The notes under the pieces were generated by a model. That model made no database searches. It was not told the DNA's origin and was given only the letters and a program-made list of their open reading frames with translations. Shown piece after piece: positions 1 through 64,000 of a stretch of DNA of 64,000 nucleotides (position 1 is its first letter; every line of letters begins with the position of its first letter). This stretch comes from Mizuhopecten yessoensis (Eukaryota): the NCBI RefSeq assembly GCF_002113885.1, contig NW_018480064.1, positions 821,619 through 885,618 on the forward strand. The letters are read 5' to 3'. The translations under genes were made by a program, and so were the position numbers.

Positions 1-1730
1 ACTGATATTGGGCCTGTAGCATGCTTTGATGATGGGTTACCAAGTTTGTGCAAATGAATGACCTTGACCCACTTTCAAGGTCACAGGGGTCAAATGTCTT
101 AAAATCTTCAAATAACTTCTTCTCACTAACCAAAAGGCCAAGGGTACTGATGTTGGGCCTGTAGCATGCTGGGATGAAAGGCTACCAAGTTTGTCCAAAT
201 GAATGCCCTTGTCCCCCTTGCAAGGTCACAGGGGTTAAATGTCTTAAAATCTTAAAATAACTTCTTCTCACTAACCAAAAGACCAAGGGTACTGATGTTG
301 GGCCTGTAGCATGCTTTGATGATGGGTTACCAAGTTTGTGCAAATGAATGGCCTTGACCCACTTTCACGGTCACAGGGGCCAAATATGTTAAAAACCTGT
401 AATACAACTTCATCTGGATAACCAAAATGACTAGGATGATGATGATATTTGACCAGTAGCATGCTTGAAAAAAGGACTACCGAGTTAGTCCAAATGTAAA
501 AACATTTTAACAACATCTTCTGAATAACCAAGAGGTATAAGGTGATGATATTTTGCCAGTAACATGCTCGGATGAAGGGCTACCGAGTTTGTTCAAATGA
601 ATGTCCTTGACCAACTTTCAAGGTCACAGGGGTTAAATGTCTTAAAATCTTAAAATAACTTCTTCTCACTAACCAAAAGGCCAAGGGAACTGATGTTGGG
701 CCTGTAGCACGCTGGGATGAAAGGCTACAAAGTTTGTCCAAATGAATGCCCTTGTCCCCCTTGCAAGGTCACAGGGGTCAAATATGTTAAAAACCTGTAA
801 TACAACTTCTTCTGGATAACCAAAATGCCTAGGATGATGATGATATTTGACCAGTAGCATGCTGGAATAAAGGACTACCGAGTTAGTCCAAATGTAAAAA
901 CCTTTTAACAACATCTTCTGAATAACCAAGAGGTATAAGGTGATGATATTTTGCCAGTAACATGCTCGGATGAAGGGCTACCAAGTTTGTTCAAATGAAT
1001 GACCTTGACTTATATTCAAAGTCACAAGGGTTGGATATGTTAAAAACCTTTAAAAGAACTTCTTATGAATAACCAAGAGGCTTAGGGTGATGATATTTGT
1101 TTAGTAGCATGCTGGGATGAATGGCTACAAAAGTTGTTCAAATGAATAACCTTCATCTTTTTTCAAGGTCACATGGGTCAAATATGTTTTAAATCTTTAA
1201 ACAACTTCTGATTAACCAAGAGGCCTAGAATAATGCCAGATATATACTGGGATGAAGGACTACCAAGTTTGTTCAAATGAATGAACTTGACATATATTCA
1301 AGGTCACAGGGGTCAAATATGTTAAAAACCTTTAAATGACTTCTTAATAAGCAAAAGGCCAAGAGTGATGATATTTGGCCATTAACATGCTGGGATGAAG
1401 GACTACCAAGTGAATGACCTTCGCCAATATTCAAGGTCATAGTGGTTAATATATGTTGAAATCTTTAAATGATTTGTTCTGTATAACCAAAGATCCAGGG
1501 TAATGATATTTTGCCAGAAGCATGCTGGGTTGGAAGACTATAAACTCTGTTCAACCTAATTTCCTTATTCAACATTCAAGGTCACAGGCGTCATATGTTT
1601 AAATCTGTTAATAGGTTCTTATGAATAAAACACTGATATTCTACCTGAAGCTGTATTTTAGTCCACTTTTAAGATTACAAGTGTGAGATTAATACCAGGT
1701 GAGCGATGCAGGCCCATTGGGGCTCTTGTT
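1..1730 (+). mobile_element. Non-autonomous Helentron/HINE (DINE-1-like) element with internal ~145-bp tandem repeats; 5' end lies outside the window
   Basis: About 11 repeats containing TCAAGGTCACAGGGG and a 398-bp higher-order duplication. The 3' end CAGGTGAGCGAT..GGCCC att GGGGCTCTTGTT (sub-terminal repeat plus hairpin) is typical of this class. Confidence 0.75.
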
Positions 1731-1766
1731 TGTAATAGAATAATTTCCCATGGTTGCTTTATTATC

Positions 1767-1802
1767 CAGGTGAGTAATACAGGCCCTCTGGGGCTCTTGT
1801 TT
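1767..1802 (+). mobile_element. Second HINE-type 3' terminus
   Basis: CAGGTGAGTAATACAGGCCCTCTGGGGCTCTTGTT, a near copy of 1696-1730. Confidence 0.6.
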
Positions 1803-2287
1803 ATCAGATATACTACACCCTCCAATGGCTTATTTGTTTCTTTAAATTTAAGTATTATGCCTTTATACGAATCCAAGGCCAAGGTTACTGTTGCTAAAAA
1901 TAGAATTTTACACAAAAAGTGCATGTTATCACTCTAGTGAATTATTTGTCAGATTTTTCAAAAGCTTGACAGTTATGTTTGCTGTTGACATACCTTAGAC
2001 AAGTTCAAGTATGGTTGCCATTTGTCAAAGGTCACAGTAACCATTACTAAATATAGAATTTAACAAGAAATAACTTTTAATATCTCCATAGATCAGCAAG
2101 GGAAGGGGATAGTTATCGAGTCTTTTTCACTAGCTTTAAATAAATGTGAACTTATTTATTTTACAACAGTTATGAAACAAGTTATTAATCACTCTTTTTT
2201 GCCTGGATATAAGTGTGCTGGGGGTCTTAATTTGTGAGGAAACCGGAGTGGTCGAGCAGGTGAAGCCAATGCCTTTTCATATGATGG

Positions 2288-2520
2288 TGGGCTATTCAAA
2301 TCACCCTTCGTCCATGGTCTTTCGTCTGCTCTTCGTCTGTCCGTTGTCTGTCATCCGTCCTTAAACAATACTTGTTATCGTTATTTCTCAGAAAGTCCTG
2401 AAGGGATCTTTTTCTAATTTGACATGTAGGTTCCCCTTGATCCTAAGTTGTACATGTTCATTTTGAGAGTGATCATAAAAACAAGATGGCCGAAGGAAGG
2501 ACTTAACGGATCTTTCTCAT
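2288..2520 (+). mobile_element. 5' fragment of another HINE-like element
   Basis: GGGCTATTCAAATCAC, followed by a degenerate (CGTC/GTCT/GTCC)n microsatellite and CAAGATGGCCG, as seen in bivalve HINE 5' modules. Confidence 0.5.
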
Positions 2521-3009
2521 ATTGCAAAGATCTATTCTATTTCTTTCACATTAAGTGCTGTACTAGTAAATATATGAAACATCTTTTATACACAGCAGTA
2601 TTAAGTTTAGATCAAATTTTACTTCAAGAAGCTTATTAGATATTTGTATCGTAAGCTTGGCTCCTTTTAACTTTTCAATGTCCCTTTTGAAGAGGTTGAA
2701 CAAGTTTCAATATTGAATCCTTTGGTTATTTTGTGTCAAATCTGATGTATTTTCTTTTCATCAAAAGTTGACAATGATGTAGAATTATCAATCACCCAGA
2801 TTGATGATAAAGGGAGGATGTAGGACATAGTTTTAGGGGGGGAATCACCAGCATGGATAACTTTGTCATCAGATACAGAAATGTCCGATATACTTGGTAA
2901 CAGAAACACAGACAAGAAATGTCTTTTGAAAAATAAATCTCTTTATTTGCTTAAAATACAGGCACGGAGTATTTCTAAAATACTGAGTGTTCTGACTTGT
3001 ATGCTGCAG

Positions 3010-4590
3010 GAATCAAACTGCTAGACTTTAGTGGATGCGAGTTATATGTGCGAATTCATCATTATTTTTGTATGAGCGTGTATAAGTGAATCATTTGTGT
3101 GAGTGAGTCACTTTTGTATGAGTGTGTACTGAGTTATATGTTTGTGTGAATCTGAATCACTTACTTGTGTGTTGAGAGTCAAATGTATATATATATATGT
3201 GATAGAATCAGTTTTGTTTGTGTGTTGCTGAATCACTTGTTTGTGCGAGTCACTTCCGTATGAGTGTTGCTGAATCACTTGTTTGTGTGAGTCGCTTGTG
3301 TATGTGTGTTGTGAGTCACTTGTGTATACATGTGTGTGTACTGAGTTATATGTTTGTGTGTTGCTGAATCACTTGTTTGTTTGAGTCGCTTGTGTATGTG
3401 TGTTGTGAGTCACTTGTGTATGTGTGTGTACTGAGTTATATGTTTGTGTGTTGCTGAATCACTTGTTTGTGTGAGTCGCTTGTGTATGTGTGTTGTGAGT
3501 CACTTGTGTATGTGTGTGTACTGAGTTATATGTTTTGTCTGAAGCTGAATCACTTGTTTGTGTGAGTCACTTCCATATGAGTGTTGCTGAATCACTTGTT
3601 TGTGTGAGTCACTTCCATATGAATGTTACGAATCACTTGTTTGTGTGAGTCACTTTTGTATGAGTGTTGCTGAATCACTTGTTTGTGTGAGTCACTTCGT
3701 ATGAGTGTTGCAGAATCACTTGTTTGTGTGAGTCACTTCCGTATGACTGTTGCTGAATCACTTGTTTGTGTGAGTTACTTCCGTATGAGTGTTGCTGAAT
3801 CACTTGTTTGTGTGAGTCACTTCGTATGATTGTTGCTGAATCACTTGTTTGTGTGAGTTACTTCCGTATGAGTGTTGCTGAATCACTTGTTTGTGTGAGT
3901 CACTTCGTATGATTGTTGCTGAATCACTTGTTTGTGTGAGTCACTTCCGTATGACTGTTGCTGAATCACTTGTTTGTGTGAGTCACTTCTGTATGAGTGT
4001 TGCTGAATTACTTGTTTGTGTGAGTCACTTCGTATGAGTGTTGCTGAATCACTTGTTTGTGTGAGTCACTTCCATATGAATGTTACTGAATCACTTGTTT
4101 GTGTGAGTCACTTTTGTATGAGTGTTGCTGAATCAATTGTTTGTGTGAGTCACTTCGTATGAGTGTTGCAGAATCACTTGTTTGTGTGAGTCACTTCCGT
4201 ATGAGTGTTACTGAATCACTTGTTTGTGTGAGTCACTTCCGTATGAGTGTTGCTGAATCACTTGTTTGTGTGAGTCACTTTTGTATGAGTGTTGCTGAAT
4301 TGTTTGTGTGAGTCACTTCTTATGAGTGTTGCTGAATCACCTGTTTGTGTGAGTCACATGTGTATGAGTGTTGCTGATTCACTTGTTGGTGTGAGTCACT
4401 TTTGTATATGTGTTGCTGAATGACTTGTTTGTGTGAAGTGAGTCACCTGTGTATGTGTGTCGATGAGTCAATTGTTTGTTCCAAGTGAGTCACCTGAGAA
4501 TATGTGTTGATGAGTCAATCGTTTGTTCCAAGTGAGTCACGTGTTTATGTGTGGTGCTGAGTCATTTGTGTATGTGTGGTGCTTAGTTAC
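3010..4590. repeat. Minisatellite, ~42-bp unit TGTTTGTGTGAGTCACTTCCGTATGAGTGTTGCTGAATCACT, built from ~21-bp subunits
   Basis: Period 41-42 bp read directly (3721 vs 3763); edges are degenerate. Confidence 0.95.
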
Positions 4591-5214
4591 CAATGTACAG
4601 GTGCTGCAATGAATGTTTTAAAAAATTTCTCTGTGAAATATACTTCAAAACTGAACTTTGCAATTAATTTAGATAAGCATAAAAGATGATGACACTCATT
4701 TTAGATTTGATAAAAAGTACATCAGAAATTCTATATAAACAGATTTATTATTAATTGATATAAGACTACTGATTTCTACTTAATTATAAATATTTCAGTT
4801 TGAAATTTCATAACTTTTTATAACAAATAAATTGATGAAATTTGATGATCTGATATTGTATGAGAATCAAGAATTCATCTTTTAATGCTCTAAAATATTA
4901 ATTATCAATACACAAATATTTTCTATATAAATATGTAACATGACAATAACCATGGTATGTAATGAAAGAAAAATATAAAGACGTCAATAAATAAATAGTA
5001 AATAAATAGATAATGAGATACTGTTATGTTCTCAAGAGTCTGGAATGATACGATGGAATATTTGAAGTGATACTCACAAAGTGTCTCACATTTAATTAAT
5101 GGCGGATATGACTGATACATCTGTTACAAAATGTTAAATGAATATTTTCATCTTAACAACACACAGGTTGCATAGGCATAACATACGTTATGTACAATTT
5201 ACTATCAGGTATTG

Positions 5215-5725
5215 TAACGAACCAATTCATAAATATTTACTACGATGAACCCATTCATAAATAGTTATTATGATGAACCCATTCATAAATATTTACTAAG
5301 GTGAACCATTTCATAAATATTTACTACGGTGAACTATTTCATAAATATTTACTACGATGAACTCATTCATAAAAAGTTATTACGATGAACCCATTCATTA
5401 ATATTTATTACGATTAACCCATTCATAAATAGTTCTTACGATTAACCCATTCATAAATAACCCATTCATAAACATTTATTATGATGAACCCATTTATAAA
5501 CATTTATTATTATGAACTCATTCATAAACATTTATTATTATGAACTCATTCATAAACATTTATTACGATGAACCTGCTTATAAATATTTATTACAATTAA
5601 CCAATTCATAAATATTTATTACGAAGAACCAATTCATAAATGCTTATTACGATGAACCCATTTGAAATAATTTATTACAAAGAACCCATTCATAAATCCT
5701 TACTATGATCACCCATTCATGACTA
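5215..5725. repeat. Minisatellite, 28-bp unit TACGATGAACCCATTCATAAATATTTAT
   Basis: About 18 copies, each with the internal inverted repeat ATGAA-ccca-TTCAT. Confidence 0.92.
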
Positions 5726-8700
5726 TAGTTATTTAATTATAATCATTTTTTTAAATTTCCTGTGAAAAGGTCATTTGTTCTATAAAAATAAGTTATTTAT
5801 CTTACATGGAAGCTTAACAAACTGACAACCATATTGCAATCACTGAAATATGTCTGAATGAGTTTGATTGGCTGGACCTTGATTGGTTGGATTCCCGATA
5901 CTTGATGACCAATGGCTGATTTCCATTTTTTTCACGGTGACTCATCCACCTATCGGCCAATCAAATCTCATATTATAATCCAACTCAACCAATCAAATCA
6001 TCCGACCCAACCAATCAAATCTCATATTATAATAATATGCTGATCTTATTTAACTTTTTCACTTAATACTAACTAAGAAAAACGCCTTTTGGAATGACAA
6101 AAATAAAGAAATATTATAAGATTCTCACATTTACAATGAATGATGTACACTAAAAAAAAATCAAGTGAAAAAATAAAAATAATAAACTCAATGGAAGATA
6201 AAGTTTGTCTCCAAAATGAAACATGGCCAACTGTTCATGTCAAAGGCATTCAAAGGTACTTTGTTACCTTAAAGGAAATATAGCATTTTAACAATTGAAT
6301 AAATATATAGTTAAACACAATGGTAATGTGTTTGTATACTTAATATATAATATGTACAATTCAGGGGTATTCATTGCTACAGATATCTTCACTCTCTCCT
6401 CGTAATTTAGTCAGTGATGGTAACTATTAAATAGCCACAATCACTAATTTTTTGAAATTATGAAATGTTTGGAATTTAATGGTTTAACGATAACATTAAA
6501 AAAATAAAATAAAACAAAATCTTAGAAGTGTATTTCTTTTGTAGTTTAAATGTTTTCCAGGTTTCAGATAAAACTTGAAATTGAATTACCTCCCCTTGTT
6601 CAATTTGCAAATACATGTACATCAGAACTGTCTCAATTTTTTTTTGGGAAAGTTACAGTGAGACTATTTTTTACAGTTTTATTCATAGAGATTACTTAAA
6701 TATTCTATTTACCTCCCCTTTTTCAATAGGCATACACATCAAAACAAATAAACACACAAGTTATGGACACAATTGCCCAAAATAAGGCTTGACTAGAATT
6801 CAACAAAAGACCAAGTATGTCGGTCTACTGTACTTCAGTAGTAAAAATTAAGGTATATTGCACAACCCCGGTATACTATGTATACTATATTCCCAATGAT
6901 CAAGTCTCTAGATCAAGTCAAATATTGACAGAATTGTTCTAATGATCGAAACAGATATATGCAAAAAAAAATAATGTCTATAATATTTCAGTTTACAATT
7001 TTATATCAGAAATACAAGTGTTAATAAGATAAATAATTAATGGGGGTCAATACACCTGGACCCTGTACTGTATATAAAACATTAACCAATTTACAACTCT
7101 ATATATCTAATCAACACCTGGTATCAAAATCCTCCTATAATACTGTATATGTTCTAATAAACACGCCTCCATGTGTATTTTACTGAGTGGGGCATAAGCA
7201 TCTGAAATTCATACCGTATATTTTCCAATAAACATGAAATCATTAAACATAGATCCTGTAGGGTCTGATGCTCGGTTTCCAAACAAAAATCTCGGGATAA
7301 CTGATGTAGCAAGGTTATTTCTATTGTTTTGAAACAAGTGAGTTTTGAACTGAAATTATAATTTAAATTAACTGATATTTGCTCAATGAATCTTATTACA
7401 ACACATACAGCATATCAGGATATTGTTTTAACCACACATTTTGGAATGAAAAATATTGGAAGTGAAAAATGTATAAAAAATAGTAAGTTCCATAAAAAAT
7501 TATAGTACCGTGTACTTTTCAGAAATAAATTTCTAAAACTTGAAACAAATTAATTCTCTGTTCTTCATTTGTTTGTATTATGTTTTGAAGCTCTTTTTTC
7601 ATTACCATACTTATTCTAATAGTTATACCTCAGTCTCTGATGTCAGCCGTGTATGACTTCTCAAGATTTTTTTCAAAAATGCATAATTTTCTTGGTAACA
7701 AAAACAAATTTTATGAGGATATAAAAAACAGTTGCAGACTTGAACTTTTGGCAATTAACGATTACTTTTGGAGCGACAATAATGACAGTCCGACCTTCTG
7801 AGCTCGATCAGAGTTAATAACTGTTCAGAGCAATCTAGAGGAAGCTTAGAACACGGAGCATTGTTAATTGTATTTGGTTTACACCATTTTTTTAAAGCAT
7901 ACTTTTTCCTAAGTTTTGTACTAATAAATGCTGAGCTACCACTAGAATAAATATGGTAATAAATCTGATATGATAACACCATTAGAACCAAGACTTTAAC
8001 CACTCCACTATTTACTGGTTTAAATCTTGATGACTGCTATAGTTACAGTATGATTGAGTTACTGATGAAAGAATAGTTAGAATTAATTTTTACGATTTTT
8101 TCCTAAATAATTTGTATCAGAATTATGCACACAATGAAAAATTACTAGGAATAAAACTGTTTCGCAATACTAGACGTTAGTTGCTAGTTTACATTTGTGT
8201 GTAACTTTTGGGAACTAAAATTCTAGTAAAAACAAATTTCACATAAAATTCCAGTTACATGTATCTAATTTTACAATCAATTAATGACATATTTCAGCAA
8301 CTCATATTCAATCATTTTTGTCCTGACCAAGTTCATAAGGGTAATACAACAATTTGTTTTATGGAGTCAATACTACAGTGTGTTTACCTTAACCACAGAA
8401 AGCCCGGTATATGCCATTTACAACATGATTAAGTAGACATTTCAATATCACAATATCAATACATACGGGGAGAGGATTGGGATTGAGTGAGAGGAACGTC
8501 ATACTCTCTAAAACTGTTAAATTAAGTCAATTTACCATCAAAATGCTCATAAAATTAAAAACAGATTCATCACATTTTTCAAAAACTACAAGTTAACCAG
8601 TATTATTGATGTCAAACACATTATTGGTTGGCTCTCTTCTGTGTTCGACCTGGTCAACATGTGGACATCCTTTATATAATCACTTCCTCATCCAGATGTT

Positions 8701-8854
8701 ATCTTCATGATAAAAATGAAACTATGGCATAAGGACACTCCTTGCCCACCCCTGGATTTCTCAAGACAGGTACCCTCCCCAAAAAATTGTCCAACATATC
8801 TGGACCCTACTACCCATGTTTTTTTTTATTAACAAAACAAAGGCCCTCTCCCCC

Positions 8855-9155
8855 AATTAACCAATGAGACAGGGACTTTCCTCCTGGGGTCTTATCAACC
8901 AATAAGAAAGAGACCTTCCCCTGGGTCCTTATCAGCCAATGACACTGCCTTTCACCTGTGCTCTATCGACCAAAGGACCCTCCCCCTGGGACTTTATCAA
9001 CCAATGAGACAGACTTCTTCCTGTGCTCTATATAGACTGATGAGAGACTGACGTCATCCTGGATTGAGTCTATCAACAAATGGAACAGTGATCCCCCCTG
9101 GATCTCTAAGCCAACGACATAGTGTCCCTTACCCTGGATATCTTAACCAATGATA
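8855..9155. repeat. Degenerate ~35-bp tandem repeat carrying CCAAT
   Basis: Recurring (c)cctgg..tctatcaaCCAATgagac pattern, about 8 units. Confidence 0.7.
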
Positions 9156-9343
9156 TGTAAATATGATGAACAATCATACTTCCTACAAACTGGCGTAATT
9201 CTTTAACAATTCCAATGTAGTGCTATTCTCATTAATATAAAATTCTTTAATAAAACAAAATAAATTATTCTCCAGTTCTGGAGATTTTTAAACATTTCTA
9301 CAGTATGTACATGCGTTGTTTCCATGGGAACACAAAATGGCCG

Positions 9344-9397
9344 TCATTCGCTACCACTGGTCTCAGTGGGACTGGTACGTGAACTTCTGTGCCTTGT
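9344..9397 (-). CDS. CBFB: Putative distal terminal exon of CBFB (TRHRSSRTSPTETSGSE* in phase 0; (D)KAQKFTYQSH* in phase 1)
   Basis: Strong acceptor cttatttttattttgtccacag|ACA AGG CAC. This is a GC-richer island in AT-rich DNA, compatible with the phase-0 donor at 58257, and followed by long UTR-like sequence. It parallels human exon 6 (ARRQQDPSP... / GKKTTRP). Confidence 0.62.
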   Translation of the reverse strand, partial: TRHRSSRTSPTETSGSE

Positions 9398-11602
9398 CTG
9401 TGGACAAAATAAAAATAAGTTTGTTAGTTATGGTAGGAAAGAATGATACTTGGTCAAATACGTTATTACACGGTTACGGTATGTATACAAGTAATACATA
9501 GTGCATTATTATAAACATCATATTCTGTATAAAGAAATTTCTCTTAATTATGAAAATGTAGTCATAATTTGCTTCTGGGTAAAGAGGTTGTCTACCATAC
9601 AATTGCTTATGACTAAATGAGTAACCAGTCACTCAGCGTAACATCAAACTTTGCCATGTACTTATTTTCACAGTTTTATTTGTGATTACATCACAATGGC
9701 AAGTTTTAGTACAATGAAAAAATATTAACAACCTAATGAACTCAACTCCAGAAGTCCCCAGCAAAAAACTTATTCTAACACAGCATAATTACTTGAAATC
9801 GTAAAACTGCCAAAAAGGAGTACCGACAAATATCTCCTGTTGTACAGTAACCTGTGCATTGTAAATGGTTGAATAAAGGTGATCATATTTTTAGTCTCAT
9901 AGGTATTTTGAGTACATCTGTGATCTAAAGAAACTAAACAATAAGCAAAAACATTTCAAGCTAATATCCATGCAAACATTCATGAAAATGTGGCAAAATA
10001 GGGTGTAATGGCATATTTTTTTTATTTTAATATTTAGCTTCATAAGTATACATGTATTGTACTTAATTAGAACAAGACTAGGTTATCTCCCTTTGAACCT
10101 TTTAGACAGTAATATCACAAAAACTAAATGAATAAATCTTCATGCTGCAATTATTTATTTTTTGATATCGTTAAAACAAGTTTCAACATGCCAAAGAAAT
10201 TATTTGTTTTATATTATATATAGTGTGATATTTGCATTCATATTTGTATATTGAGATACAAAATGTATAGAGGTAACTAAATGAGTATAATTTTTTCCTT
10301 TTATTGTTAATTTCTTAATGAGAAATCTTTCATGTTGTGAAGTTTGATTTCCACCATGTCAAATGATTTATAATGAGATTACTGTGAACATACTAAATCC
10401 ACCACAATTTTAGCCCATTATCAAATTTAAACAAAATAGTCCATCATATTATTATCACACCTAAATATATGCAATAAAAAACAGTATACAGAATTTCCGT
10501 TAGTGTCATATATGATAATTCAGGACAATACTAAATACCACTAAAATATCAAAGTTTATAGTATTCCTTTAGATTTTCATTAAACAATATAAATTAGTTT
10601 CTGGCTGATTGTATAGTGCTGTTAAAATGTGGAATCATATTGGGTCAGTTCATCACTTACTTGTTGTAATTATTGAAAATAACTACTATTTAACTTTTTA
10701 CTGGATTTTGAAAGCTTACTGGGCCAACAATTTCCTCTTTTTTTTTTATTAATCTGAAACAACTTCTTTTCTACTATAAAATGCAACAACTGGCAGATTG
10801 CTGACAATAAATGCAGATCTTAAAGTTCAGGATAAAAAGTAGAGATAAAAAAAACCTTTTTGCTTTAAAGCTGACTATACTAGAAATGTTCTGGTTGTCC
10901 TTGATAGGGCTTTATTAGATAGACTAGGACTTTCTGATTGCCTTGGAAGCTAACCAGACCAGTAGTCTCTAGTTCTCCTTGACAAAAGATAAAGAGATGA
11001 GTAATACCTATATACAGACAATAAGCTAGAGAGCTAGTGCCAATCAGGTAGTTAACAGCAGACACCTTTAGTACCTGTGTTCTGGTACAGGTACCACATT
11101 CCTGGTACTAGACTGGGGCCGTGACCAGTCACCTTGGTATGCTGACCACACAAATACCGGAAATCAGGGGCAGGTCAATACTATATACCCCTATAGAACA
11201 GGTCAGATTTCTCTAGCTGGACAATGACCCAGTTTTCGCTTGACCAGGCATGTTATTGCTCCTATCACAACTTGACATAATGGGTAAATAGACATTACGA
11301 GGTCATCAAAGTGGAATTCCCGTTAATGTTGTGTATAAAATGTGGAGGTGGTCACACCTGCTGACCAGCATTGTAGTATCATTGGATTAGTAAGTGTAAG
11401 GTGGGTTCTATCTCCCACTGTTGAGCCATCAGCTGCCTTATTGCCAGGCGTGGCTGTGGACTGCTATTATTATGAGTTAATAGTCTAACCTATGTGGGGT
11501 ATATGGGGGCAGATAAAGGAGTGGAGTTGATGAGTCGAGAGCCGTCCATTCTAAACCTGTACAGGTGTTTGTAATGATCTTCAGGTAAAAAATCGGACTT
11601 AC

Positions 11603-11666
11603 CCCTATTCTATTTTGAACCATCCGGATAGGAAATGGCCAATGTATTATTTACTTGTGCGTCCAC
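11603..11666 (-). CDS. Candidate cassette exon giving C-terminus VDAQVNNTLAISYPDGSK*
   Basis: gctaacgaggcattgtacag|GTGGAC...AATAGGG|gtaagt. It has a branch-like CTAAC, a consensus donor, phase-0 entry and a stop at 11610-11612, but the polypyrimidine tract is weak. Confidence 0.33.
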
Positions 11667-12299
11667 CTGTACAATGCCTCGTTAGCTCTCAAACTGTTCA
11701 AATACCTCCCTACATTATCAACAGATATCGCATACAAATGAAACAATCTCTCCCCTTCTTATCTACAACAGTAGTTCAGAAACAAGTAAATCTGGGGAAT
11801 TCAAAAAGTAACAATATTCAAGTTTATTAAAGGTTTAAAAAAAAAAATATATATATATTCAGATGACCATACTTTACTACGGAGAGACCATACTGAGTTG
11901 ACAAATCCCACTTTTTACACCCTGTGACCACACACCCTATTTATAGATACAGGTAATTCCAGGTCCTTAAAGAATTTTGTTTTATTCTAGGCATGTCCTC
12001 TTACTTAATTGATAAAATAGTTGACATTCCTGACTTACTTGTGAGCTGTTAAACACACATACAGTAAATAGTTGGAGTGTGTATATCAAACATGTTTAGT
12101 CTAAGTAGATACTTGGGTAAGATATTGGGTAATATAAACAAGTGAATTACATATTTATGTAGAGGAGCAACAACAAATGATAAAATTAGTACAATACATG
12201 TGGTCAGCATTTCAAACATTTAAAGGTAGAGCTAAAAATCTTACGATGGGTACGCTGATTGTGAACAAAGCTTTTCTGAATTTCATTATCTTTAAATTG

Positions 12300-12937
12300 G
12301 TTCTATAGATTTATTACGTTTTTGCCAGTGAAATATCGGATTCTATCAACTTGATAAAATTGATATCTTTCACACTGTGACAAATATCAAAAGTGATATT
12401 TTCATAGTGTGAAAATATCACTTTTTAGTATTGACCAATCATAACAGTATCTTCTATTTGCTGCTTTCAAAGGCAACGATATTTTGTCACAGATTCACAT
12501 GAAGCGACGATAGAATAAGTGGTTGTTATGGTAAATGTTTGGTACACAGACTTAAGTATTGACATATATATACCAGTAATGACATTTTTATAAGCAATCA
12601 TACCAGAAAATAGCAGAAAACGTCGAAATTGCGTTGAGAATGCCACTCAAAATGGCGTGCAGCCTTGTTGTCATGAGCGTGACGTCATTAGAATATGGGG
12701 CTAATAATTACGCTTCTGATTCCCGCCCTTTTTTAATGCATTAGATTTTTCATGTTTTATGCTTTAAAAATGTAATAAACAGAAAATTCAATGATGTCTT
12801 CAGTAATAACAAATATATTTCACGAGTGTGGCTAATATTTTGATATTTTTCACGAGTGAAAAATATCAAAATATTAGCCACACTCGTGAAATATATTTGT
12901 TATTACTGAAGACACCATTAAATATCCTCTATATATA
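12300..12937. mobile_element. Non-autonomous foldback element with hairpins near both ends (possibly Crypton-like)
   Basis: Imperfect hairpin at 12361-12420 and a perfect palindrome at 12795-12914, ending in AATATCCTCTAT. The family assignment rests on resemblance only. Confidence 0.5.
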
Positions 12938-15900
12938 TGGGAATCAATAATTGCAATTAAGTGATTATTCAAAATATAAACGTTTGTGGTACAAAACATA
13001 ATAAAAGATGTTTTTCAGTACGCATGTACTAGGATGTATTTTCCTGTATCATGTCACCTGTTTGAGACAGAAATATGATTTTATAATAATATTTATAAAT
13101 TCTAAAACATTTGTAGCTGCTGGTTGATTTATAGATTTTGAACCTAATTTGGTTTAACAATATATAATTTAAAAAAAAATGCTTTTTCATGATGTCTGTT
13201 TGTAAAGAAAGAAAATATTTATAATCAAGTCGGAAAATTATTGATATTTTATTATATTATCATATTTGACAGAATTTACTCTTTAAATGTTCAGATGCTA
13301 GATTTCCTGCTTATTGTGCTAAACATGATGGGGACTTTATATACAACAAAGGAGGGACAGCTCAAAGTCAATGGACCATTCAAATAGATCTAATATTTGC
13401 TGATGTTTTCTTCAATTTCTTTCCCAGAAAAAGAAAAAGAACAATAAAGGATTTGACAAATGAAGTCTGTAAGATACATCCATCACTTGATCAAGTCTTT
13501 GTACTAGCCACCCATTACACATGGTTAATACTCACGAACTAAAAAAACGTTTTTTTGTTTGGATGACATTTAGTTGTGATACATGATGATACATGAATTT
13601 AATATACAAATTAACGGAGTGGAATGTCATTATTGAATAAGATCATGTACTTTTATCCTGGTCGGTTTCTATTCGAAAAAACAAATGTCTGTAAAATGAA
13701 TAAGATGTGAATATGATAATTAGTAAATTACCACCATAAAATGGAACTTTCCACCATGAAAAATTCATTAAGAATTAGCGGTTAATTAGCTGGTAATACA
13801 GTTTCGTCCTCTCTGTGTCAACAAACCCACTTTTTTCTTTGTTCACTTGATAATGCAAATATGATACAGAAGTATTGGAATATCATTATGGATGCAATAA
13901 AGCAGAGCTAGATTTTCCTTTCTTGCATTTTTTATTAGCGATCTCATAATGAGACATAGTGGTCAGATGTATGAGCGGGTCGACCAATGACTTTGGCAGG
14001 TGTCTTCACTTAGTAATATCGTATTCATAACGGCCAGATTAAGTTCACGATAGCCGCGGATTCAACCAACCGTTAACTTTGTGTCCACATCAGAAACTGT
14101 AGCTATAAATGCGTAACACTTTCTGGCCATCTCCACCCGCTCACAATGTGTCATTTCATCCGGCTTTTGCCACTTCTCCATTTTGACCAAATTATTTAAA
14201 TTGTTTAAGAATGTTTTTTTATGGGGTGTATACTCAGAGAAGTGTGAAATTTGATTGGTGTTTAATGTCCACGGAGCGTTGGCGAGTTAATCGTAGCGAG
14301 TGCTATGAGCGTGCACAGTGTTCCGACTACCTGTATAATCCACAATGACCATGGTGAATTGTAGTGACAGCATTTTGCCATTATTTTTAATAATGAGTTT
14401 TTGGGATAGCGAAAGTCATCCAAGTGTAGTGTTATAGCCGATGGATACAAAACACATCTCTCCAACAACCGGAAAATCTTGTACGGTACATGCTTTTCAT
14501 CTTGCGATATTGTTCTTCGATAATTAGGATTAATATTTTACAATTCATAAATCTCCTTAAAAAGAAATTACTGTTTGTTGAATAATTGAAATGATGCACA
14601 CAGAGAGACCATTGTGTTCTTATTGAAAGAAATGCGTTCAAAAGGCAAAGATGGTAGGGAGAGTGAAAGATGAAGTCTGGCAGTGTCTGTGGCGAGAGAC
14701 GGAGAGTTCCGTGCGTGGATGCAACACATTGGAGGTGAATTGTTAGTATGGGGTGGTGCTGTCGTCTGGTTAAGCCTATTAGCAGTCTATAAAGGACGGA
14801 TCTGGACCCCAGTCGGTGTTAGGGAGGGTCCAGTATAATGGGGAGGTAAAAAGGTCACAGCGGTTTTCCGAGGGGTAGGTCTGCAGGTCTTGTTAGTATG
14901 AGTTTTTCCCTAATCTGAAAAACTCGACATAATTAACACTGAATAATAGATTTGTGATTACGATTTTAATTGAGTGTTTCCCAACATCAGTTGTGGACAA
15001 TGGCGTCTTGAAGATAGAAATCATGTCTTTGTCAATCGTCAACAATTAATAGGTAGGCAGTATCGGGCAAGATCTTTAAACCAACACCAGCCTCAATAAA
15101 ATTGGCTACAGCAGACGACACAAAAAATATTCACCAAAATACAAAAAAATAAAGTTGAAATTGAAGAAAAAAATGATCAGAAATGAACATTCCATAGAAA
15201 ATGAGATCTCTGAGTCACTGTTGTAAAGGATATTGCATTGGTCCTTTGTACATATTTCCATTAAATCAAAGTTGTGCCCGAGTTGTAAAGGTTTTATAAT
15301 ACTACTACAACTATACATTGGGTTATCTCCTGATCAGAGACGTTGTTTACTGAGCCAAACTTCAGTGCTATCCTCTAAATTCCAGTCACATTCGTGATAA
15401 CTTATATTTACAATGACAAAAGGAAAGTATCACATGTTTTATTTACTTCATGAATGAATTGATTAGCATGTGCAAACTTTTTGTGTAATAATTATCTAAA
15501 AAATAAAATAAAAACATTGATAATTTTAATTGAGCTATTACCTGTATCTTTGAATGGAAGGAAAAAACCAGAAGAATCTCATTTTCAATAACAATTCACT
15601 GTTATATTGAATACAGCTATTTTCCGATTCACTGATCTACTGACATGAAAGAGAATGTTAGGAAGAGTATTTTTTGGCTTAAAATCAAAAAGCCGCTAGA
15701 GAGAATCTGACTGATTACCTGTAATGATATAAAGGGACCCACTGGGGTATTCTACGATCATTTCACTAGTTTCTGGCAAATTTGAATACAGCTATTCACT
15801 CACTCGCTGATCTGTTAAAAGGGCTGTGATTGATGGGGATATTTTCAGGTTATTGTAAGATTTTTTTAAATAAAGTTCCAATTAAAACTGATTGACTCAT

Positions 15901-17044
15901 TGAAACAGAATACATATAATTTAAGAGGCTGGTATTGTGTGGCTTGAATCCTGCCATAACTTGGCCTAAGATAATTACTAGGTATATTTAATTTGCTCAG
16001 TACAAATCAATTAACACTGGATACAATACCAGCACAGATTTTTTTTATTGCCCTGGAGAAAAGATTTAACAATTGAGCACTTGCTTTTCTTGACTTTTTC
16101 AACTGGAGATCCAGTTGTTTTTTCTTCATTTTTTTTTTTCGCTGTCTTGATATTTTTGAAAAAGAAGATTGATGATTAATCCAGAATTGGTAGAAAGACA
16201 AAGACATGGTATTAATGATTATCACGACTGCAGCTTCCCATTTGACATCCGTGACATTAATTGTGACCATGTGAATATGTTGGTTGGATTCCATCTTATC
16301 TGAGTAAACAGCCGTGTTACCGTCGGTCGTGGTAGGACCCGAATCAGCCCTACTCTTCTCTATGCTGGTTGGCAAAGCGATTACTGCATCTGACAAATTA
16401 ACTAGGTCTTGGATCCGCCCCTTCACGATTTATAATGAATTAATTGAGTACACAAAAATTAAGTGATGAAAGATTGTGTTAAGCCGAATGAAGGCTGTAG
16501 GGTGGCTGTATCAAATACCACTAGATAATTTGCCGTCAATAGGGCCCGCTCAAAACCTTCTGTGCATTGAATTCAACTGCACTTGTTTAGACTAAAATTA
16601 ATTCCGCTATCTGGATTTGTTCATCTGTGAAGAAGGGTCCCCACACAATCAACAGCCAACTGAGATGATGCCAGACCTTGGAGGATGAAAGCAGGCACAA
16701 AATTGGCGATAAGGCACTCATCTTCGACCCATTCATCGCTCTCCTTGCGTTAAATCTGTCATGTGAGGAGTTATCACAAGGAGAACACACTCCTATCTAT
16801 TCACTATAGTTAGATACTTGGGTCTATCCCACTATTGTTCATTTAAGATACTCAGATATACTCACGATTGTCATATAGTCAAATCCACTGTAGCTCACAG
16901 TAACTTTTGCTTGATACCAAAAGAGAAATTAATATCAATAAAATAACTGAAAAGTACACAAAGACCAAGATAATATAACTTGCAAATATGATCAAGATAA
17001 AATTCCAGATGATAAATATATACCTAGATCAAATGTAAGCAATG

Positions 17045-19335
17045 ATAACAAGTGGCTGTCCATGACCAGTGTTTAAAGACAAAGCCATTGTCCATGAGTG
17101 TCCAAAGACTAAGTGGCTGTCCATGACCAGTGTCCAAAGACTAAGTGTCTGTCCATGACCAGTGTCTAAACACTAAGTGACTGTCCATGACCAGTGCCCA
17201 AACACTAAGTGGCAGTCAATGACCAGTGTCCAAACACTAATTGGCTGTCCATGACCAGTGTCCAAAGACTAAGTGGTTGTCCATGACCAGTGTCCAAACA
17301 TTAAGTGGCAGTCCATGCCCAGTGTTCAAACACTAAGTGACTATCCATGACCAGTGTCCAAACACTCAGTGGCAGTCCATGACTAGTGTCCAAACACTAA
17401 GTAAGTGGCAGTCAATGACCAGTGTCCAAACACTAAGTGGAAGTCCATGACCAGTGTCCAAACACTAGGTGGCTGTCCATGACCAGTGTCCAAGCCCTAA
17501 GTGGCAGTCCATAACCAGTGTCCAAACACTAAGTGGAAGTCCATGACCAGTGTCCAAACACAAGTTGCAGTCCATGACCAGTGTCCTCTAAACACTAAGT
17601 GGCTGTCCATGTCCAGTGTTTAAAGACAAAGCCATTGTCCATGAGTGTCTAAAGACTAAGTGGCTGTCCATGACTAGTGTCTAAAGACTAAGTGGCAGTC
17701 CATGACCAGTCTCCAAACACTAAGTGGCAGTCCAAGACCAGTGTCCAAAGACTAAGTGTCTGTCCATGACCAGTGTCTAAACACTAAGTGGCAGTCCATG
17801 ACCATTGTCCAAACGCTAAGTGACTATCCATGACCAGTGTCCAAACACTTAGAGGCAGTCCATGACCAGTGTCCAAAGACAAGCATTGTGACAATGTACG
17901 TGTGGGTTATATATCACAGACTAAGTGGCTGTCCATGACCAGAGTCTAAACATTAAGTGACTGTCCATGAAAAGTGTCCAAACACTAAGTGGCAGACCAT
18001 GACCAGTGTCCAAACACAAGTTGCAGTGCATGACCAGTGTCCAAAGACAAGCATTGTGACAATGAACGTGTGGGTTATATATCACCGGAGTTAGAGAGGA
18101 GGTACTCTGTGTAACAAGCATTGCAGTGAAGTACGCGCGGGTTATATATCACCAGAGTTAGAAAGTAGGTACTCTGTCTAACAAGCATTAGTGTCTAAAC
18201 ACTAAGTGACTGTCCATGACCAGTGCCCAAACACTAAGTGGCAGTCAATGACCAGTGTCCAAACACTAAGAGGCAGTCCATGACCAGTGTCCAAAGACTA
18301 AGTGGTTGTCCATGACCAGTGTCCAAACACAAGTTGCACTCCATGACCAGTGTCCAAAGACAAGCATTGTGACAATTTACGTGTGGGTTATATATCACCG
18401 TAGTTAGAGAGTAGGTACTCTGTTCAACAAGCATTGTGGTTAGGTACTCGCGGGTTATATATCACTGGAGTTAGAGAGTAGGTACTCTGTTCAACAAGCA
18501 TTGTGGTGAGGTACGCATGGTTTATATATCACTGGAGTTAGAGAGGAGGTACTCTGTTTACTAAGTGACTGTCCATGACCAGTGTCCAAACATTAAGTGG
18601 CAGTCCATGCCCAGTGTTCAAACACTAAGTGACTATCCATGACCAGTGTCCAAACACTTAGAGGCAGTCCATGACCAGTGTCCAAAAACAAGATGCAGTC
18701 CATGACCAGTGTCCAAACACTAGGTGGCTGTCCATGACCAGTGTCCAAGCCCTAAGTGGCAGTCCATAACCAGTGTCCAAACACAAGTTGCAGTCCATGA
18801 CCAGTGTTGTTCAAAGACTAAGTGGCAGTCCATGACTAGTGTCCAAACACTAAGTAAGTGGCAGTTAATGACCAGTGTCCAAACACTAATTGGCTGTCCA
18901 TGACCAGTGTCCATAGACTAAGTGGCTGTCCATGGCCAGTGTCCAAACACTAAGTGGCACTCCATGACTAGTGTCTAAACACTAAGGGGCTGTCCAGGAC
19001 CAGTGTCTAAACATTAAGTGACTGTCCATGAAAAGTGTCCAAACACTAAGTGGCAGTTCATGACCAGTGTCCAAACACTAAGCGGCAGTCCATGACCAGT
19101 GTCCAAAGACTAAGTGTCTGTCCATGACCAGTGTCTAAACATTAAGTGACTGTCCATGACCAGTGCCCAAACACTAAGTGGCAGTCCATAACCAGTGTCC
19201 AAACACAAGTTGCAGTCCATGACCAGTGTTGTTCAAAGACTAAGTGGCAGTCCATGACCAGTGTCCAAACACTAAGTGGCAGTCCATGACCAGTGTCCAA
19301 ACACAAGTTGCAGTCCATGACCAGTGTCCAAAGAC
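17045..19335. repeat. Minisatellite, 32-bp unit CCATGACCAGTGTCCAAACACTAAGTGGCAGT, interleaved with 67-bp units
   Basis: Period 32 bp (19261 vs 19293). This array is the source of the WTLVMDC-type ORFs. Confidence 0.95.
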
Positions 19336-20550
19336 AAGCATTGTGACAATGTACGTGTGGGTTATATATCACCGGAGTTAGAGAGTAGGTACTCTGTTTA
19401 AGAAGCATTGTGGTGAGGTACGCGCGGGTTATATATCACTGGAGTTAGAGAGTAGGTACTCTGTTTAACAAGCATTGTGGTGAGGTAAGCGCGGGTTATA
19501 TATCACCGGAGTTAGAGAGTAGGTACTCTGTTTAACAAGCATTGTGGTGATGTACGTGTGGGTTAAATAACACCGTAGTTAGAGAGTAGGTACTCTGTTT
19601 AACAAGCATTGTATTGAGGTACGCGCGGGTTATATATCACCGGAGTTCGAAAGAAGGTACTCTGTTTAACAAGCATTGTGGTGAGGTACACGCGGGTTAT
19701 ATATCACTGGAGTTAGAGAGTAAGTTCTCTGTTTAACAAGCATTGTGGTGAGGTACGCGTGGGTTATATATCACTGGAGTTAGAGAGGAGGTACTCTGTT
19801 TAACAAGCATTGTAGTGAGGTACGCGCGGGTTATATATCACCAGAGTTAGAAAGTAGGTACTCTGTTTAACAAGCATTGTGGTGAGGTACGCATGGTTTA
19901 TATATCACTGGAGTTAGAGAGGAGGTACTCTGTTTAACAAGCATTGTAGTGAGGTACGCGCGGGTTATATATCACCGGAGTTAGAAAGTAGGTACTCTGT
20001 CTAACAAGCATTGTGGTGAGGTACGCGTGGGTTATATATCACCGGAGTTAGAGAGGAGGTACTCTGTTTAACAAGCATTGTAGTGAGGTACGCGCGGGTT
20101 ATATATCACTGGAGTTAGAGAGGAGGTACTCTGTTTAACAAGGATTGTGGTGAGGTACGCGTGGGTTATATATCACTGGAGTAAGAGATGAGGTACTCTG
20201 TTTAACAAGCATTGTGGTGAGGTACGCGTGGGTTATATATCACTGGAGTAAGAGAGGAGGTACTCTGTTTAACAAGCATTGTGGTGAGGTACACGTGGGT
20301 TATATATCACCGGAGTTAGAAAGTAGGTTCTGTTTAACAAGCATTGTAGTGAGGTACCCGTGGGTTATATATCACTGGCGTTAGAGAGTAGGTACTCTGT
20401 TTAACAAGCATTGTGGTGAGGTACGCGCGGGTTATATATCACTGGAGTTAGAGAGTAGGTACTCTGTTCAACAAGCATTGCGTTGAGGTACGCGCGGGTT
20501 ATATATCACTGGAGTTAGAGAGTAGGTACTCTGTTTAACAAGCATTGTGA
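19330..20550. repeat. Minisatellite, 67-bp unit AACAAGCATTGTGGTGAGGTACGCGCGGGTTATATATCACTGGAGTTAGAGAGTAGGTACTCTGTTT
   Basis: Period 67 bp (19467 vs 19534), about 18 copies, with extra copies at 17880-18560. Confidence 0.95.
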
Positions 20551-21262
20551 TGCCCCTATAGCAAAATTATGTCTGACGTTACAACAGCTTTGATGTCTTT
20601 CATCCTGTCGTGACATTACCAAAGAAAGATTAACCCTAAAATTCAATATTTTGATATTCCGTCAGCTTTATATGTCGACGGGTGGGTGAAACATGCGGGC
20701 CAGGGTTAAATATTGTATAGAAGTTTCAGAGAAAATTATAGGTCATGACCAAATTTTGTTTAATTTTGAGGAAAATTGTTTCAATTGTGCTTGGTCAATG
20801 ACACAGGTTGTGTGGACGCCACAGAGGTGTTCAAATTTGCATTTTGAATATGAAGCGTAACATGATGCCGACGGCTTTTCTATGTAGCTGTTGTGAGGAT
20901 TTCCGTCTTAAGAAATATGATGCTGCCTCTAAAACACCTCAATACAGGTACTGCATGGCTTCCGACATTATTATTATTAGCCTTTTGTTAAACAATCTAT
21001 TTTCTTTCTCTTTTTCTTTCAATGCTTTATACACGCACACAAAAAAATTACCTGAGGAAAATAGGATAACTGTTTGATACAGGTGCCTCATTATTGTGAA
21101 AGCATAAAGGCAAGCTTCTCCAAGAAATAAAGGTATTGTTGGCATCAAACAATGGTCGCTTATATCAAGCTTAGCTGTGTTATGAAAAAGCGGATAACAC
21201 ACCTGTACAGGTACCCTATTTAACCAAGATATTAAGTCCAACATTTCAACAGATTTTCATAG

Positions 21263-21760
21263 CTTATTATATCACCTTACTCTACATAGATAAGGTAGTG
21301 TATGTTTATTATATCACCTTACACTACATGGATAAGGTAGTGTATGTTTATTATATCACCTTACTCTACATAGATAAGGTAGTGTATGTTAATTATATCA
21401 CCTTAGATAAGGTAGTGTATGTTTATCATATCACCTTACACTACATAGATAAGGTAGTGTATGTTTATTATATAACCTTACTTTACATAGATAAGGTAGT
21501 GTATGTTTATTATATCTCCTTACACTACATAGAGAAGGTAGTGTATGTTTATTATATCACCTTGCACTACATAGATAAGGTAGTGTATGTTTATTATATC
21601 TCCTTACACTACATAGAGAAGGTAGTGTATGTTTATTATATCACCTTGCACTACATAGATAAGGTAGTGTATGTTTATTATATCACCTTACACTACATAG
21701 ATAAGGTAGTGTATGTTAATTATATCACCTTACACTACATAGATAAGGTAGTGTATGTTT
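21263..21760. repeat. Minisatellite, 42-bp unit TTATTATATCACCTTACACTACATAGATAAGGTAGTGTATGT
   Basis: About 12 copies; produces the 14-aa periodic ORF 21298-21762. Confidence 0.95.
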
Positions 21761-24700
21761 AGTCCTCTCCTTTACATGTATTTCCCCATTTCCATTAACC
21801 CCCATCAAAATTATCATGTCTTTTATGTCCAAGACATTATTAGTGTCCATGTCATTACCTTTCTACAATAGACATCAATATCTTTATTTTAAAACTCATT
21901 CTTCAAAAATCCTACTCATGTTCTATTAAAAAGAATCACATTTTTTTCTTGTTATTTTTCCTTTTTTTCTGTTATTTTTCTCTCTAAATTCACCCTGACT
22001 GTGGAACCCCCTGAAGACGTGGCTATTATGGACGCTGTATTTAAGCATTGATTAATCGGGAACGTTTTAAACGTGCACAAGTCCTCGACTACTGAATGTG
22101 CCAGCTAGCCTTACAACTCACAAAACGTAATGCACAGATATTCACGGTGTTTACAAAGGTGTTTGTAGTATTCAGTAAAGTGACAAACTTTGGTTTCTAC
22201 AACGGGATCATCTGATGGGGCCATATGGTAATTACTAGAACTCTGTCACACCTGTCACACCCTGTAATATGTTACATCGTTCACAGTCCACCCTTCCTTC
22301 TTGAGTGTCCCTAGACTGCCAGAAACCACTTGGTACAACAACAAATATTTCAATAGTGCAATAACAATGTCAGAATTATAATTCCAAAATTACAAAGCTC
22401 TGCATGTTAATGTTTCTTCTCAGTGAAGAAATCTAACCTTTTTTTCTTTCAAATTACAAAATGAAAACACATCAGGATTTAATACAAGTATTAGATATTA
22501 CATTCTATTTTAATTATAGAAAATCTCTGTAACTTTGTTTACAATGGTATCAATTTTTCCAATATTTTTCATGAAAGATCTATGTTTAACATCAAATAGG
22601 ACGTTTCAGTGATGGAAAAAAATAATAAGCTTTTATGAGTTAATCGAAAATACAAGGACATAATGAATGACCTCTTTCCCTATTATTCCCACACAAGATC
22701 GCATATTGAACAACCGAAAACAAGGAAAAGCAATTATTTTACCTTTTGTTCACAAATGAAATGAATCTGTCCTCATTAAATTTATGAGAAGTAAATTACA
22801 AATTACGTTTATCTAAATAAATACTATTTTTATGCAATCATTGAAATTAAAAAAAATGAATATCTGTTTCACCAATTATATCACCTGATTTTAATATAGG
22901 GAGTGTTTTTTTTGAAAAATGATATGAACATGCACAATTAACGGAAATTAGGAAAGAACGTTTTTATTTGTTTGTGTTTGATAATGGGATGGATTGCACT
23001 GTAATGATAGATTACTGTGGGAAAATCGTCGCGACTTACATATGGGTAATTGCCATTTAAAACGCCTTTGTAGGAATTAAGTGATACAGTGAAACTATTG
23101 AGATAACCAAGATTTATTGGAATAAAAGCTTTTCCATGGTTTTGAAAAACTTGTCTTTGTTGTTTTGTAATAGAGCTAGCACTAGCTTTTTCATAAGAGT
23201 TACCTCCGCGACACAAATTACTCACTCTGGATGCTTCAGTGGCATTTAATGGCATTTAATGGGAATAATGTCAGATAAATGTAGAGATACAAAAGCAGAA
23301 GCAAGGCGGTCAATTCCGCCACCGATATCATCTACAAAATGTAATCCTGTAATATCACTACTGCTGAGCCAAGACCCTGTCCTCGAGATCGCCGCAATCA
23401 TCTGTCTGCACGCGCACCCGTGATTTACCGGGATTCTCGCGCCCCTCTGCCTTTGTTCTATATGATAGCTTTCTAGCCCAATGTAAATGGACCTTAGGTT
23501 CTGACAGTTTTTTTTTTATATCTATCCGTGAATGAAGTTGTGAGGAGCTATATCGTTACACGCATCGGCGGGTGGTGCGGCATGGTTGACCAGCCATGTG
23601 TGTCACGTTACAATATAATTGTGCATTTTCAATCAGGGTTGGCCTCTTCTTTAAGATCCAGGTGAACGTTATTTATATAATCTATTGTAGTCCTCACCTT
23701 TGTTCAAACACAGCATTTACCATAAAGCTGATAAATTGACAGGTAGATTTGATACCAAACACTGACTTACCACAAGTTCAAAGGGGCTGGCTCCTCTCTC
23801 CCATACTTTAAACTCTAATGTAATCCTCGGAAGAATAGCACATTAAAAAATCTCACTTTATAACTGTTATAAGGCCTTTAAGTATTAAAGCTTGTTCTTT
23901 CATTTACTTTTTAAGCATTATAAGCTGTGAAATTTTCATTTTTATCAAATTAATAATTGAAAGGTTTTTTTTATCAATTGCAATATTTTTTTTTATACAT
24001 AAACTAAAAGAAATCCTCACATTTAACATAACATATTTTTGTGATCAATGAAAATGATTCCTTTGTAATTTTAGTTATCGTCAGAAGTTTTTTTTTTTCA
24101 AATAACAAGACGACCTTTCTTGTTAGATTTCGTTGTATCAATTTTGAATATTATAAGGCTGAAAAATATGTGTTCACCTGAAGGGAATCTTGTATTTGTT
24201 TCACAAAATTTGTGTTGTCTTTTTATTTCTAAAAACAATAAAAAATTGTTGCCAATACAGGTATGTATGTTTTGTAATTAAAATTTGTTAAGTAGAATTA
24301 GATTAAGTGTTCATCAATTTTCTATAAGCTGACAATTATTTAAAATTGGATTGATTTTTGTTAAGATATTATTTATAGTTTATTTGAGATAGCATTTGAA
24401 CATTTAAAAAAACAACTTAATTAAGTTCAAAGGTACTTTTTCATTCATGAATTTTTCAATGCCCATTTGGCATATGGATAACTTTATAAATAAGGACACC
24501 TTCATAACTCGATTTGTAGTGAGTTATAAAGATTTAGCTTTGGATAACAAAACAGATATTTTCTATGGTATCTATTTTAGTTCGCTTATCAATTTCAGGG
24601 AGAAGAAGAAGGGAGGAGTATCTTCATTAACTTTCACATTTGCGTTCTTTCTTCAAAAGGAATTAGAAATCTTTGAAATTTCAGGAGACATTCTATCATT

Positions 24701-25029
24701 ATCAATTCTGCATTCATGCATTTCAAAACAGGAACAATGAAATGATGAAATTGGAAGTATTGATGAGAAGAACTGTATATGGCTGATTACAAGACTCCAG
24801 TAACCATTGCCTGTCAACCTTCATGTAGAACACCTCTGTTATTGCAAGATATTACAGTCACAGAATGTTTATTACACTTCAATAAACAGTATTTAAAATA
24901 ATCTAAATAATGATTGTCAAGCTTGTTTATACATAAGGTAAAAGTAAAGTACAAAATGTACAAAAAAAATATAAATAAAGAACAGTTATATGAAAAAAGA
25001 AGTACATATATCAAGTGTACCTAATGTGT

Positions 25030-25760
25030 AGGTTACACTGACAGGAAAGTAACACCTGTATATAAGGTACAGTTATACAGACAGGGAAGTAATACCTGTA
25101 TATAAGGGATAGTTATACAGACAGGGAAGTAACACCTGTATATAAGGTACAGTTATACAGACAGGGAAGTAATACCTGTATATAAGGGATAGTTATACAG
25201 ACAGGGAAGTAACACCTGTATATAAGGTACAGTTATACAGACAGGAAAGTAATACCTGTATATACGGTACAGTTATAAGACAGGAAAGTAATACCTGTAT
25301 ATAAGGTATAGTTATACAGACAGGGAAGTAACACCTGTATATAAGGTATAGTTATACAGACAGGGAAGTAATACCTGTATATAAGGTACAGTTATACAGA
25401 CAGGGAAGTAATACCTGTATATAAGGTATAGTTATACAGACAGGGAAGTAACACCTGTATATAAGGTACAGTTATACAGACAGGAAAGTAATACCTGGAT
25501 ATAAGGTACAGTTATACAGACAGGCAAGTAACACCTGTATATAAGGTACAGTTATACAGACAGGAAAGTAACACCTGTATATAAGGTATAGTTATACAGA
25601 CAGGAAAGTAACACCTGTATATAACGTACAGTTATACAGACAGGGAAGTAACACCTGTATATAAGGTATAGTTATACAGACAGGAAAGTAATACCTGTAT
25701 GTAAAGTACAGTTATACAGACAGGGAAGTAACACATTTATGTAAGGGACAGTTATACAGT
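25030..25760. repeat. Minisatellite, 40-bp unit ACAGGGAAGTAACACCTGTATATAAGGTACAGTTATACAG
   Basis: About 18 copies, period 40 bp. Confidence 0.95.
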
Positions 25761-25794
25761 AACATTCTTTATAAGAAGACGATTTGAAGTGTTC

Positions 25795-27012
25795 CAAGTG
25801 AGCTTAGTGTGGCGTCCGGCGTCAATATTTTTTTTAAAACAACTTCTTCTTAATAACCAAAAGTCCTAGGGTGATGATATTTGACCAGTAGCATGCTGAG
25901 ATGAAGGGCTACCAACCTTCACTTATATTCAAGGTCACAGGGGTCAATTGTCTTTAAAATCTTTAAACAACTTCTCCTGAATAACCAAAATGCCCAGGGT
26001 GATGATATTTGACCAGTAGCATGCTGAGATGAAGGGCTACCAAGTTTGTTCAAATGAATGACCTCCACCCATATTCAAGGTCACAGTGGTCAAATATGTT
26101 AAAACCTTTCAACAACTTCTTCTGAATAACAAAAATGCCCAGGATGGTGATATTTAGATAGTAGCAGAAAAGGATGAAGGACTACCAGGTTTGTTTAAAT
26201 GAATGACCTTGACTTTTATTTAAGGTCACATTGGCCAAATATGTTTGAAACTTTTAAATGACTCATGAATAACAAAAAGTCATAGGATGATGATATTTGG
26301 CCCATAACAAGATAGGATGAATGAATTACCTTGACATTTTTTGAAGGTCACAGGGATCAAATATTCAACAACTTCTTCTTAATAACCAAAAGGCCCAGGG
26401 TGTTGATATTTGGCCAGTAGCATGCTAGGATGAGGGACTACCAAGTTTGTTCAGATAAATGACCTTCACCAATTTTCAAGGCCTAGAATGTTGATATCTG
26501 ATCAGTATTATGATGGGATCAAGGGCTACAGAGTTTGTTAAATCAAATGACCTTGACTTATATTAAAGGTCACAGGATTCAAATTTGTTTGAAATCTTTA
26601 AACGACTTCTTCTGAATAACCATGAGTCCCAGAATGTTGATATTTAGCCAGTAGCATGCTTGGATGAAGGGCAATCAAGCTTTTTCATGTGATTGACCTT
26701 GACCCACTTTCAAGGTCACATTTTGTCAAATATGTATAAACATTTAAATGACCTAACTTTAATAAACAAAAGGATAGGGTGGTGATATTTTGCAAGTTGC
26801 ATCCTGAGATGAACGGCTATAAAATCTGTTCAACATAATGACCTTGTTCGTCTTTCAAGGTCAAAGGGGTAAAATGTTTTTAAATCTATTAACAGGTTCT
26901 TTTGAATGACTTTTAATCATAAATACTGATATTTTGCATGTAGCTTTGTTTTAGATCACTTTTAAGGTTACAAGTGTGAGATTTATACCAGGTGAGTGAT
27001 GCAGGCCCATTG
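25795..27012 (+). mobile_element. Second copy of the HINE family at 1-1730
   Basis: Same ~145-bp internal repeats and the same 3' module (ttacaagtgtgagatt.ataccAGGTGAGtGATGCAGGCCCATTG). A GGCGTCCGGCGTC microsatellite remnant marks the 5' end; the terminal hairpin is truncated. Confidence 0.75.
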
Positions 27013-29444
27013 TACCTAAGGGACTGTTACACACCAAGAATGAACATAAAAGCGTTAAAGCTGACACAAAAAAACACATGGTCAAACTTAAAATTGATCA
27101 TGTATTATCTTTCCTTGATTTAAATACCAACATAAGTTTTTGTAATGTTAATGAGATGTACACCAAGACAAATAAACCCCACATTAACTCACTGTTGGGT
27201 CAGTTAATGTTATACAGATCATATCAGATTTATTTATTTTTAACTACCGTTAATTAAATTCAGCAGGTTTTTGTACACATAGTACAGATAGGGAAAGAGA
27301 AGAGGAAATAAAAATCTAATTAACATCTTTTTATTTTCCAATCCGTTATGATATAGCGGATAACAATATGTGCCTTGGTGACCGTAGGTAGGCAGGCCAG
27401 TTGTGTGTGATGGATGGGACGAATGACATTAACTGATCAGGTCATTTCAATCACCAGTTATGATTTTGTGGTATCAAAAACGGATAAAAATGGTCAAAGG
27501 GTTTTGTTTTTAATGAATCTCATTTACAAGCAATGTTTTATTTTTTTTTAGAGATGCCAAAAAGATGATTTGATACCAGGTCGCCTCGGTGAATAACAAA
27601 GTGAAATTTCACTGGCGTAGGTCTGAAGGTAGCGTAACGGTAAGGTGATCTATTTGGGATGAGAAACGAAATAGCCAGTTATCTTTTCTATTATCAAAGA
27701 GCTAAAAATTATTTGCCCGCCACGCGATGAATTTATGTGAGCTGAGCACGCCTGGTGGTGTGGACTTGAGGAACAAACAGGCGTGCCTTACGTCCAATCA
27801 GCGTCCGAGCGTCCACACCTCCCGGCCAGGGTCACACGGCCTGGCATGGACACGACACTATTGTATCATCTTAAATAATGTCACACTTATGTCTGTCGCA
27901 GCCTCCAGGCTTAATCGGGTTAAAGCTTCACCAGCCTGGTCATTATGGCATGGCGATTATAAATCGGACAACAAAGCTGCCAACCAGAAGATCTTCGAAT
28001 AAAATGAAATAAAAACTGAGCCTGGTTTATGACTTGTTTGTGACAATTTACAGTCCTCTGGGCTATTTTTTCCATTGCCCTGCAATTTGAATCAATGACC
28101 ATTTAATTCTACATGGCAACAAGATCGTGACATTTTCACCCGGAATAATGGAATCAGTGGTGTGGAAAAAAACGCTTAAATCACTGCTGGACCAACACGA
28201 GTATTGAGAGAAAAATTATTTCAAATTTGTTGATGACAGGTGATGAAAAAAACTAGCCGATAGGAAATCAATCAGAGATTCCTCACATGTTTTTTTATAC
28301 AATACCGCGGCGATGGTCGCGTGCGAGACACACGTATATTGGCTCCTCCGTAACTCTCTACACATACGTACTTAGGTCGGTGGTAACGCCGCCTTAGAAA
28401 GCCGTGCGGGTGATTTTTTGATCTGACGGATAATTACCTGTCAAGTTTCAGCGAGTCCTATACCCCCAGGTGAGAATAATGCTAACAAAAAGCTGAGTTA
28501 CCAACACACCACATTCCAAGTCCCTTCTATACCCAGCAACAACTCTATCCTCAAGTCTATCTCCTAATTCCTGGTTTTAATGTAGTTATCTATAGAACAG
28601 AAATCATAACAGTGACAATAAACTCCTTTTAACAGATCGCTGACACAGTTTTTACAATGGGTTTCTTCCCAGGAGTATTACTGTGTCACAAAGAACCGGA
28701 ATTCTTAGCTATTTGTCATCGCTGTTGGTCCAATGTTTTACAAGATTTATTTATGCTCCAGCAACTGATAAATCAGATAATCATTAGTGACAAAAATAAT
28801 GAAGAAATCTGAGAGATCAAAGCTCTGTACCTAGTTACAAGTCGTCCATAACACACAATGATAACACTTTTAAATAACAGCATTGGAAATTAAACAGGGA
28901 GGGAGTGATAATTAGTACATATCATTAAATCTAAAACTGAATCAAATGTTCCAAATCATTGTGTTCTCTTAGACAGACATTTCTATAAAATCTCAAATCA
29001 AGATATAATAACATTCAGCCGATTTCCTTAACATGTTTGTCTAATTGTGAAACTTCGGAGAACATTATTTGATCAGGTGAAAAATCCAAATGAACTCAGA
29101 TTAGAAAGCAATTGAATGGCACTGATCGGTAACAGAAAGAGGTGAGAGTTTCTTTCAGTGGACTATTCCTGGTATCTCAACCACAATCTTAAAAGCACCA
29201 ACATGTCTTGATAAATTAACTCGGGGACATGTTTGTCTGATTAAATCACTTGCACACAACTCACCACAATGTATGAAAAACTTTCAATTTGTACAAAAAT
29301 ATTCCTTCCCGCTCCTTCCCTCAGGAAACTTTATCTTTTGACCACAAATTTAAAACAATTTATCATAATAGAAAATAAACATTTTTGCGCATCTTCAGTG
29401 AAGAAAGCTTTTATTTGACCACAAATCTTGATAAAAGAATTAAC

Positions 29445-29706
29445 AGATTAATTAACTTTTGTACTCTACCTTTCTCTGCTAAACTTGATACCATCAGAAA
29501 AGCAGATCATTAAACTTTGGAACTCTACTACCTTCCTCTGGTAAACTTGATACCATCAGATCATTAAACTTTGGAACTCTACTACCTTCCTCTGGTAAAC
29601 TTGATACCATAAGATCATTAAACTTTGGAACTCTACTACCTTCCTCTGGTAAACTTGATACCATCAGATCATTAAACTTTGGAACTCTACTACCTTCCTC
29701 TGGTAA
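29445..29706. repeat. 54-bp tandem repeat, ~4.8 copies
   Basis: Unit AGATCATTAAACTTTGGAACTCTACTACCTTCCTCTGGTAAACTTGATACCATC (29504 vs 29558). Confidence 0.92.
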
Positions 29707-30049
29707 TCTTTACTCCTGTCCACATTTCTTGACAAACCATTCCTAGACAAGATGGAACAGCCTCATCAACGAGTTAACAGACCTTTGAACCTTTGTACCG
29801 TATAGACCTTTCCTAGATAAAAGGTTTTGACCATGAAATAACTGTTTAGCATTGTAATGTAATATATGATCTCATTATCACTCATTCACTGGAAGTCTAC
29901 TGATCAGTGGGATCATCTTGTTTATTAAGATTCTGGTTGTTCAAATAAGATGAATTACATTGAATTCAATGCTTATTTTTGCTGTAGATATAAAACTTGA
30001 ACACTAACATATCAGCCCCCTCCCCTCCCCCAATGTACTTGACCATATA

Positions 30050-30885
30050 ATATCATATCCCCAATAATCACCTAAGAGAAGGTAATATGAACATGTTTTG
30101 TGAAATATTGGTAAGAAGTCATTACATAAGTATAATGCAACATATGCCAGTTACCACTAAATATAAACAAAATCAGACCTGCAAAACAGAAGTTATAGCC
30201 TGAAAGATCTCAGCCAATCAGAAGCCATGACAGCCATCTTGGATTATTGGTTCAAGATAATATGTTTTCATTCAGCATCACTAAACACAAAGTATGAACA
30301 AAATTGTATCAACAGAAAAAGTCATAGCCATAAATGTCTTAGGTAATTAGAAGCAATGAACAGCAGCCATCTTGGATGTTGGAATCTGGGAAATATGAGA
30401 TCATTTACATAGGATTCAGAAACATTTGCAATGAAGACAAACACTGACAAGTAAGAAAGGGCCATACATTGAAGATTTGACAGTATAACAACTATTTTCA
30501 ATATCAGTGACCTTGATTGGCAACCATCTTGGATTTCAGAATGCTGGTAAATATGATGCTATTCATGTACAACACCCATCAAGTACTATTTACCACCAAA
30601 ATGAACACTGGTGGGTAAGAAAGGGACATTACAATGTATGTTTGACAATATACCACCTTGTTCTATTTTTTGTTACAATAACCTTGACCTTGACCTTCGG
30701 TACTTTTTAAACTCCTCTTGCAGATCTACATATAGCAGTGAGTCATCAGGTAAGTTTCAGAAAATTAAGAATTTTAGGTTCTTATATAATCTGTAGAATG
30801 GATGTTTTGATGGACAACCTGACAGACACTGTGATATCAAGAAAACTACATACACACACTGAAGCTTCCTAAGTAGGGGTATGTA
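30050..30885 (-). mobile_element. Degenerate HINE-like element, reverse orientation
   Basis: Three CCATCTTGGAT subrepeats, ACCTTGACCTTGACCT, GGAC/AGAC microsatellite remnants and a GGGGTAT terminus. Confidence 0.45.
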
Positions 30886-31131
30886 TCATTTAACCTTACA
30901 CTAAATGTTCTTGATTTATAATCACCAAAGCATACATTAAAAGTCCTTTAGAACAAATCAAAAATTCATATGCTAAAAATATTTAGAAAAGGCTTGTATG
31001 AATGTATAGACCACCGAACCATTCACACACAAAAATCAGCAGAAATCACCAAGCCATTGAACAAGGTCCGTAACATAAATCACCGAAAGGTACATGAAAG
31101 TTCTTAGAAAGAGGTCACCCCACCATCCAAT

Positions 31132-31198
31132 GAAGTTCTTTATTAGAAGTCACTTAACAAGTTCTTTATTAGAAGTCACTTAACAAGTTCTTTATTAG
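31132..31198. repeat. 26-bp tandem repeat AAGTTCTTTATTAGAAGTCACTTAAC, ~2.6 copies
   Basis: Read directly; abuts the 32-bp array. Confidence 0.85.
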
Positions 31199-31202
31199 AG
31201 AA

Positions 31203-34200
31203 TGATAATGTTTCTCCTGGGAACACAATCACAAGGATTATGTTTCTGCTGGGAACACAATCACAAGGATTATGTTTCTCCTGGGAACACAATCACAAGG
31301 ATTATATTTCTACTGGGAACACAATCACAAGGATTATGTTTCTGCTGGGAACACAATCACAAGGATTATGTTACCCCTGGGAACACATTCATAAGGATTA
31401 TATTACCCCTGGGGACACATTCACAGGGATTATGTTTCTCCTGGGAACACAATCACAGGGATTATGTTTCTTCTGGGAACACAATCACAAGGATAATGTT
31501 TCTACTGGGAACACAATCACAAGGATGATGTTACCCCCGGGAACACAATCACAGGGATTATGTTTCTCCTGGGAACACAATCACAAGGATTATATTTCTC
31601 CTGGGAACACAATCACAAGGATTATTTTTCTCCTGGGAACACAATCACTAGAATTATGTTTCTCCTCGGAACACAATCACAAGGATAATGTTTCTACTGG
31701 GAACACAATCACAAGGATGATGTTACCCCCGGGAACACAATCACTAGAATTATGTTTCTCCTCGGAACACAATCACAAGGATTATATTTCTCCTGGGAAC
31801 ACAATCACAAGGATTATTTTTCTCCTGGGAACACAATCACAGGGATTATGTTTCTCCTGGGAACACATTCACAAGGATTATATGTCTCCTGGGAACACAT
31901 TCACAAGGATTATTTTTCTCCTGAGAACACAATCACAAGGATTATGTTTCTCCTGGGAACACAATCACAAGGATTATATTTCTGCTGGGAACACATTCAC
32001 AAGGATTATTTTTCTCCTGGGAACACAATCACAAGGCTGATGTTACCCCCGGGAACACAACCACTAGAATTATGTTTCTCCTCGGAACACAATCACAAGG
32101 ATTATTTTTCTCCTAGGAACACAATCACAAGGAATCACAAGGATGATGTTTCTACTGGGAACACAACCACAAGGATGATGTTACCCCCGGGCACACAATC
32201 ACTAGAATTATGTTTCTCCTAGGAACACAATCACAAGGAATCACAAGGATGATGTTTCTCCTGGGAACACAATTACAAGGATTATTTTTCTCCTGGGTAC
32301 ACAATCACAAGGATTATGTTTCTTCTGGGAACACAATCACAAGGAAGATGGTACCCCCGGGAACACAATCACAAGAATTATGTTTCTCCTCGGAACACAA
32401 TCACAAGGATTAATTTTCTCCTGGGAACACAATCCCAAGGATTATGTTTCTACTGGAAACACAATCACAAGGATTATGTCTCTCCTGGGAACACAATCAC
32501 AGGGAGGATGTTACCCCCGGGAACACATTCACTAGAATTATGTTTCTCCTAGGAACACAATCACAAGGAATCACAAGGATGATGTTTCTACTGGGAACAC
32601 AACCACAAGGATGATGTTACCCCCGGGCACACAATCACTAGAATTATGTTTCTCCTAGGAACACAATCACAAGGATGATATTACCCCCGGGAACACAATC
32701 ATTAGAATTATGTTTCTCCTGGGAACAATTATGTTTCTCCTGGGAACAATTATGTTTCTCCTGGGAACACAATCAGAAGGATTATGTTTCTCCTGGGCAC
32801 ACAATCACAAGGATTATGTCTCTCCTGGGAACACAATCACAGGGAGGATGTTACCCCCGGGAACACAATTACTAGAATTATGTTTCTCCTCGGAACACAA
32901 TCACAAGGATTAATTTTCTCCTGGGAACACAATCAGAAGGATTATATGTCTCCTGGGCACACAATCACAAGGATTATGTGTCTACTGGGAACACAATCAC
33001 AAGAATGATGTTACCACCGGGAAGACAATCACTAGAATTATGTTTCTCCTGGGAACACAATCAGAAGGATTATGTTTCTCCTGGGCACACAATCACAAGG
33101 ATTATGTTACCCCCGGGAACACAATCGCTAGAATTATGTTTCTCCTCGGAACACAATCACAAGGATTATTTTTCTCCTAGGAACACAATCACAAGGAATC
33201 ACAAGGATGATGTTTCTACTGGGAACACAATAACAAGGATGATGTTACTCCCGGGAACACAATCACTAGACTTATGTTTCTCCTCGGAACACAATCACAA
33301 GGATTAATTTTCTCCTGGGAACACAATCCCAAGGATTATGTTTCTCCTGGGACCACAATCCCAAGGATTATGTTTCTACTGGAAACACAATCACAAGGAT
33401 TATACGTCTCCTGGGAACACAATCACATTATGTTTCTCCTGGGAACACAATCACTAGAATTATGTTTCTCCTAGGAACACAATCACAAGGAATCACAAGG
33501 ATGATGTTTCTCCTGGGAACACAATTACAAGGATTATTTTTCTCCTGGGAACACAATCCCAAGGATTATGTTTCTACTGGAAACACAATCACAAGGATTA
33601 TACGTCTCCTGGGAACACAATCACAAGGGTGATGTTACTCCCGGGAACACAATCACTAGAACTATGTTTCTCCTCGGAACACAATCACAAGGATTAATTT
33701 TCTCCTGGGAACACAATCCCAAGGATTATGTTTCTACTGGAAACACAATCACAAGGATTATACGTCTCCTGGGAACACAATCACAGGGAGGATGTTACCC
33801 CCGGGAACACATTCACTAGAATTATGTTTCTCCTCGGAACACAATCACAAGGATTAATTTTCTCCTGGGAACACAATCAGAAGGATTATGTTTCTCCTGG
33901 GAACCCAATCACAAGGATGATGTTTCTACTGGGAACACAACCACAAGGATGATGTTACCCCCGAGAACACAATCACTAGAATTATGTTTCTCCTCGGAAC
34001 ACAATCACAAGGATTAATTTTCTCCTGGGAACACAATCCCAAGGATTATGTTTCTACTGGGGACACAATCACAAGGATGATGTTTCTCCTGGGAACACAA
34101 TTACAAGGATTATTTTTCTCCTGAGAACACAATCACAACGATTATGTTTCTCCTGGGAACCCAATCACAAGGATGATGTTTCTACTGGGAACACAATAAC

Positions 34201-35550
34201 AAGGATGATGTTACTCCCGGGAACACAATCACAAGAATTATGTTTCTCCTCGGAACACAATCACAAGGATTATGCTACCCCTGGGAACACAATCACAGGG
34301 ATTATGTTTCTCCTGGGAACACAATCACAAGGATTATGTTTCTCATGTGAACACAATCACAAGGATTATGTTTCTACTGGGAACACAATCACAAGGATTA
34401 TTTTTCTCCTAGGAACACAATCACAAGGATTATGCTACTCCTGGGAACACAATCACAGGGATTATGTTTCTCCTGGGAACACAATCACAAGGATAATGTT
34501 TCTACTGGGAACACAATCACAAAGATTATGTTACCCCCGGGAACACAATCACTAGGATTATGTTTCTCCTGGGAACACATTCACAAGGATTATATGTCTC
34601 CTGGGAACACAATCACAAGGATATATTTTTCCTGGGAACAAAATCACAAGGATTATGTTTTTCCTGGGAACACATTCACAAGGATTATGCTTCTCCTGGG
34701 AACACAATCACAGGGATTATGTTTTTCCTGGGAACACATTCACAAGGATTATATTTCTCCTGGGAACACAATCACGAGGATTATGTTTCTCCTGGGAACA
34801 CACTCACAAGGATTATGTTTCTCCTGGGAACACATATAATCCTTGTGAATGTGTTCCCAGGAAAAACATAATCCCTGTGATTGTGTTCCCGGGGGTAACA
34901 TAATCTTTGGGATTGTGTTCCCAGTAGAAACATTATCCTTGTGATTGTGTTCCCAGGAGACATATAATCCTTGTGATTGTGTTCCCAGAAAAACATAATC
35001 CTTTGGATTGTGTTTCCAGGAGAAACATAATCCTTGTGATTGTGTTCACATGAGAAACATAATCCTTGTGATTGTGTTCACATGAGAAACATAATCCTTG
35101 TGATTGTGTTCCCAGGAGACATATAATCCTTGTAATGTGTTCCCAGGAGAAACATAATCCTAGTGATTATGTTACCCCCGGGAACACAATCACTAGGATT
35201 ATGTCTCTCCTCGGAACACATTCACAAGGATATATTATGTTTCTCCTGGGAACACAATCACAAGGAGTATGTTTCTCCTGGGAACACAATCACAGGGATT
35301 ATGTTTCTCCTGGGAACACAATCACTAGGATTATGTTTCTCCTCGGAACACATTCACAAGGATATGTTTCTGCTGGGAACACATTCACAAGGATTATGTT
35401 TCTGCTGGGAATACATTCACAAGGATTATGTTTCTCCAGGGAACAAAATCACAAGGATATGTTTCTCCTGGGAACACAATCACAAGGATTATATGTCTCC
35501 TGGGAACACAATCACAAGGATTATGTTTCTCCTGGGAACACAATCACAAG
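31203..35550. repeat. Minisatellite, 32-bp unit GGATTATGTTTCTCCTGGGAACACAATCACAA (~135 copies) with an inverted block
   Basis: Period 32 bp (3 units give the 32-aa ORF period MFLLGTQSQG...). The orientation is reversed at ~34832-35168. Confidence 0.97.
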
Positions 35551-35587
35551 CATTGCATTTCTTGAGTTTTGAGTTGTTGTTTTTTAA

Positions 35588-35713
35588 CTCATTCACCCCT
35601 GAAATTTCATAATGAACTATTCTAACCTTTGAATTGGAAGAGCTCAATTTCATAATAAACTATTTCAACCTTTGAATTGGAAGAGCTCACATGTGTCTTC
35701 AGGGGTGAATGAG
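35588..35713. mobile_element. TTAA-flanked MITE (piggyBac-like)
   Basis: TTAA|CTCATTCACCCCTGAA...TTCAGGGGTGAATGAG|TTAA, with 16-bp TIRs and a ~43-bp internal duplication. Confidence 0.8.
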
Positions 35714-36524
35714 TTAATAAATTCACAAGCATTTTAATAAAATACTTCACAGAACAATTGCAATAAGATTTATATTTCACGGATACTGTATCAATCTATC
35801 TTGTTTATAGAAAGGAGGTACATTTCAGGGATCAAGGCAATGGGTTATTTTTTGGCGTGGAAGGTGAAAAGGTTATGAACACAAAGAATGACAGTATTGC
35901 TTCACCACCAACAGCTGACCAAATAGAACCAAGTTTTACTCCATTATCATGTCCTTATTGAAGAATTCCACTTTTAATCAAATGACATGTATCCTAGATA
36001 ACAAATAATGACCAAACGTAAGAAGCACCTAACTCTGTACCGCGTCATACTTGATTCATTCAAGAGGCTTTTTGAAATTGAAAAGCACTTAAATTCTGCA
36101 ACAATGTACTCTCTCCATGTGCTGTGTGACCACTGTAAATTGACCTTTGTTCCAAACATCCAGAAAACTTGGACAATGAGACTCAATTTCATAACTTGCT
36201 CAGTGACATGGAATACCATGTTGATTAATTTTTTGTTGATCCTTTCAAAGTATTTTATCTCCTCAAGTGTGCGAAACTGGATATTTTTCTCATCTCACTC
36301 AGTAGATCGTGACAAGAGAAATCAAACAGATATCTCAAGTTCATTTCAAGCTCTTCTTCGAGTAAACTGTTTATAATTTCTATTACATGGCTGTCATGTA
36401 ACTGGTTCCATTGTGCCCTGAAGGGTCCACCACCCTTCTATTATCAATGGGGCAGAAAACTCTTCACCTCACGGACAAAAAAGGTCAACTGATCAGCTGC
36501 TACAGTGACAGCAGTCACGCTGAA

Positions 36525-37020
36525 TTCTGTTTTGACCAAGCAAGCTTTAACAAGCATCCCCTTTATACCTATAATCTTTGAGAATACTTTTCCGATATTT
36601 TTTTTCATTTGAACTTTCATAATGAGAATCACCGACTCCATCAAAATCCTTCAATTCCTGCCAAAGAGTTCAGACACACTTTTGACCAAGCAACTTTTGT
36701 AGTAATTTTTCAGAGTTATTTAACTTCCAATTTGGACTCTGTTATTGAGAAACATTAGCTTCACCCCAAGTTTTTTGACCGTGCCAGAAGTATAGAGAAC
36801 ACAGTTTTGACCAGGCAAATTTTAGCAAGCAAACATAAACTATCTTCAAGACTAGATTTCTTTCAATTAGGACCATATAAATAATTAAAAAAAAATCATC
36901 AAAAGTTTTCAAATTCATACTGAAAGGTCTAAATCAGTCTGGACCAGGCAGGTCTCAGCAACCCTACAACTGATGATTTTTTTTTTTAATTTGGGCCATA
37001 TAAATGAGCATGATTAGCTC
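36525..37020. repeat. Old degenerate ~130-150-bp tandem repeat
   Basis: TTTTGACCA(A/G)GCAA recurs at ~36531, 36680, 36806 and, degenerately, 36940. Confidence 0.5.
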
Positions 37021-38706
37021 CATTAAATGTAATTTTTGAGTTACTGGTTTGATGTGTGGTACAATTCCAGCCATGCTGTAAGACCATTGGTTGATTAAGA
37101 AATGGTACCAGACCCTTAATGCTGTGGCTGAATCCAATTTGATGGCTTTAATGACCGGACTGTGTATCTGGAATCATTAATGACCTAACTCATTAGGCTG
37201 GCCACACATGTCCTCTAGATCACATCTAGGTCACTTTCCCAGGCATTGTCACAGATCGCAACCAACAAAAACTATCCCATGGTCTATGGGGTAACCCTTA
37301 ATGACCCTAATGATGTAAAAAAGGTTTGCGGACAACTAGAGGCCAGCTCCGGTTAGAGCAACTAAGATTAAGAGTGCCACCATTACTGACAGAATTAACA
37401 TTTTGTGTGCTCTCGGTCAAATCATTTTCCAGCCGTTACGTACACAAGGTGTTGAAAGCTCTTGGATGTAATCTGCCAACAGTGGACCACCATCGTGAGG
37501 TGCCGGAGAGCTTATGACAATGGTATTGTCATGCCGGTCCATGGTGTATTGTTATCTAAACTCTTACCGAGAAGTTAAGTGATACGCAAATAAAAGTCCG
37601 GTAACTTATACACTTTTGGTCTTTTGATAATTTTGAATTTAATTCAAGATAGAATTCAAAATCATCTCACACAAAACTGACAAATTGAAACAGTGATAAA
37701 AGTGTAACAAGCCACAAAGTAATGTGTTCATGTCAAATACATGTGAATAATATCTCAGCAAAATATGCAGAGGTTTAAAAAAAGCACTCAATGAAAAAGT
37801 GAAAATTTAAGTCATGGTTTAAAATCATATAAAAAAAAACATTCTGAAGGAAAATAATGATAATCCTGTTTCACATTAAACCTTTTATAAGTACATGTAT
37901 ACATATTTGGTTTTACAAAATAAAAATAAATGATCATAAGCAACAAAAAGAATCAAAAACAGGAAGAAAAAGATTAAAATCATTTTGCAGCACTGAAACC
38001 AATAAAAAGCAAAACAAATTGACAAGTTTACTACAGCGTTACCACACAATAAATAAAACACGTAAGCTGAGCCCTCTCCCCTCGGGCTGCCCATCTCGTC
38101 ACGTGAGGGACGAATGATTATACGATGGTCATTGACTCTATAACCTAATGCCGAGGGATAGCCTCATTTTTTAATTAAACAAAGGACAACAGCAGCCAAC
38201 TCAAAGTTTCATGACATGATGGAGACTTTAGGAAATCTTTGTGGGGACAAAAGTCTACATTGACATGTATTTATTAATTATTTTACATTTTACGTCCAAT
38301 AACTTGAGCAATATTTTTGTGCATATTATTTCCTCTAATTGCAAAACTTTCTCTTTTTTCTTTTATATATATACATTTTTATTTTTTTTAGTTATTTGTT
38401 TTCTAGGTTGATATCTAATAGAACTATGTCCATGCTTGCTGAGACATCCACCACGTATTCAATAGTCTAAATAATGAGGGACATCACATATCAACAAACC
38501 AAGCTATGACTGTGTCCTGTCCAGTTAACAGCATAGAAACTAATCTATAAACATCGTTACAGGGAGAGACAACTAGAAAAAATAAAGGAAATCATTGAAT
38601 TGAATTGATTTTTTTTTATTTCTTTATTTTGAATTAAACTAGGTCATTGAAGTGATGAATTTCAGATAAACCATAGTATATATGTATTACTAATCATCTA
38701 TATCAA

Positions 38707-38789
38707 CTTTTTCACTCCTGAAGACACATTTGAACTCCTCCAATTCAAAGGTTGGAATAGTTCATAATAAAATTTCAGGGGTGAATGAG
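38707..38789. mobile_element. Second, inverted copy of the same MITE
   Basis: tcaa|CTTTTTCACTCCTGAAGACAC...TTCAGGGGTGAATGAG|TTAA; the internal sequence matches the reverse complement of 35588-35713 without the duplication. Confidence 0.75.
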
Positions 38790-41221
38790 TTAAGCATCCT
38801 CACCCTATTATTTTCTGTTTTTTTGTCTACATGTAAAATATTTTTTATCTACCCTCACTCGGCTATCATCATAAATTTAACACTAACATAGATGTATTGG
38901 AGATGAAACATCTGATGTGTCTGATTGTATTACGATACATACATATCTATATTTGTAATTTCAAAATTACCTTGCTTCCTGATTCAGATAATTTACCAGT
39001 TAGTTCAGTATGGCATGACACTACTGTTGTTTAAGTAGGTTGAATGCAGTATATTTGATATTTCTTGGAATGTTATGAATGTGATAATATGTAAGGTAGT
39101 TAGCATGTGGGGTCTAAAATTAGGATTTTAACGGAAGTTTCAATGTAGATTTGAATGTGAAGTCATTTAGGTCAAAACACATACTAGCAATGGTATGTAT
39201 ATTTTGGCAGTTATGACTAACTACGTACTCGTCAATGCATAGAAAACCTCAAATATGTATTAAAAAACGAGGCAATCTTTTGTCAGTGAACCTGGATGAT
39301 TTAACAAATTTAGATGTTTAAGCAATATGAAATTTGTGTTCTAATTTTACTTATTGTTTCCAATCAAAGGATTCAAACCCATTTTATGTCAAGTTCTTTG
39401 CTTGGAGTACTACAAATCAGATTTGGTAATCCAAATAGATACCTTTTAGAAGTATATCTGATCGATTTACTGTATTTCAGAGATTAAAAGGTGTGTACCT
39501 TACAAAATTTAACAAATAAACAAAATTAATAAATTAAAATAAATACACATGCAGAACTAAATTGCAAAATAAAACAGCTAGAAAGTAAACCAACAAAACA
39601 AGAATGGACAACACCGACTCAAATCTTTGATATCAGAAAACTGTTAATGTGGAGAAGACAAGTATTAGAAGAGTATAAAATCAGATTTGAATTATATGTA
39701 TAGCAATTTAGCCTCCACATGCTCAAGAGTTCTGCTGTCAAAGCATTTGTAATTTTATCAAGATGATTTCATGCCCACAATCCAATGACAGTTAATAAAC
39801 AGATACCATCCAACTGAAAATCAACAATGGCCAGAGATGGAAGTGTACTAGACGGAAGATGCACAGAGACTCTTTACTTGACCACTGGCTAAGGACATAA
39901 TGACTACAACTGACCACCCCGGTCACTTATATTTCTTGTCTAAGGGCATGTTGGCAGAACCTTTGCAAAATTACTGGAGCATGATGAATAACCTAACATT
40001 CCATATACCCATCCCTACTAAAGAAGGTACTGGGGAAATAAAGACCAAGACGGTCCCTATTGTGAGCTACCTCTTGACCTTGAGGGCTATAGATGAGGTA
40101 GTGACCTTGATTGCTAGATGTGTATGGTAATGTGGCACAGTAGGGATTATTGGTGTTATGGGGAGGGGGTTGGTCGTAGTGCGACCGTGAACGTCGGCAG
40201 CCAGGGAGGCATCTGTTCCCAGGATGTGACTGACACTTCTACAATTCGCCTGGTGTATTACGTTTATGGTGCAAGCATCGTGACCATATGTCATGCCCTA
40301 AGTCCCTGTATCATGCTACGGGTATGTAAAGTCTAGGATACGCAATTAAACAATGGTTCATCTCCTTCTGGGTCTATCAGAAACACACTTCCCGTCACAT
40401 TGTAGCCTATATTGAACTATGATAACTTTTATATGACTTTTTAAAGGCCTTTCTTGTTCATTATCATAATTTTAATTGCATTAATTATGATTACTGTTGC
40501 CTTATTCTGATTTCATCCAAATCTGTTTGTCTCAAATCTCCATCTATTCTTCATTTATTCCCCGGAAGGTCGCTGCTCCCTAAGTTACAGAGTCACCCTA
40601 TGCATAAATTAGCCCAAAAAAATGTGAACTGTCCCATATCAGGATCATGACCGTCAGGTCCCTGCTAAGCCCAAGGGAGCTATCAATAAAAATCATTTGA
40701 CATTCACAATAATTCTGCAATTCAAAACGGGTAGTAATGATTAGTAAAGCTTAAAAAATGATAACTTAAAGGATCAAAGCTTTGTTTTTAATTTTGATTA
40801 AATGGCAAGCTTAGATAAATACAATAGGGTCTGCTTAAGCCTTATATGACTGACTTATGAACCAGGATTAAATGAACAATGATATAAAATAAATTATCAC
40901 TTCATATTTGCCGTCTCTGTGATCAATCAAGGATAACATTTGCTTTCTGTAATTTATTAGCGGGTATCGGCCAAATCCAGGTCCGACTAGCTCCAATCTT
41001 GTTTAAATCAACTTTCTTTTTGAAATGACACAGAAGAATAGATGGAGCATTGGAAGTAATTGATCACTTTTTCATTGACTAACTACGTAAGCATTGTGTT
41101 TAAACATATGGTCTAACCAAATACACCAACACTGCCATTATAAAGACAAGTTCTTATTTGTAAAAAGATGCAATGATTTATTTAGATGAATATGTGTCTA
41201 CCTTGAGGGGTTTAAATGGCA

Positions 41222-44200
41222 ATTTTGTGCTGAGTATGTTAGATGATTTTGTGTAGAGAATGTAAGATAAGATGATTTTGTGCTGAGGATGGTAGATGAT
41301 TTTGTGAAGAGAGTGTAAGATAAGATGATTTTGTGCTGAGGATGGTACATGATTTTATATTGAAGTTTGTGGATGATTTTGTGCAGAGGATTGTTGATGA
41401 TATTGTGCGGAGCATGTTAGATGATTTTGTGCTGAGAATGGTTGATGTTTTTGTGCCGAGGATGGTTGATGATATTGTGCGGAGCATGTTAGATGATTTT
41501 GTGCTGAGAATGGTAGATGATTATGTGCTGAGGATGGTAGATGATTTTGTACTGAGGATGGTAGATGATTTTTTGCTGAGGATGGTAGATGATTTTGTGC
41601 TAAGGATGTTAGATGATTTTGTGCTAAGAATGGTAGATGATTTTTTGCAGAGGATGTTAGATGATTTTGTGCAGAGGATGGTTGATGATATTGTGCGGAG
41701 CATGTGAGATGATTTTGAGCTGAGAATGGTTGATGTTTTTGCGCCGAGGATGGTTGATGATATTGTGCGGAGCATGTTAGATTATTTTGTGCTGAGAATG
41801 GTTGATGTTTTTGTGCCGAGGATAGTTGATGATATTGTGCGGAGCATGTTAGATTATTTTGTGCTGAGAATGGTTGATGTTTTTGCGCCGAGGATGGTTG
41901 ATGATATTGGGCGGAGCATGTTAGATGGTTTTGTGCTGAGAATGGTAGATGATTATGTGCTGAGGATGTTAGATGATTATGTGCTGAGAATGGTAGATGA
42001 TTATGTGCTGAGGATGTTATATGATTTTGTGCCAAGGATGGTCGATGATTTTGTGCTGAGGATGTTAGTTAGATGATTATGTGCTGAGGATGGAAGATGA
42101 TTTTGTGCTGGGGATGTTAGATGATTATGTGCTGAGAATGGTAGATGATTATGTGCTGAGGATGGTAGATGGTTTTGTACTGAGGATGGTAGATGATTTT
42201 TTGCTGAGGATGGTAGATGATTTTTTGCTGAGGATGGTAGATGATTTTTTGCTGAGGATGTTAGATGATTTTTTGCTGAGGATGTTAGATGATTTTTTGC
42301 TGAGAATGGTTGATGTTTTTGTGCCGAGGATAGTTGATGATATTGTGCGGAGCATGCTAGATGATTTTGTGCTGAGAATGGTAGATGATTATGTGCTGAG
42401 GATGGGAGATGATTTTGTACTGAGGATGGTAGTTGATTTTTTGCTGAGGATGGTAGATGACTTTGTGCTAAGGATGGTAGATGATTTTGTGCAGAGGATG
42501 GGAGATGATTTTGTGCTGAGGATGTTAGCTGATTTTGTGCCAAGGATGGTCGATCATTTTGTGCTGAGGATGTTAGATGATTCTGTGCTAAGGATGTTAG
42601 ATGATTATGTGCTGAGTATGGTAGATGATTTTGTGCTGAGTATGTTAGATGATTTTGTGTAGAGAATGTAAGATAAGATGATTTTGTGCTGAGGATGGAA
42701 GATGATTTTGTACTGAGGATGGTAGTTGATTTTTTGCTGAGGATGGTAGATGATTATGTGCTGAGGATGTTATATGATTTTGTGCCAAGGATGGTCGATG
42801 ATTGTGTGCTGTGGATGTTAGATGATTATGTGCTGAGTATGGTAGATGATTTTGTGCTGAGGATTTTAGATGCTTATGTGCCGAGGATGGTAGATGATTG
42901 TGTGCTGAGGATGTTAGATGATTTTGTTCAGAGGATTGTTGTTGATATTGTGCGGAGCATGTTAGATTATTTTGTGCTGAGAATGGTTGATGTTTTTGTG
43001 CCGAGGATGGTTGATGATATTGGGCGGAGCATGTTAGATGCTTTTGTGCTGAGAATGGTTGATGTTTTTGTGCCGAGGATAGTTGATGATATTGTGCGGA
43101 GCATGTGAGATGATTTTGAGCTGAGAATGGTTGATGTTTTTGCGCCGAGGATGGTTGATGATATTGGGCGGAGCATGTTAGATGATTTTGTGATGAGAAT
43201 GGTTGATGTTTTTGCGCCGAGGATGGTTGATGATATTGGGCGGAGCATGTTAGATGATTTTGTGCTGAGGATGGTAGATGATTTTTTGCTGAGGATGTTA
43301 GATGATTTTGTGCAGAGGATGGTAGATGATTTTGGGCTGAGGATGGTAGATGATTTTGTACTGATGATGGTATATGATTTTTTGCTGAGGATGGTAGATG
43401 ATTTTGTACTGAGGATGGTAGTTGATTTTTTGCTGAGGATGGTAGATGACTTTGTGCTAAGGATGGTAGATGATTTTGTGCAGAGGGTGGTAGATGATTT
43501 TGTGCTGAGGATTTTAGATGATTTTTTGCTGAGGATGGTAGATGATTATGTGCTGAGGATGGTATTTGATTTTGTGCTGAGGATGTTAGTTAGATGATTA
43601 TGTGCTGAGGATGGTAGATGATTTTGTGCTGAGGATGTTAGATGATTATGTGCCAAGGATGGTAGATGATTATGTGCTGAGGATGTTAGATGATTTTGTT
43701 CAGAGGATGGTAGATGATTTTGTGCTGAGGATGTTAGATGATTTTGTGCTGAGGATGTTAGATGATTTTGTGCCAAGGATGGTCGATGATTTTGTGCTGA
43801 GGATGTTAAATGATTATGTGCCGAGGATGGTAGATGATTATGTGCTGAGGATGGAAGATGATTTTGTTCAGAGGATGGTAGATGATTTTGTGCTGAGGAT
43901 GTTAGATGATTATGTGCCGAGGATGGTAGATGATTATGTGCTGAGGATGGTAGATGATTTTGTTCAGAGGATGGTAGATGATTTTTTGCTGAGGATGTTA
44001 GATGATTTTGTGCAGAGGATGGTAGATGATTTTGTGCCAAGGATGGTAGATGATTATTTGCTGAGGAAGGTAGATGGATTTTGTGCTGAGGATGGTAGAT
44101 GATTTTTTAGCTGAGGATGTTAGACGATTTTGTGCTGAGAATGGTAGATGATTTTGTGCTGAGGATATTAGATGATTTTTTGCTGAGGATGTTAGATGAT

Positions 44201-44350
44201 TTTGTGCAGAGGATGGTAGACGATTTTGTGCAGAGGATGGTAGATGAATTTGTGCTGAGGATGTTAGATGATTATGTGCCGAGGATTGTAGACGATTTTG
44301 TGCTGAGGATGTTAGACAATTTTGTGCTGAGGATGTTGAATGATTTTGTC
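41222..44350. repeat. Minisatellite, 24-bp unit GATGATTTTGTGCTGAGGATGGTA (~130 copies) with 72-bp higher-order blocks
   Basis: Period 24 bp; produces the DDFVLRMV and SSAQNHLP periodic ORFs. Confidence 0.97.
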
Positions 44351-47104
44351 ATTGTGTTTCTTTGTTGACATTTGCATGACTTTGGATGTTCCAAACTTAC
44401 AATTTTCAAGTTTGGTTCTATGGTGAAGGATAAAAAGAAAAAGGAAGAAAATAAAACAATGTTGGCGCATTTTTGATGGTGGGCAATGTTGGTCACATTT
44501 GATTTGTACAGGAAACAGCTTACTATATAATGTGTGTACTTTTATTAATATCATTTCTCATGATTGAAAATATCTTCAACAATTGAAGAAAGAACATATT
44601 GTGAATTGCCTTCAGCTCTTTATCAAGGGAATGAAGGAACCTTACATGAAGCATTTATATGTTTGATGGTGATGAGAATATATTTGACCTTCTGAAAGAT
44701 TTTCGAAAATTGTTTTCATATTTTGGCATTGTTCCTATCTCCAAGCTTTAACAAATAAAGAAATTACTAAAAAGACTGTTTCTTGTTGGTTGATGAAAGT
44801 TTGATGTTGTTTCTGGTATCTAAATCTGATTGGAAATAAATGTAAACCTTTTTTCAGACTGCTCTTAATTGGCTCAGAGGGATTTGGTGTCTTTGCAATC
44901 GTAAGGCATTGAGAAATATCCAAAATTTCTTTCTGACGGGCTGGGAGGTGTTCAGGGAAATCCTAAGAACTAAGAATTAAGGAACTTGTTGGTCAGTTTA
45001 GTGTTGATGTCTTCAAAGGAAAAATATACTCCAGTGGACCCCAGTAGTATTGACTGCTTGCACTGCCTAGGATTTAGAAAATTTGGAGATGTTGCCTTCC
45101 TGGAGATGGACTTAATTAGGGATTTAGGGGACAGTTATAAAGGAGATCTATTGTGTTTGAGAACTGATTTGTTTGCACATTAGTAATGTTAATTTTGAAG
45201 ACATTATATAACTGGGCGTCGGCTCTTAATGCATCTTCCATCTAGACATTGCATCCATAGACAATGGAAGGAAACAGAGTGCTTACTTTTTCTTAGATGA
45301 TCTGTCCGGCAGGGTGGGTTGGTGGGATGAACTCACCTGGGTTGGCAGATAGCAAAAAGTATTGATAAAATATCAAAATCATCTCTGCACTCCCTAAACA
45401 TAGTCCTCAAACAGATGTGGGGCAAAGAAAATGCCTCCCGACCATTTCTTTGAAAATATCATAATTCCCTATGATTTTAATTACAAGTTGACTTGTGAAA
45501 ATATTTACAAATTTTGGTTCTCATGTATATAATTGTAGCAACAAATATGAACCTCAATCTTCTGCAATCAGTGAAATGATCAAGTCTGCTTCTTTTTATT
45601 ATGTTATTGTATCATGTTAGTTATATCATTTTATATGATAGCTGGTGCATATGCACTAAAACACCAAACATTTTGGAATTATAAAATATCATGTTTCGGT
45701 CTCAATTAAAAAGATGTTATTGCTCAATAAATCATCATAACTACATCATATTGTGTTCAGATGTGAAAAAAAAATCAAAATTGCCTATAGTTAATAAAAA
45801 TGATTTAAAAGAGAATGTTAGTTTGAGCATTGAGTCCAAATTGATCACTAATATGACAACTTTTTGATACTGTGCAGTAACGTCACCTGATTTTATTGTT
45901 GAAATAGAAAATAACATCTTTATGACTTTAAATCAAAACTCTAATTAAATACAATCCATTTATAAGTTATTTCAATTCAATGTGCTCAATGATGTACACA
46001 AGGTGCAATGATTTTCGTCACCTACAACCAACATGCATGCTACAGTGATTCCACATGAGTGCACATTGCATGCATGAACGATTCACATTTTATATCTGCT
46101 ATTAGGACATGAAGGAGGCCATTAGTTTTCCAGTCTGATATAACAGTAAACTTTGACATCATGCCATCGTCTATGGTAAAATAAATGCTCAATTTGCATA
46201 TCCGATGTAATTTTACAGGTCTCGCATTAAAGTGGAAAAGGCCGGGTATCCGTTCTGGCAATTTATCTTTTTCTCTCTCTCGAAAAACTTGCTTCCCTCC
46301 CGAAATGGACAATTTATTTAAATTACTGCCATTGCTGACAATTAAGCATTTGAATGACACTGATCTTCTTTCTTAGACCATGAAGTATCAAGTGTTTCTC
46401 TTTTAAGCTTTTATTTGAAACAGAATCTTAACATTTTTTTCTAAATTTTAAATTAATGATTTATATTGATCTTTGATAAGTGTTATTCAAATCATAGCTA
46501 TTGAATAATCTATAGATAAGAAATAGTTGAAATGTTACCGATTTGCGAATAATTTGGAATTACGTATCAAATGTTTGATAAATATTTAAGCAAGATTAAT
46601 AGTACATAATACACTGATGAACCGCATGTGTCAAAAGATACATGTGCCCATCTCTAACAATAGAAAAATAGCCTCTCAAGACAGATGGTCTTCTAAGACA
46701 GAAAGTCTCTCAAGAAAAGAAATCTCTCAAGACAGGTTACATATGATTGAGACAGATCATACAATGATGTCCAATGTAAAGAAACATGTATCCCATCACT
46801 GTCAATAAGTCTGTTTAGTGAGGTGGTCCATGTTGACAGGTTCCTTATTATACTGGATACATGTTATGATAATGCAGCAGTGGTTCTGTGGATACATGTG
46901 ACCTATCGCTAACAATGGCAAATAGTTTTTAGGACAGCTGGCCTCTGATGACACGTTCAATATGAGGCCAGTGACAGAACATGCAATGTGACCACTATTG
47001 GTCTCATGAGTAACACCACTTGACCGGCCTGTGAGTTAATTTACTCTGTGCTTAGTGAACTATACACATGAGTATACTCTAACAGTATTGGAGTGTTAGG
47101 TCTA

Positions 47105-48000
47105 CTGTAAATGTGAGCAAACTCACTCAATGTTTGGTGTGCTTTATAAATGTAAACAAACTCACACAATGTTTGGTTTACTGTAAATGTGAGCAAACTC
47201 ACTCGATGTTTGGTGTATCATAAATGTGAGCAAACTCACTCAATGTTCGGTGCACTTTATAAATGAAAGCAAACTCAATGTTTGGTGTACTTATATATGT
47301 GAGCAAACTCACTCAATCTTTGGTGCACTTTATAAATGAAAGCAAACTCAATGTCTGGTGTACTTATATATGTGAACAAACTCACTCGATGTTTGGTGTA
47401 TTATAAATGTGAGCAAACTCACTCAATGTTCAGTGCACTTTATAAATGAAAGCAAACTCAATGTTTGGTGTACTTATATATGTGAGCAAACTCACTCAAT
47501 CTTCGGTGCACTTTATAAATGAAAGCAAACTCAATGTTTGGTGTACTGTAAATGTGAGCAAACTCACTCAATGTTTGGTGCACTATAAATGTGAGCAAAC
47601 TCACTCAATGTTTGGTGCACTTTATATATGTGAGCAAACTCACTCAATGTTTGGTGCACTTTATAAATGTGAGCAAACTCACTCAATGTTTGGTGTATTT
47701 ATATATGTGAGCAAACTCACTCAATGTTTGGTGTACTTATATATGTGAGCAAACTCACTCAATGTTTGGTGTACTTATATATGTGAGCAAACTCACTCAG
47801 TATTTGGTAAAATCTATATATGTGAGCAAACTCACTCAATGTTTGGTGTACTTATATATGTGAACAAAATCACTCAATATTTGGTGTACTTTATAAATGT
47901 GAGCAAACTCACTCAATGTTTGGTTTACTTAACAAATGTAAACAAACTCACTCAATGTTTGGTGTACTTATATATGTGAGCAAACTCACTCAATGATTGA
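47105..48000. repeat. Minisatellite, ~38-bp unit ATA(A/T)ATGTGAGCAAACTCACTCAATGTTTGGTGTACTT
   Basis: Period 38 bp (47701 vs 47739), with the internal hairpin GTGAG-caaa-CTCAC. Confidence 0.93.
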
Positions 48001-48099
48001 TAAACATTATAAACGTGACCTAATACGTACTTTCATTGTTTTGATTAATACAAGTTAACTCACTACAAATTTAAGTGTTGGCAAGAAATGTGCACTTAA

Positions 48100-51000
48100 T
48101 TTAAGTGTTAAGGGAACTCTTAACATGAGCTAAGTTACTCAGTGTTGGATTGATGTACTATAAACAAAAATAACTTACTTTGTGTTGAGTGATTTACTAT
48201 AAGCATGAGCTGACTCACTCAGTGTTTGAGTGGTGTACTATAGGTATGAGCTAACTTACTCAGTCTTTGAGTGATGAACTATAAATATGAACTAACTTAC
48301 TCAATCTTTGAGTGATGAACTATAAGCATGAACTAACTCGCTCAGTGTTTGAGTGATGTACTTACTATAAGCATGAGCTATCTCGCTCAGTGTTTGAGTA
48401 ATGTACTATAAGTTTGAGCTAACTTACTCAGTATTTGAGTGGTGTACTATAAGAATGAGCAAACTCACTCAGTGTTTGAGTGATGCACTATAATCATGAG
48501 CTAACTTACTCAGTGTTTGAGTGATGCACTATAATCATGAGCTAACTTACTCAGTCTTTGAGTGATGAACTATAAATATGAACTAACTTACTCAATCTTT
48601 GAGTGATGAACTATAAGCATGAACTAACTCGCTCAGTGTTTGAGTGATGTACTTACTATAAGCATGAGCTATCTCGCTCAGTGTTTGAGTAATGTACTAT
48701 AAGTTTGAGCTAACTTACTCAGTATTTGAGTGGTGTACTATAAGAATGAGCAAACTCACTCAGTGTTTGAGTGATGCACTATAATCATGAGCTAACTTAC
48801 TCAGTGTTTGAGTGATGCACTATAATCATGAGCTAACTTACTCAGTCTTTGAGTGATGAACTATAAATATGAACTAACTTACTCAATCTTTGAGTGATGA
48901 ACTATAAGCATGAACTAACTCGCTCAGTGTTTGAGTGATGTACTTACTATAAGCATGAGCTATCTCGCTCAGTGTTTGAGTAATGTACTATAAGTTTGAG
49001 CTAAATTACTCAGTATTTGAGTGGTGTACTATAAGTATGAGCTAACTTACTGAGTGTTTGATTGATGTACTATAACCATTAGCTAACTTACTCAGTGTTT
49101 GAGTGATGCATTATAAGCCTGAGCTAACTAACTGAGTGTTTGGGTGATGAACTATAAGCTTGAGCTAACTTACTGAGTGTTTGATTGATGTACTATAATC
49201 ATGAGCTAACTTACTCAGTGTATTAGTGATTTACTATAAGCCTTAGCTAACTCACTCAGTGTTTGAGTGATGTACTATAAGCTTGAGCTAAATTACTGAG
49301 TGTTTGATTGATGTACTATAACCATGAGCTAACTTACTCAGTGTTTGAGTGATGTACTATAAGCCTGAGCTAACTAACTGAGTGTTTGGGTGATGAACTA
49401 TAAGCTTGAGCTAACTTACTGAGTGNGTACTATAAGTTTGAGCTAACTTACTCAGTATTTGAGTGGTGTACTATAAGAATGAGCAAACTCACTCAGTGTT
49501 TGAGTGATGCACTATAATCATGAGCTAACTTACTCAGTGTTTGAGTGATGCACTATAATCATGAGCTAACTTACTCAGTCTTTGAGTGATGAACTATAAA
49601 TATGAACTAACTTACTCAATCTTTGAGTGATGAACTATAAGCATGAACTAACTCGCTCAGTGTTTGAGTGATGTACTTACTATAAGCATGAGCTATCTCG
49701 CTCAGTGTTTGAGTAATGTACTATAAGTTTGAGCTAAATTACTCAGTGTTTGAGTGGTGTACTATAAGTATGAGCTAACTTACTGAGTGTTTGATTGATG
49801 TACTATAACCATTAGCTAACTTACTCAGTGTTTGAGTGATGCATTATAAGCCTGAGCTAACTAACTGAGTGTTTGGGTGATGAACTATAAGCTTGAGCTA
49901 ACTTACTGAGTGCTTGAGTGATGTACTATAAGCATAAGCTAACTAACTCAGTGTTTGAGTGATGTACTATAATCATGAGCTAACTTACTCAGTGTTTGAG
50001 TGATGTTGTATAAGTATGCCATTACTCATTTTGTGTTTGAGTGATGAACTATAAGCATGATATAACTTACTCAGTGTTTGAGTGATGTACTTTAAGCCTG
50101 AGCTAACTCACTCAGTGTTTGAGTGAGGCACTATAAGCATGAGCTAACTTACTCAGTGTTTGAGTGATGTACTAAAAGCCTGAGCTAACTTACTCAGTGT
50201 TTGGCTGATGAACTATAAGCATGAGCTAACTTACTCAGTGTTTCAGTGATGTTGTATAAGTATGACATTACTCATTTTGTGTTTGAGGGATGAACTATAA
50301 GCATGATCTAACTTACTCAGTGTTTGAGTGAGGTACTATAAGCATGAGCTAATTTACTCAGTGTTTGAGTGACGTATTATAAGTATAAGCTAACTTACTC
50401 AGTGTTTGAGTGATGCACTATAATCATGAGCTAACTTACTCAGTGTATTAGTGATTTACTATAAGCCTTAGCTAACTCACTCAGTGTTTGAGTGATGAAC
50501 TATAAGCATGATATAACTTACTCAGTGTTTGAGTGATGTACTAAAAGCCTGAGCTAACTTACTCAGTGTTTGGCTGATGAACTATAAGCATGAGCTAACT
50601 TACTCAGTGTTTCAGTGATGTTGTATAAGTATGACATTACTCATTTTGTGTTTGAGTGATGAACTATAAGCATGAGCTAACTAACTCAGTGTTTGAGTGA
50701 TGGACTATAATCATGAGCTAACTTACTCAGTGATTGAGTGAGGAACTATAAGCATGAGCTAACTTACTCAGTGTTTGAGTGATGTACTATAATCATGAGC
50801 TAACTTGCTCAGTGTTTGAGTGATGTACTATAAGCATGAGCTAATTTACTCAGTGTTTGAGTGACGTATTATAAGTATAAGCTAACTTACTCAGTGTTTG
50901 AGTGATGCACTATAATCATGAGCTAACTTACTCAGTGATTGAGTGATGAGCTATAAGCATGAGCTAACTTACTCAGTGTTTGAGTGATGTTGTATAAGTA

Positions 51001-52600
51001 TGACATTACTCATTTTGTGTTTGAGTGATGAACTATAAGCATGAGCTAACTTACTCAGTGTTTGAGTGATGTTGTATAAGTATGACATTACTCATTTTGT
51101 GTTTGAGTGATGAACTATAAGCATGATCTAACTTACTCAGTGTTTGAGTGATGTACTATAAGCTTGAGCTAACTTACTCAGTGTTGGAGTGATGTACTAT
51201 AAGCCAGAGCTAACTCACTCAGTGTTTGAGTGATGAACTATAAGCATGAGCTAACTTACTCAGTGTTTGAGTGATCTACTATAAGCTTGAGCTAACTTAC
51301 TCAGTGTTGGATTGATGTACTATAAGCCTGAGCTAACTCACTCAGTGTTTGAGTGATGTACTATAAGCATGAGCTAATTTACTCGGTGTTTGGGTGATGA
51401 ACTATAAGCATGAGCTTACTTACTCAGTGTTTGAGTGATGTACTATAAGCATAAGCTAACTTACTGAGTGTTTGATTGATGTACTATAAGCATGAGCTAA
51501 CTTACTCAGTGTTTGGGTGATGAACTATAAGCATGAGCTTACTTACTCAGTGTTTGAGTGATGTACTATAAGCTTGAGCTAACTTACTCAGTGTTTGAGT
51601 GATGTACTATAAGCCTGAGCTAACTTACTCAGTGTTTGGGTGATGAACTATAAGCATGAGCTAACTTACTCTGTGTTTGGGTGATGAACTATAAGCTTGA
51701 GCTAACTTACTCAGTGTTTGAGTGATGTACTTTAAGCATGAGCTAACTTACTCTGTGTTGAGTGATGCACTATAAACATGAGCTAACTTACTCAGTGATT
51801 GAGTTGTGTATTGTAAACATGAGCTGACTTACTCAGTGTTGAGTGATGTACTTTAAGTTTGAGCTATTTTACTCAGTGTTGAGTGATGTACTATTAGTAT
51901 GAGTTAACTTACTCAGTGTTTGAGTGATGTTTTATAAGTATGAGCTAACTTACTCCATGTTTGAGTGTTGTACTATAAACATGAGCTAACTCGCTCAGTG
52001 TTTGAGTGATGTACTATGAGCTTGAGCTAACTTACTCAGTGTTTGAGTGACGTATTATAAGTATGAGCTAACTTACTCAGTGTTTGAGTGATGTACTATA
52101 AGCATGAGCTAATTTACTCAGTGTTTGAGTGACGTATTATAAGTATGAGCTAACTTACTCAGTGTTTGAGTGATGTACTATAAGCCTGAGCTAACTTACT
52201 CAGTGTTTGAGTGATGTACTAAAAGCCTGAGCTAACTTACTCAGTGTTTGAGTGACGTATTATAAGTATGAGCTAACTTACTCAGTGTTTGAGTGATGTA
52301 CTATAAGCCTTAGCTAACTTACTCAGTGTTTGAGTGACGTATTATAAGTATGAGCTAACTTACTGAGTGTTTGGGTGATGTACTAAAAGCATGAACTAAC
52401 TAACTTACTCTTTGTTGAGTGATGTACTATAAAACATGAGCTAAGTTACTCGGTGTTAAGTGATGTACTATAAACATGAGCTAAGTTACTCGGTGATTGA
52501 GTTATGTAAACACAAGCTGACTTACTCAGTGTTTGAGTGATGTACTATTAGCATTAGCTAACTCACTCCATGTTTGTGTGTTAGGTGGACTATAAATATG
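48100..52600. repeat. Minisatellite, 41-bp unit ACTATAAGCATGAGCTAACTTACTCAGTGTTTGAGTGATGT, with a 291-bp higher-order repeat
   Basis: The variant CAGTCTTTGA recurs at 48261, 48552 and 48843 (291 bp apart). There is a single N at 49426. Confidence 0.97.
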
Positions 52601-55600
52601 AGCTATATTGAATGAGATATGTTTTAGTTATTTAGAAATTAGGATATATTAAAAGGTACATTGAAATATGTTATCAAATAGAACAAAAAACATTATTAAT
52701 GAGTAATACTGTTCCAAATTTTCAGGTGTTTATATTTAGTTACATATTCAACTGCATTAAACGATGTTATTGTTTACTCTGTTTAATGGGTGTATTCACC
52801 TTTACTCAATAGTGGTTATAAACTAGTTAATACTGTATTAAAATGTGCTATTCTATAATCTTTGAATGTATACAACCGTATTTAAAATAGTTATATACTC
52901 AAATGAATATTCAACTATATTATATTGTGATATTGCGGAGTGAACATAAACAACTCTAATTTGGTGATTTATACTTAGTTGAATATTGAATATTCAATTG
53001 CCTCAAATATGGTGTTTCAATACCGTTTTGAGGCAATATATTCAACTTTGTATTCAATAGCGGATTTAAGCTTTATTTACTTGTGTTATTTTACACTCCG
53101 TAGAATCAATAAATTAATGTATTTGACAGTATTTAATAGCGTTTTATACTTTGTGTTATCATGTTCTAAACCAAATCAATATATTCAAATCTATTTAGTT
53201 GTGTTAAATTAAATACACAGTTGAATATTCATCCTTATTCAGTTGTGTTACTCAATAATCTATAAATGAGTATACATCCAGTTGTTTGTAATATTTTTTA
53301 TATACATTTAAACTGTTTAATTTTTATATTGTGGAGAAAAAAAAATCTTTTTCTCTGCCTTATATTTGAGATCTACTGAACAATATAATAATCTTAAAGC
53401 TTTATTGAAATGAACTTTTTTTAAAAACATTCTTCTCAGTATCTCGTGCGTGAAACGGGGATTTTTTATTCATAAGTAATTATTTCATTTGGAAATAGCT
53501 ACATACATAATAAAAGAAAATGTGTTTACTCCTGTTGATATCAGACTTTGGTTTTATTGTAGTCCTACACAAATGTCAAAAAGTAGCAAGTTTGTGATAA
53601 GGATGAATGTTAAGTGTCCACAGGCAGCCAGCCAATCGTAGACAAAGACAGATGTAAATAAATTACTCTTAGCTCTCATACTTAATATATCAAAACTCAT
53701 GCATCACATATTTGACATTCTTTTCATTTCTAGTATGTTGAAAAATTACAAAAAGGTGATAAACCGGAAAAGCTGGCCGACACTCCTTGACGGCTGCCGA
53801 CAATAGAGAGAAATCATGATAGCAAGGCTGATATGTACTATTGTGGTTACCTTAACTCAAATTATCCTTTTGTAAAAAGACTTTTTCTTTCCAGGCACTT
53901 CAACTTAACAGATTTTTTCCAGACCCGTTTAAGTATAACATCCACGCTATGAGATACCGTTGTAAGACCTTTCTCTGTCTGTGTTCTGACAATTAGACAA
54001 GCTAGAGATTTGGTTTCTGACAGCTTTAGTGATAAATTACCAATTTTACGCAGAAACAAGTGATCAATACAAATTTTTGTCTTCATTTTAAAAATTATAA
54101 TGCAAGTTCAATCTTTTTCTCCTATTGCTGAAATGTATATTTCATGTCATTTTGTAAATAAATGAAAGGTCATCTATGATTTCAAAGCTAAAAAATAGAA
54201 ACAAGAAAGATATCAGCTCGTTTAGGATAGGAACACCAATTTTTTATTTTATTTTATTACTCATCAGGAAAATATAATAATCATGGAGATGTTTGCCGGG
54301 GCAGATGACTTATACTCTAATTGGTGCGTAAAGTGGGCGTAACGTATACCATTGAGTGGGAGTATAGCACTCCTCAGCATTGACAGTTCACCTCAGAAGG
54401 AAGGGCATCTATGTCTGTATTCTACAGGGTTCAAGGCACACTTGTCAAAAATCTCGTAAAATACTCACTTAAAAAAAAAAAAATCCAGAAAACTGCCAAA
54501 ATAGGGGGATATCAACAGGTATATTTCTTTAAGTCTGAGGTTTAAAATATTCACAACAGATATCTGACCGGGAATTTAGTAAATATTCATAACAACTGTT
54601 ATAAAGTGTGTAATTAAGAGTTGTGGATATTTATGTATTAAATGTTCAGGCTTGTGTAGAACTGATATTGTTAATATTACAAATGAAAATCCTGGTGAAC
54701 ACAACCATGCAAGTAATGTTTGTGTGTGGAGTGAATGTGTCAGGGATTTCAACGGAATATACTCTGTTTTTCCAAAATATTTCATTTTTAGTCTATCATA
54801 TTCACAAAAATAAAGGGTTTTAAATGTTCAGAATACTTATAAGTAAATCAAAAACAAATTTCAAGTTTGTTTGATGTGAATTAACAGCAATATATATATT
54901 AGTTAAGTTTTCACTGTAAGCGTGATACTACAATGAAATGTGTCGGTTGTGATGTGAAGTTGATTTATTACTGGGTAGATACAAAAGGTTATTGATGCTT
55001 AAGGATACTATATGGTCTTACACCAAAATTTACAGAAAGTTTACTTTGTAAAGTCACTCTTTAATAAAAGGTTTTTATTATTTTTTTATTATTAATTTCA
55101 GTCTGACTGGAAAACCTAATGTATCAGAGTTACGAAACCCTATCTTTAAATGTATCATCCATACAATATATCCATAATGATCCTGACTAAAACAGCCTAA
55201 TTTTTTAAGATTGGGTTTTATTTGAAAACTTGGCATTGAGAACCTCAATTTTGTTGCATGAAATTGCTAAATGCATCGACTTGATGTGTGCTAGGATGCA
55301 ATGTTCGAGGAAATCCAGAAATGGAGAACCAACCTGTTTGGTGAGTCAACAAACCTCAGCCTTCCCCTCATCACTGTACACAAATCCCCACCCCTATCAC
55401 ACGGAATATCAAATCTGTTCTGATGGATGGGAAAGCGCTGGCTTTAAACCTGCTAAATCCTTCTACGATATCATTACACACACTGATATTCATAATTTCT
55501 GTTTCAGGTCTTTTGAAATTTAACCACCTATTTTCCATACACTTAACACAAAGCTCATTCAAATATCTGGTTTCTTTTGCGACGAGGTGAGGACTTTTTA

Positions 55601-56744
55601 TGATACACATGCTACATATGTTTATCTTAAATATCACATTGAAACTTAAGCTTTTTTAGTGATTCGTCTTCTCATTATGTTTCTGTGACATTTCAAAACT
55701 TTATTGTTCAAAACTGACAAATTTACTTTTTATTTCGTTTGATGTAAAACTTTCTTGGGAATAAAATATATCCTAATTAGATGGATGTTTCTCATTTACT
55801 TGCATGGAAACAATCAAAATAGAAACAGACAAAATTATAAAATTTCCAATTTCTTCTTCTATTCAAAAAGGGGGAAATGATCTTTCTTTTTTAAGACCTT
55901 AATATCCATTACATCTTTCAGATGAAACTTTTGAAGCTGAAGTAGATCTTTGCTACTGAATAAGAGGTCCGATACATTTTAAGCGAGGAACAATGAGTGT
56001 TTAAACATTTGTCTATTTCAATTTTTAACATTAAGTATAATTTTCCTAAATGTTGAATAAATTATTTAATTAAGCATTACTTTGTCTTGGTATTGGATGT
56101 TTTGGAAAAAAAATATGTAGAAAACAGCTAGGTTTTGATTTTGTATAAAAAACATAGCCTTACAACTGGCAACTCCACTCTACCTGGTGACATATTTGTG
56201 TTACAAAACCCTGTTTCACTTTCAAAGTTGGAGCGCAAATTATTTATTTCTACATAAAAATAATTTTAATAAAAGCATTTGATTGAAACTGTTGAATGGT
56301 GTGACATGATGTGCTGAATAAGGTTGGGTACTTTGGGTTAGAGAGAGTTGGGCCTGTTGCCAGTGTGGAGGGCTGACATGTGTCAGGCAGGAAATCTGCA
56401 TGCTTATTAGCCTCTGACTCCCTATATAGTGCAATCAACAGAGGGTTCAACAAAAACAGAAGAGAGCTTCATATTTGTGCTACTCTGATACTCCAGTATT
56501 GTGAATGTGAATGGTAATTTAGAATCTCCTAGCAGTACAAATATATATGCAGGTGGCAGCGAGATTTAGTCCTCGCATGTGCTGTGTTCGCGCACTTTTA
56601 TGACACAAATTATGTAGCTGAAGCATCATATGAAACAAAAGGAAGCAACGAGTCAGATAGCTGTAACACAAAGACAAGGCAAATCAAACAAGCATAAAAC
56701 ATGGTAAAACCAGATTATAAAACATAAACAAATAAGAAATGATA

Positions 56745-58211
56745 AAAACTTTGTAAAATCAAACATTTATTCAACTTTGTAATATGACCCAGAAAGGTTA
56801 TAATAATTTTACAAAAAATAAACCATTCATATATATAATCTTTATATAGAATTTTATGTTACAATTCAGCAGTATCATATCAACACTATGAAGGGAGATA
56901 ACTCTAACCTTTTTTGAAGAATTTATTGATTTTTTACACATCTTAGAGTATAGGAATGAGTGTGAGGGTTGGCTTGTGGATAGCTACAGTCTGATCTGTT
57001 GCTCCCCAAGAGGGGGGCTCACATTCTAGCTTTCCAAACTTCTCTCACTTTCTCCTTCATAAATCTCATCATATATAGTACTCTCACACATAAATCAACC
57101 ATTTTTATACATTTTCAGCAACTCATTTAAACATTATATGATATTTTATATGATTTGATGGGTATTATATTCAGACACATTCACTCAATCACAGATATGT
57201 AGGGGTCTATAAAGTTTTACAAAGTTACTTAAACTTAATGCAAAAGAAGATTTTCCTATGTACATATCACCAGTTTATCCTCACCCTAAATATATCTTTA
57301 CATCTACATCTTGCATTCTGAGGCATTGCATAAGTTATGGAAGTTACCAAATGATCTACATATCATAATCTCGGTCCATTTTATATGACTAGAAAGTTTC
57401 ATATGGACTGAGAAAAGTTTAATACAACACTTTAGAATGATCTTTATACCATTTTACAACATCAAAATCTCACAATACTGAACAAACAGGAACTTAAAAC
57501 AACAGAAAAGCATTCATAAAAAAATGTTGGCAGTGAGAATGAAAAACATAATAGGCATTCAAAATAATTCATGTTCTAGTGAAATATTGTGGCCACATAA
57601 AGTTCAAAAATGAAAATTTGAGACAAAAATTGAAATCATAATAATAATGAAAAAATAATATCACAAGTGTCAGAGAAAATGTTTTGCCTTGACAACACTT
57701 AACAACAGTCACTGGAGCAGAGGAAAGAGGTGGTCTGCGCCTCCAGGTTGGAAGCAGGGACAGACGGACAGATATCCGAGGCGATTGCACAACACTGAAT
57801 GTGTCCCCTATGACAACGGAGAAAACATGCATGGTGACACAGGCCTAACTCCACTCGTCGTCCCATAGCTGGCCCTGAAAGTGGTGTAAAACAGTGGATG
57901 AAGCGTCTGTCAGGGTATGAAATGCCACAACGATAACACAGCATGCAGACCCGGTCCCTCCCCCGCCACGCCTCGGTCAACCGTGGTCAGTCCAATACTC
58001 ATGACCAAACCTACCCTAAGCTAGACAAGCCCAGTAATGTGCACACCTCACTATGTAAACTTTCTGTGCTGACGAACAATACTTTACTCTACTTTATTGC
58101 CATTTTAAAAAGTTTTGTATAAGTTTACAAAAGTTTTGCTGTGAGTGAGTTTTGTTCCCCAAAGTTCCTATGGGTTGGCGTAAAGCAGGGGGAGGGTAAG
58201 GGAGTGGGGGT
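56745..58211 (-). other. Putative proximal 3' UTR of CBFB
   Basis: T/TG-rich on the minus strand. AATAAA at 56766-56771 is followed by a U/GU-rich tract; further AATAAA signals occur near 56922 and at 58093-58098. The end point is uncertain. Confidence 0.45.
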
Positions 58212-58256
58212 CTAATGCTTGCCCTCTTCAGCTATACACAACAAAGCCTCTACTAC
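58212..58256 (-). CDS. CBFB: CBFbeta read-through C-terminal extension VVEALLCIAEEGKH* (proximal terminal isoform)
   Basis: The frame stays open past the weak donor GAG|GTAGTA to TAG at 58212-58214. It is followed by UTR-like sequence with AATAAA signals. Confidence 0.55.
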   Translation of the reverse strand, partial: VVEALLCIAEEGKH

Positions 58257-58376
58257 CTCTGCTTCCTGCTCTGCCTGTCGCTCCTGCTGCTGACGATACT
58301 GTCGTTGCCGTTCCTCAAACTCGCGCAGCCGCCGGTTATACTGTTCTATCTGATCTCTCAGCATCGCCGCTTCCAC
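58257..58376 (-). CDS. CBFB: CBFbeta exon (equivalent to vertebrate exon 5), up to the internal GT donor
   Basis: Acceptor ttttgtatttccgcag|GTG GAA. It encodes VEAAMLRDQIEQYNRRLREFEERQRQYRQQQERQAEQEAE, in frame with the upstream exon, and resembles Drosophila Big brother LRDQIDRYNQRLREFED and human EARRRTREFEDRDR (recalled). It ends at GAG|GTAGTA. Confidence 0.93.
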
Positions 58377-61300
58377 CTGCGGAAATACAAAACAGGGATA
58401 TGAGGGGTCAGCAGGCACAGTATACACAGGCCACGAGCCTTGTGGCTCCACACCCTTCTTTCTCACACAACATCGTACCAGCACCGTGCACAGCGCCTGC
58501 CAACAGCTTTCGCATCACACAACAACTTTTGACATCCTCTCACTTTTGGATGCAAAAAAGTTGAAAAGAGTTATAAATTATTGCACTTTTCGCTCATTTA
58601 ATGAAAAAAATATCTTCTTATTAGTTTCACCTGGTGTTTTTAGTGCTTTCATCATTCAATTAAGGGGACACACTCCGATAACGTGTGCTCAGGCTTAAGA
58701 AGTTTACGCAGTCGCCAGCTGAATCCACGCGGCCACATGCATCCCTAGGTCTCAGTCCCAGGGGTGTATCTAAAAACATTTCATCTTCAGTGGCCACGAG
58801 TTAAACATCATCAGCTGCCAATCTCAATGTGTTTCTTTTTGAAAATCCAAACAATGTAAAATTTTAATTGGTTTTTAAAGTTATTTTTCTTTGCCATACC
58901 CTGTAGGCCTATGAGTTTGCCTGCTACATATGGTAGAGATGTGAACATTTGCTGGCCCTATTACAAACTACTCTCTAATAAAAGCCAAGCAAGTTTGATG
59001 CCAGCTGACTTCTACTTCAATCCATGGCTTTTATTGATTTTTTCTTTGTCTTATTGTTTCCATTGTCCCAGGGAAAACTTTAATTTCCCTCTGTTGCAGA
59101 AGTAAAGACTTATGAAATTCATCTGGCAGTTTGGGTTAGGTGACCCTGGCATGAAGCATTAAGGGCCTTAGACACAAAATCTGGATGCAAACTTCACATG
59201 CAAAAATTAAAAAGTGTGTGGAACTTGAACAAGCCCATGATGGGTGTCTTTGTTTCCTTTGTGCTGGCTACTGGTACTGGAAACAGGAGGAAACAGATGC
59301 AACTAACATAGGGGTCAAACATCACCATGTAACTGAGTCCTAACTGTTTCAACCTGACTCCATTGGTTTGAACCATGCAAGCAGCCTTCGCCTCGATACA
59401 CAGCTTCCTAATTGTGGAAATACTACACAAAAAAGCACTTTAACTACTGTTAGCTAATAGTGGGATAAGAAACATGAAGTAACATATGGCTTGATTAAGT
59501 CTGTCCCCCCCCTCCAGACAGCCAGTCAGGCAGCCACCCCTGCACCCAGGTCAGGCAGCAGACTAAGGGTAGATAAGGCTGACAGCCAGGCTCCCCACAC
59601 AGTAGGCAACTCTGCTTAGCACTGTTGGCTTGGTCGGTCTAAGGGCTCAAGTGATTCCTGACCAAAGTGCGGCACCCATTTCCCAAACCTCCCGACCACA
59701 ACACCGCTACAGCTGCTTCTTCCTCTTGTCCCCCCATAATTTACAGCCTGGGTGTGTACGATAAAACAGGAAAATATCAGAGGCAAAGAATAATTAAATA
59801 TTACTGATTAATTATTGGAATTTCACAGAGCTATTGAGAGAGGCATGAAAAATTGTATGGTGTAGGAAACACATCCCAAATCAATCATCTCCTACCAAAC
59901 AAGGACAATTTAATCAGACATCACCACAAGAATTAATTATGACATTAATATTCATTTCTGCATTCAATGTGCTAATATTCTTTGCAGAAATTTTATTAAA
60001 CATTTCCAAAAAAATGAGTCCGAAGCGCCAAACACGCCAATTCCAGTCGAGCACCTGATGTTTAATTAAGCACCACACCAGAGAAATGTAGAGAAGGACA
60101 ATCATAAACCATTTTCTCTTGCAAAGTTCCGCTTTAGACCAAAATTAGAGGAAATGTTTATCTTTGGGTGCCCTGATTAACGACGCCAAAATGTCAACAT
60201 ACCATGTCAAACAAGCCAAACTGTACATTACAACCAGAACCAAACATCACGTCACCATCTCCCATATGTTGTGTGGTTACAAGCTGGTCACATTGCCTGA
60301 AGCACCTCGCACAAAACACATATCTCAGAAGGCAGCCCCAGTGGCATTCCAAGCAGCTCTGGGACCCAGGAATACGGAAACAGACACAAATTGGACCAAC
60401 ACTATCTATTGCATTTATCAAATAACAATTTATTGAAGCCAATTTGGGCTATGAAAAGTTCAGTTGTCAATAGAAATGATTTATTTTGGTAAAGATTGCT
60501 GTTGTTATGCAATGAAAGAAATAAAACTTAGATATTTATAGTTTCAAAAAGGTTTGACCTACATACTATAACCAAGTCTAACTTGTCTAACTTGACTAAG
60601 AACAGTTGCAGTGGTAAACAGTGTGAACCAGGACCTCATGCTGAATACCACTACAGTTTATTTACAAATGTGCCACTGGTCCTTTTAAGATTTCAAATCT
60701 TACATATAAGCAACTTCTTGGTGACAATATGTCCTTCTTTCATTGAAGAGTTCCACAACTGAGGGACAAAACCAACATAAAAGAGACAGGAAATGTTATG
60801 AGTACTTGTATTTATTCAGCTTGGGATGGGTTCAGCGTGGCGCACTGTCTTGGATATTGGGTGTCGTTTGAGAGTAATAACACACACTTAATTACCATGG
60901 CAACCACAGGTAGATGATGTCTGTTAGTAGACCCTAACATACTAGAGTCTAGATTTCTATTCTTCCCAGACAAAACTAACATAACCTCGACCTGCCAGCT
61001 ATAGTTCACTCACTGACCTTGTTCAATACAACCCTCAAGCTTCATTGGGCAACAGACTTACATACAGTGTAACATTAGGCTTAAACAATCCAGCTTACTC
61101 TCTACCTAAACTATCTTGGTAACACATTTTTAATAAAGCCCAAGTCAAGCCGTAAAATTCCAAAAATTGAAATTGACTATAAATCGATATTCAGGAAGAT
61201 AAATATATTTAACATTAAAATGTAAATTCCTGTGAAATTGTTTTTTTATATATTTTCAATATGTAAGCAGGATATATGTACATATTTACATTATGAAACA

Positions 61301-62629
61301 TTGTTTTAATATGAAAAGTCATTTTTTTTAAAATTGTGCTTCAATAAAAAGTACTGAATATTTATATCTATCATTGATATTAATGTATGATTTTATTTGT
61401 GCTGGTATAGCCCCCTATTTAAGTACACCAAAAGAATTAAATAACTGTTTCTCCAATTAGATGCGAACATTTTAATAAAAGAGAAAAAAATTAAATTAAG
61501 TTAAATTAATTTAAATTATTTCTTGTTCAGATATTGGTACTCTAATTCGTCCCAGCGTTAAATCAATCAATAATTAAAGCATGAATTATTGTCAGTTTAA
61601 ATTCTTTTTCTAATTTATATTCATTGTTCATTTTGAGGTTTACCAATTTTACAACATTATTACCCAGAAATTATTCACAAAAATTGTTACAAGAAATGTG
61701 TGATTTTGGCATAATTTCCCTGTCGTTGCTACATGATTTCTTCAGGCTCTAGAATAGATTCCAGGGAGTTAGTTTATCTGATACTTCCAAGACTAAAAGA
61801 CAGTTTTCAGCATTCCCATTAATCATGAAGATGCGATGGACTATTTCTCCACAGTGTGACCCCGATCCGCCCCCCTCATCCAATTTTGTCACCTTTTGAA
61901 GAGTTTGCAATCTGTTTCACTTTTCCAAATTTCAACAGATGCAGAACAGCTACATTAAAAGAGGTGCATAATCTGTGGCGTAACAAAGCCGTGTTTATCC
62001 ATAGCTTTTCCACTGACAAGTATCAACATTACCGTTGACAAAATCTATCGCCATGACGTATTGATACATATGCCTCACCATAACCCTTCGACAAATTGTA
62101 TTCCATTGCTCATCTGGAGTTGCATGGTGCAGCGATATGAAAGCAGAAATACCCCTATATGTGTTTGTATAACATCTGAGATATGCAATGCAGGAGTTCC
62201 TCCCCATGGTGGAACTCTCCAGTCACACAGCACTGAAGGTATTTCCTTCCTAATATTTATGAATACCAACACCCTCTTGTTATATATGGCCTTACATATT
62301 CATATAAGCTATTTCTTATTTGGTCATTCTTTTATTTTTTATTCAAATTTTGTTGGTTTTGCAGTGAAACTTGCATATATTTGATACCGTCGGTAATTGT
62401 ATGTAAGGGACTCAACAAGATTCTAACATTCGAGCTGGTATATACACAAATTAGTCACATGTAATGCGTGAAGCTCGCTAGAACTTCAATAACACAATAT
62501 TTAAGGGAAACTTTTTGAAAAATTAAATGGCCAATAGCTAATTTTAATTCACAATATTTAATGATTTAGATCAGTTTTGTTTGGTTAATATTGCCAACTT
62601 TCTGTTGCAGTATTTCAAAATCAAAGAGA

Positions 62630-63070
62630 AAATTAATTTAACCTCTGCTTCCTAAACACCATATGAGTAAACCTGAACTTTCCACAAAGCATGAGTTAAC
62701 CTTTGATCCTAACACAGTTTAAGTTAAACTTTTTTCAAACACACTATATGAGTAAACCTTACTATCCATTCATCAAATAACTTAACTTTTGCTCATCACA
62801 CAACAAATGACAGAACCTGTTCCTCACGCAACAAATGAGGCAATCGTTGCCCCTCACACAATATGCAAGTTTACCATTGCTCCCCACACAAATAAAATAA
62901 TCTCTGCTGGTGACACACCTTGAATTAACTTTTTTTCTTAATACATCAAATGATTTACATTAGCTCCTGAAATAATGAATGATTAACCTTTGCACCACAC
63001 ACTATGAATGAGCTAATATGTTCACCTCACACGAAAAAAGCTCGCTCTAAAAATGAGTTGACCTTTCCTT
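62630..63070. repeat. Degenerate ~30-bp tandem repeat (ATGAGTTAACCTTTGCTCCTCACACA-like)
   Basis: Recurring atgagt(t/a)aacctt...acaca motif on the intron side of the exon 63132 donor. Confidence 0.6.
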
Positions 63071-63131
63071 CTCACACATCTATCTAGGTTGACCTTTGAA
63101 CCTGAGGTAAGGAAATCGTGAAGAAACTTAC

Positions 63132-63248
63132 CTCTGCTCGTTCCGAGTCGAATTCTAAACACGCTACTCCATCCAATCGATGTAAGTCCACCCATCCTTT
63201 CCATATCACACACACACCATTCAATATAAACTGTGACTTTAGGTGAAC
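63132..63248 (-). CDS. CBFB: Core-binding factor subunit beta, internal exon (equivalent to vertebrate exon 4); upstream exons lie beyond the window
   Basis: Minus strand reads tgtctgtttcag|GTTCAC...GCAGAG|gtaagt, 117 bp, phase 0/0. It translates to VHLKSQFILNGVCVIWKGWVDLHRLDGVACLEFDSERAE, matching human CBFbeta VYLKAPMILNGVCVIWKGWIDLQRLDGMGCLEFDEERAQ (recalled sequence). Confidence 0.97.
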
Positions 63249-63451
63249 CTGAAACAGACAATGTCATAGGTCAGATAATCATTCGTAACCAAGCAACGAC
63301 ATCGTGTGACATCATTACTATATATGTCGGAACACTATTTCTTATGAAGAGATAGATCGTCGTAAACGCGGTACATATCAATATTTTAAAAGACCATCAA
63401 CAGAAACAATTTCTTTAAATATATTTATATTGACCTTTTTTTTTTAAGTAG

Positions 63452-63659
63452 GAAACATTTATAACAAGCCACAGAAGACCTAAGTAATTAAATTTAAGCA
63501 TAATATACACAGTAAAACATGTTTATAACAAGCCACAGAAGACCTAAGTTATTAAATTTAAGCATAATATACACAGTAAAACATGTTTATAACAAGCCAT
63601 AGAAGACCTAAGTTATTAAACCTAAGTATAATATACACAGTAAAACATTTTTATAACAA
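63452..63659. repeat. 64-bp tandem repeat, ~3.2 copies
   Basis: ATAACAA recurs at 63461, 63525, 63589 and 63653. Confidence 0.92.
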
Positions 63660-64000
63660 ATTAACAAATTAAAAAAACATATTTAAAACAAACTACAATG
63701 GACCTTATTAATTCATTATAAACATGTTCACAAATTACTACATTTGACCTAAATAATTTACTTGTAAACATTTTATTTGCAGTCAACATTGTTATATTAT
63801 TATTATATAAACTAGGAACATGAAACAGAAATGTATAAATATTAGACAGATTTAAAACTATAAAGGTTTTTATTATCTGGCCTATGTGATGTATTATGCC
63901 AACTGTCCAACCCATGGGCAATATTATTTATTATTAAAATATATTTAATGGTCCATTTAAAGGGCCATAAACGGTCTTAACCTTTATTTTCTTCAGTCTT

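Follow-up and report, generated by a model that had tools for sequence, protein, structure and literature searches.

The CBFbeta gene of the Yesso scallop, Mizuhopecten yessoensis, carries a C-terminal switch at one weak splice donor, and it is likely that four alternative protein endings diverge from this donor at the end of exon 5. Two of the outcomes are shown by RNA reads, namely splicing to a proximal terminal exon and retention of the intron. The other two would use a distal exon 49 kb downstream in either of two reading frames. In sequence comparisons the coding stretches of all four tails are conserved. The switch is real and partly annotated already. It is probably convergent with the vertebrate switch, and homology between the two is not supported. 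The tail variants of vertebrate CBFB have so far been treated as a vertebrate novelty, and the results from molluscs alter that picture.

Runx factors have CBFbeta as their obligate partner. For the pearl-oyster ortholog, heterodimerisation with the Runx Runt domain has been reported from yeast two-hybrid work (PMC5453546). In vertebrates, Cbfbeta1 has 187 aa and Cbfbeta2 has 182 aa (Ogawa 1993, Wang 1993, both as cited in PMC5789415). The mechanism involves two donors 31 nt apart and one exon 6 acceptor that is read in two frames, and a teleost variant uses a separate exon (PMC5789415). The two vertebrate C-terminal variants are functionally distinct in vivo, and Cbfbeta2 is regarded as an innovation of vertebrates that is linked to thymus homing (PMC5789415). 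Types 1 to 3 of CBFB are known from the elephant shark (PMC3974841). The pearl-oyster (PMC5453546) and sea-urchin (PMC1395345) papers describe no CBFbeta C-terminal variants, and no work on conservation of the CBFbeta tails, orthology of vertebrate exon 6 or its second frame was found in the searchable literature.

The CBFbeta Locus and Its Annotated Isoforms

The window, i.e., the whole stretch of 64,000 nucleotides that was analysed, contains exons 4 and 5 and the 3' end of CBFbeta on the minus strand. It is 100% identical to the two M. yessoensis RefSeq (Gnomon) isoforms XP_021342986.1 (X1) and XP_021342987.1 (X2), and it matches XP_021342986.1 exactly. Exon 4 (63132-63248; VHLKSQFILNGVCVIWKGWVDLHRLDGVACLEFDSERAE) ends in a strong donor, GTAAGT, and matches Pfam PF02312 at profile positions 93-132 with 66 bits (E 4e-18), against a cut-off of 25 bits. 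Exon 5 (58257-58376), which encodes a charged helix (VEAAML...QAEQEAE), follows at profile positions 134-166 with 24.3 bits (E 2.8e-5), just under the same cut-off, and in protein comparison its sequence is identical to two database CBFbeta proteins. The identification as an invertebrate CBFbeta in the initial annotation is thus borne out by the Pfam matches in exons 4 and 5. Exons 1-3 score 28-43 bits against the curated cut-off of 25. A PF02312 profile search gives one locus in the genome, i.e., a single-copy gene, and a word search with the open frame of exon 3 matched the scallop cluster only. Search queries were database proteins and single open frames, not a spliced model.

Exon 5 starts at 58376 with ccgcag directly before it, and loose read ends at 58378 continue into exon 4 (25 and 16 reads). 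Its donor at 58257/58256 is a weak phase-0 site, GCAGAG|GTAGTA, and both the exon and the donor lie where the initial annotation had placed them. Five long open frames in the 49-kb intron have no Pfam match. The window contains one N, at position 49426.

Three scallops have both X1 and X2 in their annotation. The M. yessoensis RefSeq models already include the tails from intron retention and from the GQLWDDEWS exon but not the distal-exon tail, which is included in the Gnomon models of Argopecten irradians (XP_069112638-40, X1-X3). The X1-X3 models of Mytilus edulis and Crassostrea virginica contain a read-through tail (VVEALLCFSEERKS, VIDALLCISEDRKS), a distal tail in frame A and a distal tail in frame B (...MYIL), as in the scallop. 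Mussels and oysters differ from scallops in that they do not have the GQLWDDEWS exon, and oysters end proximally in different, very short tails (GF, FY).

Splicing at the Exon 5 Donor

The transcribed region 56700-58376 is covered to 95-100% in 18 sequencing runs from 6 studies. Junctions were searched by aligning two raw-read runs and two contig sets to 55601-58600. The sole junction from the exon 5 donor is 58257 to 57874, with GT..AG ends, and it is present in all four. It removes intron 5 (57875-58256, minus strand, 382 nt), which is either spliced or retained, and leads into a proximal terminal exon (56754-57874, minus strand) defined by junction reads and contigs. This exon encodes GQLWDDEWS* (57874-57845), followed by a 3' UTR with AATAAA at 56927-56922 and 56771-56766. 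One contig (set X14) ends at 56754, 12 nt past an AATAAA. The resulting ...AE-GQLWDDEWS* protein is RefSeq X2 and the main form in the RNA runs examined. Its tail matches RefSeq proteins of four scallops and the Azumapecten farreri cDNA protein AGI44579.1, and the exon is found in scallops only.

The proximal acceptor at 57874 is the dominant partner of the donor. It was overlooked in the initial annotation, and the binary choice of tails proposed there, between read-through and a splice to 9397, does not hold. What does hold is that the Glu|Val donor is a decision point for alternative C-termini. In RNA it is found both spliced and unspliced. Read-through coverage and a proximal 3' end, suggested earlier as checks, were both found, the latter as the contig end at 56754. 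The junction from 58257 to 9397, which was also to be looked for, was not seen in either raw-read run or either contig set on 55601-58600, nor was a loose end pointing to it. Because retained and proximally spliced mRNAs share the 3' end near 56754, the proposed contrast between a short transcript and one needing about 49 kb more does not apply to these two forms and is confined to the distal form, undetected on 55601-58600.

RNA depth over exon 5 is about 24-30 in runs X23 and X24, more than the sum seen leaving the exon (about 13-16), although this difference may be coverage noise. Unexplained partial reads at the donor number at most about 2 per raw-read run. A candidate second donor of the GC type, GAAGAGG|GCAAGC (58221-58222, minus strand), lies 34 nt past the first. 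It was rejected for M. yessoensis, with zero junction reads in the four runs and a non-conserved 58-aa tail as its product. An equivalent GC donor accounts for A. irradians isoform X2, ...EEG|PAMG*.

In the proposed mechanism, the exon 5 donor GAG|GTAGTN would be kept weak, with the second Val codon fixing positions +4 and +5, and this weakness may serve as the means of regulation. Splicing to 57874, 382 nt on, yields GQLWDDEWS* and the main mRNA. If the donor is left unspliced, 14 intron codons would be translated as VVEALLCIAEEGKH*, with the same poly(A) sites near 56754. If the proximal exon is skipped together with its poly(A) sites, a splice 49 kb on to 9397 would yield TRHRSSRTSPTETSGSE*. 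The fourth outcome would be translation of the distal exon with a shift of one base, ending in ...VPVPLRPVVANDGHFVFPWKQRMYIL*.

The Read-Through Tail

The read-through extension, VVEALLCIAEEGKH followed by TAG (58212-58256, minus strand; RefSeq X1), is supported by RNA and by conservation. Intron 5 has an unspliced depth of 3-6 in runs X23 and X24 versus 0 for intron 4 in the same runs, and unitig depth in set X14 is 17.5 unspliced versus 129 spliced. As in a retained-intron terminal exon, an in-frame stop comes after 14 intron codons and a poly(A) site lies downstream. The stop sits in the last exon of the mRNA, so decay triggered by a downstream junction would not be expected.

Retained RNA of this kind could simply reflect incomplete splicing at a weak donor and have no function. 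The donor is indeed weak, the retained fraction is minor (12-40%) and differs between runs, and intron 5 with its flanks is 84-93% conserved between two scallops in any case. The pattern of conservation makes this explanation very improbable. The 14 codons and the position of the stop are kept from chiton to bivalves (mussels, oysters and a unionid), with changes concentrated at third positions (5/1/12 variable sites at the first, second and third codon positions). The pN/pS of the tail is about 0.1-0.2, like that of constitutive exon 5, with pS saturated, while the 45 nt after the stop have random-level identity. The absence of unspliced intron 4 reads in the same runs likewise speaks against general incomplete splicing. 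The extension is also found in a sea slug, and in an annelid its first six residues are kept. When the whole window was searched in six frames, the Mytilus read-through tail hit 58256-58218 (E 0.003), a placement that, like those of the distal tails, is not explained by chance. Orthology and conservation thus mark the tail at 58256-58212, which had been read from the open frame earlier, as genuine coding sequence, and on this comparative evidence the peptide appears to be an alternative ending of lophotrochozoan CBFbeta that is ancient and constrained at the protein level.

An AlphaFold2 model, built with 11 sequences and poor for the N-terminal domain, shows residues 130-186 as a single helix that continues through the extension; pLDDT is 89-95 for 141-180. 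The read-through tail is thereby predicted to lengthen the charged exon 5 helix by a hydrophobic turn. Presumably, CBFbeta tails bind partners outside the Runx-binding domain.

The Distal Terminal Exon

The distal terminal exon begins at an acceptor, ttgtccacag|ACAAGG, at 9397. Its frame A encodes TRHRSSRTSPTETSGSE* (9344-9397, minus strand) and it is an ortholog of vertebrate exon 6. The frame-A tail matches that of the A. irradians X1 terminal exon in 17/17 residues. The A. irradians exon is 26.8 kb away from exon 5, on its downstream side, and its locus is collinear with that of the Yesso scallop. From the acceptor onward the two exons are near-identical, and the intron just upstream is unalignable. 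The 3' UTR (9130-9297, minus strand), with ATTAAA at 9251-9246, is near-identical to that of A. irradians as well. In six-frame searches, the Mytilus distal tail hits 9397-9347 (E 2.9e-5, whole window) and the A. irradians tail the same place (E 2e-8). The tail belongs to an RRxxxxSPSxTSGS class that is common to the vertebrate 187-aa form and also occurs in mussel, chiton, gastropod, cephalopod, nemerteans, annelid, hemichordates, starfish and chelicerates.

The same exon is open one base out of frame. Frame B (9298-9396, minus strand; QGTEVHVPVPLRPVVANDGHFVFPWKQRMYIL*) overlaps frame A and is matched in tblastn by the long tails of oyster (E 1e-10) and mussel (E 1e-8). It is open and similar in A. 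irradians, Mytilus and Argonauta. Two annotated Mytilus tails map one base apart on one exon, at 37056 and 37057, which makes this exon dual-coding in Mytilus; in M. yessoensis both frames are open and conserved, and both may be used. Mussels enter frame B (...VPVPLRPVVANDGHFVFPWKQRMYIL*) through a 59-nt cassette exon. This cassette route is annotated in mussels and oysters but unannotated in scallops. A weak candidate for a scallop cassette (11075-11112, minus strand, 38 nt, SSTRNVVPVPEH-) has AG..GT borders, would lead into frame B, has a length of 2 mod 3 and resembles oyster SSLQTRGMKPVPE. It stays an unconfirmed lead, because A. irradians has a 10-nt deletion covering the acceptor.

Use of the distal exon in M. 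yessoensis, in either frame, is suggested by these comparisons. The earlier proposal that a splice from 58257 to 9397 adds TRHRSSRTSPTETSGSE* was therefore right about the acceptor and the coding tail, and the junction itself was unseen in the four runs on 55601-58600. That gap, the absence of the distal isoform from RefSeq in three out of the four scallops (M. yessoensis, Pecten maximus and Ylistrum balloti), and an intron grown to 49 kb, of which minisatellites make up about 17 kb, would all fit an unspliced relic replaced by the scallop-specific proximal exon. Such a relic is unlikely. The exon is 17/17 identical to one that is annotated as used in A. irradians, the two base changes between them are both synonymous in frame A (AGG vs CGT), and the acceptor, two reading frames, two stops and the UTR block are all intact. 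Moreover, the raw reads come from two samples only.

The findings add a missing terminal exon to the Yesso scallop gene, which is orthologous to vertebrate exon 6 and has gone unannotated at a distance of 49 kb downstream. In conchiferan molluscs this ortholog encodes two conserved overlapping tails. At the same donor, molluscs and at least one annelid retain an alternative tail of their own, with protein-level constraint from chiton to bivalves. Molluscs offer an additional, independent setting in which to study the function of CBFbeta tails, and a clean example of one intron reused for isoform switching.

Comparison with Known Systems

Vertebrate CBFB and scallop CBFbeta belong to the same family and share the phase-0 Glu|Val intron after the charged helix, with orthologous terminal exons behind it (ARRQQDPSP... 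in vertebrates, TRHRSSRTSP... in the scallop). The intron is the exon 5/6 intron of vertebrates, as had been proposed from the donor position, and it lies at the same place in Limulus and Acanthaster. By sequence comparison, the intron position and exon 6 are ancestral in bilaterians. In both groups a tail also arises from reading past the first donor, and the terminal exon, which is read in two frames in vertebrates and in Mytilus, may be so read in the scallop too. The modes differ. The scallop chooses between splicing and intron retention and has a lineage-specific proximal exon, whereas vertebrates use two donors that both lead to exon 6. The second terminal-exon frame is at offset 1 in molluscs, entered via a cassette, and at offset 2 in vertebrates, as read from the protein tails.

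These likenesses could be taken to mean that a binary Glu|Val switch, read-through versus the 49-kb splice to 9397, was inherited from before the protostome-deuterostome split and is homologous to the vertebrate 182/187-aa pair. Beyond the identical intron and the orthologous exon, exon 5 is extended past the Glu|Val donor in both groups, and the second donor of A. irradians X2 lies 34 nt on and uses the same acceptor, as against 31 nt in vertebrates (PMC5789415). Paired donors are modelled only in this Gnomon isoform, and paired donors sharing one acceptor were not seen in the four RNA runs of M. yessoensis. The main scallop partner is 57874, not 9397, the alternative frames differ, teleosts use a separate exon (PMC5789415), and any phase-0 donor beginning with GT necessarily puts a Val after the Glu. 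The supposed resemblance of VVEALL to VRVSQLL was compared over 13 lophotrochozoan extensions, with the read-throughs of all AG|GT sites in the window as the null. The amniote VRVSQLLAVT falls at a null fraction of 0.015 by mean score (the top 1.5%) and 0.18 by best score, and the bird variant at 0.24 and 0.51, so the likeness does not stand clearly above chance. Hemichordate, shark and teleost inserts are not significantly similar to the mollusc extension either (null fractions 0.05-0.68). Comparable read-through tails are absent in lamprey, where read-through gives VR*, and in starfish (Acanthaster), acorn worm (Saccoglossus) and horseshoe crab (Limulus), whose read-throughs, like that of Amphiura, are unrelated. 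Common descent of the switch is therefore unlikely, and we consider the inherited binary switch improbable. Of the two origins first entertained for it, convergence fits better, with a shared intron independently reused for switching rather than an inherited switch.

A looser form of common ancestry, an alternative ending at the exon 5 donor already present in early bilaterians as an optional hydrophobic helical segment plus a multi-frame terminal exon, seems equally doubtful. Were it true, the vertebrate Cbfbeta2 variant would descend from a much older switch. The segments concerned are VV[EQ]ALL... in molluscs and annelid, a hemichordate cassette with ..IVLEACVNQL.., ..GLEEAVNGAL.. in shark and VRVSQLLAVT in amniotes.

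Alternative last exons and dual-coding exons are known from other genes, such as secreted and membrane IgM, p16 and ARF of CDKN2A, and XLas and ALEX of GNAS. The favoured reading of the scallop gene, reuse of one intron for several endings, resembles these in combining proximal poly(A)-linked, retained-intron and distal endings with one exon read in two frames. It is unlike them in that all endings diverge from a single donor, in the gene for a small subunit of a transcription factor, and in that different mollusc classes have conserved both of the overlapping frames.

Gene Layout and the Exon 5 Donor

Six-frame searching of the entire assembly places CBFbeta at a single locus. On the minus strand of the window, Pfam family PF02312 matches exons at 63248-63132 (E 4e-18) and 58376-58257 (E 2.8e-5), exons 1-3 lie 14-16 kb past the window's end, and the encoded CBFbeta residues are identical to M. 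yessoensis XP_021342986.1 and XP_021342987.1. Exon 5 runs from the acceptor ccgcag/GTGGAA at 58376 to the phase-0 donor GCAGAG/GTAGTA at 58257/58256 (minus strand). The exon 4 donor is a consensus GTAAGT, so donor weakness is peculiar to exon 5. Reading through the exon 5 donor gives VVEALLCIAEEGKH and a stop, while the distal acceptor ttgtccacag/ACAAGG at 9397 (minus strand) opens an exon that starts with ACAAGGCAC and encodes TRHRSSRTSPTETSGSE and a stop. The sequence features that the initial annotation had described for exon 5, its read-through, and the distal exon are all correct. The exon 5 donor is a real, old decision point.

Exon 1 (L002:1471-1839) lies outside the window, and the RefSeq scallop models there carry 28 aa ahead of MPRVVPDQ (MNEVTSDSMLSFVTNTLCCEV...). 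A similar N-terminal stretch, MLSFVANTLCCEV, opens the chiton CBFbeta and one unnamed lophotrochozoan protein; the A. farreri cDNA protein begins at MPRVV. Scallop CBFbeta may have two start codons. PHAF1, the neighbor of CBFB in vertebrates, is found just upstream of CBFbeta on the opposite strand in Argonauta (L008:1-19) and Elysia (L012:1-7167), and this adjacency may be an old synteny. The shark CBFbeta protein P0114 is labeled PHAF1.

Transcripts Leaving the Exon 5 Donor

The interval 56700-58376 is covered 95-100% in 18 runs from 6 studies. The contig sets of most of these runs are far smaller than the genome and are therefore transcriptomes. Reads of two raw-read RNA runs (X23 and X24) and two contig sets (X14 and X4) were mapped to 55601-58600. 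A binary choice between read-through and a 49-kb splice to 9397 had been proposed for this donor. The donor is used and its intron is retained in part of the reads, but its main partner, 57874, had been missed. In all four runs, the only junction from the donor within 55601-58600 is 58257->57874, a 382-nt GT..AG intron whose removal yields ...QEAE-GQLWDDEWS and a stop. It is supported by 5 and 4 spanning reads, plus 3 short-overhang reads per raw-read run, and by junction unitigs of depth 129 (X14) and 55 in the contig sets. Neither a joint nor a loose end toward 9397 was found in the reads of the four runs mapped to this region, and the predicted 58257->9397 junction is thus absent from them; unexplained partial reads number at most 2 per raw-read run.

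Coverage behind the donor, which had also been predicted, is present. Unspliced intron 5 has a depth of 3-6 while intron 4 has a depth of 0 in X23, X24, and X14, so retention is specific to intron 5. Between roughly one eighth and two fifths of the molecules keep this intron; X14 has unitig depths of 17.5 unspliced and 129 across the junction. Coverage stops at ~56754-56900, and an X14 contig ends at 56754, 12 nt past an AATAAA at 56771-56766; the hexamer also occurs at 56927-56922 (minus strand). X4 extends over introns and downstream DNA and hence is not clean RNA. Exon 5 depth (~24-30) is about twice the outflow (spliced plus retained, ~13-16 in X23), with a narrower gap in X24. The excess may reflect coverage noise or an unseen splice partner.

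Tails Annotated in Scallops

A word search with the exon 3 open frame (region 22-62) returned a cluster of 10 scallop proteins. The GQLWDDEWS tail closes isoform X2 (211 aa) of M. yessoensis, Pecten maximus, and Ylistrum balloti, isoform X3 of Argopecten irradians, and the Azumapecten farreri cDNA protein AGI44579.1. The VVEALLCIAEEGKH tail closes isoform X1 (216 aa) of the same first three species. The C-terminus of A. irradians X1 (219 aa), TRHRSSRTSPTETSGSE, is an exact copy of the 9397 tail. Hence both the GQLWDDEWS and the read-through tails of M. yessoensis are already in RefSeq, and the distal tail is annotated only in its relative. A. irradians X2 ends in ...VVEALLCIAEEG-PAMG and is the only two-donor model, via a GC donor 34 nt further on; no reads of the four runs mapped to 55601-58600 support an equivalent in M. 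yessoensis. Joining the GC site at 58222 to 57874 would yield a 58-aa Cys/His-rich tail, GPAMGRRVELGLCHHACF... (57874-57702, +1 frame). This tail is not conserved, since the GC-donor frame of A. irradians ends after 4 residues.

The Read-Through Tail

Related tails follow the exon 5 donor across lophotrochozoans. They are annotated or assembled in Crassostrea virginica X1 (VIDALLCISEDRKS), Sinanodonta (VVQALLRFSEERKS), and three Mytilus species, and are unannotated in Mytilus trossulus (VVEALLCFSEERKS and a stop) and the chiton Liolophura (VVQALLCISEDRKS and a stop). The annelid Paralvinella has VVEGLLTLTE..., sea slugs and Batillaria share the first ten residues only, and the Argonauta tail (VIKVLFKFLQ, then a stop) is a shorter and weaker match. 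CBFbeta of Paralvinella is annotated at L011:1-12692 as two adjacent gene models of 239 and 150 aa, probably an annotation artifact.

Among four species, variable sites in the read-through codons are distributed 5/1/12 by codon position, with pN of 0.09-0.20 and pS of 0.75-1.16, equal to exon 5, while the 45 nt beyond the stop have a random level of identity (18-27%). This pattern argues that the read-through tail is genuine old coding sequence. The donor is GTAGTN in all four because the second Val codon sets the +4 G and +5 T; the weak donor has thus been retained along with the peptide. In an AlphaFold2 model (11 sequences; N-terminal domain poor), residues 130-186 form one helix through the extension, with pLDDT of 89-95 over 141-180, which suggests that the tail would put a hydrophobic end on a very charged helix. 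Protein-level conservation of this retained-intron tail across lophotrochozoans is new as far as we searched.

The Distal Exon

The M. yessoensis and A. irradians loci are collinear via ~20 conserved blocks, and the distal exon of A. irradians lies 26.8 kb past exon 5. Starting at the acceptor, the exon and ~200 nt of UTR are near-identical in both scallops, with an unalignable adjoining upstream intron. Over the 54 coding bases of the SPTETSGSE frame (9397-9344) there are 2 differences, AGG to CGT, both Arg.

This tail belongs to a class, basic residues followed by SPS.TSGS, that closes CBFbeta in many animal groups. It is found in mollusks (Mytilus, TSRRSSRSSPAETSGSE; one chiton; Gigantopelta; Argonauta), the nemerteans Lineus and Tubulanus, the annelid Owenia, two hemichordates (ARRQSHEPSPSGTSSSND), the starfish Acanthaster and Asterias, chelicerates (spiders and Limulus), and vertebrates (the 187-aa form, ARRQQDPSPGSNLGGGDDLKLR, and lamprey). 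A phase-0 intron at the matching position precedes it in Limulus and Acanthaster. The shared tail class and intron position identify the 9397 exon as orthologous to vertebrate exon 6 and the exon 5 donor as that of an ancestral bilaterian intron. Conservation of CBFbeta intron positions between sea urchin and vertebrates had been reported before (PMC1395345). Orthology of this unannotated exon is new as far as we searched. By orthology and conservation, both tails named in the initial annotation are genuine.

Minisatellite arrays (repeat periods 24-96 nt; e.g., 31204-35554, 41222-44349, and 48124-52580) fill ~17 kb of the intron at 9398-56753 and account for much of its excess over the 27-kb A. 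irradians intron. The ~20 collinear blocks (70-85% identity) are interspersed among them, and none has a Pfam match.

A Second Frame of the Distal Exon

Long mussel and oyster isoforms (255-261 aa) end in ...VPVPLRPVAVND...[LM]YIL, and those of Solemya, Patella, and Haliotis (269-276 aa) in YIM or LYIL. By tblastn, the long tail maps onto the distal exon in a frame shifted one base from that of SPTETSGSE. With the oyster tail as query, this second frame gives QGTEVHVPVPLRPVVANDGHFVFPWKQRMYIL and a stop at 9396-9298 (minus strand; E 1e-10), and it matches at the corresponding place in A. irradians and Mytilus. Coding in this frame explains the strong conservation of the "UTR" past the first stop. 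A related frame is retained in Argonauta; the distal exons of chiton, Acanthaster, and Limulus lack it. Mytilus enters the second frame through a 59-nt cassette exon, VSSSTQTRGAKMIADPPVRK, located 4.5 kb past exon 5. In the scallop, a 38-nt stretch at 11112-11075 is similar to the oyster cassette but is a weak candidate, since A. irradians carries a deletion over its acceptor. The dual-frame terminal exon of mollusks is new as far as we searched.

Comparison With Vertebrates and Other Deuterostomes

Vertebrate Cbfbeta1 and Cbfbeta2, which are functionally distinct, arise because two exon 5 donors are spliced to exon 6 in different frames, and teleosts have an extra exon instead; the event was dated "as early as bony fish, perhaps earlier" (PMC5789415). 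The 187/182-aa scheme given in the initial annotation agrees with this account, and database vertebrate protein tails are consistent with it. Elephant shark CBFbeta has types 1-3 (PMC3974841). In the hemichordates Ptychodera and Glandiceps (P0165 and P0166, isoform X1), an in-frame 25-aa cassette, ENDMQ[IL]VLEACV..., separates exon 5 from the ARRQ..SPS exon, and shark isoform P0114 carries an insert of 17 aa there. The likeness of cassette and insert to the mollusk extension is not significant.

A resemblance between VVEALL and vertebrate VRVSQLL had been suggested, but the scores give it no clear significance. Scored against 13 lophotrochozoan extensions, with all AG/GT read-throughs of the window as the null, the amniote extension falls at 1.5% of the null by mean score and 18% by best score, and the bird variant at 24-51%. 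In intermediate lineages, read-through gives VR in lamprey, VRDHRAS in Amphiura, VGYTIGRTVEM in Acanthaster, and VSYTFLERKG in Saccoglossus, each then a stop, and that of Limulus is unrelated.

Common descent of the alternative-tail switch with vertebrates is therefore unlikely, and the findings favor separate recruitment of one ancestral intron. The tie to vertebrates was overstated: the intron and the orthologous exon behind it are shared, as are coding beyond the first donor and terminal-exon frame switching, but the peptides are not significantly alike, the alternative terminal-exon frame differs, and the scallop relies on intron retention and alternative last exons whereas vertebrates rely on two donors.
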